Shown here: one piece after another, positions 1 through 64,000 of the stretch | Layout: each line of letters starts with the position of its first letter | Position numbering within the stretch: the stretch's first letter is position 1 | NCBI GenBank assembly: GCA_965649765.1 | Contig: OZ287754.1 | Span: forward strand, 52,824,001-52,888,000 | Direction of reading: 5' to 3' | DNA from: Bispira polyomma | Taxonomy: Eukaryota | DNA length: 64,000 nucleotides | The notes under the pieces: generated by a model | Told to the model about the DNA's origin: nothing | Seen by the model: only the letters and a program-made list of their open reading frames with translations | Database searches by the model: none | Position numbers and translations under genes: made by a program

Positions 1-694
1 AAATCTGGAGATCTGCTTGCCAATAACTCAAGCACATCATTATCTACAAATTCTGGAAAGATAAAATAAGACCAAAATAAGACAAATAAAGATAGTGCAT
101 GCGTCATGATGGAAATGCATCGGCAAGTGTCGTCACCTGTCAATATCGATGTTGCTACCTTAGATGTGATATATATATATATATCACCATAAAGCATTAT
201 ATTTTTAAAAATGTATAAATATATAGGTACCTTTCCTTTTCAGAAATAAACCATAGATCAATTTACTTTCTGTGTATTTTTGCCTTAGAAATGTGAACTG
301 GTGTACTTGACAGTATTTACTTCCAGTAGAACAGTTAGTTTTACATACAGATGATCAAGGTCAATAACTTGGGTCAAAAACTTGGAATGTTTGCTAATAT
401 GCAGAATAAGACAGAAGAATCATATGTTTTCATTATTTCTTTATTAACAATGTTTGATTATATGTACTTTTAGGACATGTATGGATAAATGGCATTTTGT
501 GATATATATCTCGATATTGCCCTCAGAACGTTACGCCGATATCGGAACAATTTTTATGTGCCGATGCTGGGACTAATTTAAAATTGTACTGAGCCCCACG
601 CTGTGGATAATCCTTCTAGAATATCTGTATGTATATTTAAGGAATAACACACGATAAACTATGAAAAACTACAATTTTGACCACACTTGGAGGT

Positions 695-961
695 TTTTTT
701 TTTTTGTTTTTTTTTAATTTGGATACTTAAAGTCCACTCTAGTACCTGTTTTAGGTTATATTGAGACGGGTAGTTGGAAACGCTGGAGGAAACACTGCAT
801 ACAGTTGATCAAGGTTCTGCAGAAAAACCAGCGGCCCACAGTAAGGAACTACCACCTTTCCCACATAGGCATCGACGGGATTCGAACTCACGCTGCCCAG
901 AGGTGAGAGACCAGTGATTGTGAAGCGCAATGCTTGCCAACCACTAGGCCACCGCGGCCCC
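695..961 (-). mobile_element. tRNA-derived SINE (Meta/MESC-like), family A copy 1, full length
   Basis: Minus strand has A box TGGCCTAGTGG, B box GAGTTCGAATCC and an A-rich tail. 15-bp TSD ACCACACTTGGAGGT at 680-694 and 962-976. Near-identical copies at 2197-2462 and 5433-5654. Confidence 0.92.
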
Positions 962-1299
962 ACCACACTTGGAGGTGCAGTAACACAAAAGCAAAGCCTA
1001 AGTGGTTTTTACGCTTCCAAGAGTGGTTTGGAATGTGTTATAACGATTCTAAGATCACAAATTAAATAGTTTTCCTTTGTGCTCTCACGACTTGGTCTCA
1101 CAGTGGCTTGAGTCGGGTCCGATACAGGCGTGTCAACTCGAGTTAAATAATAAATATTGAATAACATTTTTGGGGTGTAGACAGCTTGCAGATAGACCTT
1201 AGGTTCTACTGGGTGTACCAAATGCCTAGAAGTTGGAAGGGTTGAGCAAAGTCAAGTTTTTATTAATAGTATACTGGAATGTGGTAATATAGGTAAAAA

Positions 1300-1425
1300 G
1301 TATATGAATTTGTATTGGAAATGGACTACGATTTTAACAACTTTGTCAATGATGTTGCGCTTTAGAAGATGCCTGGCATCAATTAGGCGTGTGTTAAAAA
1401 TCTATCATATCATATTACATTACTT
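1300..1425 (+). mobile_element. 3' terminal fragment of an L2/CR1-type LINE
   Basis: CTTTAGAAGATGCCTGGCATCAATTAGGCG followed by a (CATATT)-like tail matches the 3' end of the LINE fragment at 8050-8302. Confidence 0.45.
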
Positions 1426-1636
1426 GCTTATCACACATAGTTGAAGACACGTGGCCATGTTTTCATAGTCATCCATATTGTCAACTCAAGTTTAACTGTT
1501 GGTGTGGGGAATGTAGGACGTTTCGGACACGGACATTTAGGACACGGACGTTCCGGCCTAGGACATTTCGGAGAGGCCTTTTTTCAAGGGTGGACGTTTC
1601 GGACAGATTTTTTTTTAAACAAATTTCTTTCTTTGC

Positions 1637-1760
1637 CATTGCACATGTGAAATTGGATTTCTTTTTATAGTGCACATGTAGAATTGGATTTCTTTTTCAG
1701 TGCACATGTGGAATTGGATTTCTTTTTTTCAGTGCACATGATTGTAGAATTGGATTTCTA
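1637..1760. repeat. ~30-bp tandem repeat, about 4 copies (GCACATGTGAAATTGGATTTCTTTTT..AGT), inside the MULE
   Basis: Directly visible tandem units. Confidence 0.9.
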
Positions 1761-1931
1761 TTAAAACCATTTACTATAGATTATTTATAGCAATAGCAAC
1801 TATAGCAATTATCACTATTGTTTACACACTAAAAAGCCCTCACCCTGTTTTGGGGAGAAAAGCCCTGAAATCCCAACAAAAACCTTCAAATTTACCCAAG
1901 TTAAGCATTAACTTCAAACTTATCAAAGGTT

Positions 1932-2187
1932 TGGAACAACAAATTCCAGAGCTTTGTTGGCCAAAGCCACCCGACAGTCTGGAAACTGATAGAATGCCTA
2001 CAAGCTGAATGTGCTCGGGTTTCCGCTGTCCTTTTTCAGGATAAAGACCCAAAGTATAAGACCCAAAAAGCGGACCAAGAAAATCTACACAGAACTTCAA
2101 ACTAGAATGCGCAATCTCTGTGAGGACTGATCTTCAGGTCGCAAATCCATAACAGATTTTCTTCGGGATGTAAGCCACAATTTGAGA
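1932..2187 (+). pseudogene. MULE transposase C-terminal remnant
   Basis: Manual translation WNNKFQSFVGQSHPTVWKLIECLQAE...(frameshift)...RPKKRTKKIYTELQTRMRNLCED*SSGRKSITDFLRDVSHNLR fits the animal MULE C-terminal pattern EGW(H/N)NxF...HPxxW...FLxxxxHN. Confidence 0.75.
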
Positions 2188-2196
2188 GGTGATCAG

Positions 2197-2462
2197 TTTT
2201 TTTTTTTTTTTTTTTTAATTTGAATATTTAACGTCCACTCTAGTACCTGTTTTAGGTTATATTGGGACGGGTAGTTCAAAACGCTGGAGGAAACACTGCA
2301 TACAGTCGGTCAAGGTTCTGCAGAGAAACCAGCGGCCCACAGTAAGGAACTACCACCTTTCCCACATAGGCATCGACGGGATTCAAACTCACGCCGCCCA
2401 GAGGTGAGAGACCAGTGGTTGTGAAGCGCAATGCTTGCTAACCACTAGGCCACCGCGGCCCC
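2197..2462 (-). mobile_element. tRNA-derived SINE family A copy 2, inserted in the MULE
   Basis: Same body as copy 1, with a poly(A) tail. 14-bp TSD TGAGAGGTGATCAG (2183-2196) / TGACAGGTGGTCAG (2463-2476) with 2 mismatches. Confidence 0.9.
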
Positions 2463-2853
2463 TGACAGGTGGTCAGCCAAACATTTAAAATGACAGTCTT
2501 TTCATTGTACATGTATCTTGTTCAAAATAGTACTGACTAGATTTGTTCAGTTAAAGTATAGTGGTAAATGATGCACAATAAATGTTTTTACCAGCAATCT
2601 AACTTCATATCTTCATTCAGAAATTTAAAAAACTCCGACAAAGAAAGAAATTTATACAAAAAAAAATAAACGTCCACCCTTGAAAAAAAGGCCTGTCTGA
2701 AATGTCCTAGGCCAGTACGTCCTGGGCCGGAACGTCCGTGTCCGAAAGGTCTGTGTCCGAAACGTCCCTCCACCTGGTGTGGGATGCCTAAACTTCAGTT
2801 GTTTTTTTCATTAATTTTTACCACCCGTGTTATAGGTACAGGCTTGTACTCAC

Positions 2854-2917
2854 CATGAAGCTCTTTTACAGGTTCATTAGGTGGGCGTTCTGGCAGGTCA
2901 TGTCCAAAAACTAAACT
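2854..2917 (-). CDS. Host gene exon (SLVFGHDLPERPPNEPVKELH)
   Basis: TTTTTCTTCTTAG acceptor, GTGAGT donor, open in phase 0->1. Confidence 0.65.
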
Positions 2918-2958
2918 CTAAGAAGAAAAACAACAGCAATAAACAATGCAATTACATA

Positions 2959-3126
2959 CAGTCAAACCCCTTCAAGTTGAACTCTGATAAGTGGAGTTAC
3001 CTGTTAACTAGAAATTATTATAAGGTCCAATTGCTATATTTAAAATTAAATTTTACCCTGTAGAGTTTCTGTTAGTAGTACTAATTTTTATGATCCCTTC
3101 AAATTAGACTTAACAGGGTTCCACTG
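2959..3126. mobile_element. Tc1/mariner-pogo type MITE
   Basis: TA|CAGTCAAACCC...GGGTTCCACTG|TA. A related copy in opposite orientation lies at ~49788-49962. Confidence 0.75.
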
Positions 3127-3512
3127 TATTATAATGCATTATTTTTATTATCTTTCAATTTCTTATTATCAATCAGCAACAAAATATTCATTTTAAACTG
3201 CATCACGTGACTGCAGTTTAAGGCGCATCATTTGGCATTTGGAAATGTATAAACAAACTTCACTTATCTCCAACAAAAATTGAGAAATTATGAGGTCAAA
3301 ACAGGTACTAAACTGTTAAAATACATATTTTATATTTTTTCTGCTTACATGATCGATAATAGGGAGGGCAAAGATATATGATAATAAATATTTGTAACAT
3401 TCTGTAATATGTTTTATGCAGTATTTCATGATGTAATATTTCTATATTGTAATATTAATATAACACTTTAACTATTAAAAGGTCAAAGCACAAAGCCTCT
3501 ACAACTGATATA

Positions 3513-3943
3513 CTGTTGAACCCCTCCAAGTCAAAAACTCTAAGGATCAAAAGTAAAACCTCTCCTTAGGCAGGATTTCCACAGCAAAGGGTAAATAGTA
3601 TAAAGAAAAAAGTATAGTGAGAAAGTGAGAGGTTTTGGCCAACATAAAATGGGAAATTGACTTCATTTATAGAATTTAGTTGGGTTTTTAGTTCGCTTTC
3701 AAGAGCGTAGGTCATATCACGACAGTCAGATTTAATGGCAGAAGAAACCAGCGCTGCATCACTACAAAACCACTGACCTATGGCAAAGTACATGACTTTC
3801 TCACTTGAAATAATGAACAAGATTCCAAGCCACATTGGTAAGAGGCCAGTAATTATATAACAGGCGCTTCTGCCCATAAGAGCACTGTAGCCCTAAAATT
3901 AACTTGATCAAGAGAGTTCTACTTGATTGTAGGGGTTTGACTG
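3513..3943. mobile_element. Tc1/mariner-pogo type MITE
   Basis: TA|CTGTTGAACCCCTCCAAGT...ACTTGATTGTAGGGGTTTGACTG|TA imperfect TIRs. Confidence 0.6.
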
Positions 3944-4481
3944 TAATTTCGCTTTTATTCCTAACGACAGGAGTTCAAAGAAAAAGGACTTTAAACGATT
4001 CAGGTTTTTTTTAAAGCAACAGAATTTTATTACTTTATCACATTTCTCTTACTTTCTATTACATATGTTTGAATTTGAATAATTATTTCTCACACTAAAA
4101 TCTTCCTAACATAAAGATATTTTTGCTCATTACTGTGCGTCTTTTGAGTACAGTAGAATCTCTATTGTACTAAAATAATGCCTCAAGAGTGATTCATAAA
4201 CCTTCTATTATCCAAACAAAATTGTGCTCTCCCAACATGTGTGTTTTCGTCACATGTATCAAAAACGGCCTATAAAATGAAAATTTAGAACAAATTATTT
4301 ATTGATTGATTGATTATTAATTATCAATTATTTTTACTTATTTCAAGTTATATACCAGTTGTTCCGGATAATAATAATGTAGGATAAAAATGCATTTTTT
4401 AAATATTTGATGACTCTTTGGACCCAATACAAGTAACTCATGGCGACTAATGATTTTGCTATTTTTAGCGTCTGTGTATAC

Positions 4482-4576
4482 CTTATGAACATCCCATTCG
4501 TACTCCGACATCTGACTTATACTATTCATCATCCTCAGGGTCATTGCCGGTTGTCTGTTGAAGGGTTGGTTGGGTG
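4482..4576 (-). CDS. Host gene exon (PNQPFNRQPAMTLRMMNSISQMSEYEWDVHK)
   Basis: TTATTTTTCAG acceptor, AAG|GTATAC donor, phase 1->0. Confidence 0.7.
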
Positions 4577-4659
4577 CTGAAAAATAAGGGAAAATACAGG
4601 TTGGTTGTTGGAATCAGCAAGACCCTTTTTCTGTCTAAAATTTTGTAACTTACATATTA

Positions 4660-4830
4660 CCCTAAACTCCCTCATAATAGCCCATGCTCTCATAAAAGCT
4701 CACCCCTAATTTTCTATAAATACTGTTAAAATTTTGAATGAAAAAACCACATTCTCTTTAAGAGCCCATCCCCTACATTCCCTTAAGTTCAAGTTAAAAG
4801 GCCCATGGGCCATTACAAAGGAGTTTAGGG
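4660..4830. mobile_element. Small MITE
   Basis: CCCTAAACTCCCTCATAATAGCCCATG is inverted relative to CATGGGCCATTACAAAGGAGTTTAGGG. Confidence 0.6.
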
Positions 4831-4895
4831 AAAATGTCATGAGCGAGAGAAAGGTTCACATATTATTTAGCTTTGGTTAACTTGTTTTTTTCATA

Positions 4896-5178
4896 CCGTT
4901 TTTTACCGTGATATAGCCCGGGTCTGAAAGATCACCGGGTAAGAATTGACGGGAAAACAATAAAATAATTAAACCCTGGATCCAAACTGACAGTATTTAT
5001 TCAAGGATTTTAGAACTACAATGGATTAATGAATAGCTTTTAGTCAGTAAACTTTTGATGAAATTTCGTAGTTTTTAATGAACGCCCTTACTCAAATAAT
5101 TACCAGGTCTGTTTGAATGCCTGTCTGTTTCAATTTTGAAAACAATGATCACCCGGGCAATATTACTGTAAAAAAAGG
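4896..5178. mobile_element. TA-flanked MITE
   Basis: TA|CCGTTTTTTACCGTGATATAGCCCGGG...CCCGGGCAATATTACTGTAAAAAAAGG|TA. Confidence 0.65.
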
Positions 5179-5432
5179 TAGGTGTCATCCTTTGGTATTT
5201 CCTAAAATGTAACACATGAGTTGACAATTAACCTCACAACACCAATGAGTTTAGCATAGAAACTTTTTGGAAAAGGATTTAACGTAAACATTTTTAATCG
5301 TGATATTATCATCATTATGACGCGATACAATCCTGAAAATCTGGTGATATTGTGATGCCATTTTTGACTGGTGTTGACATGACTACTTGGTTTTTTTAAT
5401 TTCTATTTTGTTAAACTATTAACCCATGATGG

Positions 5433-5654
5433 ATTTGAATTTGAATATTTAACGTCCACTCTAGTACCTGTTTAGGTTATATTGGGACAGGTAGTTGGAA
5501 ACGCTGGAGGAAACACTGCATACAGTTGATGAAGGTTCTGCACTGAAACCAGCGGCCCACAGTAAGGAACTACCACCTTTCCCACATAGGCATCGACCGG
5601 ATTCGAACTCACGCCGCCAAAAGGTGAGAGACCAGTGATTGTGAAGCGCAATGC
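5433..5654 (-). mobile_element. tRNA-derived SINE family A copy 3, 5'-truncated (A box lost)
   Basis: Same body as copy 1. Perfect 15-bp TSD ATTAACCCATGATGG at 5418-5432 and 5655-5669. (TTCAAA)-type tail. Confidence 0.9.
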
Positions 5655-5862
5655 ATTAACCCATGATGGCAAAAACCTGCCATTTTGATGTCAAACTAGT
5701 AACTTTTCAGAGTTGCAGTGTCAGTGCACAATTGTGAATGTACTTAGCGCCAAGAGCGGGGGGTGGGTGGGTGGGGGGGATATCCTGTTACACCGGGAAT
5801 ACCGTCTCATTACTAGTAAAAACTCGGCTTTACATGTGAGAGTAGCTGTAAAGTGTTCATAC

Positions 5863-5979
5863 TCTGAGGGGTTGTAGGGTTTTGTTGCATCTGTTGAGCG
5901 TATTCATGGTCCATTTCTTCCTGTAATCTTCTGGCCATCACCTCATCCGACTCTAAGTGTCCTAGAGAACTGGGCACTC
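5863..5979 (-). CDS. Host gene exon with MIU-like ubiquitin-binding motif (LESDEVMARRLQEEMDHEYAQQMQ)
   Basis: TTCTCAAG acceptor, GTATGA donor, phase 1->1. DExxARxLQEE pattern. Confidence 0.75.
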
Positions 5980-6030
5980 CTTGAGAAGTGGTAAAACAAA
6001 ATAATAAAATATATAGCACAGCCATACATT

Positions 6031-6246
6031 GATTGATTGGTAGGGTTTTAATGTCGCTTTCAACACATTGTATAGGTTATATCACGGCGGGCATTTTTAC
6101 TGGTGGGGGGAGGGGGGGGGGGGGGGGGTGTACTAGTCCATCAAGATTCTGCATTCTAAACCACCAGTCATCGGCAAGTAACTGCCAACTGACCCACATA
6201 AAGCCGAGATTGAAACCCACAACCTCAGAGGTGGGAGGCAGAACGG
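6031..6246 (-). mobile_element. Meta/MESC-like SINE family B, 5'-truncated
   Basis: Core TATGTGGG..AGTTGGCAGTTACTTGCCGATG is shared with 26658-26892. (CAAT)n tail. Possible TSD CATACATT at 6023-6030 and 6247-6254. Confidence 0.8.
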
Positions 6247-6855
6247 CATACATTACACATTCAAAAAAGTACAAGGTCCAACATCCACAAACAATTTGGT
6301 TCTGACCTAGTTCTGTCTAATGTAAAACCAGCCATTTTAAACACTGACAAGAGAAAATTGGTGTTGAGTTTAAGAGAAATTCAAGTTATATTTATTCCAG
6401 TTTGAGAGAATCTTCTGTGATATTGTACAAGTACAATAAATAATCAACATGAACATACTTCTGGAAAGATTGGCTAACAAACAAACAACACCAACCTTGC
6501 TTGATTTAAATGTTGAAACAATCTTTCAGAAGAAAAGAGCAAGAACCGGTGGACCGAAAAATATGTAATTAGGAAGAATTATTGTACAAAATTGTGTACA
6601 AACCTTGAATTACTTGTAATTTCATCATTATTATAGGCCAAAATTTTTATAGATTTGCAATAAAAAATATTTTTGTGGAGATCCATAATATGTTATGGCT
6701 CTGACTCATCATGTACACATTTTATGTATCACCAGATGTTAAAGCCGAGAACAACCGCAATAAACTAAATTTTGCCCGGAATTTTCTTTTTTCTTTTTTT
6801 TTGTGAACTGGTTATATAAATAACAAAATTTTTGAGATTGTAACACTATTCTTAC

Positions 6856-7474
6856 CTGTATTCCCACCAGTTTCTGCTGCGGTATCATCCAGGCAAATAA
6901 CCTCCAACCCATGCACACCTGCTGATATTGTTGATAACCCTGGACCACCCCTGGTGGAGTTTCCACCAGACCTAGACTTCCTCCTCCTACCTAATGAAGA
7001 TGATGTAGACTGGTTCCTAGACGTATCATTATCATCATTCCCATGACGACCACCATTCTTATTAGTTCCACTGTTAGTAGGATCACTGCCACTACTACTA
7101 CTACCATTAATACCACCTGCACCAGATAAGCTGATACCGTTTGTCTCTGTACTTAGGGGTGGAGGTCTGTCTTATTGGAAACATATCTAGTAGAATATCA
7201 CTGTCAAATAGGGACTGTCAATTATTTTTGGCAGAATCTATGACAGGGTTGTCTCTTGATTGTCTCTTCTTTGGAGTCTTTTTAGCTAAGACTTTACTGT
7301 CAGCTTTAGTAGAATTGGAATTGGCTCCTACAGCAGCCGATGAAGCACTGAGACAAGTAGCGCCGGTTTCTGGGGTTTCGTGGCTCGTCTGTTCAGATGT
7401 CACTGTAGCACTGGCAGGATTCTTCTTTTTCTGCTTCCTATTAAGAGACGCTCTGGTCACTCTGCCGCCATAGC
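6856..7474 (-). CDS. Host gene exon, disrupted (in-frame TGA plus +1 frameshift); SIM-like EVICLDD near its 3' end
   Basis: TAACAG acceptor, CAG|GTAAGA donor. The exon is 619 bp but 618 bp is needed for phase 1->1. The 5' part reads TRASLNRKQKKK..., and the 3' part reads NGISLSGAGG...EVICLDD in another frame. Confidence 0.7.
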
Positions 7475-8049
7475 CTGTTACAACAAATTTATAAGATAGA
7501 CAATAGAAATCTCTCTAATTTAGGGCTTCAATGTGTAGTAATTTTTTAAACTCCAGTAAAATTTTTAACAATTACTCTACTGTTTTAACAAATACTCCTT
7601 TCAGCAAAAAAAATCTAACCAATAAGTGTAGATTTATCATTAAAACTTGGAAGAAAATGACAATTTTTTTTTTGCTAATTTTATGTGATTTTTTCCTGTA
7701 AATTGCTGACATAAACCTAGAAAAGAGTATCTTTTTTTTTATTTAGTACTCTGAATAATTCAAATTTTTTCCTTAATTCTTTAACGAGTACTCTTTTACA
7801 GCGCTAATCTCATATTATCCAAACTTGTATTATTTTAATTTATTATCTGATTATTCTATTTAACCCTTTCGTCCCTTATGTTATAATGTAGAAAAGCAGT
7901 CTATGACAGATTGCTACTTCCAAAAATCTAAGTCTGTCGGCAAGCAGTCGCCACCCTAAAATTATTAATTTAGTTTCTTTCAGTTCCTTGAGATAGGAAA
8001 ATGTTAGTACAGCAAAACTCTGCATGCCGGAAGTAGTATGTGGTGTGTG

Positions 8050-8302
8050 TTTTAGTGACTCCATATCTGTGTTCAGGAAAAAGCTTAAAACCTACCTCTT
8101 CAAACCTGCTTACCCCACTGAGCTCTTAGTTCTTCCCCTGTACACCCCCACATCTTTCCTTACAACTGTGGCTATGTTCACAGTGTAGGGGCGATAATAG
8201 GTGGCGCTAAGACCTACCTATGTTTTTTGGAACCTCTCGATTGGTTAATAGATTCTGTTGTCACCCTTTAGAAGATGCCTCGCATCAATAAGGTGCTTTA
8301 AA
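8050..8302 (+). mobile_element. 5'-truncated L2/CR1-group LINE 3' end
   Basis: Translates SVFRKKLKTYLFKPAYP, the typical L2 ORF2 C-terminus, followed by a 3' UTR. Confidence 0.65.
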
Positions 8303-8344
8303 TATGAAAAAATACAGATGCAGTCTACTCTGTCCAACCTTTAC

Positions 8345-8492
8345 CTGAATCTGCGTAATGTTTCATATAACAGTCTCCATTTCCTCCTGTTGGCCCCTGA
8401 TCCATACTCTTCCAGACTGACAGTGCAGAAGTAAACCCAGCACTCATAATCCCAGCAGATTCAGGATTCAGCTCTTCAGGCAGCACACAAGC
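8345..8492 (-). CDS. Host gene exon (ACVLPEELNPESAGIMSAGFTSALSVWKSMDQG...)
   Basis: TTCTTACATCTGTAG acceptor, CAG|GTAAAG donor, open in phase 0->1. Confidence 0.75.
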
Positions 8493-9444
8493 CTACAGAT
8501 GTAAGAATAGATTGAAAAACCTCAATACCTTTCTATTAATACAATATAAAGTAACATCTCTATTAGTGAACATCTCTCTACAATAAACACTTTTCTTGGT
8601 CCCACTTCACACCAGTGTAGTGTACACAGTAGTGTTGTTAAAGGAATACTGGTAAAGCAGTTTTCATTCCGCTAGACCCAAAACGAACAACATACGGTTC
8701 GCATCTAATGATACAGGTTTTTGTAGCAAACTCACATTTCTGCAGTAAAATATCACATTTGCCATGATTTGGTCATATTTCACCATTTTAATAACTTTTT
8801 CAGTATTATTTATGTTCCAGTGCATGCGGGATTTCTAGGTAAGTTTGACATGAAACAGGAAGTACAGGTGAATAGCAATATTATTTACCGTAGAAAAGTA
8901 TTTAAGTTAAATGTAAAAACAAAATTTATCGGTGTTCTGTCAGTAACTTCTGAACTAAAACCGTTCTCCTACATCACAAGCGATAGCACCACTAGTAAAC
9001 AGTATTTTCGTCAAGCGAACATCTCTTCATAGAACTGAGAGTACAATGTAGTGGTTATTTGCATTTGATTATCGCCACAATTTCAACTAAATCAAGTGCT
9101 GATACATACCTAAACTCAACTATTTCTAATGTTTTCCACGTATACTAAAATAGGGAGTAAAATATACCCAATTGTGTCGCAAACTCTGGACTCGATGCAT
9201 CGCTACATTTGTCAGAGCCAAAGGATGCATCGATCACTCAAGTAATCGGCTCTATATAATGAACACAGTGGATGGATCCTGTAAGAGTTCACTATGTGTA
9301 GATTTTTACTGCAATATCAAATTGGAAAAGCAATATATGTCAGCTTTAAAGTAAAACCTTTGAATATCAGTCACATCTTGGTATTCTAATTTCTAAAATT
9401 AATATGTGAGAGAGTGCAAGATAATTATCAGCAATGAAATATGA

Positions 9445-10898
9445 AAATAGAGTACTCCTTTGCAGATGAAAGGAAATTGTTTTTGCAACAAAGCGTCCCA
9501 ATAAGACATTGAGCAATTTTCTGCATAAGCCCTCCGAGCCCAAAATTCCGGCGATATTGCTCTATCTTGCACCGTTTCCAAGGTAAACGCATTTTTGCAT
9601 TTAACGCAGAAATTCAACTTGGCGGCCAAAAATGGCGAGAGAGCGATTTTTAAAAAATTTTTAAAAAAAAATATTGCAAAAAAAAAAAAAAAATTTGACT
9701 TTTTTTAAAATTATAGAATTTTTGACTTTTGTGCAAAATTTTGACTTTTTTAAAAAAATTTCTGGGTCCAAAATTCAGCCGAAATCACTATCTTGCACCG
9801 TTTCTAAGATATTAAGCATTTTTCGTTTTCTTTTTATAATTAAGAATTTTGAATTTTTAAAAGTTTTTTACAGTTGCTAAGTTTTAAATTCACTGAGTAT
9901 ACTCTGTGGGCCCAAATTTCAGCCGAAATCGCTCTATCTCGCACTGTTTCCAAGATATTAAGGATTTTAAAAATGTTTTGACATTTTGCCTCTGGGCCCA
10001 AAATTCAGCCGAAATCACTATCTTGCACCGTTTCTGAGATATTAAGCATTTTTCGTTTTCTTTGTTGAGATTAAGGATTTTCTTTGTTAAGGACTTTTTT
10101 AAATTTTTTGACTTTTTTGAAAATTTTGACTTTGTTAAAATTTTTTTTAAAATTTTATAGCCTCTGGGCCCAAAATTCAGACGAAATCGTTCTATCTCAC
10201 ACCGTTTCTGAGATATTAAGGATTCTTCATTTTCTTTATTGAAATTGCAAAATTTTGACTTTTTTTTAAATTTTTAATTTTTTTTTAAAATTTTTGACTT
10301 TTTTTTTAAAATTTTGACTTTTCAAATTTTTTTTTTAAATTTTGACTTTTTATAATTTTTTTTAAAATTTTGACTTTTTAAAAAAAAAATTAAAAATTTT
10401 ATACCCTCTGGGGATTTTTCATTTTCTTTGTTGAGACTGCAAAATTTTGGCTTTTTAAAAAAAAATTACCTTTTATTTTTTTTAAAATTTTTGGAAAATT
10501 CGACTTTTTGCAAAATTTTTGAATTTTTTAAAATGTGATGACACCATATTCAAAAAATTTTCCCAGGTCTACTGCATACATGTGCCAAATTTGAAGAGAA
10601 TTCGCCCAGTGGTTGCTGAGCTATAGCCAATAGAAAAGGCGGGAGCCGGCGGCCTTCCGCGTGAATTTTCTCCTGTATACAAAACAAGGGAAATATTTTT
10701 TGTCACGCATTTTCAATTGGCTATAGCTCAGCAACCACTGGGTGGATTGGGTGGATTCTCTATAAATTTGGCACATGTAGGGGCAAATTTTCCATATAGT
10801 GTCATCACATTTTGACCAATCAGAGAAGTCGCATGACCAAAAATGCGTAAAATGTTTCTCCTATATACAAACAAGCGCCCTTACGGGACGCTTCATAA
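9445..10898 (-). mobile_element. Helentron-associated non-autonomous element (HINE-like) with internal degenerate satellite
   Basis: Subterminal IR AAGCGTCCC (9491-9499) / GGGACGCTT (10885-10893). Terminal hairpin AAGCGCCC-TTAC-GGGACGCTT. About 5 repeats of GAAATCGCTCTATCTCGCACCGTTTC. Its end is shared with ~32300-32420. Confidence 0.65.
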
Positions 10899-11292
10899 CG
10901 CCATGCCAAATGGACACAATCTACACTGATTAAATTAAAGATCACTTTTTTCATCGTTTTTACAGTTTAACTTTCTTCCAAGATAACTGATTCAACTTTG
11001 TTATGCATGGGCAGAAACTTGCTTGAGTTTGAAACTTGTTTTTTTTGTCAGCACATGAATGTCACGTTTGTCTTTATAATCTGTTAAAATAATTTACATG
11101 CTAAATCTGTATTTTGTGTATTTTTAAATTGTCACTAAAGAGCCCATAGGGGCTGAGAACTATTGTTATGTTCTAGTGACAGAAATAAACAAATAAATTA
11201 AATTAACTGTATGGCTGGAATGGAACATGTTGTGAATACGACTGGAATATCACAATATATTGACATACGATTTTCAGGCACACAATACTCAC

Positions 11293-12540
11293 CCCTACAT
11301 GTGCCACAGAACAGGATCCAGCGGTTGACTTCCGTTCTTTCTTTGACTCAGGCATCTTTAAATAAGCATTTTTATTTGTGGAATCCATCGTTTCAGCTGC
11401 AGGTTTTATAGTGAAAGTTTTGTTTATATTTCCTCCCTTGGACGTTGAAGCAATGACACAGTCAGTTTTCAAAGCGACTGATGAACCAGCCTTTCTAGCC
11501 TGACGACAGTTTGATCCTGTATTGTTTTGAGAAATAATTGTAATTGGTTTTATCGGTGAACGGTTTCCCTTGAGAAGCAAACTAACATCTAGCAAAGAAA
11601 TGTCTGACAATTCTAGAAGCTTGTCTGAACCGCTGTGTTTCTTGAGCAAATTCTTCCTGGTATCTGACCAATTGCACAAGCTATCGACTTTGGGTTTCTT
11701 TAGTTTCGGTATATCTCCGCCTGGTCGGCTACTACTTTGACAAAGTTCCAAACTGCTTCGTTTCTTAGAAATGTTCTCTTCACCAAAGAAAATCCTGTCC
11801 AAGAGTTCAACCTGCTTTTCCTGTGATCTTGACCTAGTTTGCTCTGACCTTTGCGATCGACTCCCATTTGAAAGACGCATAGTTTTCCTCTGTTTCCCAG
11901 AGAGACTGTTACGCAATGGATGATTTTTTTGGGGCAGTTCACCTGGAGACTCTATATCCATTACTGCTGCTTCCCATTCTTGTTCATCTAGATCAGAAGA
12001 ACTAGGGGAACGTAAGCTGGAAAACAGAATTTCTGCATCATCGTGTTTCGTGGATCCAAGCAAAGCATCGGACTCTGCTGTTGCATCTGTGTGGGGAGGA
12101 TTTTGTATTTCACAATTAGTCGCTTTGTTTGTGGTATAATATTGATTCTTATTACTAGACAGAGACTTATTATGGGAGAAGAGTATTGCATTATGTCCTT
12201 GGTTATCATCTTGTTTACGTAGTGGCTGCTGTAGCGGCTTCTTTGGGCCCCCTAACTCTATGCATTCTATATCTGAATCACCGGAAAATAAATCACTGCT
12301 GCTGTCGTTAACACTAATACCAGTAAATTTGTGTGTATTTTTGCAGTCTGAAGAACTCTGTTTCATGCCGTTCTTGTTCGATTTCCCTAGATTTCTGTTC
12401 TGAGACTCAACCTGACCTTTTTCAGTCGTTAATGTCTTAGCTTCTTGAATCAGGTGTTCGAAATCAGAATCTGAATCCATGAAGGACGACAACACTACTT
12501 TTTTCTTCTCTTTCTTCTTCTTCCTCGAAGACTTCAACCG
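11293..12540 (-). CDS. Large host gene exon (416 codons, S/K-rich and disordered; SIM-like DIECIEL)
   Basis: Part of ORF 11203..12552. TATTTGCAG acceptor, GG|GTGAGT donor, phase 0->0. Confidence 0.85.
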
Positions 12541-13587
12541 CTGCAAATACATAGAAGAAATACATATAATAAAGAACTAGTGAGTAGACGATTCGACTAA
12601 TGTGTCTTAGTGTTTGCCATTGTAAGCAGCAATATATGTCAATTTGTAAAGCAAATTAGTGGAATCGATTAATTTAACCAATATTTAGCACACAGTATGA
12701 AACCCATTTAATGATATAAAAATACTCTTTCATTAAATACAAGAATATTTTTTTATATCATTAAAACAGAATTTACGAATTTTCCATGGATTTCCAACAA
12801 TATTCCCTATACATGTACAGTTATAGGTGAATTTATCAACCAAAATTAATTTTATAAAATACAGGAATGGTACCATTGATCTGATTTTTTACCCAAAAAT
12901 CATCTCTGACCAATTCCACCAGATTGGAGCCACTATACTACTTCAGCTTCGCAAAAGCAATGTGGGAGGAGCCATGGATCCACCACAACCAGGCAGAGCC
13001 ACTTTTAGTACCTATATGGATCTTTTAGAATCATTATGCAGCCTCTAATGAGAACAGTGATTAACTGATCGAAATAAATATACCCATCAAACTATATTAT
13101 GAAGGCATAAGTTGGTGAGAGTAAAACAAATCAACCACACCTAGTTACTTATTAGTATGAAACCGAACCCACAAACTAGAATATGGTATTTCTAATGGTG
13201 TAATCACTTGTAAAAATCAAAACTGCTTTCTGGCAGGTAAAAAAGTAACAAGTCTTGTATATAACCGTATATCCCAGCCCATATCCTAGACTAATGGTGA
13301 GGCATGTAACTGGTGTACACAGGCTATAACTGTAAACAGGAAATGACATCACAAAAACATTCAAAACTTGTACACCCAAAATCTGTGCCAAATCCTGTAG
13401 ATATTGGAGGTTCTAGTTATACATAGTCTACTGTATGTGATTCAATAGTTTGCGGCCTAGACAAGACCCCACCCCCTCTTCCCCCAGTTCATTGAATTTT
13501 AGCAGGGGGGCAAAATATGGGTAAGGTCAGGGGTGGGTTTATTCTCCCCAACATTTATTAAGTGTACACAAACTAAGGTATAGATAC

Positions 13588-13658
13588 CTGTACAGCTTCT
13601 ACTGTCTTCTTTGCCATGTACAACTTGTCTCTGGGTCTCACACAGAGTTCTGGACTAC
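13588..13658 (-). CDS. Host gene exon (SPELCVRPRDKLYMAKKTVEAVQ)
   Basis: TTACTTCAG acceptor, CAG|GTATCT donor, phase 1->0, joins in frame to the large exon. Confidence 0.65.
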
Positions 13659-14504
13659 CTGAAGTAATGATAGACTTTTGTGTGTAATACACATAACAAG
13701 CTATACATCTGTGTGTCATTACCAATTTATACTAACTACTATTCTTACAGTGGTTATATATCTCAAAGGTCTAAACCTAAAGAAAATACCAGCCAGTTTT
13801 TTTAAGTGTTTTTGTATATATGTTTTTGATATTTTCATGTTCCATTAGAAATAAACAAGATTTATTTACCAAAATATGATTGCAGAATATGCAATTAACA
13901 AGAACCGAATGCAGTGGCCCTCGGTGGCCAAAGCGTCAGTTGTGTGCTGACAGTGTGTTTGAAATGTTAATGGGTAGTGGTGTGATGTGTTGTTTGATTT
14001 GTTTGAAGATGTGTAATGAGAAGTAGTTCGAAAGTGTGGTAAAGGCATTAAAAATTTTTTTTTATGACCCCCCACCTCCCCCCAAAAAATGCAACCCACC
14101 CCCCACTCCCTCCCATAAAAAAAACAACAAAAAAAACAACATTTTATTACCTCCATATTTAAAAATAAAAAATATTATATTATATATTATGCCAAAGAAA
14201 AACAAATGAAAAACACACTAGCACAAGGACAAACAAAAAGAAGGAAAACCAATTAAAAAGAAAAACATTAAAAAGAAAAACAACTAGCAACACACACTGG
14301 CTTGCCTGGAAGAAATACTACCATTGGCACACTGTTGCTGCAAGGGCCGCCCCCACCATAAGACACAAAGAACAATCTGTGGCCGCCAATCATTTACAAC
14401 ATCAAATTTGATTGCTTAACATCCTTAAACATGGTATATCTCTGCAACGAATACATATTTCAGCTCAAAAATTTTTTTGAAGCCAAACACATGCCAACTG
14501 ATGT

Positions 14505-14568
14505 AAAAACTATGAATAACATAATGTAAAACTATGAATAACATAACGCAAAACTATGAATAACATAA
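14505..14568. repeat. 22-bp tandem repeat x3 (AAAACTATGAATAACATAATGT)
   Basis: Directly visible. Confidence 0.85.
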
Positions 14569-17500
14569 TATAGACGCAGTCACACACTATAATACCCAAT
14601 TTGCATTCAACATCATAATTACACAAGAGTTGAAGTTGCTTTCGATTTTCTTTAAACAAACAAACCGGCAACTGGTTACTAACCAGTTAGTGGTAAATTT
14701 ACAAAGTACAAATCAAAAAAGCAATCAGTGACGTAACAAAAAGCTTCCTCATCTTATTTCCATGCAAATTGCTTGTAGGTTTATCAGGTTGACAGATAAA
14801 AATGCATACACATGGTACGCATCTAATAGAATGGTAAGTATGAAGTTGAATTTTTGAGCCGATTTCACAAAAATGCTGATGCAACACGAAATCTGCAGTA
14901 GACCATCAATGAGTGAGACTTGTCTTGCTAGACTCGCTAATTTAAAAAGATAAAATGTTCACAGATCCTTTAATATGGTGAGTTTATACAACAAAACTGG
15001 TTAAACAAGTTTTTCATTAAGAACTTTACAAAGTACATGTTAATTTAATATAATTGGCCCCATTAAACTGAACATGCATAATAATATCAAGAATTAAACT
15101 CCTTACTATTCTTAAGTTACACTTACTGTCTAAAGCGGATTTATCCTCAAAGCCAATTAATGGCTTAAAATATGACTTATTCCTTGGCTTTATCATAGCT
15201 TCATCAAAATTACTTTGATTCTTTAATAAATTTGGAAATAAACTGCCTCCTTGCGATGGTTCCACTTGAGGAACTTGCTTCTGTGACATCTTAGTCTAAA
15301 AATGTACAAATAGGTATAAGGAAGAGTGAATGCAATACTCAGGCACATGACATTTATAATTACACTTTTTAAACAAATTTTTGTGGTTTTCTTTATTAGT
15401 TTTAATGAGATCCATGAAAGCCTTTGAGTGAAGGAATATACTTTTGTGCTTAAAATGTGGACATCCTAAACTGTTCAAGGAAGTAATAGAATAAGTCAAT
15501 AATTAAAGCAATTCTAAACGATTTGGTATAGGAAACGACTCTGTCTCTCAACAGTACGTCAGTATATCAAAGCATTGTCGAGGACAAAAAAACTCGTATA
15601 ACTTTTGTATGGTTATGTATCATGTTTCCGATGCAATATGGTTTTCGAGATTTTATATTTGCTTTGTACGTATTTTATGATAAACCTATTTTTATTAAGT
15701 ACGCCAATAACCGCGACAAACATTATACTTCTCTTTTTTTAGATATTGACCAGACAAACAGTGAGACTTATCTTTCTTTCGGATTAAATAAGATAAGTAT
15801 CTCTCATACCAGTCGAACGTGGCTACTGTAATGGCTGTAATTTAAAACAAATCCGAAACGAGGACGCACTCCGTTATTATTTCGGTATTATCGCTCACAC
15901 AATGGGTAAAATGTGGTAATGGAATTAGTAAATAACAATATCTTTAACACCAGGCATGTAATATATTATATATAATTGTATTTTACAGTCAAAATGATTC
16001 ATTAAGTCGATGTCTTGTTTTGTCTGGTCATGAAGAACACTTTCTGGTTTTCTTTTCGGTTTGTTTTCATCCGATATTTCGGTTTAGCCAATCAACTTAC
16101 AGGGGGTTACCTTTACAGAGAACATTCTAAACTTATCAAGAAGTAAAATAATTTTTCAAATTTATAATCAGTGATTATAGCGTCCTCGTTTGTAGCCCTA
16201 AAAGGTATCAAATAAATATGTTTAAATCTGGGAGGCTACTATTGGATATTGATTGAATAATTGGTTTTTCCTTTGTATATTTTTATCACAAAATCACTAG
16301 TAAAATCTGTCAGAAACTCTGAACTAGAAGATTTCTTTAATTCAATACCATTAAATGCTTATCCCTCATAAAAATTAATAGTTGTGTATTCAATGATGTC
16401 CAGTCATCCACAGCCTAACTGCCAAAGGGGAAAATCTACACCATATTGCAGCAAAGACAGTCACTCTCAGTCTCATGTAGAGAGGAAAAGCATCTTTCAA
16501 GTTCCGGACACACAATTTATTGAGAATTTGGAAATAGTTTATAAAATATTTATGACAGAACTTAAATAACAAATTGATTTTCTGGTACCGTTGGTACAAC
16601 TTACATTTCTGCCTAACCCTATTACGTAATAAGATCATTATACAATGTGTCTCACTGATCTTGTACCTGTACACCTCCTTCAATTCTTGTAATCATGTCA
16701 TTGACACTATTTATCCAATCATCATTATTCTTGAAACTTTCATCTAAATTTACAAATTTATATATTTTTTTTGGGAGGGGAAAGAATTTTCATGAAGATG
16801 TGACTTAACATTTTCCAAATTTCTTTAGTTTAAATTTACTATATATAATTGCATGATCAGGTGCTTTACAAGAGGAGAACATATGATGCGTCAAATGACA
16901 TGATTCTATCAGATTATTTACAGAAGATACTTTACACATTTCACACATACTGACATTATAATTACATTGTGAAGTTATAATACAATGTACCATGCACTGA
17001 CTTTCCTTTACTTGTTACATAAGTATAATTATCCAACTCTGGACAAACACGACCATTAAGAATGCCATATCTTGTGTCTCACAGTGGCTGTTTATTTTTT
17101 TATTGAATAGCTGAAATTTGTCAAAAATACAGATAATATGTGATATAACGGTGAACACAAAGTGGATAGCAGAAATATGTAAGTCTTTTGATAATAGGGA
17201 TCATATTTGTCACAAAAATAAAAATGTATAAAGATTAAATGGAAACATTTTTATATGCAGAATATTTCAAACTAAATTTTATATTGAATGACAGTGGATC
17301 CAGTATGGTTTTCCATACTTGGAAGGTGCATTGAAACATTAGGTGAAGGACCAGAGTCACACTAGTGAAATGTTATTTATACAAAATAGTAAAAACTTCT
17401 GCAGTGATTTGTATGCATTGAACTTTCATACCAGTTGGAGCGCAAAAGTTTAAAACTGTTGATATAATTTACTCTTCACAAAACAAGTTTTTTTTAACCT

Positions 17501-17929
17501 TGTACAAGAAACAGTGTTTTCAATTTTACGTTTAATGCAGGAGTGTAATCTGCCCAAGATTGACAGAATACCCTAAATTCATTCAAAGTCTGGCATATTT
17601 TCTAAATTGTATTCTCGTCCCATGACATATTAACTTTCCATCTTCATAAATCAAACAAATACATTCAATCTTTCTATGATGCCAAGTCACTACTCTAAAA
17701 GGGCCTTCAAACACCCTAATTGAGTGCTAGTGATAGTATGAGTAATGTTCTTTGTCGAATGGTGAGTACACAAGAGAATCATTTTTAATTTATAGTCTTC
17801 TACACAAGAGTTTCCGAGTACCTGAGATATATTTCAGATATCTTATTGTACAATATTTTCATGTACAATGTTAATACAATACCTATGGCCATAGAAATAG
17901 AAACGCTCAATAGCCCAAAGATAGAATTG

Positions 17930-19125
17930 ATGCTTTTATAATTCCGAAGTTTTATAGAGCTCTCACCCCGTATATATTAACCAGTGACAGGTTTTTGTAT
18001 ACAATTGGTATCAAAATATATGGTTTCGTAAGACCATGAAACATTACTGCATATGAAATTAGGATTGTTCATCAAGGTTGCCGATTCTACTTTAGGCCGG
18101 ATCTAGTCAGACTTAAATAACATAAATTGTAATCTTTATAATTCGGGGACAAAGGTTCGGCGGCTCTCGAAATACTGTTAATACTGACTTAGGCAGATCT
18201 CAAGTTCAAATATTTGAAGTTAAATGGGTTTTTCAGATAGGACCTGTCGTATGCAAAGTTGGAACAAAGCATAACACATTCTCGTGGGGTACAAAACCAC
18301 CATAAATATTATTGGTATTCCACTGACTGCTTCCACTTTGAATAGTAAAAGTTTTTATATCTGATCTCCAGAATGGATACAAAGCCGGCCTTGTACTTAG
18401 ACTCATACTATGACTCAAGATCATTTCTGGGTTAAGTCTTACGTGACATACTTTTAAGAGAGCATTCGTTATTATTACTTCATAAGGTTTATTATTAAGA
18501 CTCAAAAGACGGAAATTATTCTCATTTTTAAAACAATTTAATCCGCACAACGACTCTATTAATCAGTAAGTGTTCCTGTTGAAGAAAATCCATTCTAATA
18601 GGTCCTTCCAAGGTGTATAAATTACCATGCTGAGTCCAAGTCAATCTATCATAATGTGATACAATGGTTCCATTTAAGCCAGTCTCATCCATATTACCTG
18701 CAGTATCTTTATAAAAACCCTCTCACTGAAGACTGCTCAAATTTTCATCAGTACTGCTGTTTACGATTACATGCAAGTATAGGCTTTGTACACAAAATTC
18801 AAACTGACTCTCGTAGTGATTTGCCTTTAGTTTAATTCAACGACACATTGTTTAAATATAGAGCTTAAACCAAGGTTAACCAAAACCCCATCGTCTTTGT
18901 CTTTTCAATTTGAGTTGTCCTTAGATTTTTAAAGTAACCTGTAGCTTACTTTTACTGAGATTGATGTGAGCGCCCATGTTATTGGCTTTATCGAAAACTA
19001 AACTAGAATCTTCCGTAGACATAGACTCTGGTCGACAAGGTATCCAGTCCACACTTCTTACTGCCGTTTTGACCAGACACTTTTCAAAGATGGCCAAATT
19101 GGTGTTGTACACTTCCATCACGAAA
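17930..19125 (-). pseudogene. Polinton major capsid protein (PY, double jelly-roll) pseudogene
   Basis: Ordered motifs LAIFE..VKTAV..VDW..CRP, INLSKSKLQVTLKI, LSSIFKQ, GFYKDTAGNMD, EGPIRMD, ALLKVCHVRLNP..LSH..ALYP..RSDIKTFTI..G..NNIYGGFVP and KNPFNF. Many stops and frameshifts. Confidence 0.85.
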
Positions 19126-19129
19126 AGAA

Positions 19130-19490
19130 ATCGGGTTTCATTGGGTAATATTTACTCATTCCAGAACCTACAACTCATGTCATATTCAAAGCATTTATGG
19201 ATTGATCGTCCATAGATATAGAGTATACTGAAAATTGGTGGGTTTAATTGCGGTTTTCGAATAATTTTTTAATTTAAATCCAATGCGTCTTATTTTCTGT
19301 TTATTGATTGGTATGAAATATGGGATAAGAAAACTCAATCTTCTTCATCCCAACAGGATCTGATTGTAGCATTACGGATCTTGCAGACTGGGGATTACCA
19401 AAGAACAGGCTTAGCCAATTCTGATACATTTGTTTACTACACTTATAGGAAGTGACTATGTGTCTTATTTTTAAGTGAATAAGCATGTAA
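19130..19490 (-). pseudogene. Possible Polinton minor capsid (penton) C-terminal remnant
   Basis: FFGNPQSARSV...IEFSYPIF weakly resembles VGD...PLLR...F.xP.Y. Lies immediately upstream of PY. Confidence 0.35.
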
Positions 19491-19699
19491 AATGCTGTAA
19501 GTTTAGCAAGTTTGAAACTTCTGTCTCACTTTTAAGATCATAAATTGGAGCGGTCATTTCAAAAGTATGGGGGCCATTTTGAAAAACTGCCACAGTGTCC
19601 TTTCATTGAGGTCAGAGGAAGTGTCTCCTGCTGTTATATGTAAGAGCTCTAGAAATAATATATAAACTTAATTAAGCTACTAGATTAAAAGGCATTTGA

Positions 19700-20400
19700 A
19701 ATGGCATAATCGAAAATATCTACTTGGCCAAAAAACAGATATCGACCATAGCTGTTGTACAGTGGCAGAGAGACTACAGTTTTTACTTGGAGAACTGATT
19801 TTTCACAGATATAACTGGAAGCCATATAAACCGCCCTGCGACTGTCCGGTTACCCCTATACTGTTCCCCCACTGTGTACGACCAAGGGACCACTTTAAAG
19901 TAAAATTAAATTTTCTGCAATAGATCACTTACAGAAGAGGGAAGTGGGAGATCATGTTATTGCCGCCTCTCACAGGTGCAACTTAAAAAACGTTGCCCAT
20001 TCATTCATGGTGATTAGCCAGTCACACAGAGATCCCCCAAAGTAACTTGGATAATATTTTGAACCCACAGGGATTTACTTCTGAAACTCTTGGTAAGCAT
20101 AGATCTCCATGGCCATTGTGTAAATTTAGGATTTTTTTAAATTTCCGCAACAAAGGTGGCACAGCATGGGGCATCGCTATACTTTCCTCCATATGTGATA
20201 TGCCCAAAACTGATTGCGACTCAATTCAGGAAATACTTGATGAACGGCCATTTTAAACATGCTGGGTAAAGCAGAAATAATCAAGGGGCCATCGTGAAAG
20301 TGGGAGCCGGCCATTAGAATTGCCAGGTTGATTTGACCACACATTGACCCCATTGCATAGTACTTGATTAAGAATTGCCCCAGCCGTGTGTCAGTCACAC
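19700..20400 (-). pseudogene. Possible Polinton retroviral-type integrase remnant
   Basis: YYAMGSMCGQINLAILM..HDG resembles V.GID.QWQADLVDM..NDG. FKILSKLLWG resembles RTLK.KMW. GRF(Y)GFQL resembles G.FY..EL. Highly degenerate. Confidence 0.45.
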
Positions 20401-22158
20401 AATGTTCACCCGTGTGAGGGCCTAATTAGATCGGCCCCATTGATTTCACAGAATGAAGCAATGCGTTCTCCACTCTACCCAGAAATGATTCTCCCCACAA
20501 ACCCTTTTTAAAGATATTATTAAGGAGGCTATTGTTACTATTTTCTTTGCTCTAATTACTTCATTAGAAACTTTATATAATTAACACATATAGTTAATGT
20601 TATTAAAAGTAAATGTTATTAAACAGTTTAAAGTAAGTCAAGCAAATGAATATCACTAATCAAGTTTATAAATAACAAAGCAAATGTCATATGTTTATAG
20701 TTAAAAAGTAAATACCACATTGTCAAGTAATTAAGTATTATGTCAGGATATAGGTTAAAAGCAACATGTTTATTAATGAATCTTTTGTAAGTATGTGGTA
20801 TCATCATATTTTTGACAACTATGTTCTAATATATAATGTATTTTATCAATGTGTAAGTATGCAGTTTTATACAAGTGTGTGCACTAAGAAACCCTGTTTC
20901 CTGTGCATCATTCCTTAGGAATGTAGTCCAAGGTTCTTCCCATATTTACACCTAGGTGTAGCAAAATAAGTAATCATGTGACCCCTTCAGCTATAAAAAA
21001 CTATATTACCCACAATCCTATGCAGGTCACATGACATCCCATATAAGACAATGATATCTAAATATTATCAAATAACTGGTCACATGACCATCAACAATTC
21101 TTTCTTCCTAGTCAGATGACAAATCACATGACCCTTGCCAATACTGTATAAGGCAATGGTTTGATCACATAACCAAGCAATGCATCAACATTTACTAAAT
21201 TACTAAATTTCTGATAATGTGACTTCTATATTAATTCATTTTACTTATTTTCTATAACCATGTGACCAGTCTTTCCTGTAGAATTCCAGTGATTGTAATC
21301 TCTGTGTGACTCATGACATAAGAAGCAGCACATGCTCCAGAAAAAGATATGGAGATATTATAATATGATGAGATGAGATGAGATAAGCACAGCATTCTGG
21401 GCCTTGTGCCCAGAGTCTATAATAAAGAGCCAGTTATATCAGGCCTCACAGAAAAGTACCATCAAGATTTAATATGATACTAAAACTGTTGTTTGTTAAG
21501 TATTTTAAAGTTTGTTAAAAGAAGAAATAAAGTATGATGAAAAAGCTTACAAAAAAGACTGTTATTACTTTGGATTTCAACTATTGTCAAGTGATAGAAC
21601 CCGCCAGAAACGCACAACCATTACAGAAGTCAAATTTACAGAAACATCTAAATAAAAGACACCCAACCACCACTTGACATATTGCCGGCCCATTCTGTCC
21701 TATTGGGATCCGCCGCTTTTTCAATACGACAGGCCGGGCCGCCAATCCGATTAAACTTATTTGACTCCCGACTTGACGTATTACTCCCCGATCAAACTTT
21801 TTGTCACCCGGCAGAACTTGGTCTGAACACGTTTTTTATCCCAATGGAACTTAACACAGCAGGACAGAATGTATTGGCTATCAGATCTGCCGGGAGAGGT
21901 GAAAAAATCGAACAGGGGAGGATATGACAGAACTTATCAGCATTAGGATCTGACGTATTCAGTACCGACCAATAGGATCGAACGGGGTTGTTTGGGTATA
22001 AAAACATCCCGTCAGTACTGGACTCGTTGTATTTGGAGATTGCTGACTGACACAAAGTTGTGTTTTTTGTAGAGAGGAATTTTTATTGTTAATTAGTTAT
22101 ATGTTTTGAGTTTAGGGCAAGTTTTACAGTTAGGTTTTTTTCACACACAACATTAAAG

Positions 22159-23853
22159 ATGCCTAGATTGAGGAGAGTCAAGAGGAAGATTGTGGAGCAG
22201 GAGAGAGAGAAGGAGTTTGAAGTGGGAGTATCATCAGATGAGATGACAGAGAGAGTCCTACAGTGAGTGAGAGAGCAGAGAGTGAGAAAGAGGATGCTTC
22301 ACAAGTATTGCCTGGATCTTCACAGTACAGAGTACGCGTGAAAAAAGGCCGGCAAGATGGTCCATGTCATTTTGACAGAGGAGGACGAGGAAGCAGTACT
22401 GGATTTTGTCAGAGACAATGAGGTGCTTTTCAATAAGCGCCACGAACAGTTCAAGGACAGAGCACTGAAGGAAAAGTTGTGGTCCGATTTCACAGCTATC
22501 CGTGGTTTGAAAACCAACGAGGTTAGGACTTGGTTTAAGTTGCAGAAGACCCGCTTCGGCAAGTTGCTGGTTAAGAAGTCTGGACAGGCCGCACCCGATT
22601 TTGCAGAGCGAGAGAACTGGCTGATCGCGTGCTTCTTGTATCTTGGATCTCACATCGTCAGGCATGTCAAGTCGTCAGGCTTTAAGCCCAGCGCTACGTC
22701 TACCCAGTGAGTGTCCCCACCCCGCCAGGGAAGCCACAATATGTCCAGATGTTCCAGCATTGAAGGAGAGGGCGACAGCATCACAGAGACCAGTCTCAGA
22801 AGCCTCCAGAGAAGTTCCCCGTCTCGATTCAGCTCAGACACCAACCAGATGCTTGGAGAGCACCTCACGCAGATCAGGACACTGATGAGCAGCTTGGTTG
22901 GAGAGCAGAGAAGTCGCCAGAAGCCTGTGACCAACCGCAGCGCCTTTTTCGCTTACCTAGCAGCCGAGGCAGAGAAGTTAGCTGAGGGTGAGTTTCAGAA
23001 GTTCCGAGACAGCACCTTTTCCTGCCTCAGCCAGGTTCAGCAAGGCAGAAATCAACCCGTCAATAGTGCCTTCGCAAGACCTGCCCCGACGTCTACCCTG
23101 TCGCGAGCGCCTGGATCGAGCTACGTTCCCCAGCAGTATGTGCAGCAGTCTCAGCATCCTCAGCTTGTGGTGATGGATAGAGCTACAGAGTCTTCGGCTG
23201 CTGCACAGAAGCCCATGTTTTAACCGCAGAACTTTCCGTCCCAGCAGTCTCAGCACCCACCACAGTACGTTGTGGTGGGTACAGCTACAGAGTCTTCAGC
23301 TGCTGGGTCGTCTCAGCAGAAGCCTGCTACCACGTTTCAACAACAGAACTTTCCATCCCAGCAGTCTCAGCACCCACCACATTTCGTTGTGGTAGGTACA
23401 GCTACAGAGTCTTCAGCTGCTGGGTCGTCCAGTGTCAAGTCGCCGACTTACTGTAGCTTGGAAGAACATTCAAGGGTTTCTACTAAGTTGAAGATGCTGA
23501 GCATTTCTCCTAGTAAGCAGTACTCGAACCCACCTTCCAATGCGTCCTTGTTTGAGGAGTCAGCACACAACACGTCAACCCTGTCAAGCTTTCTGAGGAA
23601 GTACAACAGTGAAATTTCACAGGACTATGGTTATGAGACAGTTAGTCCCAGCACCCCAGGGATACTGGTAATGCCTTTAGCAGTGGACAATCAGCAGTCC
23701 CAAGTCGTCTTGATTGACAACACACAGCAGCTAATCGTCTCGCCAACACTTCAGCCAGAGGCCGAGCCCGTGTCACAGCATCAGCTACACCTGCAGCCCG
23801 CTTCACCTGCACCGTCTACCTCTACCACTCCACGACCAACACCGCTGCAGTAG
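22159..23853 (+). pseudogene. Harbinger MADF/Myb-SANT DNA-binding protein (with BESS-like segment), pseudogenised
   Basis: LTEEDEEAVLDFVRDNEVLFNKRHEQFKDRALKEKLW...EVRTWF..QKTRFGKL is a MADF domain. ORFs 22357..22710, 22711..23223 and 23272..23853 are one frame broken by TGA and TAA. Frameshifts lie 5' of 22357 (ATG at 22159). Confidence 0.85.
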
Positions 23854-25169
23854 CCAGTCAGCAGTCTCCAAAGGGGGTGGTGTGTATCGAGCCATCCCAG
23901 CGTCACCTCTGGCCCTTTTTAGGGCCACCCGATTCTTCCAAGAACAATATGTTGAGCTTGTTGTTAAAAAAACATAAACCCCAAACATACAGATTACACT
24001 GTCCCCTCAAAAAAAAAATACACACATACACACAGAAATATAATTATCATTGTCCAAAAAAAAAAACAGAATAAAAATTAATGAAAGAAAAAAAAAAGCC
24101 CAAACAAACAGATTACACTGTCCCCTCAAAATAAATACACACATACAGACAGAAATATAATTATCATTGTCCAAAGAAACAAGTCCCAAACATTAGCCCA
24201 AACAAACAGATTATTTAGCCACGCAAAACAAATAACACTCACACAGACAAAACTTAATTATCGCCCCCCCCCCCCCCCAATAATAGTTTGTGAATGTCCA
24301 ACTTGTCCCTGTTTAGATAATTTTGTTTGAGAATAGGGAAAAAAAAGAAAGATTCAAAACCTCCCAAAATTGCCCCAAAATTCTCTAATTGAGAATAAAA
24401 ATCCTTACCCCATTGAAAAGATTTTGTTAAATGACAAGGGATACCAAATATGAGATATTATTAGGAAAAAAAAGTCTGTCAAATCTGTCCCTATAAGTAC
24501 CGAATTGAGATATCAAGTCCCCATCCCCATAGTAAATGTTTCTGATAAATAATGACAGACAATAATTGTAAGAAATTGTTTTAGAAGTGAAGACAGCACA
24601 AAGTCTGTCCCAAATAACCCAATAAGTACCAAACTGAGATACAAACTCCCCAGGCTATAGTTCACTGTGTGTGTTTTTTGGGGGAAAAAAACAGAAAAAA
24701 TTTTAAAGAAAAGGAATTGAGAATCTTTTTCTTAAACTTTAATTTTTGTGTTGATGCAATGAAAAGTTTTTTTTGTAGACAAAATAAATGAGCTCGTGAG
24801 ATAAAAGCTTCCAAATGAGTGGTCACACAACTTTTTTTGATTTTAACCCTTTATTGTCCAAAAAAACTGGCACCAAGGGTTCTTATTATGTCTGTGTGTG
24901 TAGGGCTTTTTACATTTTCAATGTTTTGAGGGGGAACTGGTTAAGTTGTATGTATGTAGGGGCCATAGGTATTACATTTAGTAATTGTTAGTGGTAATGG
25001 GTGGGGGGTGGGGGTGTAACAAACAGCTCAGATATTGTTTTTGAAATTCTTGGGTGGTCCTGAACAGGACCTTTTAACTTTTGGGTGGTCCTGAAAAGGA
25101 CCTTTTAAATTTTCTGGTACTGCAAGACCTCTGGGTTGGCTTCTCATCTGGCTCTTGTGGTTAGGCTCA

Positions 25170-25998
25170 GGCTAAACTCTTTCCTCTTGCCACAGGACTG
25201 CCCCCTCATTCATAGAATAGTCCATTAACACGTCCCTCTGTTCTTTGGCCGCCCATGATGGGTTTCTGTGGGTGGTAGGTTGACCTCCTACCAACTGGAC
25301 CTCCTAGCCTTAGGAGGCTTCTTGATGGCCACGTGCTTCCCATCGATAGATCCAACAGCATGAGGGATATTTCACCTGGTCCTGTACACTTTTTCTATTT
25401 TGAGCCAGTCTGCAGGGGTGGTTGGGCAGGCTAGATTTTCTTTCTCATATTCCCTAATGATGGCCTTGCATACTTCTGGTATAAACTTGGTGATAGATGA
25501 CTTCTCCACCCTGAACTGGTAAGACAGGGATCTGTAGCTCTCCTCAGTGGCCAGGTGCCTCAAAGTTACAGCCAGTTTCAGTCCAACATCCAAGGGCTTT
25601 CTGAATCAAGTTACTTCTTTCTTCACATGGGATATTATCCTATCCTTGATTTCGCCAAATATATCAGGTGGTAGCCTGAAAAAATTCTTGTATAAGGCTG
25701 CATCCCCTTCCTGTAGCTCCGGCACTAAGTTTGCGTAGTAGCCTAGGGCCTCTCTCTGACTGATCCAAGATGTGACCGAGCAGGTGGGTGACATACGTGT
25801 AAATCTAATCTTCTCCAGGGGAGCCCAAGGGGCGCGTGATGGTGTTGGGTTTAAATCTTCCTGAGCCTGAGCCTGAGTCTTGTCTTTCTCATGTTGTAAT
25901 ATAAGCATGATGATACATATTTCAGTCTCAAAAAGAACTAAAAATGTCCCTAGTCTCCTCAAAAAATCTTCATCACTTCTTCCTGGCATTTTACTCAC
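25170..25998 (-). pseudogene. Harbinger (HARBI1-like, DDE_Tnp_4) transposase, internally deleted
   Basis: YKNFFRL, FRKPLDVGLKLAVTLRHLAT..SYRSLSYQFRV..S.I.K.IPEVC.AI, P.TP..W, P.AVGSIDGKHVAIKKP, then a jump to the C-terminal AKEQRDVLMDY..EGAVLWQ. In-frame TGAs. Confidence 0.9.
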
Positions 25999-26657
25999 TT
26001 ACTCAATTATTAATGACCTGATTACTCAAAAAGAGTTTTAGGGTTCAAAAATAGGTACTTATAGGGTCTGCAAGCACTCCCGACTTTAATTTTTAGAAAG
26101 TTCGATCCTATTGGTCGGGATGACCAATACGTCAGATCCTATAGTCAATACGTTCTATCCTAAGCCAATACGTTCGATCTTATCGCCAATAAGTTCGATC
26201 CTATCCAGGTCGGGAAGGTCGGGGGTCAATGGAGTTCAAAGTCGTATGACCTTTACGTAAGATCAGGGTCGCGGGCCTGTCAAATCGGCACGCAATCAGT
26301 TTGATAGCGAAGGTCGGGGCACATTTTCATTTTTCCACCCAAAAAGTGGATTTTATTGATTTTTTGGTCTCGACCTTCCCGACTTTAAAGTCGGAGTCTT
26401 TTTACCGATCAAACTTGAGTGTGGAACCCCCTCTTGTGGGTAATAGACGTTTGATTGGGAACATGAGTCATCAATTGTTACAGATGATCATAGCTGTTTC
26501 TACTTTCACGACCGTAACTAGCGATTTTGGGGCAATCTGTCCAACCTACACACATACCTCACAAATTTTCCCCACATAAATGAGTGACCAGGATGAAAAT
26601 TCACATTCGGAGAGAGGCCTGTAATTGTGTGAAGCAAGTGATTCTAACAATGAGGCA

Positions 26658-26892
26658 GAGGCCTCGGTGTCGCAGAGTTAACACATTCACCTCCCCACCT
26701 ACATGGTCCCAGTTTGAATGTCGGCCGAATCAGGATTTATGTGGGAAAGTTGGCAGTTACTTGCCGATGGCCACTGGTTTCCAGAGTGTATAAACCTGAC
26801 CACCTAGTATTCATCGGTTTCCTCCGGTGCCGAAACAGCCCGTCATGATATGACCTGTACAATGGTTTAAAAGTGACGTTAAACCCAAAAAT
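26658..26892 (+). mobile_element. tRNA-derived Meta/MESC-like SINE family B, diverged
   Basis: Degenerate A/B boxes. Core TATGTGGGAAAGTTGGCAGTTACTTGCCGATGG..GGTTTCCTCC..AAAGTGACGTTAAACCC. Confidence 0.8.
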
Positions 26893-28084
26893 CTAATGTA
26901 ACCACAAGGCCATCATAGCATATTGTGTGTGTATGTATTTCTTCCTTAAGTAGTCGGCATGTCTAACAACAGGATGTGAACACATGTAGTTTCTATTTGG
27001 CTTCATAAAGACTTAATCTGTGTACGGCCAACTTTTAGTGTTGTTCCACTTTGGCGTCACCTATTGATAGAGGCAATAGTAATAAGTCATATTAGTAATT
27101 TGTTTACTTTGTAATTCTCCGAGAATAAGGTATCTTCAGTGCGTGAGGCCTGGGCTTGATTCCCAGTGATGTACATACAGGACATCATTATGTTGGCAAT
27201 ATGGTATAAGTTAAAATTTTTTAACTCCTTTACTACTGGGCAAACAAATGTCATATTAAAGTAGGGGTGAGCATTGCGCATGAAAATCGTATTGTGATTT
27301 ATTGTGATATTTCAGTCATATTCACTTATATCGCTTATAAATCGTAAGCAGTGATCACAAAAGGACTAACACAGACAATGTCAACAATTCATACATTCAT
27401 TCATTAAAATCATTAAATATAAAATAATATCAACAAAGAATTCCATCGACTTTCCTTTATTTATATCTATAATGGGTGTATATGTATATTTTAGATATTC
27501 GGCAAGACTCCATACAATTTGTTACTGTCACTGTAGGTTTCAACAGTTTAAGACAGAGAATTGGCTTAAATCAGAGGTTTAATTAGTTAAAAATAGTAGG
27601 TTCCTAGGTACCTGCGTACAGTAGTCTTGGCACCAGAACTTTTGATCCTTCCATTTATCTTTTCCACACCAGGTGTTCGGGTACCACTTGGTCATTTAAT
27701 TCCAATGTTCGCAGCAACAGATAAAAAAAAAACTCAGTACTTGGATATCTGGTTGTGTGTGGAAATATAATATAGATACTCAGGACTTTGCCAACCAAAG
27801 TAGCTTCTGCCTTTCAACAGCTACTTACCCAATAATAGTACTTCTATTTAGGTTGCTTGGTGTTTTTTTTCCAACTGAATCATAGGTATACATGTTCATA
27901 ATCTATAATGTACCAGGTCTAAGACATACCAGGTCAGGTAACTAGAATGCAGTTATTAAGTTATAATTAAACCTGTCAAGTAATAACCCAGCGGGCACAT
28001 CAACGTTGAATCAACGTTGAATCAAACGGTGAAATCACCGTTAGCTTCAGGGTGAAAATGCAAATGGATACGGTAGTCAGTATT

Positions 28085-28500
28085 GAACTTTGATTTCAGG
28101 TTTGATTTAAGACGTTGATTTCAGGTTTGATTTAAGACATTGATTTCAGGTTTGATTTAAGACGTTGATTTCAGGTTGAAAAGACGTTGATTTCAGGTTG
28201 AAAAGACGTTGATTTCAGGTTGAAACGACGTTGATTTCAGGTTTAAACAATGTTGATTTCAGGTTGAAATGATGTTGATTTCAGGTTGAAACGACGTTGA
28301 TTTTAGGTTGAAATGACGTTGATTTTTGGTTGAAATGACGTTGATTTCTGGTTGAAAGCATGTTGATATTAGGTGGAAATGATATTAATTTCAGGTTGAA
28401 ACAGTGTTGATTTTTGGTTGAAATCGTGGTGATTTTAGGTCAAAATCATGTTTGTTTTTGGTTGAAATTGTGTTGGATTAAGGTTGAAATAATAAGCATT
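28085..28500. repeat. Left subterminal 20-22-bp tandem array (GACGTTGATTTCAGGTTGAAA) of the CMC element
   Basis: About 20 units that decay inward. Confidence 0.9.
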
Positions 28501-29101
28501 TCAGGCTAAATTATGTCAATATCAGTTTGACTTGACACAGATTTATTATTTTGTTTCATCAGGTTAATTTTACCTTAAAAAGTGGACTAAAATTTAATGT
28601 GATTTCCATGTGAAGAATATTTAAAAACTCAAAATGGACTTCATACTTTATTTTCTTTAAAATAAGTTTAGCACATTACATACCAATTACAATGTTATGA
28701 TACAAAGATTTTATTGTCAAAAATTACTGTAAAATATAAACTCAGTGGTAATTGCACAAATATTCCTGCAACACTAGATAAATATAGGCTGAATCATGTC
28801 AAGTATACAAGTCACAAAGTGTTTATAAAAATAATAGGAAACACTTCATAGAGTAATTGTAACTTTCAATTAGAATTACTGAAAATAGTGGCTAAGCAAT
28901 GGACTTCAATATACCATTATAATTTTTAAAAAAGGCAAAGTGTATAATGTGTGACAAAATAGACATGTATGTAATAGTGTATATATTATAGAAGTGAACA
29001 TAAATATTAATTTAAGTTACCTGATAAATTGCAAACTGAAGAAGTGAACAACTTCATTATAAAATTGCTAAAAGCACGGACTATCAAACAGTTCTAAAGC
29101 A

Positions 29102-30140
29102 AACTAGACCTAGCGCATCGGAGAACCAATGCATATTTGTATCCACCAGAAAGGCAAACCACCCTAGGTAGCAAGCACCCAAGCTAGGAGCCTATGATTT
29201 ACTATGGAGCATTTATGCTAAAGCCTTAATCGCACAAGTGGGTTTCATATTTTGCGAACGTGGGACCAATAAGTGTGAGATAGGCACTTAAAATTTGGCC
29301 CACCCGTTTGACCTTGCACAAGGGATCCAACGTCAAATCTGACCACAGGAAAAGATCAGCAGCTCATGATTTTCTATATGTTGGTTTCACATCCCAAACC
29401 AGTACAACCAATAATAAGCGAGATATAGACACTTTTAAGTGCGGCCATCTGCATTTGACCTTGAATGAGGACCCCATGGTCAAATCGGACTACATCAAAA
29501 GATTCCCAGCCCATGATCTCCAATAGGTTGGTTTCACATCCAAAACCTGTTCGATCAAAAATTAAGCGAGATATAGGCACTTTTAGGTTTGGCCATCCCT
29601 GTTTGACCTGGAAGGAGAAGGCCAAGGTCAAATCTGAGCACATCAAAAGATTCCCAGCCCATGATTTCCTGTAGGTTTGTTTAAGATACCAAACTTTTAG
29701 GACCAATATTAAGCGAGATATAGGCACTAGGAAAAGTTTGGCCAAACTCTGTCACTTGGGGTACTATGGTACTCTGTCGATTACCTTGAATGAGAAGATT
29801 CAAGGTCAAATGTCTGCATGCTTTTAAAAGACATACACATCCATTAAAAATATCACCTGTAAAGAGATTCAACCTTCTACAGCTGAGAAATAGACACAGT
29901 TAAAAGCCTGATTATTTTTAAAGAAACGTCTGTGACGACCATCTTGTTTGTCAATATGATGCCAAAATTACTCCCAGAAAGCTTTTGTAATAAAGAACAT
30001 TTTCTGTAAATTTCAGGAGCCTAGGTGTAAAAGTTTTCCCAGGAGAGCGGTAACGGTATAATCTCTACACACACTGACCCGTCGGCATAACGATGACTAA
30101 ACCATAGTATCCACTAGAGTTTTCCGATGGATACAATTAA
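29102..30140 (-). mobile_element. Helentron/Helitron-type non-autonomous element (HINE) with ~123-150-bp internal tandem repeats
   Basis: Minus-strand 3' end is hairpin GCATTGGTTCTCCGATGC then CTAGTTT. Subterminal IR TTGTATCCA (29137-29145) / TGGATACAA (30128-30136). Palindrome GTATCC..GGATAC. Repeats GACCTTG..GGTCAAATC..AAAAGATTCCCAGCCCATGA. Confidence 0.75.
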
Positions 30141-30261
30141 CATCAACCTGGTGAAGTGCACAAAAAAGACAACACACCATTTTTAAGCCATGTAACATTA
30201 AAAGAGATATTCAAGGGAGACCATGACGTGAAACGAAATGATTGCCCTTTTCAAGGGATGT

Positions 30262-30395
30262 TTAATTAGTGTCCTGCCTATTGGGAATAGATTTTCTTCC
30301 AGCAACCCCCTTTCTGTCTGGTGCGTACTTGAGGTACCTAGTAATATACATCATAATGTCTGTTTCAGTCCCTCCTCTGGCACTTTGCACTACAT
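30262..30395 (-). CDS. Terminal exon of a DUF4806-like protein (CMC accessory gene)
   Basis: TTTTGTTTTGCAG acceptor. Translates VVQSARGGTETDIMMYITRYLKYAPDRKGVAGRKSIPNRQDTN*; LKxAPDRxG is the C-terminal motif typical of this family. Confidence 0.7.
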
Positions 30396-32059
30396 CTGCA
30401 AAACAAAATTAAGCACGATAAAACAGTTTTCAATTTGTACGAGATCCTTATTTACAATACAAAGAATGCATTACTATATTTCATTTAATGCTTAAAGTTG
30501 GTGAAATATCACCTTAAAAAGGAAGAAAAAATGAAATATTCAAGCATTAAAAATTTTACCAGTAGAGCCAAAATATTAGGATTAATAGTCAGCACTACAT
30601 TGTAATTATATATTACAATGATCCAGATATGAACAAATAGATAGCATGCTTTAAAAAATAAAAACTACTTCTACTTTAAATACATAATAATTTAAGTTAA
30701 CAACCTTCTGTGTTATCCCTATTATATAAACAAAACAACCATTCATTGATCGATGAATGGGTCACATATGTCAGATGACGCTCAACAAAACAGACGGAAA
30801 TAAAAATAAAACCTCCTGGCAGTACATATTATAAGTACCAGTGAGTTTGAATCCATTTTAAGGAAATAAGAACGCTATAAAATACTGCCATATTCCTCAA
30901 TGATTGTATGTAAGGTTTACTATAAATTGTAAAACAAATCAAACAATTTGGTAATTAGGTCAAACCCTTAAAGGTTCAATTACAAAAAATATACAACTTT
31001 CTTAAAATATTAAAATGGCTGCATCATCCTTCGCACCAACCACGTGTGAATACCGAACATGGAGTCTAAAAGCCAAAGAGAAGAAGGTCAGAGTGCTGTC
31101 TACGCGATCCATAAAGGCTTTGCGCAATATGTCGAAGATCGATCGCGCATGCGCAGATCCATCTTTGAGAAGAACAGCACATTATTCAATATCTTTTGCC
31201 AATGTGAAAAAGACAATTACCTTTCACGATTGTACACATCTAAGTTTTTTCAAATGCCAGCTTTCCTCCATTCCCATTCATATTCATCTTTGACATACAC
31301 ATATTTGTCATCAATCTGAAAATTTGGAAAAGTTTATTCTTATAAAACACTTTTAAAATATAAATAAGGATTGTGTTTATAGGAGGTTTGTGGTACCGGG
31401 TATTAACTTTTCCTGATCAGCCACCAAAAAAAGCCATGAAGATATAAATGTCTGAAAATAACCACATATTTAATGCATTATTTACTTTAAAGCACCACAC
31501 ATACAAATTATTATACATATGGATACCACTAGGTTTATTAAAAATGATAACTTTACGAGTTCAGAAAACTTTGGGTGCAGTGGACATGATAACCCATATG
31601 TGATACCAATAAAAGCAAAAAGTCCAAGGTAACCCATTTAATTCATGCAACCATGTTGTTCAACCAGCATGCTTGCAGTGATAATGTTAGTTTTAAGTGC
31701 AAGCTGTTCATTAAGGAATATTCACATATAGGCAAACTGTATACCAAACTGGGTAAAGATATAAAAAATGCTTTGCCTTAAACAAGATAAAATCATTTTT
31801 AAATAGGCTTTACAGGAGCTCTTTTTTTCCATAACTTCTTTTGGCAGTCATCTTATTTTATAAATAATGCCAAATTTCAACATTATCATAGCAGTAAACA
31901 TATCCTGAAAATTTAGTAGACTAGTTGCAATAGTTTTCCTGTCAGAGCTTTACCGAAGAAAATCTCTCTATGCGTGGATTCGGATGTATCCACCGGATGA
32001 TTAATAATTTTTTTACATCATAAATTTCCCACCTTGGATCAAAAGTTTTATAAACTTAC

Positions 32060-32127
32060 CTCGGTATTATCCGTTTAACATTATTATCTCTGGCATCCAC
32101 ACCCCCAATGGTTTTGAGATAGGTCAT
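32060..32127 (-). CDS. Internal exon of the DUF4806-like gene
   Basis: TATTTCAG acceptor, AG|GTAAGT donor. MTYLKTIGGVDARDNNVKRIIPR fits the L..IGG......V.R pattern. Confidence 0.6.
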
Positions 32128-32289
32128 CTGAAATACATATGCAAAAATGTATCTCAAACCATAATATGGAATTGTATAGATATTTGTACTCATACTCTTG
32201 TACAATTTTTTTGGTATTTAAAACTATGCCAATTTGTACCCCGACCTACACCTTTTTGAGATCCGGGGAGACCAAAAAATGGGCACATG

Positions 32290-32420
32290 TATGCAGTAGC
32301 CCTTGGGCAAATTTTTAATATAGTATCATCACATTTCGACCAATCAGAGAAGTCACATGACAAAAACGCGTAATTTTTTGTCCTATATACAAACAAGCGC
32401 CCTTACGGGATGCTTAATAA
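32290..32420 (-). mobile_element. Terminal fragment of the same HINE family as 9445-10898
   Basis: ~120-bp match to 10780-10898, including the hairpin AAGCGCCCTTACGGGATGCTT. Confidence 0.75.
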
Positions 32421-34652
32421 AAATTTATTGTTCCCAGACAGAAGAATTAACAAATAGAAGAGCATAGAACGCTGTTCTCATTAACATAATATAACTATTA
32501 CGTAACTGCAGTGATATATACTGGCCAGTGATTGCTCCATTAAACAATATTTAAATTTTATTTGAAAGAATATCCAATGTAGTACAATGTAGTAGATGAA
32601 ATGCAATTGAGCGCGCTGGACAAAGGGCCTGTCAAACCTTTCAACAATGTGTCAATTTACAGTAAGAGAGTAATTAACACATTAGCCCAGGTAAAAAAAT
32701 CAGCCCCCTATGAATCGAATCAGTACTACAATAGATGTTTGAAGTAGAGGGTTATATTTGATTTGGTGATTAATGGTTCTCTAATGAGCTTCTTTGAAGA
32801 ATCCACAATGGCTCTACAAAGTGTTTTTTTGCGGAACCGACAACGGTTAGCCAGCCACTTCGATATTTTTATTATCAAAATTGAAAAGAATATAGTAAAG
32901 TTATTTTAGAGGGAGTCTTCTGATATTTTTTAAGGATTTTTTTTCAAATATTTGTTTTGTATTAAGTAGTAAACACTTTTGTATATATGTGCAATTTATA
33001 AACCTTCAACACTGTACCACAAGCAAGCCAGGGGAGTACAATGTAAACACACATAGATATTTCTGTAGGCAGTGGTGATCATATGTCACTCTCAAAAGGA
33101 ATTTAATTTCACTTAAACTCCTGTTTGGGTGATACCTATTGTGAAAATCAGGTGCTTCTTTTTAAAGAATATACTGTCTGCTTCCTTGGTCACATTATTG
33201 AATGACCTTGTTTAATAAATTACTCAGTTTAAGTTTACATTGGTACATCATATTCAGTAACTTTTAAATATATATTACATTTATTCATCAAAATTATGAT
33301 ATAAAATTATATTAACATAAAATTGCATTGCCTTACCTTTATTTATATTTATAATGGGTGTATGTGTATTTGGAAATTCGAAATGACTTTAAACAATACT
33401 TAAAAATACAACTTGTTACCGTCACCTTAGTTTTCAGCAGTTTAAGTCAAAATCAGGTGTTTCTTTAAATTAATAGTCCTCGCCTTCGGCTCGGACTATA
33501 ATTTTAATGAAACACCTGATTCTTGGCTATTCTCCTACACAGAAATAAGGCTACAGTGAGTAGATGATTCTTTTACTAGGCAATTAAGTGTAGGGGTGTA
33601 TACTCTAGCTGGCATGTTTAACAGAATTAATGAAATAAAAAAGTCAAACTAGAAATAAACTTGAATTCCAAGCTGTGTGCCCACTGGGTAGCCACATACC
33701 CACTTCTACATACAAATTGATACAAGTACCAATTTAAAGGAAATCCTCAACTCTTATTTTTCAAAAATACACACACACTGCTATGTTTTACCGGATATTA
33801 AAGGAATCTCTCAAACCCTCTTTTCCCCCCTGTGAAATTTTAGAAGTGTGCAATAAATTAATGTCATCTGTTTGACTGACAGTTTTATGTACCCCCAGTG
33901 GGATGCATGCACAGTGTGTTTGTACAGTCTACAGAGTAATGAGACTGCACATCTCACATATACACTAGAATTGTAAAATGGAAAGAGATTATTTTCACTC
34001 AAAGATTCTATATTCTGTTGTAGTGAAATAATATCAGTACTAAAAACATTAAATTAAAAAAAATAAATCTTGTAAACCTTCATTGTGTAGGATACTATGC
34101 ATTATACATTATATGTCTATTACAAAGGTAATTCCTTAAACACATTTTTTGGGGGAAGCAACAATAGCTTGAAAAAAGGACAATAGATGTGTTTATGCCA
34201 ACACATGTAAAAAAAAATTAAATTCTCCACACTTTTGAAATTGCCAACATTTATATACCTGAGTCCTATTCTATTTTGACCAGTGTATTTTTTGGACATT
34301 TGAAAAAATTACATTCATAACCATTTCAATTTAATATTAAAGTAATATTTCCATTAATTGACAAAAATTTCTGTTAAAAGAAATGGTAACACTAACAAAA
34401 ACACCATGCACAGAATTAACAAGATATGACTTTACATGAAATTTTTAAACTAAATAAAAAAATATAGTTGAACCTATATTATCAAAACTTATGTTATCCA
34501 AATAATCAATTTTATGAATTCAATTTTACTATCCCAAACTTATGTTTTTGTGTTGTTGTATATTAAAATCAGTATTCGATTATCTGAATAAAATGTTACT
34601 CTCAACATATTCGGATAATAAAGGTTCCACTAAAACTTTTTCGCCATTTCTA

Positions 34653-34980
34653 AGCCTACGTTCTCATGTACGCGATTTGCGGCAAACGACGGATGATTGC
34701 AATCACGAAATTGGATGCTGTTTTCTTATATAGCCTACGTCAGTATGCTACATTTAGACAATTAATAGATGTTAGCATCTAGTACACACAATTTCTCCAC
34801 CCGAATGCGTTTTTTTTCCTCTAAATGAATAAACCACCTGAATTCAGAAATTGCACATCAGATGTCAGAAATTGCAGTAGCACACTTGAAAACAAACATG
34901 ATAATTTATAGCAAGGGAAAACGTCACAATCGCAAATGGTGCGTCGTTTGCCACACATCGCATACATGAGAATGTAGGCT
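34653..34980. mobile_element. PIF/Harbinger-like MITE
   Basis: ~38-bp TIR AGCCTACGTTCTCATGTACGCGATTTGCGGCAAACGACG / CGTCGTTTGCCACACATCGCATACATGAGAATGTAGGCT. Confidence 0.75.
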
Positions 34981-35316
34981 TAGTCATATAGCAATAGAAT
35001 ATTTTGTTCACATGTTATTGCTCATTCACACTGCACCGAATGCGAACATACAGTTTCGTTGGTCCTTATAAATTAATGTAGGCATTCTTCACACTGCACC
35101 GATCGGGATATTGATCAAGAAATAAAGTCAGTCGAATGAAAAGTTGCATGAATTTTTTCATAAACAATATTTTATTGGAACAAAACAATCAGGCAAAATC
35201 AAAAAGATTATTATAAAGCCTTCTCGCAGGAAGATATATATACAAAAGAAACAAAATAGAAAAATAACATAGAATGACGAATGAAAAGATGAGAAGGTGT
35301 GTGGGCACTGTAGTGA

Positions 35317-38300
35317 TCAAAAACTATGAAACCGGTTTGTTTCCCTTAAAAATTCTTGAACTGTTCGAAATATTTTCTGGTTTTGTTCAAATGTCAAGTC
35401 AAGGCTACCAAATAATAGAGTTTCACTTGTAACAGCAGGAATATCATATAATTTAGCTAACATTAACCGTCTCGGTATGGCATAGTTTATACAATCTAAA
35501 AGGAAATGTGTATTATTTTCATCAGATAGGCCACAGTCACAAGTGCAATTGCTCAAGACATGTAAATATTTTGTGAGGTGTTCCTTAAGAGGGCTACAGT
35601 TCATGCGCATTCTAGCATGAATTGCATTCCAGTACCGTTCACCTTCAACAAACAATTTTTTACGGAATTTAACTAGTTTTTCATTACACTTAAATTGTCG
35701 TTTGCGTAATATGTATTTGAATGTAGAGAGAGTTGTTGCATATTTGAGTGAGTTGTCAAGTTCATTCCAGAGTATTAACCCAGCTGGAATGAAGGAACTT
35801 TGATGCATATTTATTCTACATTTTGGAAACTGAAAATCATGTCGGTTTCGAAGTTGATATGTGATGGTACTTCCAATTGTAGGAGGAATTAAGATTTTTA
35901 GATAACTCGGAGCTAAATCATGTGTAATTTTATACATCATTATCAACACATGCTGTTCACGCCTACTGCATAAATTTTGCCAGCCTAGTTCCTCAAAGAG
36001 TGAGCGAATGTTTGATCTAAAAGGAGCACCAGACACAAGCCTCATAGCATTAACCTGAATACTATCTAGTTTGCGTAAATCAGAGTGGCTAGCCCCAGCC
36101 CAAACAACATCACCATATTCCAAAATGGGTCTAATAAAAGCAAAGTACATTTTTTCCAGTGTAATTCTGCTAACTTGATATTTTAACTGCTTTAGCATGT
36201 TCAATCGCTTTCCAGCTTCAGTACTGATTTCATCTATATGCATATGCCAGCCCAAGTTATCCTCAAGCCAAAGCCCTACATGTTTATGTTTAGCCACATT
36301 AACAATTGGTGCGTTGTGTAAGTACAACCTTGGATTTTCACTTTTGTGATGTTTGAGGCCAACAATCATTGATTCGGTTTTTGAAGGATTGAAAGTAACA
36401 AGCCAATTCTGAGACCATTTTTCAATATTTTTTAGGTCCTCATTTAATTTAATTGCTGAATCTATTCGATTGTCAACTTCAATAAAAAGGCAAGTATCAT
36501 CTGCAAAAAGTCTTAAGCTACAATTTTTTACAACTTCTGTAATATCATTAATAAAAACCAAAAACAAAAGAGGCCCCAGTACTGACCCCTGTGGTACCCC
36601 AGCAAATATTTTGCTCCAGTCTGAAAATTGACCATTGATAACAACTCGTTGAACCCTATCTTTTAGGTAATCTTCAAACCACTGGAGTAATGTACCACTG
36701 ATACCCCATTTCTTCAGTTTGAATAACAATCCCCGATGCCAAACGCGATCGAAGGCTTTAGAAATATCAAGGAACACAACTCGTATTTCTTTCTTTTGAG
36801 ATACCGCTGAGCAAAATGTATTATATATTTCAATTAATTGGGTGATTGTTGAGGAACCTGGCAAAAACCCTGATTGCCAAACTGACAGGAAGAAATTGTC
36901 TTTAAAATGATTATATAAGTATGTAAAAACTATTCTAACATCTTTCCCAAAATACTGAGAAGAGATACAGGTCGATAGTGTCCTAACACATTCTTGCTGT
37001 CTTTTTTGTGTAACGGTACTACATTAGCTTGTTTCCACAGCTTAGAAACCTTCCCTGTAGACAATGAAAGGTTGAATAATTTGGTTAACGGCTTTACCAA
37101 TGAGCGATTTGCTAGTTTTATAAATTTAGGTGAAAGACCATCGGGGTCATATGATTTGTTACAGTTAAGTATTGATATCTGGTCAAGTACTTCTTTTTCT
37201 GACACTATAATGTTGTGTAAAACACCACCCAATGGGTTGTCATCAACTGGTAATTGAGCCTGCTCTTCTCTTAATATACTAGCTTCGGCAAAAAAAGAAT
37301 TAAAAGCATTTGCTTTTTCGTTATCATCAGTTATCAGAGTACCATCCTGAGATAACATAGGGGGAATAGATTTATCAGTAGGCTTTTTCACAAAAGATTT
37401 TGCTAGTTTAAAGAATGAGCCATTACTGAAATTTTCTGCATTAAGTTTCATATAGACCTTATTTAGATGGTCATTCTTACAGCGATTGACTTCACGATAA
37501 TAAAAATTTCTTTCATGCCTATAGTTATCCCATGAAGAAACGGTATTTGCGCGTTTTGCCTTAGAATATAGGCGGTTAACTTTACGTCGTAATCTACGTA
37601 GATAGCCATTGTAAAAAGGTTTATCAAAAGAACGGACTGTCACTTCCTTATGTGGAATACATTCTTGAGCTGATAGTAACAATTTTTCTGTAAATAACTT
37701 ACATGTTTCATCTATGTTATCTTCATTTAATAAACTATTCCACTGAAAGTTGTCAAAAGAGTTTTTATACTGTTCTATATTGATTTTGCTGAAATCCCAC
37801 ATAGTCTTTTTATAGCATTTTGTTTTCTTTACACGAAAGAGAAGTTTTACAAAAATAGTACAATGATCGTTATTTGCTAAAGGTGGTTCAACTCCGGAAG
37901 TTTTGATGAATGCAGCGAAATTGGTTAAGCATTGATCAAGAACACTGCTTGTAGTATTAGTGATACGTGTTGGTTGATGTATAAGAATGCGAAGATTATT
38001 TATAGTAGAAAAGCTGTTCAAGTGCTGGCCCTGTAAGGAGTTGAAATCAGCATTTAGGTCCCCAATTAATAGTAAATTCTTACAGTCGGTACTTATGATG
38101 TTGTCAAGGCTATTTTGTAGATGAAACCAGAAGTCACTACAGAATGGAGGTCGGTAAGCAACGCATAGCAAAAACTTATTTGTATTAACTCTGACATCTA
38201 ACCACATTGTTTCGATTTCAGGTAATTCCAAATCTATCCTTCTTTTAGCTGCAATGTTATTTGCAACCCAACACAGCACCCCACCCCCTAGGTTACTCCT

Positions 38301-38750
38301 ATTTAGAACAAATGGCATTTGAAATCCATCAACAGCAAAGTCCTCTAGATTATCCTGGTCATTTAGCCATGTTTCACTTAAGGTAATTATATTGTATCTC
38401 AGTGAAATTTCATGCCTTATGATTTCCATTTTGTAAAATATATTATTAATTTTTGGCTTTAAGCTTCTAATGTTGATGTGACATATAGAAACATCGCAAA
38501 ATTCAGTATTATTCACAGGCCCGGGGTTGGTTTCAATATCACCAGCCAATGCCAGTAATTGTAAAATTAATAGTGGAAGGCATACCGGTATAATATTCAG
38601 TATTGCTATATACAATCTATTTCTGGCTAAATCGAGGAGAGAATGCAAAGAGAAGTAGAACTCACTGTAATGGGAATAGTAAAAAAAGTAATAACCAACG
38701 TCATTTGAACAAAACTTTCCTACCAATTCTCTTATTATGGAGATATGCAT
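35317..38750 (-). pseudogene. LINE ORF2: 2A motif + APE endonuclease + reverse transcriptase, with a single frameshift at ~36933
   Basis: NIRSL, LSETWL, GDLNA, LDQCL and NDHC (APE). YRPVSLL, DISKAFD, GVPQGSVLGP and LFADD (RT). TTAGAATAG vs expected TTAGAAAGAATAG (LERIV) indicates a 4-nt deletion. Confidence 0.92.
38517..38570 (-). other. 2A-like ribosome-skipping (StopGo) motif LILQLLALAGDIETNPGP
   Basis: Exact D(V/I)ExNPGP consensus just upstream of the APE domain. Confidence 0.85.
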
Positions 38751-40139
38751 ATTAGTAAGCCCATTATTTTAGATGTTTCTCTTTGTCATAGTTTTAAAGC
38801 CACAGGTCACCACACCTTTAGGATAACAGCATGAAAAAATGAATGATAACATAATAAAGCTCAATAAACTGACAATAAAATAAAAAAAAAAAAAGATAAG
38901 AGAAAAAAAAAAAACAACTAATAGAATATCTGTATAGGTATATACAAAGATAGATTGTTAATATTCAAGGAACAGAAAAGTTTGGGGTTACAAATTAATC
39001 AACTCTCACAGAATTGTTGTGGAACTAACACATTTTGATATAGCCAAAAACATGAAAGCCTTACTATTTGTGTTTATACAAGAAAATGGGGTTCCAATGA
39101 AGAATTTATCAGGACAGTATATTACTGGTAAACAGTCAAGTGCAAATATGGCATTCAGTACACATTATATACCAAATACAGAATCATCTGTGGAGTGCTA
39201 TTTAAAGAAACAAAAGATATTCTATAACTTTCCTAGAAGTTTCCCTCATTAAGTATATATTTATGACTTTACACAGGCAAAAGATTCTCCATAAAATTGT
39301 AGAAATTTACATCATTAAGTAAATATTTATAGTCCTATTTTTAAGTACATCGTTTAACAGAACAGTCACTGATACGTATATGTACCTATTTTGACATACT
39401 TGAGTTTTTAATAATTTACAATAAATTTAGTGTTACATACTATATAGCAGCTGGCAGTGTCATTTAACATATATTGAATACACAATAAAATATTAGCATA
39501 TGGTGTTGATTACAACTGGTCTTTCAAAACTTTATAGATGCTGTCTTTATACACATATATATGAATATTTTATCCAATGCACATATGATGATTGAAAACT
39601 ATTTTTTATTTTAAAAATGCACTTTAACGGCTAGAAGTGATAGATAACTATGTTGTTGATTGAAAATTGTAGCAATCAGTTAGTTTGTCAAAACAGTAAT
39701 TAAACTGAACTTCACACTTCTTCTAAAAGTTTACCTAAAGTGTTTTTTCCAGTCCAATTCTTTTCATCCCAAATTTTGCTGTCATGGATGGTCAGACCAA
39801 CTCCCCTGTACTTGCATGAATTTCTTTTGCTAATTTGCACACGAATGGTTGAGAGAGACTCACTGATTTTTTCAGTCCACTAAAGTTTTCCAGTAAAAAT
39901 GATGTCAACTTGACATATGATTTGGATGAATATTTCGGCTGTATGTGTATCTTAATCATCCAGATCAGTTTTACAAAATAATGTATATCCATAAAACTAG
40001 TGGTTGAATTTATCCCAGAAATGAGGGAGTATAGAAATATGTTGTTGAACAACAACAATTAAAATATAGGTATTAAGTTTATGTGTATTTGTGTAACTGC
40101 CACCTTAACTTGATTAGTAGTGACAAATAAGATCATTAG

Positions 40140-43100
40140 TATGTGGTGAACGAGGCTATGTTGCTCCGAGTGCCCTTACGTGTTGGTATTTGCGTAAACG
40201 TGTTATGAATGACTTGTTGTTGTCAAACCTTGGTTACTGAGCATAAATGATTCCCTGACCAATGAAATTTGAAAGATTTATGGTCAAACAAATGTTACCT
40301 TGACAGGTAATTGTGTCATAATCAAATTACATCACCTGGTTTGGGTGATGATGTCATAATAGAACCACCTGTCTAGTCTGTGATGTCACAAAAAAAGACA
40401 ATTTCCTGGTGTGGAATAGGATTGTGAGGTGGGCACGGCTTCGCCGGAGAGGCCCATCAGACGCATTTTAGATCTATTTAAAAAGTACTAGTGGGTACTG
40501 CAAACGGAAAATATTCTGGATAGAATATAGTGTTCTTGATTGGGTTATCAAACAAACTGTAGGAACTAATTGATTCCTAGTCCACTTATGACTGGTGTGG
40601 TCAACCTCATAAAGTCCATGGATAGTTTATGTGGTTTGTAAAGTTGGGCAAATAATAAGCTGGTACTAAGTGTACCTTCCTAAATGGTTGCATATGTCAG
40701 TAAGCAAGTAGGGCCACTACTGGATTGAATAGTGGGATGACAGGTTGTGTGCACAGTCTAAAATAATATTTTTTTGGAACGTGGCAATAGACTGTGCACA
40801 ACAACTAGGAATCACTCCTGTATATTGAGGCCCTGAGGTGCATTTGTGCGTAGGCGGTGTTACCATTTCCTCTATACTGTCCTCCTGACCTCTGAGGATC
40901 GGGTGGACTCTGGGTGTGCATGAATGAAATCTACTATGTGTATTTTCATGTCGGAAAGGCCATGATGACCGGGTGAGTTGAAGTGGTGGCCTATGGTATC
41001 CTTGGGATTTTTGGATGTGATATTATAGAAATGACTTTGAAATCTGTCCATTAGGCGTCTCTTGGTTTGGCCTACATACTGCATGTTGCAAGATTTACAC
41101 GTCATGCAGTAGATGAGGTTGCTGCTTTTGCAGTCAACTCTGATTTTGGATGAATATGACCGATGAGTTTGTGAACTAATGATACGACCAGTGGTGTCGA
41201 TGCACGGGCAGTATCTACATTTGCCAAATGTGCATGGTTTGCTGTGTACAACCGGTCCTACGTTAGTAGGTTTAGGTTTAGGGGGATATTGCACTTTGGC
41301 TCTTATCAATAGATCTTTGAGGTTTTTGTTACGCCTGTGGCCAAAAATGAGGTTTTGGTCTAGGAGTGTTTTTGTGTCATTGGACCTGGTTAGAAAATTC
41401 CAGTTTTTGTTGATGACATCTTTGAGACCAGAGAAGTGTGGTTGGAAAGTGTTGATGATGAATAAGTTGGTGGTGTCAAATCCCTTTGATGGTTTACTGG
41501 TAATGGCTAGTAGCTCATCTCTGTTTTGGAGTCTAGCTCGAATAATGGCCTGGTCAATGAGTTCCAGAGGATAGCCTCTTCGTTGGAAATGAAGAGCTAA
41601 TTTGCTGGCATGAGTGTCAAAGTAATCCAGCGAGGTGCAGATACGTCTAACCCTAAGAAATTGGCTGTAGGGTAGACTGGATTTACAGTGATGAGGATGT
41701 GCAGAGGAGTACATGAGGTAGTTGTGGGTCTGTTGGTTTACAATATAGGGTTGTGGATACATAGCCCTCAGAATCTAGAAGGACTGTGGTGTCTAGAAAA
41801 TTGACCTCTGTAGTTGAGATGGAGTCGGTGAACTTTATGTTGGGGTGACATGAGTTCAAATGAGAGAGGAACTGGTCCAGTTCCTCTCTAGATGCTGTCC
41901 AGATCATAAAAATGTAATCTATGAACCTTAACCAAATGTGTGGTTGTATAGGGTAGGTATATACGTGAGTATATTCAAAGTCTCCCATGTAGTTGTTGGC
42001 ATGGGAAGGGGTAACTCTGGTACCCATTGCTGTACCTGAGGTTTGTAGAAAATGTTCACCATTGAATTCAAAATTGTTTTTGGTGAGTATGAGTTTGAGT
42101 AGTTGGATTAGAGATTGGTTAGTAGGGTGATTTGCCCCTGGTCTGAATTTCGCTAGAGTTTTGGCTGCTGCTCTTAGACCATCCTTGTTTGGGATATTGG
42201 TGTAGAGTGATGTTACATCCAAAGTTACTAGATAACTGTTGGGTGGTAATTTGGGTAGATCGTGGAGGATTTGTAGAAAATGAGTGGTGTCCTTAATGTA
42301 GGAGGGTAGGTGTTTGACCGTCGGATTCAGGAAAAAATCAACAAAGGAGGAGATTTTTTCAGTGGGGCTATTATTGGCTGAAATTATAGGTCTACCTGGT
42401 GGGGGTAGTTTGCCTTTGTGAATTTTGGGAAGCATATAGAACCTTGGGGTTCTTGGTTCAGTGTTGATAAGGAACGAATGGACGGAGGGGTCTATTTCGT
42501 CCCGAGTCAACATTTCATCAAGGACCTTGATGACCTCTTGATTATGTGTATGGGTCGGGTCCTCGGTGAGCTTTTGGTAAAAGAGGGGGTCATTGAGTTG
42601 TCTGAAACCCTCTTTAAGGTAGTCAGTGGTGTTGAGTATCACTAATGAGGAGCCCTTGTCAGTTGGTTTAATTGTTATGTGTTTATTGTCCTGGAGTTGC
42701 TGGATAGCTTTCCTTTCTGATCGAGTGATGTTATTAGTCGGTGGACTATGGGTTTTAAGGTTTGAAACTTCTGATTCATTGATAATGATCATGCCCTCTA
42801 AGGTGGGGGGACCTAGAGGTTGCCATTTCGATTTGTGTTTGAATTTATAATGCTCGAATGCTTCATTTGAGTTGTATGAAGGTGGAGGTCTTAGAGCGGG
42901 ACCTTGAGCGGGGTCTCTCAGGGCGCCTGGTTTGGTTTGGGTGTTGATTGTTGGTTGTTGGTGTAGGAAACCATTTGGCGGAGATTGCCTGGTTGAGGTC
43001 AGGGATTTCATTAATCTCTTTGAGCTTTCGTGTCAAGAACTGGTTCATGGCCTCACGATCTTTGCTGATGAGAGTAGCCAGAAAGGTGAGTGCTTGGTTA

Positions 43101-43274
43101 GCACCTTCCTTGTCATCACCATACACATGTTCCACTGATCTGATCAGTGCATTTCCTTTGGCTGTATCCTTGAGATACTTGCATTGGAGTTCATCAGAGA
43201 CACTGAGAACGAGGTTTCTGCCTGAATCCTTTATTTTTTTCTACCATGGAATTGAAAAAAAAAAAAAAAAAAAA
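40140..43274 (-). mobile_element. Penelope-like element (Neptune-type), 5'-truncated, bounded by a 15-bp TSD
   Basis: RT and GIY-YIG ORFs with a Cys-rich linker. TSD AAATAAGATCATTAG at 40125-40139 and 43275-43289. Poly(A) on the + strand at ~43255-43277. Confidence 0.9.
40812..43254 (-). pseudogene. PLE RT-GIY-YIG polyprotein, disrupted
   Basis: KPTDKG, PKIHK..PGRPIIS, LDVTSLYTNIP, GTAMG, RFIDY (catalytic D->Y), PCTFGKCRYC, NLIYCMTC..C..QYVGQT and PQGLN. Frameshift at ~41735 and stops at 40872 and ~40860. Confidence 0.9.
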
Positions 43275-46200
43275 AAATAAGATCATTAGGGCTGGGTGTT
43301 GATCTTATATTTACTGTGTTAGTTTTGTAATTTACATGTGTACTGTGTCACTTTAATAAATACATGAAAATGTATAGCAAGTTTAAAAATTTGGTTTTGT
43401 GTATATTGCTGAATTCTTTGATAAATCTGTATTTAGTACAGTGTGAACTAGCCATTAGTGTGGAAATGCATGTTGATTTTGTTGAAGTGTGGTCCTGGTT
43501 ATACAACCCCTGTAAACCACAAGCCCTACTGGATGCTCCCAAGAATGATTTGTGGTTATCTTACATCTGCCCCATCATCCCCCATGACAGATTGACTACA
43601 TTTTGGGGAGGGGGAGGAAAATCTGGCCCAACTCAGAGCTTTTCTCACAGGTAAAATGTAGCACAGCACACAGTAAATTGATCCAGGACAAACCTCTAGA
43701 GAAATGGACAGTTGTGTTTATGTTATATACAGCACAACTACACTGTGTGTATACAGCACATTTATGAAGGTTTAGTTCAGAGTGCATAAATGAAATGTTC
43801 ATGGTACATGTACAACTTTGTGGAAATATATTCACCACATTTATTTAGGTTTAATCTAGTGCATCATACATACATATATTTAAATCCAAAATTATTTATA
43901 CCTTTTCTATTTCATAGAATTTTATTATAATTTAATTGGTGACTTAGTTTCCTAAAAATAATTTTCTTAGTTCATTACACATATACATGTTTATGTAAGA
44001 TTCTTAAAAATCATTATATTAGCCGGGTTGAGTAAAACCCAGGTTTTATAAGTATTGCCCAGCAGGAAAACCCACCATACACATGTTCCACTGATCTGAT
44101 CAGTGCATTTCCTTTGGCTGTATCCTTGAGATACTTGCATTGGAGTTCATCAGAGACACTGAGAACGAGGTTTCTGCCTGAATCCTTTATTTTTTTCTAC
44201 CATGGAATTGAAAAAAAAAAAAAAAAAAAAAAATAAGATCATTAGGGCTGGGTGTTGATCTTATATTTACTGTGTTAGTTTTGTAATTTACATGTGTACT
44301 GTGTCACTTTAATAAATACATGAAAATGTATAGCAAGTTTAAAAATTTGGTTTTGTGTATATTGCTGAATTCTTTGATAAATCTGTATTTAGTACAGTGT
44401 GAACTAGCCATTAGTGTGGAAATGCATGTTGATTTTGTTGAAGTGTGGTCCTGGTTATACAACCCCTGTAAACCACAAGCCCTACTGGATGCTCCCAAGA
44501 ATGATTTGTGGTTATCTTACATCTGCCCCATCATCCCCCATGACAGATTGACTACATTTTGGGGAGGGGGAGGAAAATCTGGCCCAACTCAGAGCTTTTC
44601 TCACAGGTAAAATGTAGCACAGCACACAGTAAATTGATCCAGGACAAACCTCTAGAGAAATGGACAGTTGTGTTTATGTTATATACAGCACAACTACACT
44701 GTGTGTATACAGCACATTTATGAAGGTTTAGTTCAGAGTGCATAAATGAAATGTTCATGGTACATGTACAACTTTGTGGAAATATATTCACCACATTTAT
44801 TTAGGTTTAATCTAGTGCATCATACATACATATATTTAAATCCAAAATTATTTATACCTTTTCTATTTCATAGAATTTTATTATAATTTAATTGGTGACT
44901 TAGTTTCCTAAAAATAATTTTCTTAGTTCATTACACATATACATGTTTATGTAAGATTCTTAAAAATCATTATATTAGCCGGGTTGAGTAAAACCCAGGT
45001 TTTATAAGTATTGCCCAGCAGGAAAACCCACCATACACATGTTCCACTGATCTGATCAGTGCATTTCCTTTGGCTGTATCCTTGAGATACTTGCATTGGA
45101 GTTCATCAGAGACACTGAGAACGAGGTTTCTGCCTGAATCCTTTATTTTTTTCTACCATGGAATTGAAAAAAAAAAAAAAAAAAAAAAATAAGATCATTA
45201 GGGCTGGGTGTTGATCTTATATTTACTGTGTTAGTTTTGTAATTTACATGTGTACTGTGTCACTTTAATAAATACATGAAAATGTATAGCAAGTTTAAAA
45301 ATTTGGTTTTGTGTATATTGCTGAATTCTTTGATAAATCTGTATTTAGTACAGTGTGAACTAGCCATTAGTGTGGAAATGCATGTTGATTTTGTTGAAGT
45401 GTGGTCCTGGTTATACAACCCCTGTAAACCACAAGCCCTACTGGATGCTCCCAAGAATGATTTGTGGTTATCTTACATCTGCCCCATCATCCCCCATGAC
45501 AGATTGACTACATTTTGGGGAGGGGGAGGAAAATCTGGCCCAACTCAGAGCTTTTCTCACAGGTAAAATGTAGCACAGCACACAGTAAATTGATCCAGGA
45601 CAAACCTCTAGAGAAATGGACAGTTGTGTTTATGTTATATACAGCACAACTACACTGTGTGTATACAGCACATTTATGAAGGTTTAGTTCAGAGTGCATA
45701 AATGAAATGTTCATGGTACATGTACAACTTTGTGGAAATATATTCACCACATTTATTTAGGTTTAATCTAGTGCATCATACATACATATATTTAAATCCA
45801 AAATTATTTATACCTTTTCTATTTCATAGAATTTTATTATAATTTAATTGGTGACTTAGTTTCCTAAAAATAATTTTCTTAGTTCATTACACATATACAT
45901 GTTTATGTAAGATTCTTAAAAATCATTATATTAGCCGGGTTGAGTAAAACCCAGGTTTTATAAGTATTGCCCAGCAGGAAAACCCACCATACACATGTTC
46001 CACTGATCTGATCAGTGCATTTCCTTTGGCTGTATCCTTGAGATACTTGCATTGGAGTTCATCAGAGACACTGAGAACGAGGTTTCTGCCTGAATCCTTT
46101 ATTTTTTTCTACCATGGAATTGAAAAAAAAAAAAAAAAAAAAAAAATAAGATCATTAGGGCTGGGTGTTGATCTTATATTTACTGTGTTAGTTTTGTAAT

Positions 46201-46887
46201 TTACATGTGTACTGTGTCACTTTAATAAATACATGAAAATGTATAGCAAGTTTAAAAATTTGGTTTTGTGTATATTGCTGAATTCTTTGATAAATCTGTA
46301 TTTAGTACAGTGTGAACTAGCCATTAGTGTGGAAATGCATGTTGATTTTGTTGAAGTGTGGTCCTGGTTATACAACCCCTGTAAACCACAAGCCCCCATG
46401 ACAGATTGACTACATTTTGGGGAGGGGGAGGAAAATCTGGCCCAACTCAGAGCTTTTCTCACAGGTAAAATGTAGCACAGCACACAGTAAATTGATCCAG
46501 GACAAACCTCTAGAGAAATGGACAGTTGTGTTTATGTTATATACAGCACAACTACACTGTGTGTATACAGCACATTTATGAAGGTTTAGTTCAGAGTGCA
46601 TAAATGAAATGTTCATGGTACATGTACAACTTTGTGGAAATATATTCACCACATTTATTTAGGTTTAATCTAGTGCATCATACATACATATATTTAAATC
46701 CAAAATTATTTATACCTTTTCTATTTCATAGAATTTTATTATAATTTAATTGGTGACTTAGTTTCCTAAAAATAATTTTCTTAGTTCATTACACATATAC
46801 ATGTTTATGTAAGATTCTTAAAAATCATTATATTAGCCGGGTTGAGTAAAACCCAGGTTTTATAAGTATTGCCCAGCAGGAAAACCC
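43117..46887. repeat. Tandem array of 4 x ~956 bp (4th copy has a 55-bp deletion)
   Basis: Units start at 43117, 44073, 45029 and 45985. Identical spurious ORFs recur at 956-bp offsets. Confidence 0.95.
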
Positions 46888-47591
46888 GGGTTAGCAATTT
46901 TATATGTATGCTTTAAAGCATTGTCTACATCATACAACAAAGACTTACAAACTGACACACACATACACAAACAAAATAAGAATTTTCAAACAATTGTTTA
47001 CAAAAGCTTTTTCCTGGTTCTAGGCTGTTTGGTCATATTAATTGCAATTTACATGTCACACACAAAAGATATCCCAAATCTGTCATAACTCAAACCTTGC
47101 ATTAAATTGAGCTGAGTGGCTAATCCTTTCTGTCACAGGATACATTTTACTTGATATTTTATGTGGGATTACACTGATTCAGTCAAAGCTAAGAAATAGA
47201 CTTGGCCCTTAAAAGGCAACTAAGTTAGTTAGGTGTTATAGGTAAAATTGAAATTGACTGGTAGAAAGTACTTACTGTCTGGCATAATATTTTGATTGTA
47301 CATCAATTTCCTATCATAGTATTATTACGTGTAACTCTATAGAAAGAATGTGAATAACAAATATTATTATTAAAGGTCTTTTTAAAATAAATACTGGTAC
47401 TGCCCACATTTCCTAGAATTATCCACCTTTTGGAGTATTACCCGCCCCTTTTGGAGTATTTTGCCACTTTTGGGAGTATTGCCCAGTATTGCCCACCTAG
47501 GGGTATTGCCCAGTACGGATTAATCCGGGTTTTCACAGGGGGGAGGGGGGGGGGGGGGTAATACCTGGGCAGGTTTTTCATCTCAACTCGG
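46837..47591. mobile_element. MITE with 8-bp TSD (hAT-like)
   Basis: TSD TATATTAG at 46829-46836 and 47592-47599. Ends CCGGGTTGAG / CTCAACTCGG. Subterminal GTATTGCCCA repeats. Confidence 0.8.
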
Positions 47592-48319
47592 TATATTAGT
47601 GTATTACTCATATACATATGTATATGTCTGATTGCAGAGTATAATACAGGCTCAATAATATTTCAAACTATTAAAAAAACTAGCATTGTTCAATACAATT
47701 TTATACTTTACTGTAAAGTAAATTCATTCATTCATAACCTTAATTACTAAAATTAATTTTTCATCTTGGACAAGTGATAATACTGTGGAATCTATTTACT
47801 GTCCTGAATTAAAGACAGTTTTATATCCAAACCAGTACCTAAACCTTTCGAAATATTGTGCAGACAGAGAGCACATAGACATTTGGTTTGTGAAACATAG
47901 AACAAAAAGTACTAAAATATCCATTTTTTAACCTTAAATCAATTCAATTTTTAACCTAAAATCAAGTGTCTCTAATATACTCACAGATAAGAATTTTAGG
48001 TAATCTCAACAAAATGACCCTCATTTGTAACATAACCATCAACTTACAAAATTTAAATAAAATGTGAAGAACATATATGGAAGCTGGCCACGAGAAACCC
48101 CTACAAAGACATTATAGTAACCTCAAAGTCACAGCTTAAAGGTCAAAGTTGACCAACAAGAGCACACAGTAGACTAGTGGCAGCATCCCAAAAGAAACAA
48201 AAACCTAACAAAAAAAATATCTATGTTTTTTACTTAAACGGATGTATTGGTCAAAGAAGAATCCATTAAATTTTGGAGTGAATTTGGCTTATGAGTAATA
48301 GGCTAAAAAATATGAATTA

Positions 48320-48506
48320 CAGTAGAAGCTGTATTATACAAATTTTGATTATCTGAATAGTCGATTTTATAGACTGAACTTCACTTCCCCAGCTCCTCGC
48401 ACTCATACCTGTTTTATACTAACTGCCTTTTCTATTTTATTAACCATCTATGATCCAAAGGAATTCTAACTCTTCCAAGTTGTTTGGATAAAAGAGGTTG
48501 TACTGT
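48320..48506. mobile_element. Tc1/pogo-type MITE, degenerate
   Basis: TA|CAGTAGAAGCTGTATTAT...ATAAAAGAGGTTGTACTG|TA. Confidence 0.55.
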
Positions 48507-48757
48507 ACTTCAATACAGACACACAACAAAATCAAACTAAAAAACCTGGTGTTCAAAAAAGTTAAGACTGGATGTAAAAAGGAAGCAGGGGCGTAATCAC
48601 GAAAGGTCTTAGTCTTAATTAGTCATAAGTTTAAGATTTTAGTCTTTGATTTTGTATAAAAAGCTTAAGATTTTGATCTTAGTCCCTGTAACAATAAGAA
48701 AGATCTTTGGTTGGTGTGAATTTCACCTTAAACAAAGACTAGTCTAAGTGAAGACTT

Positions 48758-49190
48758 CAGTGGCCGTATTCACAAAGGGACTTTTGTGCTAGATTAAAGC
48801 CTAATGGCCCATTCACATTGCAATGAATCCGTATATACGGAATCGTTGGTAGGTATAAATGAACAGAAGCATTCACACTGCAACGAATCAGGATAATGAT
48901 CTAGAAATTTGGTAGGGATCAAATGTTGCACGAATCTTTTTTCTAATTTCCACACGAATTGTTGAGGCAGATAAACAAAAGCATGTGGAAATAAACAACA
49001 CCATCTGAAACATAAGTGAAAAGTGACGCATGTGCGCACAATTCTGCCGAATTTTTCATCTGTGTATGTACTGCAAGTGCATAAAATTCGGTTTTGTGTA
49101 TATTGCTGAATTCTTTGAGAAATACGGATTCGTTGCAATGTGAATGGGCCATAAGACCTGGCTAAGTCCTTTCGTGAATACTGGCCCATG
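48758..49190. mobile_element. MITE containing a nested MITE
   Basis: TIR CAGTGGCCGTATTCACAAAGGGACTT / AAGTCCTTTCGTGAATACTGGCCCATG. Confidence 0.7.
48805..49151. mobile_element. PIF/Harbinger (Tourist-like) MITE
   Basis: ~30-bp TIR TGGCCCATTCACATTGCAATGAATCCGTAT. TAA TSD at 48802-48804 and 49152-49154. Confidence 0.85.
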
Positions 49191-49787
49191 TAAACACTGT
49201 CCCTTGGACACACATTTATAGAGGTTTAGATTTCCTAACCATATGCACAACAGGAATGCCCTGTTAATGTTATTTTAATACACACACTGCCTGACACATT
49301 GATTACCCAGAGAGGAGATAAGGAAGTCTAAATCCAAGCTCAAAATAGCTGTTTTGGGCACTTGTATGTAGCAGCGAATAATATCTTTTAGGGGATTTCT
49401 CCAAAAAAATTCTTGCAAATGAAATTAATTCTCATTTTATTTTTTTCTAATGACATTTATCGACAATTTTATATTATAACCCATATGCAAGTAAATGAAG
49501 GTGAACTCTGAAAAGTCAACTTACCTTATATTTTGAAGTTCCTATATATGTGTTCTGGTAGAGCTAGTCTTGATTCATGCAAAGCCCTCCTGGAAAAAGA
49601 AAGGGCCAAAAACATAACAGTTTTAATTTCTCTCGGTTTTGAACTACTTTTTAATCTGTAACCAATTGAAAAGAATTTGAAATAATGATCCAAACCTGTA
49701 AGTGTTCTGTACAATTATAATTTGTTTGATTTAATTTCAATTAATTGTATACTATGTAAATTGTACGAAAAATTGTATAAAGTAATA

Positions 49788-49962
49788 CAGTGGAACCAGG
49801 TTAAGTCAAATCTGAAGGGGCCATCACATTTGTTTTACTTAACAGAAATTCTACTTAACAGGCTAAATTTTAATTGGAAATATAGCAATTGAATCTTATA
49901 ATACCTTCTACTTAACAGGTAATTCCATTTATCAGAGTTCTACTTAAATAGGTTTGACTTAT
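49788..49962. mobile_element. Tc1/pogo-type MITE, same family as 2959-3126
   Basis: Reverse-complement similarity along its length (AAATATAGCAATTG, TTAACAGGTAA, TTATCAGAGTTC). Confidence 0.7.
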
Positions 49963-52900
49963 ATTTTGTATATATGGTTGTGTAGCTGCACGCTGGCTGT
50001 CTATAGTAGCTAATATATTATAGTTACTGTTTTATATATATGTCCTGAAGTCTGTACTTCCGGGTGCTCTCTATGAAAATAGCCAACCTAATTTGCATAA
50101 AATTCTTTCAATGTCACTCACACACACGTGGCCTGTCATTTCGTTGACGATAATGTCACTTGTTTACAAACAGGAAAAGTGAGCGATAAACGAATAGTTT
50201 ACCCTAAAATTATGCCTTTTTACAAGAAATAACTTTAGAAAAACTTGATAAAAAACAAATATTACCATAATATATCTTCAGCTCTGGTTCATTAATATAT
50301 CAAATTTTACAATTTCATTAATGCTTCATTTTGAAAGTAGGACTTTTACAGCTAACCCTGTTGATAATGCCTCGCAAGGCAGTATGGAGTTATAACTGAG
50401 AAATGCCATTCGATATATTAATTTCCATAACATCCACCCGCCATTTTGCTGGTTTGTTTACTCGCAATTGAAAACGAGGTTCAAGATCCCAGCGAATTAA
50501 GTTTTTGTTGTATTTGGGTTAGTTGGGGTGTTCGCTGCTGTGAGAGGTATTCACTGAGAAACTATAAGTTTTCTAATTTCATTTATTTTATTAATGTACT
50601 GACAGTTTTGAACATTCGCCAAACATTTACCATAGCTTATAACACATTACAAAACTCATCACTGTTTAACTCACAAACTCTTTACTCTGAACTAAAACTG
50701 TATATCAACTGTAGACTGATCTTTTCACTGATCTAAAACTGTATGTAAAACTATAGATTCCAGACTGAAATTCAAGCCACATGTCGGGCCTTTTTATACA
50801 CAATATAACTTTACTTTAACATTTACAATCACAGTAAGTCCTATTACTGTCCACCAATGAAATTACATAGACTCTTGTTCACAGTGAGTCTGCCAATGAG
50901 AAACCAGAACTTATCCCAAGTGATATGTAAATATATTTAACTAGACATTCATTAAGTTACAGTGACATCTGTGAAAACAAGGAAATCCTAAAGGAATACT
51001 GATAAAATAGAATAAAGGTAAATTTCCTATTTGTTGCCATTCTTTGACAAGTCTCAGTAATGTACCTTTTATAAACATTAACATTTAATCCTACAAGCAA
51101 GTGAGATCTATACTTTCAATTTGCTGGCACTTTCATCACATACACAAATACACAATTTCACAGTTACAGATTAAGGAAACACAACTGACCATTGATCTTG
51201 ATTTAGGAGAGAATAATTGTTTACCTAGAGGTCAGTGTGTCAAGGGATTATAAACACAAGTGTTGTTATATGGAACTAAGGTATGATTTCACTGGCATCT
51301 CATTTGTTTTGTAAGATCTTAGGGCTGACTAAATACTAAACCTACAATGTAAACTAAAAATCCTTAATACAATATGTATGTGTGATCTAGTCACACCACT
51401 AAAAACATGTTACAAAACACTGAAGGGACTAATTCCCATAAGATAAAGATTAGTCATTACATTCTATGTATACAAGTTAAAAGTAAGAACCTAGTATATA
51501 CTTCATCAATAATAACCTGAATATAAAATGACATTGTATCATATTAATTATTATAATATAGAGAGAAATGTAAAGATACAAGTGTCTAATTACTACTAAT
51601 ACCCAATTACAGGAATTCATATGAAATACAATAACTGCATTACTTAAAGATATTAATATAATGGTATGTTACATCATAAAATATTGTGTAATAATGAGAA
51701 TATATAAAAAATAATGTACACTGTCAATTTGTCTATTTATATGAAAATGTCCATTTACAACATTTTCACAGATAGGGTTGTGGACAAGTGTAACTATACA
51801 TTATAAATAAAACCAGATACTTATGTACTTTAGACCTTATGAGTAAAATATATACAAAAACGATTCCAAAAACAATCAGCCATGGACTTAAAACAAACAA
51901 GGCCTGTGCGTATAACAATATTTTTGTACACACGGATCCGCCTGTATAAAATTGCCGAAAATTATATTTACACTTAACCAACTAATTTTCTTGTAAATAC
52001 AGAATTTGCATCGACAACTTGTTAGATTACTTGTTAAATGGATAAACTGTATAGCTATACATACTCTTGGGGAGTAGATTCAGAAAATATATGACTTTAA
52101 GTAATTAGTCTTTTTAGGAGGGAGAAATTGCCAAAAAAATTATCTACATACACATGTTTTACACATTTACAATGTACAAAGTACTGATGGCTTTGAGAAT
52201 AAAAGATATCCTCAGATAAAATGGTAAAAACTTACCACTACAAATATGTACTGTAATCCTGGTTCCCGCCAAACAAAATGTGCATACAAAATAACCCATT
52301 GCTAGACATTACATCCCAAGTCTGACCATCTCTGGGCAGGGGTAAGATTTCCCTTATCTCCCTCCTAAGTATTAAACCTGGCAGTTAGTGGTTTTAAACA
52401 TACACTCACTCTCCTGTGGTGCATCTGCTGATAAAGTCAAAACATGTGTATATTCCTTCAAGTCCAGTCTTACACATGCAGTATAGTACACAAGTTTGAT
52501 CAAACAAGAAATGTCTTTAAAAAAGACTGGTAAATTGCTTTACCAGAATCAAAGAAAAAATATTGTTTTCTTGTGTAAAAGGAAGTGGATGAAAATTAAA
52601 TGTTAACACAGCTGTTCTTGGCCAGGTCAAGTGGGATGGGGGGGAAGGTGGGGATGGGGTGGTGGCGGGTGGAGAAGTCCTCATCATAGAATCAGAAGAG
52701 TGGAGGGGATTGGAATGTCCATATTCATAATATTTCATGATGTATAGTTTTGTATATTTTACTTTTTACTTGACAAAGGTCATAGGTCATGGACCAGACT
52801 TCAATACCAATGCCAACTAAGACAATTGGAACAGAGCTCGGCTGGTGGTAAACATAAACCCTGATCAGCGCAATTATGGGTTTGATCTGTATAACTGACA

Positions 52901-55900
52901 ATGATTTGTGTTTAAGCACTTTACCCGCAGAAATTAGTTTGTATTACACCCCTTTTACACTGGTGGGTTAAAATGCCAACAAATTGATCTATATCCGTTT
53001 CCAGGTTAATCACCTTTTCCATTATAGTAGGTCGACATCTTCGGCAGTTTACAAAAATACCATAGGTCCTGGGTTCTAACCTTGGCCATTCTGGGCTATG
53101 TCGGTTTCAATCATTTGGGAAGCTTTCAAAACATGGCATCAACAGCAGTACCTTAATTTTGTATTAAATGCCCCCATGAAAAGCATGAGACTTCAAAATG
53201 ATTTTATGTTCATAAAAAGAGAGTCAGAGAGTGGTGTCGAGATTATGATAGCCCTGGACATTTAAAAATCGATTTTGACATTGAAGTGCTGTTAATTATT
53301 GTTAAGAGTAATTAAGAATAATGTTTATAAGCATGAACATTGTCTTCTATCTACACATAAAGCATTCAGACATTTTAGGAACACTTTAATCGTGTTATGG
53401 ATATTGACTTGATTTTTTGACATTTGTTATGTTACCTAGAAATAAAATTTTAGTTCAAGTAAAAAATTTTCTTCTCAGTATTTTTCCAACAGTCAACAGG
53501 TAAAGACCAGTGTAAATTAAATATGGCGGCTTCCACAGTAAGGTGAGATATTGGTAAATATGTTAAATACTTTGTTTTTAGCAGAAAACTTGGAATATTT
53601 ATACATTCAACAAAGGTTACATACCGAGATATGTGTATTCCTTGGTTGTACAGTGTTATTTCATTAAAAAACTCGTAATTTGATCACAATTCATGACACC
53701 CCTGATATTTCTCTTATGATCGTCCCCCCCTTTAGCAAAAATGCATCGCCCTGGGGGCGTTAAATACAGAAATTATGGTATATCTGATACCCATTCTCAC
53801 TTGTCCAACGTAAGAACTTGGGCATTACATCACAATTAAACCGGCAATTATGACTAAACAATAATTTCACAATTTGTCAATACTTTTGTATTACTAATTG
53901 TATTTAAAGCTTTAATGTTTCCAATTCATTTCAATAACTATAAGTTATCAAATCAAATGCTAGTCATCATTGCTTGTTCCATCTTGGACTGAGGATGTTT
54001 AAGAAAATCCTATGCTATTTGGACATTTGGAGTCGCAGATGCATTATTGAGGATATAGCTGCGTCAACTTGAAGCTAGTACCAGTTTTTATATTACATTG
54101 AACATTTCAGAAATTCAATGCTTTTGTAAGAACGAATATTTCATTTCTATGTGTAAAATAAATCTATCATGACATATAGTTTTTATTGTCTAAATTGAAA
54201 ACAGGTAATAAAGTTATTTTAGAGTGACTCTTCTAAAAAAAATTTTAAATCATTGTTTTGTATCAAAAAGTACACCTTTTGCAAATATGTGCAGTTTATA
54301 AACCCTCAACATCTACCAGTACACCCTTTGCAAATATGTGCAGTTTACATACCCTCAACATATACCACAAGCAAGCCAAGGATGTGCAAGATAAACACAC
54401 CTAGATATTATTATCTGTAGGTAGTGGTAGATCATGTGTCACACCCAGCAGGAGTTTAATTCCACTGAGATAAGGCCAGAGTTGAGGATTCCTTTAACTG
54501 GACAGTAAAGTGTTACAGTGAACCAGGAAAAATAAGGTCGTACACAAATTTGTTGAAATCTCCACAAGACAACAGAAACAAATTTAAATTATATATTGCA
54601 AATCATTAATCCATATGAAGCAATATTACATGCATTTTAATGGCTTCCATTTTTGCAGTAAAGCTCTATATACCTACTTTGTTGGTTCACAAGTTTATGA
54701 AGTATATTGATTTTTCTCATATATGATATAAGTTAATTGAGGGACCTGTTTGTTTATACTCAAAACAAACTCAGTTGTGGTTAATTGGTCTGAATTAGTT
54801 GCATGTCAACTTATTAATGCATTTTGACATCTAATAAAATCAGGATGTGAAATAAAAATTTATTTGTGTATTGATTGTCCAAGTTGGTAGTTATCAGCTC
54901 ATGCCCAGAGATTTAAAGTGTAGAATCTTGACCAACTAGAATGCAGTGTTTTGCTCCACTACTAAAAGTTCCCAATATGATATGACTATACAGTTTATTT
55001 AAATCAATGTTACACAACTATCGAACTATACTTTGTCATCTTATATCTAAAAGGCCCACAAAGAGGTCTTTAATATTAACTGGATCTGTGTTTGAAAAGC
55101 AAAATCAGTCAGAATCATATAATTTCCAGATTTTTTAGTCTGTCACATGGAGTCTTTTATTAATGTATGTTAATATTAGTAACTTTTGTCATTTAAATAT
55201 CAAGAAGATATAAAAACATTTCTGAAAGCTGGGAATCATGCAACTATTGTTAAAGCAATTATGTCTATCAAAGGGAATTTTGATATATCATATTTTGATT
55301 GTAAAATCATGCAGTGTCTAAAGGACATTCTTCATGACGTCTAAATAACAAGAAAAGAGGACTTTATTTCTACTTTCATGTATTTATACTATAATTTTTG
55401 TCATTTTGATGTCTAGAAGCCGTCTGAAAATGCCTGAATGATGGAAAAAAGTAGTTATGGCACCTTTGTTCATCCAAGGAAATATTTCATTCACTGATTA
55501 ATTGCAATTACAGTGTTTTGCATTCTATCAGGGCAGTAAAGACATCAGGGGAAGTACTGAGACAAAGACAATTGCTAAACTAATTAATGACAATTAACAG
55601 TAGGTGGTCAAATAGGTAAGACAAATAATAGACTGACAAACAATAGACACAATATAAATGTTATTATTTTAATTATTTCAATAATCCTTATGTGCTGTAT
55701 ACTTCAGTACTTTACCAATAAATACAATTCCAAACCTTTTGACACCTATGTACTACCCCTAATAAGAAAATATTACACTGATAATACACTAATAATACAT
55801 ATTAAGCTAGTAAAAAACATTGGATTTTAAAGTAGTGTAGGGTAAACAAAACAAAAACCTTTTTGGTGTGGTTAAGTTTAAATTTTACCCAAGTATACAT

Positions 55901-56459
55901 CATTTTAATTAATGCAGCTACTGTAATATTCCATGTATGATTTAATGCTTTCCACCATAAATGGAAAGTGCTTTGAAAATAAATAAAATAAATTTAATTT
56001 TAAGGTTGTTATCCATATTTTTACTGCATACATAAATGAAATAATTAAAATTAGCCTCAATGTAAAATTTTATCTTACCCTATTTTAATCTAGGCGAAAT
56101 CAAAATTTTAATTTGGTCTGGGCAGATTTTAAATAGAAGATACCGATAAATTTGTGAAAGATGGGAATCAATTATTGTTAAAGCAATTATGTCCATCAAA
56201 GGGGATTTCGATATTTACGTCATATTTTGTTTGTAAAACCAACGTTTAAAGAATGTTAAAAATCCTGATGTCTAAATTAAATGAAAAAGATTTCTACCTA
56301 ATAAATGTTTGTAAACGTTTCACAAATGAACAGAAGAAATGAAAATACTGAAATAATTTTATGTTTGCTAAATGTTAATTAAACATTACCAGTAATTGTC
56401 CATTCTTCTGTTTATTTGTGAAACGTTTAATAAACGTTTATAAAAACTATGAATTTACA

Positions 56460-56830
56460 CAATTACTTGACGTTAGTTTCTGGTCTGATTATTATTGTTC
56501 AACGTCGACAACCAAATATCAACCTGGTTTCTAAGTCAGTAGTAACACTATTATTTTACGTTGATTAATTGACGTTGGTTTCTGGTCTGGTTTTTATTGT
56601 TTAATGTTGACAACCAAATATCAACCTGGTTTCTAAGTCAGTGGTAATACTATGATTTCACGTTGATTAATTGACGTTGGTTTCTGGTCTGGTTTTTATT
56701 GTTCAACGTCGACAACCAAATATCAACCTGGTTTCTAAGTCAGTTGTAACACTATGATTTCATAGAAATTTATAGACATGGAATTAGGGTTGATATTGGG
56801 TTGTCAACGTTGTCAACCTAATATCAACCT
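56460..56830. repeat. Right subterminal ~99-bp tandem repeats (x3+) of the CMC element
   Basis: TTGACGTTGGTTTCTGGTCTG...CAACGTCGACAACCAAATATCAACCTGGTTTCTAAGTCAGT repeated. Confidence 0.9.
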
Positions 56831-57439
56831 CAATTCTAAGCTGAAATCAGGTTGTGTGCCCGCTGGGAACCTGCACTAGGTTCCTTACCATATATATTTA
56901 CATTTAAATTCTAACAAGTTTAAATATTTCACAAGTTTTACATATTAAAATTAATTCAAATGGAATTTGTTGCCTCAAATTAAGGTCGTCTTAAATAGTG
57001 CAGTGGTACCTTACATTCACAATTTACTGCTTAAAGTACATAAATAAAATATTAATATTTAAATTTACACTTACTTAATAAATATTATGTAACCATTTAA
57101 CCAGTAAGTGAATGACACAAAGGGCACGACACATGACACAGGATGTATGTGAGTGAATGATACAAGAGACACGACACATGACAAGGGACTTGAGTGAATG
57201 AAATGTTGACCATTGGCCTCTCCCAAATTTAAAGCCACTTACAAAGCCTACTGTGATGACCCAGTCATCGCGAGTACTAATTCTGGACTCGTGCTTACGA
57301 TATATCTCTTTTTAATGGAAGTTATGAAGCGAGAATTAGTTAATTGTTAGTATGTTAGGTATATACTAGTATTTTACTGCAAAATAAGGTTGTCATTCAC
57401 TAAATTCGCAGCATTTTTGTCTGTTTTATAACATTTTCT

Positions 57440-57560
57440 CGGAAGCGAGATCCGCCATCTTGTGATGACGTCATCACCTTTACTATGGACCTTTCCACGA
57501 ATCGGCTAAGCCCCGCCCACTTTTAAAACTCTGACAAACAAAGCATACAAAATGGCGGAA
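57440..57560. promoter_or_regulatory. Cluster of promoter motifs (YY1 x2, CRE palindrome, GC box)
   Basis: CCGCCATCTT, GTGATGACGTCATCAC, CCCCGCCCA and AAAATGGCGG in a CpG-retaining patch. Confidence 0.45.
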
Positions 57561-59940
57561 CCGACTCGTTTTTTAAACTGGTTAATCAACAGTGCTTTCT
57601 TAATGAAACAAGTAATAAATGATATGACAATAACAAACTATGCTGTGATAGGTATTTAAGCAAATTAATTGTACAAAAAGAAATGACAAGGTATAAAACT
57701 GCATATACTATTCAATTCATTTTTGCCAAAATCACCCCACTCATAGGACTGCAAATATCGATGTATGTGGCCATATTATACAATTATATAACAAAAATTG
57801 GCTGTGTGGGCTAAAATTGTAGGGTGGGAAATTTAATATTTGAGTCTAAATTCTGTTATTTTATTTCTAGTTGTTTATACACTGTTTTTGCTAAATATCA
57901 ATGTTAATTTGAGTGCGGAATTGGTAGAAAATCGGCAATTACAAGTGTGTATTTGCCGAAAATTATATCAAAATCTGCGGATTTTTGTGTCATAAAGTAT
58001 TATAAATTTATTTGTATCCCTTTCTAGCAATAAATGTGCTTAGTAAAAGTAATTTATAGCATTTTAAAGCAAAAAAATACAGTGTGACAGTAATCGATAG
58101 CAGTTTTTGCCAGATTTTTATAAATTTATTGGCAATTTACAGTCGGTTACTATATATATGTAACAGTATAGAAACCAGTAATTGAAAGGGTAGATAGCAG
58201 TATTCGCCAGATGTTTTTTAAAATTTAGTGGAGATTTATAGGCCCTACTATATATTCGTTGTCAGCAGTTTATCAAATTTGTTAAATCTTGACTGCAGTA
58301 AAAGTTAAATTTATTTAATTACTGTGTCAATAGAAGGGACGTACAGTTACTTCAATTCCGGTATAGTTGGCGGTTCATATTGAAAAGATAACTTTTTATA
58401 GATCACTGTATTATTATTAGTGTTAGTTTTATACAGTACTGTCGACAACAGTAAAAATAATATAAATTGTATAAATCATACTAACAGAACTTTATAGAAT
58501 TACAGAATTTGATAAATCACTGTGTCGATGATATTGACAGTAGGTTTTCCCCATATTTCTTAGTTATTTGAAGTGGTGGAACTTTGTATTATATATTACA
58601 GTGGCCTATTTCTCGGAATCAGTTAAGTGTAAAATTAAAACAACTAATACCCAGGGTGTTGTTTTATTTTATTTTATTCAGGGTTATTGAACATCAAGGC
58701 ACAATCTGACAAAGAAATAGATTGGTCGGTATTTCCTAATTGATGGAACCATGAGAATTCCTGAAGAAAAAGGCAGTTGCATCGTGGTGATACTGAAGAT
58801 CTGACGCTCGTGCACATTTCAAGTTGATTGACGAATGATTCATCAACATGGATCAAAACATTAAAGAGCCACCTATATAGCGTGAAAAATTGAAAGCTTT
58901 TGTAAATCTCTGAATAAAATATTAATTGTGTGAAATATATTTTATTTTTACTAGATAGCAGCTCCGTGATCCATGGGCATGAACCTGATTGGCAGTCATG
59001 TGCTTAAATCTCAGGCATAACATATTTGTGGAAAGTTTAAGTAGACTTTACAAATGCTGAAAGTTGAAACTTCATTGAATATGTCTCTATAGTTGTAATG
59101 ACAGAAAATGTGACAAAGATAATGTCATCTGGGTTAAAATTCCAGGGTAGATTACTATAATTATTACTTTGCTCTCAGGCCTTTGAACTCTGGGTTCAAT
59201 TCCCAGCAGAGTTTTATCAATGAACACTGGATGGTCAAGTTCAAACACAAAGAAAAAGTAAGTTGTAAGTAAGTAAATCCAAAAATAGTTGTTCAAAATG
59301 TTGTAAAACTCAAACAAAATTGAAATCAAGATGGTGACACAGATTTTATACAGCAGATTTATATACATATCAATTTCTTTGTGCATTGCCACAAAAAATA
59401 ACAATTTTGCAATGTCATTTAAAAAAATAGCTGAAAAACGCCAACTCTGTCAAAACATTTTTTGAAACAGTTTATAAGGAACTATATTGTACTCAGAATA
59501 GCTTTTAAGAGCAACATATATCTGTCATATAAATTGAAACTTTTGTTAAGTTATGATTAATTTGTTGGTCAAAAGAAAATACATTTGTAGTTTAAAACAG
59601 AATAGGGGCTTCGGTGGTGGTAATAAACTAGCAGTCAACTCATACAACTGCAGTCATGGTAAGTCGTAATTACAACATAGTAAGTCGTAATAACGACACA
59701 TACCATAAGTCGTAATTATGAATTTTTTTACTTTACTCATGTGACCCTTATATGCTTCGGTAAATTTATGAAACAGTTCTATGCAACTAATTTTGCAAAA
59801 GGATAAAAAATTTACATGGGCTGCTTAATCGCTTTCTACTAGCAAGGTGTCAAAATATGCATTGTATACTATAAGCAAATCATATGTTACAGTAATAAAA
59901 AATAACTTTTAATTTTAGAATCAAAGAATCAATTTTGCGA

Positions 59941-60514
59941 CATCTCGCCCTGTATTCCAAATTGCCTTGTAAATTTCAGGACAGCCTGCCCCAAGAAATA
60001 ACTTGCCGAATATATTTAAAAATGGATGGCAAGTAATACATGTATATAAGCTATTTGCAATATTTAATAAAATTAGTTTAAAATATATTTATCAATAGAA
60101 ATATATTCCAGATTTTTAAGTTAATTTAAAGAACAAAATATTTACTTTAACATCTTTGCTAAATTATGTGTATATGTGACTATTATTCTGACGATGTCGA
60201 TAAACTAACTGTATTTATTATCAATATGAGATTTACCTGTCTCTTGACCTTTTAATCGGCCAGAACCGCCAACACTTATTACCCCTTATAACTTGGTAGG
60301 AAGCAATTACTAGAACTTAACACCCCCCCCCCCCAAGTAGCAATTATTGAAACAAATATGTGTACATACTACATAATAGTACATATTAGCCTTAAGTTGC
60401 AAATGTTGATTAAATTAAGTCGGCAAAATAGGTTTTGTTTATTTAACCGACAATCTATTCACACAAATTAAAAAAAAACAGGGCAGGCTGTCCTTTCAAA
60501 TACAGGGAGAGATG
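59941..60514. mobile_element. Possible MITE / inverted repeat
   Basis: CATCTCGCCCTGTATT...AGGACAGCCTGCCC is inverted relative to GGGCAGGCTGTCCT..AATACAGGGAGAGATG. Confidence 0.5.
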
Positions 60515-62538
60515 GAATGCAGGGCAAGCTGTCTTGATACCAAAGAATCCCTCCAATCAAATGTACTCGATGAACCTATTGCCTTAAGGCACATCAAATA
60601 GATAAAGGATGTTTATTTTTATAAGGGTTGAAAGGGTTAATAATGTTGGCCTATCATATGTAGGAGCTCTGACATTTATAATTTTGGAGCTACATGGGAG
60701 AATTATACAACAGTACTAATAATATATTTCCCAAAGATTTTTCCACACAAAATTTCGTAACTATGGCCTATTTGATTGATACTTACCATGATACTTACCA
60801 GGAAAATGGTACAGTGCATCTATTGCATCCATTCATTTCAGTTGGATTATCCAAATTTTAAATAAACAGTGTCAAATTTAATGTATTTGAAGAAATGATT
60901 GCCTTAAGTCACAGCAAATAGATCTGGCATATATATATTTTCCAACCAGAGCTAAAAGCTTGACCAACGTTAACTTGACACTTTTTTATTTGGTCTCTTT
61001 TATTTGAATACTTAAATGTTATATTCTTAGATTGGGTATATAATCTGAATACTGTACATAAATAATTACCTACATAATGACATACAAATACAGTACTTTA
61101 AATATCCAGTAGTGCAGATACGAATATTACGGTCAATTTTCATGATATAACTGATCCATGTACCTAGGCAACATAGGTATCAAATAAAAGCTAATTTTGT
61201 GTAGAATTTAATAAAATACATATTTTTTTATTTTATCTATTTTTCATGAAAATATTATCAAAAAAAAATTGGCAACCCCCAAACCAGGAAGTAGATTTCA
61301 AATTTAAACAAACACCAAAAATATAAAACACATACTGTCACCTATAACAAACTATCACATTATATTTCACATAATGGATAGCAATTAAATATAACAAAAA
61401 CACAAATTATATATCCTTTAATAAGCTTTATTTTACAATTATATGTATTGATATTTCACGGCTTCCACTGTTTATTTGTCAGACAAAATGGCGGCCGTTT
61501 TGAACTGTCAAAAAGCCGCGATTTCATTGGCTGTTGCCTATGGTTTGATTGACAGCGTGGAAATGTCCATTAGGGCGGTGTGCTCCGAGCGGTGTTCGGG
61601 CCATTTCGGGAGCTGAGTGATGCATTGTGGGGGCTTTTTCTTCCGGAAACAGCCAATTCACATACTGAAGCTCGTCGTTTGGACTCTATATAAGACTCGG
61701 TGTAGTTATCATTCAGCGATGTTCTAGCTGGGGACAACGGAAGGTACATCCATTTCTCAGATTTATTCTTGTAATATTCTAATTTATTCCGGTTCGGTTC
61801 ATTCTTTTCGGATCCAAATCTCTTAATTTATGTCATTAATGTATTCAAATATAGTGTGTAACTTTTATCCAATTTTATTGAGGTTTTGCTATTTATTTGC
61901 TAATTATTGTCAGATTGGGGGTTTTACCTCCCTTTTTGTTGATCAACAAAACCTCATGTTTTTGACAGTTCTTACAACTTGTGGTATGTTTTAGTTGTGA
62001 GATATAGTAATTAATAATTACTTATATAGACACATGTAATTTGCTGCCTTGCATCGCCGGTCTAGGTGTTTATTATAATGTAACTTGAATATTTGTGAGG
62101 CGGTATGTTTTTGTCAGGCCTAGCTTGTTGAACTATATAGACTGTAATTAAATAGGCTGACATTAATTGTAGAATATATAGTGTTGTTCTTGGTATTTTG
62201 CCACTGCCACCTAGCTGTCTTAAATTTATATCAGTACACAGGACTGGTGCATTTATATTATTGTTTTTCCGGGTTATTGTACCGCATAATTATATGTACA
62301 CTTTTTGATTTAAAATATACATATTGAAGTTAATTTTGTTGTTCTTAATTTGTAATTCAAAGTCATCTGGTGAGCTTATTGATCCAGGCTTCAATAACCC
62401 CCAGCTTATTTGGTGACCTTGCCTATACAAAACTGTTATCTGGCGACCTGCCTACTTGAACACAACGCGAACTGATACTTTATTGAGACTTATATCTTAA
62501 TTTGGTCAGCTGGGCTAAACAGGGTCGTTACAGAATTT

Positions 62539-62556
62539 TGGTGCCGTGACCAGGAT
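62539..62556 (+). other. Primer-binding site complementary to the tRNA-His 3' end
   Basis: TGGTGCCGTGACCAGGAT vs expected TGGTGCCGTGACTCGGAT, 6 nt after the LTR end. Confidence 0.8.
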
Positions 62557-63271
62557 AGGCAAACATAAATACAAATAAATATATTTTAATTTTTTTGGTA
62601 TAATTGTAAATTGCTGTTGACATTTGGCGATGACACATGGGTGTACCGCCTGGTGATGTATCAGTAATTGTATGAATGTTTATTTACTGTCACACAATAA
62701 CACAGAGGTGTACATGGTGAACGTACAGTAAATCTAGTGTACATGTATATGTGTCACTGTTAACACTAGTATTAACACATTGGTGTATTATAATTGGTGA
62801 TATAAAACAGTGATTGTTTAAATGTGTCTGACTGGTCCCTCAATACACACATAACAAATTACCCAGGTGTGTTTGTGGTTGAATGTTATTACCGTTAACA
62901 CATAGCATTCGTAAACCAAAAATGGTATTTACCTGAGGTGAATATTATGGTGGTATAAAACAGTAATAAGTGTGTCTGTGAATTGCTGCTGTTAACACAA
63001 GTATTTAGTCAACCAAAAATGGTACTTACCTTAGGTGAATACTTGGTGGAATAAAACAGTGGTTGATTGTGAACATTCCCTACAAATAACTTACATGTGG
63101 AATACACACTAAGGTGACATCACAAAGGTTATTAACCAAGGTGAACACTGGTGTGAACAATTTCTGTCCTGGTCATATCTAAATTTTTACGCTTTTACGC
63201 ATATAGCATTGACCGGAATCATACGGAGATAACAAGGCAACATTTGAGCTACATTGGTGTTGTAAGCTAGT

Positions 63272-64000
63272 ATGAACAGTAGGAAATCTAAAAGCTGGAT
63301 CCAGGTTATGTCGGACTGGATTCCTAAATGGCCAAAAAGACAGTCAGGCGACCGATTAATTACATCCGGTCTTGATGATGAAATACAATTCAATAAAGTC
63401 CCTGCAAGGCATTCAAAGGGTACTTTGAATCAATCGGCTCCAGCCGTACTTAGTGAAAATCAGAAGTATTCCTCCAGGAGTAATATGGCTGAGAATTTGA
63501 AACCATTCAGGGCAGACGATTCGGATAATGAGTATTATGATACATCTGATGAACTTAGTGACATGATTAGACCAAAACACTCTACTCCATACAAGACTAA
63601 TAAGACAAGTGGTATTAGTACACATGGGGATGGTAATATCAACACTAGGTTAAGGCCTGAAGCCAGAGAATGGGTTCCAGATAGACCAAAAAAGGTTAGA
63701 CAAGTAAAGGTTGGGGACACAGCTAACACAGAAGGTGTGGGAATGGGTGATATTCCAAACCAAATAGACGAAAACAATGTGACCCTGACAAGTTTGACGG
63801 AGAAAAAATTGACTGGACAGACTACCTTAAACACTTTGAAACTGTTTCTGGGTGGAATGGTTGGAGTTATCAAGAAAAAGGTATGCAGTTAGCCATAAGC
63901 TTAAGAGGACAGGCCCAACGGGTACTTGGTGACCTATCTTTCTATGGGGCTGTGGAAGACTTTGATTCACTGGTTAAGGAGTTAACTAGGAGATTTAGTC
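63272..64000 (+). pseudogene. gag: Gypsy (Ty3) Gag, frameshifted, continuing beyond the window
   Basis: ORF 63272 shifts frame at ~63700-63760 into RRKQCDPDKFDGEKIDWTDYLKHFETVSGWNGWSYQEKGMQLAISLRGQAQRVL...LVKELTRRFS, a typical Gypsy capsid N-terminus. Confidence 0.85.

Follow-up and report, generated by a model that had tools for sequence, protein, structure and literature searches.

Does a single transposon fill almost half of the window, that is, the 64,000-nucleotide stretch of Bispira polyomma DNA analysed here? An earlier note, made from the sequence alone, had proposed a giant CACTA/EnSpm-type element at positions 27987 to 56867. This interval is indeed one insertion. Very probably, it belongs to a dispersed non-autonomous animal EnSpm/CACTA family of about 14-16 kb, was likely mobilised in trans by a related autonomous family, and likely gained a further 13 kb after landing.

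Ends of the element and proof of insertion

The 13-bp TIR CCCAGCGGGCACA lies at 27987-27999, the 3′ end of the element by the orientation of its second gene (ORF2), and its exact reverse complement lies at 56855-56867, the 5′ end. AA flanks both TIRs (27985-27986 and 56868-56869), and the element, on the minus strand, spans 28,881 bp; all of this is read directly in the sequence, as previously described. Taken alone, a TIR pair is weak evidence, since perfect 13-mer inverted pairs number 761 in the window, and five of them start with CC or CA and have equal 2-bp flanks. The CCC core of the TIR, a feature of animal CACTA/EnSpm elements of the TRC type, is present at both ends. Next to the TIRs there are subterminal arrays, on the left of 11- and 22-bp units rich in ACGTTG/GGTTGA (27999-28560) and on the right of 102-bp units containing ACGTTG/TCAACC (56443-56840). 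Over the left 600 bp the density of ACGTTG is 20/kb, and over the right 450 bp it is 17.8/kb, compared with 0.14/kb in the interior and 0.11/kb in the flanks, an enrichment of about 130-180-fold at both ends over either; the motif-related arrays reported before are thus real.

The insertion itself is confirmed by an empty site. At C7:53749771, a paralogous region whose similarity to the window begins at window position 19136 aligns at 87-88% to both window flanks, carries one AA and lacks the interior. The flank of the copies at a TA site was considered as a second empty site and rejected, as it matched the window (21421-20799) on one side only. Among the pieces listed of contigs from three DNA runs over 27000-34500, none bridges the junction.

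A dispersed family

Because genome searches score about 40 candidates, the numbers of copies given here are minima, and a member with a transposase might be missed. At least 12 large copies, including that of the window, are found at no fewer than nine sites on five contigs. The 11 others measure 12.4-27.1 kb, and in each of them both ends recur around an interior collinear with that of the window element. Target duplications of 2 bp are present at six of the nine large-copy sites (AA, TA, AG, AT, AC and CA), while two have mismatched flanks and one is ambiguous; short derivatives show them as well, in five of the six with both ends located (ten examined). At the window, C9 and C4 sites the third flank base is mismatched, which leaves no 3-bp duplication there. 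The exact end pattern has 45 matches in the genome, a count that takes in a sister family, against none for the reversed control. One of the short derivatives is represented by its right end at C11:29.23M, the only piece of the family there beyond short shared repeats.

Copies produced by the burst of subfamily A are 93-96% alike. Far closer is a twin located 234 kb away, which is 99.5-99.97% identical to the window element and has the same flanks; it would have arisen by segmental duplication, or be an assembly duplicate, rather than by a jump. In all, a non-autonomous cut-and-paste family of 14-16 kb has spread to at least nine sites in an animal.

Private insertions and size of the mobile unit

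Not all of the 28.9 kb that had been taken for the mobile unit has moved with the family. In effect, 13,314 bp are private to the window site and its same-flank twin, and the unit shown to move is therefore about 14-16 kb. The 15,567 bp that remain and are shared by the family agree with the roughly 16 kb of core expected by the earlier note once nested pieces are removed.

The private pieces (LINE, Penelope, solo-LTR-like, MITEs and tandem array) occur in two of the 16 rows compared, those of the window and the twin. They begin with a 424-bp insertion that has similar repeats elsewhere (33114-33537), followed by a LINE on the minus strand (35159-39811) with endonuclease and reverse transcriptase in two overlapping frames and a 12-bp target duplication. 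A Penelope-type element, also on the minus strand (40140-43274), has a 15-bp target duplication, and its poly(A) and its ORF are on opposite strands. The frames of the LINE match RVT_1 and endonuclease, and those of the Penelope-type element match RVT and, weakly, GIY-YIG, both below the Pfam cut-off. A tandem array of about four 956-bp units spans the junction between the Penelope-type element and the core (43117-46887), and has two units fewer in the twin. Further on are a 347-bp MITE with inverted ends and many dispersed copies at 92-97% (48805-49151), a 1,257-bp insertion with TGT...ACA ends that we take to be solo-LTR-like (50506-51762), and a 629-bp segment (55499-56127), at whose position the sequence in other copies differs but is of similar length. 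These 13 kb of additional DNA (LINE, Penelope, MITE and tandem) were likely gained after landing. The description as a landing pad fits the window copy; elsewhere in the family, private DNA amounts to as little as 183 and 707 bp per copy.

Passengers in the shared core

The core holds older passengers that are common to copies at several sites. A very-high-copy repeat of 148-bp tandem units, presumably HINE-like (29101-30139), is present in all 13 rows of subfamilies A and B and missing from all three older relatives. A 2.2-kb dispersed element with CA...TG ends and AACC on both flanks (52297-54520) occurs in copies at five independent sites, in one of them partially. The large copies also have in common a dispersed element of about 1.4 kb with an internal inverted-repeat element of about 330 bp (33775-35153) and a dispersed repeat of about 340 bp (50047-50385). 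Several subfamily A copies contain a dispersed element of about 0.7 kb with a CCCAG-type end (46872-47590), and some copies an end fragment of the sister CCCAG-ended family (33538-33688). Passengers have travelled inside the element, which offers non-mobile repeats a way to spread. The cargo found so far, in searches saturated by repeats, consists of other transposons and no host genes. Neither does its core stand out as AT-rich, since GC is mostly 0.28-0.37 inside the element and 0.30-0.40 in most flank bins.

Alternative explanations

Three other accounts of the locus may be weighed against these data. In favour of two separate short elements that bracket host DNA by chance are the short derivatives of 1.4-3.6 kb with the same ends and the frequent 13-mer inverted pairs in the window. 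Nevertheless, the empty site is without the whole interior, and at nine sites on five contigs one collinear interior is bounded by these ends; these observations refute that account, leaving it practically no chance, and the proposed single non-autonomous CACTA/EnSpm-type element stands. It is improbable, although far less so, that the element resembles a Pack-CACTA, its interior having been captured from the host as DNA or genes. The sequence lying upstream of the third-last ORF2 exon has no relation to that of an ORF2-bearing relative at C6 and was thus acquired, and about 5 kb of the core matched family copies only, in searches saturated by repeats. These unassigned 5 kb are the segments 39812-40139, 46144-46870, 47590-48800, 49152-50046, 51763-52296 and 54521-55498. 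By contrast, dispersed repeats, which are older passenger transposons, account for about 6.4 kb of the shared core. Of 124 reading frames in the core with a length of 42 aa or more, none reaches the Pfam cut-off (12 give weak sub-threshold matches), and no long frame is conserved across copies. Searches for a captured host gene or single-copy host DNA found none, a weak negative because these searches, with about 40 candidates scored, are saturated by repeats.

Transposition of the full 27-29 kb as one giant unit, private insertions included, seems more improbable still. In its favour, the entire span is bounded by intact TIRs and arrays, passengers travelled with the family earlier, and autonomous relatives reach 21-25 kb, with 17.5 kb common to two sites; private insertions might have accumulated in a donor copy that then jumped. 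However, the LINE, the Penelope-type element, the solo-LTR-like insertion and the other private pieces are confined to the window and its same-flank twin, and the LINE frames are nearly intact while the window copy now differs by about 2% from its subfamily. We therefore retain a unit of about 14-16 kb that likely grew in place.

The ORF2 remnant and the missing transposase

The spliced accessory exons noticed earlier are present, but to call the element intron-rich is an overstatement, as what was found are three decayed exons of its own second gene, of DUF4806 type. All are on the minus strand: the last exon ends in TAA (30262-30395), the penultimate has AG/GT ends and an in-frame TAG (31221-31315), and the third-last, also with AG/GT ends, is deleted in subfamily B (32060-32127). 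Joined by script, they match the DUF4806 protein P0115 at 45% identity over 83 aa (E 3e-19) and reach 98 bits with a C-terminal profile, on which none of 1000 shuffles exceeded 7.8. Their intron positions and phases match those of ORF2 in the autonomous family described below, where this gene follows the transposase. A first exon and an "FQK" exon are missing in the window as well as in the large copies, and present in the C6 relative. Because the TAG is common to copies at three independent sites and an exon is missing in subfamily B, ORF2 was dead before some of the jumps. The last two exons are in near-neutral decay: across 13 copies, variation is 0.038 at codon positions 1 and 2, 0.044 in introns and 0.073 at position 3, an excess that may reflect older selection.

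As had been stated, there is no visible transposase. Profile and tblastn searches of the window element and the 11 other copies gave a best E of 5.3, and thus none shows the DDE transposase, with its CxxC and H(3-4)H motifs, that marks an autonomous element. A transposase profile does recover decayed transposases elsewhere in the genome. Pfam models are insensitive to these split genes: over the genome, PF02992 gave one match among five candidates and PF16064 two sub-threshold matches. A word-based protein search with the last ORF2 exon returned no match.

A candidate autonomous partner

The genome does contain an autonomous EnSpm family of 21-25 kb with an intact 643-aa transposase frame at C10:10638767-10640695. 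Against a profile of PF02992-type proteins from which it was left out, this frame has E 1.8e-50, and no Pfam transposase family was matched by the frame itself. It carries D182, D257, CxxC, HxxxH and E501, the DDE-transposase motif set (CxxC, H(3-4)H) being taken from PMC12730594. At the 5′ end, 16 of the first 17 bases of the window element match the autonomous copy at C3, and at the 3′ end 10 of 12 are identical to the autonomous family. Subterminal arrays are common to both families, with ACGTTG at 40/kb in the autonomous 3′ end. Judging from these ends, the C10/C3 family is the likely mobiliser of the window family in trans.

This autonomous family is not the direct parent. Beyond shared repeats there is no interior DNA homology between the two, and their ORF2 exons are 41-53% identical; consequently, the family that in fact mobilised the element may have been lost or gone unseen. 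Two full autonomous copies are about 98% alike, and hence younger than the subfamily A burst. The C10 copy is flanked by TA and TT, and a decayed relative at 80-86% also exists. Nine further transposase-bearing regions share only short repeats with the window-family interior, apart from the derivative end at C11:29.23M, and three more contain no window-family interior.

A predicted fold for the second gene product

The window exons match the C-terminal region of DUF4806 (PF16064) proteins, although the window's own gene is truncated and carries a stop. A structural model of P0115, a fish DUF4806 homologue, is helical and has its best alignments with BEN domains (Z 10.3; 81 residues at rmsd 2.0); the top five rows of the comparison are all BEN, and the next scores 4.7. 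The closest structures are BEND6 (7yul), Bsg25A (4x0g) and BANP (7yuk), at 7-16% sequence identity. Foldseek likewise placed BEN domains in its top 11 rows, none at E ≤ 0.001, and an Atlas feature score of 0.82 for BEN is a lead only. As a word-based search with P0115 gave two proteins, the model is built on an alignment of six sequences. Possibly, then, the DUF4806 gene encodes a BEN DNA-binding domain fold and is the counterpart of TnpA, a prediction that would offer a concrete job for the second gene of animal EnSpm elements. A literature search that left subscription journals and Repbase Reports mostly outside found no published link between the BEN domain and EnSpm transposons. DUF4806 and transposons do co-occur as subjects in the literature.

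A possible history of the family

An autonomous ancestor may have lost its transposase through internal deletion. A master copy would then have gathered smaller elements and lost the 5′ exons of ORF2, and would have remained mobile because only the TIRs and subterminal arrays were needed in cis. The transposase and the predicted BEN-fold ORF2 protein of the C10/C3 family, or of its forebears, might have bound these ends. A broader reading, in which EnSpm transposases here move units of 15-25 kb, including non-autonomous "snowball" masters that ferry other transposons, and in which DUF4806, as a BEN protein, recognises the ACGTTG arrays in a role like that of maize TnpA, to which it is not homologous, is tentative and falls slightly short of an even chance.

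Comparison with known elements

The nearest animal relatives are the TRC elements of Schistosoma (SmTRC1), Aedes and Tribolium. According to the portion of PMC1636069 consulted, these have, like the window family, CCC-core TIRs (starting CCCAG in Aedes), 2-bp target duplications (in seven of 14 copies), empty paralogous sites and spliced accessory products. They differ in being 5.2 and 9.2 kb long with a Transposase_21 domain, while the window family, which has no transposase, measures 12-16 kb without its private insertions and contains passengers. The zebrafish CMC-EnSpm element EnSpm-N49 is also non-autonomous with a 2-bp duplication, and its large autonomous partner likewise has an almost identical 13-bp TIR and two proteins; its ends, however, are CACTC rather than CCCAG, and at 2.5 kb it is about six times smaller (PMC13189230 and PMC11202377, in the sections available). 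Plant CACTA elements are described in the accessible part of PMC4158355 as having CACTA ends and 3-bp duplications, unlike the CCCAG ends and mismatched third flank bases seen here.

In size, the closest parallels are soybean Tgmt* (20.5 kb; PMC2613891) and red-algal En/Spm families of 16-20 kb (PMC6431247). From the excerpts of both papers, these share TIRs with subterminal repeats and a transposase with a DNA-binding accessory protein, but they are plant or algal and autonomous, and the window element owes its size to nested transposons. These findings leave the class of the element unchanged, and similar sizes are already known in plants and algae. Animal Pack-TIRs resemble it as TIR elements around foreign DNA in several copies; in the text of PMC8277862 at hand, they contain host sequence and belong for the most part to hAT or Tc1/mariner, whereas repeat-saturated searches identified no host sequence inside the window family. 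According to a review passage in PMC6431247, DNA transposition becomes less efficient once the cargo exceeds about 6 kb, which makes the window family a natural case of a large load; with an intact 643-aa frame, the load limit is testable. Large CMC-EnSpm elements are under-annotated: the part of PMC11202377 consulted reports that RepeatModeler misses them, and a curated bivalve library has two CMC entries (PMC10294476).

Structure and insertion of the element

The stretch at 27987-56867 is a real large non-autonomous EnSpm element, whose extra size is mostly local and whose cargo is other transposons. Its 13-bp TIRs, CCCAGCGGGCACA at 27987-27999 and the exact complement of CCCAGCGGGCACA at 56855-56867, are perfect and flanked by AA on both sides, as an earlier note had claimed. 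Within the window there are 761 perfect 13-mer inverted pairs, five of which begin with CC/CA and have identical 2-bp flanks, and such a pair alone is no rarity there. Unlike the TIR pair, the end arrays are distinctive: ACGTTG has a density of 20 per kb at the left end and 17.8 at the right, versus 0.11-0.14 per kb elsewhere, which bears out the motif-related subterminal arrays described earlier. Animal CACTA-related elements are defined by CCC ends and 2-bp duplications in PMC1636069.

On C7, a contig of the same genome (as are all those designated C below), the left flank has a paralogue of 88% identity (53749344-53749771). The paralogous locus aligns to window 25966-27988 and then runs straight into 56868-57252, and its paralogy reaches back to 19136. 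Because this locus joins both flanks with a single AA, the interior being missing, the window element is one insertion, and the expected empty site does exist.

The family in the host genome

Each end was searched separately in the window's own genome, with 40 candidates scored per search. The 22 regions fetched comprise five short derivatives, six partial copies and 11 large copies, the last with both ends around a collinear interior. The large copies span 12.4-27.1 kb (two end positions were placed manually); EnSpm sizes of 16-20.5 kb are already known from algae (PMC6431247) and soybean (PMC2613891). The sites of large copies, including the window element, number nine, as flanks are common to the window element and its twin at C7:52.62M, and one TA site is common to three C7 copies. 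Target duplications of 2 bp are exact at six of these sites, ambiguous at one and mismatched at two. Both ends were located in six of ten short candidates, five of the six with duplications. In a multi-copy alignment, two subfamilies are separated, with identities of 91-96% within and mostly 84-89% between them; on a tree built on 1.1 kb, subfamily A is star-like, with terminal branches of ~1-2.5%.

Six family copies are packed into 460 kb at C7:52.49-52.95M. One flank of the TA-site copies matches window 21421-20799, 6.5 kb from the window insertion site; the copies may have hopped locally, inside a repeated unit of ~205-235 kb. In the C7:52.73M and 52.94M copies, a 4.2-kb segment stands in for ~10.6 kb of window-equivalent interior, and its transposase fragment is presumably Harbinger-like. 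Right ends at C8:16.76M and C2:4.60M have one common flank, and the duplications of the C8 copy are mismatched; recombination between these copies is suggested. About 20 of 45 genome-wide matches to the end pattern belong to a sister family with CCCAGTAGGCACA ends, and at least two further CCC-ended EnSpm families, with different arrays, lie near decayed transposases.

Private DNA and cargo

Although the element is real and large, the reading of 28.9 kb as one giant transposon holds only in part, as 13,314 bp are private to the window element and its twin and 15,567 bp are shared with the family; the mobile unit is about half of the span. Private to these two of 16 aligned rows are a LINE (12-bp target duplication), a Penelope-type element at 40140-43274 (15-bp target duplication), a MITE of 347 bp, a piece of 1,257 bp that resembles a solo LTR, and two segments of 424 and 629 bp. 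The LINE and Penelope-type frames agree with the nested LINE and PLE reported earlier. The poly(A) tail of the Penelope-type insertion and its ORF are on opposite strands, as if antisense Penelope RNA had been copied by a LINE enzyme. A tandem array at 43117-46887 straddles the Penelope/core junction; in its 956-bp unit, the end of the Penelope element is joined to 799 bp of core and to the 16 initial bases of a nested MITE, with ~4 copies in the window and two units fewer (~2) in the twin.

Several dispersed elements, found by own-genome searches, make up much of the core, ~6.4 kb by our own sum including smaller fragments. They lie at 33775-35153, 46872-47590 and 50047-50385, together with a ~1-kb repeat at 29101-30139 (mean summed depth 10^5-10^6 vs ~30-80 for the listed flank contigs) and a 2.2-kb element at 52297-54520 with CA...TG ends, a 4-bp flank repeat and many copies at 83-95%, which we take to be Chapaev-like. 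A HINE label within the element is likewise presumed, from the earlier reading. The ~1-kb repeat is present in 13/13 subfamily A and B rows and 0/3 older relatives, and the 2.2-kb element is carried by family copies at five sites, one partial. Since these elements are common to independent sites, they were carried along inside the transposon.

We infer that the private pieces came after the window element's jump, being confined to it and a twin that, at 99.5-99.97% identity including the flanks, is therefore a segmental or assembly duplicate 234 kb away; less probably, the pieces were already in the donor copy. A host source is possible for ~5 kb of core, which in own-genome searches (~40 candidates scored each) matched only family copies. 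No long frame conserved across copies was found in the core, and none of its 124 frames (42 aa or longer) reached the Pfam cut-off. Cargo is indeed present, as proposed, but what was resolved is other transposons; the core does not exceed the flanks in AT richness, its GC content being similar to theirs.

Remnant of the accessory gene

The spliced accessory exons noticed earlier are homologous to ORF2, the DUF4806-type second gene of EnSpm elements. Three minus-strand exons with AG/GT ends (32127-32060, 31315-31221 and 30395-30262) match autonomous-element frames, with intron positions and phases identical to those of the autonomous ORF2. Joined by script, they align to the DUF4806 protein P0115 (E 3e-19) with 45% identity across 83 aa, and on a C-terminal profile they score 98 bits against 7.8 for the best of 1000 shuffles. 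The ORF2 of the family is dead, because a TAG is common to copies at three sites, subfamily B is without one exon, the 5′ exons were missing from the large copies searched, and variation at codon positions 1 and 2 is on a par with that in introns. In the compact relative at C6:73.56M, exon 1 is kept ~0.9 kb from the TIR with no transposase between, a layout that fits transposase loss by internal deletion.

The model of P0115, a fish protein, has a block of pLDDT 85-92 over residues 251-350. With Foldseek, the top 11 rows are all BEN domains, none at E <= 0.001; in a wide structure search, five BEN chains come on top (Z 10.3 for BEND6, with 81 residues superposed at rmsd 2.0), with the next row at 4.7, and the Atlas gives BEN as a lead with a high feature score. 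For a small helical domain, these matches are suggestive of a BEN fold, and the ORF2 product would be a putative DNA-binding helper for the subterminal arrays. In maize, transposition requires both TnpA and TnpD (PMC1636069).

A candidate autonomous partner

Stepwise protein searches led to an intact 643-aa transposase frame at C10:10638767-10640695, with a 99% copy bearing one stop on C3. The C10 frame scores E 1.8e-50 on a profile that was made from 39 PF02992-type homologues and excluded the frame, and itself has no match to a Pfam transposase family. It shows D182, D257, CxxC, HxxxH and E501, the CMC motifs named in PMC12730594. The autonomous elements occupy C10:10627519-10652647 (25,129 bp; flanks TA/TT) and C3:55438068-55459464 (21,397 bp; flanks TA/TA), share 17.5 kb and carry a spliced DUF4806 ORF2 extending over ~9.5 kb.

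The 5′ ends of the C3 and window elements are alike at 16/17 bases, the 3′ ends of the two families match at 10/12, and the ACGTTG array is common to both. Their interiors are unrelated, and the C10/C3 family is therefore a sister family; from the ends, it is the likely mobiliser of the window family in trans. The same logic applies to a zebrafish non-autonomous/autonomous pair reported in PMC13189230.

LINE fragments occur in both autonomous copies, and nested within the C10 copy is a ~7-kb element, presumably DIRS-like, with a tyrosine-recombinase-like frame. Named homologues of one EnSpm transposase of the host, an animal, are mostly from molluscs. Elsewhere in the window, 22342-23853 contains a frame for a MADF DNA-binding domain (PF10545) and, after it, Gln/Ser-rich frames; this stretch, possibly a Harbinger-type second gene, has another copy at C7:53.74M and a partial one at C1:104.7M, the latter adjoining a short family member. 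On the minus strand, a 457-aa open frame at 11203-12576, with no Pfam match, may be a large host exon.

Follow-up and report, generated by a model that had tools for sequence, protein, structure and literature searches.

A-runs on the cDNA strand at the 5' junctions of Penelope-like elements in Bispira polyomma

How does a Penelope-like element (PLE) come to carry a run of A's beside its truncated 5' end, on the strand opposite to its reading frames? The question is raised by one insertion in a 64,000-nucleotide stretch of Bispira polyomma DNA (assembly GCA_965649765.1, contig OZ287754.1, positions 52,824,001 to 52,888,000 of the forward strand; hereafter the window). The initial annotation, made from the sequence alone, described a Penelope element inserted "backwards", remarked that PLEs normally show pLTR ends rather than poly(A) with a long TSD, and proposed two origins: LINE-type twin priming in which only the poly(A) kept its direct orientation, or retroposition of a polyadenylated antisense PLE transcript. 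We found that the window copy is a 5'-truncated, dead, probably Neptune-like Penelope element that is ordinary within its own family, and that the finding is a family-wide and lineage-dependent A-run rather than the window copy itself.

The window insertion and its unfilled sites

The insertion is laid out as follows (coordinates within the window; the labels A to F are our own, family A being that of the window copy and family B a sister family).

39900..40124, continuing at 43290, strand not given: dispersed host repeat, the insertion target (best 40 of 113 candidate matches)
40125..40139, plus strand: left TSD copy, 15 bp, AAATAAGATCATTAG; one copy at empty paralogous sites
40140..40775 (end approximate), minus strand: 3' pLTR; 40140 is the fixed family end
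40149..40156, plus strand: site-1 motif AACGWGGC, roughly 10 nt inward of the fixed end
40439..40460, minus strand: hammerhead-like core; motif found in siblings and sister families
40749..40801, minus strand: predicted RNA hairpin at the pLTR boundary, including a T7 run (40769-40775) and the site-2 motif
40778..40785, plus strand: site-2 motif AACGTGGC, immediately past the ends of solo pLTRs and close to the starts of second arms
40812..42894, minus strand: coding region for RT, thumb, CX4CxxC linker and GIY-YIG, in that order, interrupted by stops and a frameshift
42894..42898, no strand: internal deletion of about 910 bp, at the overlap of siblings L043 and L046
42899..43254, minus strand: upstream-frame remnant, cut mid-coding at the 5' break
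43255..43274, plus strand: A-run of 20 inserted nt, located on the cDNA strand; in element sense a 5' poly(T)
43275..43289, plus strand: right TSD copy, AAATAAGATCATTAG, the second match of the 15-mer
43117..46887, plus strand: post-insertion tandem of a 956-bp unit, with three extra units

Much of the structure first described was borne out. The 15-mer AAATAAGATCATTAG occurs at both 40125-40139 and 43275-43289 (mean of 0.01 matches expected by chance, 100 shuffles), and the TSD of the window copy is 15 bp. The A-run extends over 43255-43277 in total, of which 20 A's are inserted and the last 3 are the target's own. The RT and C-terminal GIY-YIG frames both lie on the minus strand, as had been reported for the ORF. 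The claim that the element is cut mid-coding is likewise upheld, as 42935-43240 aligns at 48.6% identity with the 432-aa upstream frame of family B (residues 249-352); the last ~14 nt before the A-run are without a direct comparator, as no family-A copy spans 43201-43254. The description of the body as "backwards" fails, since its orientation is that of target-primed PLE copies in general: one TSD adjoins the fixed pLTR end, the other the variable 5' break. We infer that reverse transcription started at 40140. Nor are pLTR ends missing: the window has a pLTR, and the same A-run and TSD occur in full-length copies of the form pLTR-ORF-pLTR. The pLTR (40140-~40775), the internal deletion, the later 956-bp tandem and the distant duplicate of the region had all been overlooked at first reading.

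The coding region and the ends share several features with EN+ PLEs. Pfam matches in the window were below cut-off (RVT_1, E 3.4e-4; GIY-YIG, E 4.8e-4); a sister copy scored 29.9 bits for RVT_1 (cut-off 29.6) and E 6.8e-4 for GIY-YIG, and the window RT-EN region is 65% identical to the open frame of family B. The GIY-YIG lies C-terminal to the RT domain, and a pLTR, 5' truncation and a variable TSD are present, as in EN+ PLEs. Read by eye, the aligned rows have two Cys residues that lie between the equivalents of GIY and YIG, and two His residues downstream, in agreement with the CCHH zinc finger that PMC8557442 defines for the EN+ endonuclease. Every aligned row has a CX4CxxC linker, of the Neptune form CX2-5CxxC, and by this linker the element is probably Neptune-like, with Nematis also possible and with an RT tree that covers this genome's families alone. 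In B, B', E, D and D', the full-length copies show an upstream frame (432 aa in B), a conserved stop and then the RT-EN frame; no GT that could act as a splice donor was found at the conserved stop.

The motif AACGWGGC is present at the fixed end in all lineages examined and is repeated about 630-670 nt upstream. Eleven family-A copies are solo units ending at 40760-40775. Direct pLTRs flank full-length sister copies, which are of the form pLTR-ORFs-pLTR, measure about 5.3 kb and also occur with A-run and TSD (L095, L113). Across the pLTR boundary, segment 40735-40815 gave a folding z of -5.67, and 0/200 shuffles were as stable. Most siblings have the hammerhead-like core CTGATGA-stem II-GAAAC, a motif conserved across lineages; two core bases are changed in the window copy, whose mutated core folds no better than shuffles, and the Rfam hammerhead had no match in 3 loci.

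We then compared the insertion with other copies of its target. Among 25 loci of the host repeat, 2 were filled (the window and its duplicate), 16 were unfilled and 7 had no match to the search pattern. Eight of the 16 unfilled loci hold the exact 15-mer once, followed by the right flank and no A-run; these are paralogous loci of the host repeat, not the orthologous allele. The initial annotation had sought an empty site with a single AAATAAGATCATTAG, and one was found at these paralogous loci, again lacking the A-run. The ~20-nt plus-strand poly(A) was therefore borne by the insertion, its 20 A's being absent from the unfilled paralogous sites. Two observations had been named that would speak against such an origin, a poly(A) in the empty-site allele and a T-run in the family consensus; neither was borne out, and the paralogous empty sites have no poly(A).

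The locus has since changed. The 15-mer AAATAAGATCATTAG with its A-run recurs at 44231, 45187 and 46144, the result of a later tandem duplication of a 956-bp unit whose first position is 43117. Each unit comprises a 138-nt PLE stub, the A-run, the TSD and flank, with 1-nt microhomology at the tandem junction and a 52-bp deletion in the last of the three extra units. The region is also duplicated 234.6 kb away at about 99.9% identity, with one extra tandem unit there against three in the window. Joints across the insertion were present in contigs of three runs (2 samples, 1 study, type unrecorded) and may derive from paralogues.

The A-run among copies and lineages

The initial annotation had called for a survey of family copies covering end structure, TSDs and orientation of the poly(A). 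Copies were gathered from this single genome by DNA and pattern searches and all were scored by one rule. The census holds 103 loci: 49 belong to family A, at about 95% identity, and 54 to family B, whose copies are about 98% identical to one another and about 65% to the window; the sets are incomplete, the DNA search having scored the best 40 of 644 candidates. Excluded before counting were the segmental duplicate, one nested locus, five 79-84% diverged loci and seven hitless loci. L135 and L137 share a flank and perhaps represent one event.

A run of at least 8 A's within 40 nt beyond the 5' break was found in 54/103 copies (25/49 in A, 29/54 in B), and in 0/103 in the 40 nt before the fixed end; at least 8 T's lay beyond the break in 4/103. 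The fixed end (starts within 12 nt) was present in 98/103 copies. It was kept in 38/41 (A) and 26/28 (B) copies that had not been retrieved via the end pattern, and in 30/33 A-run copies not so retrieved. The TSD was at least 10 bp in 76/103 copies, with 48 at 15-17 bp and a mode of 16 bp, and tail-less copies had the same fixed end and TSD length as A-run copies. Inverted arms were seen in 5/103. The 54 A-run copies have 53 distinct 5' break points, and AATAAA or ATTAAA stands upstream of the run in 1/54 (background 0-3.7%). These results demonstrate that the reverse A-run, on the cDNA strand, is a family trait and not a one-off.

Other PLE lineages of the genome varied in this respect (B' 7/9, C 8/23, E 1/3, D/D' 0/22, F 0/1). 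The D/D' count comes from 7 + 16 loci in two sets with one shared, only loci with the break inside the retrieved stretch being scored; the difference between A+B and D was significant (Fisher P-value 1e-6, on copies that are partly non-independent). Family D copies are mostly 93-99% alike, and D, D' and F form one clade with support 100/100 in a tree of this genome's families only. The two related lineages that differ in the trait (54/103 against 0/22) both have long open RT-EN frames. A young L1-like LINE of the same genome has ordinary 3' tails and a 5' T-run in 1/20 copies (T36), a rate tenfold lower than that of the PLEs (P-value 5e-5). Because the A-run occurs in 54/103 A/B copies, 0/22 D/D' copies and 1/20 LINE copies, the trait tracks the element lineage. 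A U-run near the start site, considered as a template for the A-run, did not correlate with the trait (D has A4, E has A3).

Template strand, junctions and possible origins of the A-run

Copies with two arms are informative on the template strand. In L007, L015, L017, L026, L081, L097, L080 and L112, each arm is antisense inward from its own target end, and this polarity requires a sense RNA template with priming at both ends; from an antisense template the arms would have the reverse polarity. The A-run thus sits on the 3' end of the first cDNA or, equivalently, is a T-run made from the second target end. Second arms begin at site 2 (L097, L080, L112) or, in family A, 10-55 nt past it, and extend for hundreds to thousands of nt.

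Insert lengths at the 5' junction are bimodal (n=67: 15 at <=0, 11 at 1-9 and 41 at >=10 nt), with a peak at 15-29 nt. Against 7-8 nt in 17 read-through copies, the T7 run reaches 25, 19 and 11 nt in three copies whose end falls on it; L125 has a G26 run at its junction; and L058, L065, L099, L101 and L137 show their final 6-12 nt copied a second time, in L058 and L137 immediately ahead of the A-run. Given the differing linkers of L135 and L137 (below), some of the homopolymers at junctions may reflect errors of sequencing or changes after insertion. Where body and A-run join directly, 22/28 copies share at least one A with the template (40% expected, P-value 5e-5); with homopolymers collapsed, 27/52 testable A-run copies begin at a templated A, near the 40% baseline. 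The TSD has a leading A in 28/40 copies (54% expected, P-value 0.056), never more than 3 A's. Sense-oriented RNA 3' sequence before the A-run was seen in 0/54 copies of families A and B. Their linkers before the run are at most 10 nt, except in L135 (C22) and L137 (16-nt re-copy), which have different linkers in a common flank. In L240, of B', 20 nt of unexplained origin precede the A-run. The linkers of L237 and L092 copy nearby flank, and family D has short A-rich inserts of 1-3 nt.

Two apparent clues were discarded. The sequences past the break in L025 (209 nt) and L044 (330 nt) had been considered as possible captures of an RNA 3' end, but they are internal to the element and come from the part that the window copy has lost. 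For an extra T between run and TSD, the pair L135/L137 suggests flank mutation.

On balance, comparison of the copies leads us to favour a reading in which the element's own RT adds dA to stalled cDNA and the second target end pairs to this tail. The GIY-YIG nuclease would cut both strands about 16 nt apart, one 3'-OH would prime inside the RNA about 10 nt from AACGWGGC, and the RT would come to a stop at random positions or, in many cases, some 630 nt on at the second motif. Once stalled, the RT would slip or add untemplated bases, with dA dominating to give a 10-30-nt run, and the other target end would pair by 0-3 nt with the cDNA end and prime the second strand. Tail-less copies would result from a flush join through 1-5 nt microhomology; more rarely, an inverted arm would arise, the second end priming a cDNA of its own at motif 2 or close by. 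We favour tailing of the cDNA because the slippage products (T7 growth, G-run and 6-12-nt re-copies) sit at the same position, and because 0/54 A/B copies read into RNA 3' sequence while second-primed arms are processive. The lineage dependence of the A-run also counts for it, as does PMC11167929, in which a PLE protein in vitro cuts and extends both strands and initiates internally. On the other side stand the bimodal insert lengths, which are at odds with simple untemplated addition, the figure of 27/52 over all testable A-run copies, the 20-nt linker of L240, which could be a captured RNA end, and the rejection of non-templated addition for the L1 5' poly(T) as too short, in PMC2837659. The A excess at direct joins fits tailing and priming on poly(A) alike, as T:A microhomology predicts it equally.

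Priming on poly(A) is possible, if rather less probable. Here the PLE enzyme would prime at both ends, with one target end priming at the pLTR end and the second target end priming on a poly(A) tail that belongs to the same RNA or to any mRNA, copying 10-30 T's and joining through T:A microhomology. The resulting geometry equals that of the observed copies, the mechanism is the one proposed for the L1 5' poly(T) (PMC2837659), and second-end priming on RNA is evident in the double-armed copies. The 22/28 A joins, the 15-29-nt length peak, the 28/40 A-leading TSDs and the unexplained linker in the B' copy all agree with it. However, second-end priming where observed clusters near motif 2, and, for all the processivity of second-primed arms, 0/54 A/B copies extend beyond the tail into RNA 3' sequence. 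The 12/40 TSDs that lack a leading A would be unable to pair with poly(A) at the terminal base, whereas the poly(A)-primed LINE has a leading A in 11/12 called TSDs. Nor does this reading account for the extensions by T's, by G's or by re-copying that are found at the same position, and it offers no evident reason for the 0/22 in family D. The first model of the initial annotation thus keeps its priming of a target end on poly(A) as a less probable possibility, though as a routine route of the element itself and not as a LINE-type pathway or trans-mobilisation. The suggested unusual PLE integration route is supported.

The remaining explanations fare worse when set against the census. It is improbable that a host repair polymerase tails or fills the junction once reverse transcription stops: PLE lineages of equal youth are sharply divided within the one genome (54/103 vs 0/22) and the LINE rate is tenfold lower (P-value 5e-5), even if a 36-nt 5' T-run does occur in 1/20 LINE copies here, the linkers of L237 and L092 copy nearby flank, and the A-rich 1-3-nt inserts of family D would suit such repair. 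The second model of the initial annotation, in which polyadenylated antisense PLE transcripts are retroposed by a LINE, is very unlikely. The window copy alone does resemble a plus-strand TSD - sequence - poly(A) - TSD, the genome has an active poly(A)-tailed LINE with 13-18-bp TSDs, and antisense templates were once considered for PLEs (PMC3846280, in the passages available). Yet the 54 copies would require 53 tail sites, with a poly(A) signal upstream in 1/54; the fixed end in 30/33 A-run copies means that there is no LINE-type 5' truncation; the arm polarity of double-armed copies requires a sense template; and tail-less copies have the same fixed end and TSD length. A defined tail site with a poly(A) signal and 5' truncation, the marks of LINE-retroposed polyadenylated RNA, were not found. 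An assembly artefact or pre-existing A-run is scarcely credible. Although the length of a homopolymer is prone to error and the locus sits within a tandem and within a segmental duplicate that is nearly identical, the A-run is absent at empty sites, occurs at 54 loci on many contigs, almost all of them independent, and is specific to one strand and one end (0/103 at the fixed end).

Meaning and relation to known systems

About 100 young copies record the second-strand and 5'-joining step of PLE integration, and the contrast of 54/103 with 0/22 in one genome turns the question of 5' joining into a direct comparison of two enzymes. We tentatively propose that a telomerase-related RT may make an element-encoded poly(dA) cap (10-30 nt) as a landing pad for the second target end, lost in D/D', a proposal we rate at slightly below even. 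If true, such capping would be a dedicated integration step undescribed for retrotransposons, and A/B and D would supply two enzymes that form a natural on/off pair. Should the RT tail its own cDNA, it would have a reiterative, telomerase-like activity, in vivo, in the sister group of telomerase; if priming is on poly(A), what is a rare accident in L1 would be the main route here. A-run PLE copies also mimic plus-strand retrocopies with tail and TSD and are easily mis-annotated.

We found no report of a 5' poly(T) in PLEs in the literature searched. It is not described for PLEs in the available portions of PMC8557442, PMC3846280, PMC11167929, PMC8969392, PMC12910113 and bioRxiv 10.64898/2026.07.22.740005.

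Neptune-type EN+ PLEs, as far as the available passages of Craig et al. 2021 (PMC8557442) and Arkhipova et al. 2013 (PMC3846280) extend, share with these families an RT with C-terminal GIY-YIG, the CX2-5CxxC linker, CCHH, a pLTR with a hammerhead core motif, 5' truncation, a variable TSD and an occasional inverted 5' arm. The usual PLE 5' structure in the same passages is an inverted pLTR with a 30-40-nt "tail", whereas here inverted arms are found in 5/103 copies and the A-run is the commonest 5' junction. Second starts here lie about 630-700 nt from the first, and full-length copies have two long reading frames rather than one. The likeness to PAc, an Anolis Poseidon element studied in vitro (Frangieh et al. 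2024, PMC11167929, in part), lies in internal initiation near the pLTR/ORF boundary at an AC-rich site, in AT-rich targets and in the cutting and extension of both strands. In contrast to the present copies, homopolymer addition is not reported in that part of the study, which leaves second-strand synthesis and 5' joining unvalidated. DRT9 (Tang et al. 2025, PMC12483538, in part) offers an RT that builds poly-dA on an RNA template, but it is bacterial and protein-primed and its product serves defence, so that the likeness is one of analogy only.

As a precedent, the rare 5' poly(T) found in L1 (Meyer et al. 2010, PMC2837659) comes closest. Both there and here, a T-run of about 20 nt lies between the TSD and the truncated 5' end of a sense element. 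The 39 L1 loci, from five primate genomes, have TSDs of 7-20 bp, an L1 endonuclease motif at the T-side and an inner junction without microhomology; the explanation offered for them is twin or dual priming whose non-inverted part is very short. The PLE copies differ in that about half of them carry the run, their end is fixed at the pLTR and they have no 3' poly(A); their A-bias at the T-side is weak, and their direct inner junctions are enriched in A.

Repeated motif and junctions of the Penelope-like copies

We found that the motif AACGWGGC flanks the pLTR with one copy at each end in all lineages examined (in the window copy, 40149-40156 and 40778-40785). Copy one has the first starts some 10 nt away, and near copy two we see both the point at which solo pLTRs stop and the point at which second arms (inverted arms primed from the other target end) begin. 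AACGWGGC is a putative signal for initiation. Within the window copy, the hammerhead-like core (40439-40460) carries two changes, both A-to-G on the sense strand; no A-to-G bias was seen in the overall substitution spectrum of this copy (48 differences in 2456 sites).

At locus L082, 1767 nt of cDNA is followed by 34 nt from the element's upstream start site and, before the TSD, by T4, which looks like a template jump returning to the start. L135 and L137 have an identical left flank and break point and differ in the linker, which is C22 in L135 and a 16-nt re-copy in L137; this difference may reflect a base-calling error or a later change.

Duplications and other insertions

The 956-bp tandem, which repeats the element stub, A-run, TSD and flank (window 43117-46887; also L041/L042), has three extra units in the window and one in a segmental duplicate. 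This duplicate lies 234.6 kb away, is 99.5-99.99% identical across the ~42 kb compared, and may represent an uncollapsed haplotype or a very recent duplication.

Penelope-like copies were also hit by insertions of a SINE-like repeat of ~260 nt, with a 14-bp duplication at L062. We observed this repeat at:
window 695-961
window 2197-2462
window 5434-5654
L062, L124 and L286

In a young L1-like LINE, one copy has a 36-nt 5' T-run (L252:3044-3080) as well as a 3' poly(A), inside a TSD, and resembles primate L1 cases.

Upstream reading frame

In five lineages, full-length copies contain a frame 5' of the RT-EN frame that ends at a conserved stop:
L116:1481-6750, family B
L227, family D
L113, L231, L232, L237 and L242

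The family B frame encodes 432 aa with an Arg/Gly-rich end and had no match in Pfam. Between the conserved stop and the RT-EN frame of the full-length copies lie an AT-rich spacer of 120-200 nt and a conserved TGATC(G/A)AT. Published descriptions give canonical EN+ Penelope-like elements a single ORF, whereas the full-length copies here show two frames in genomic DNA, before any splicing.
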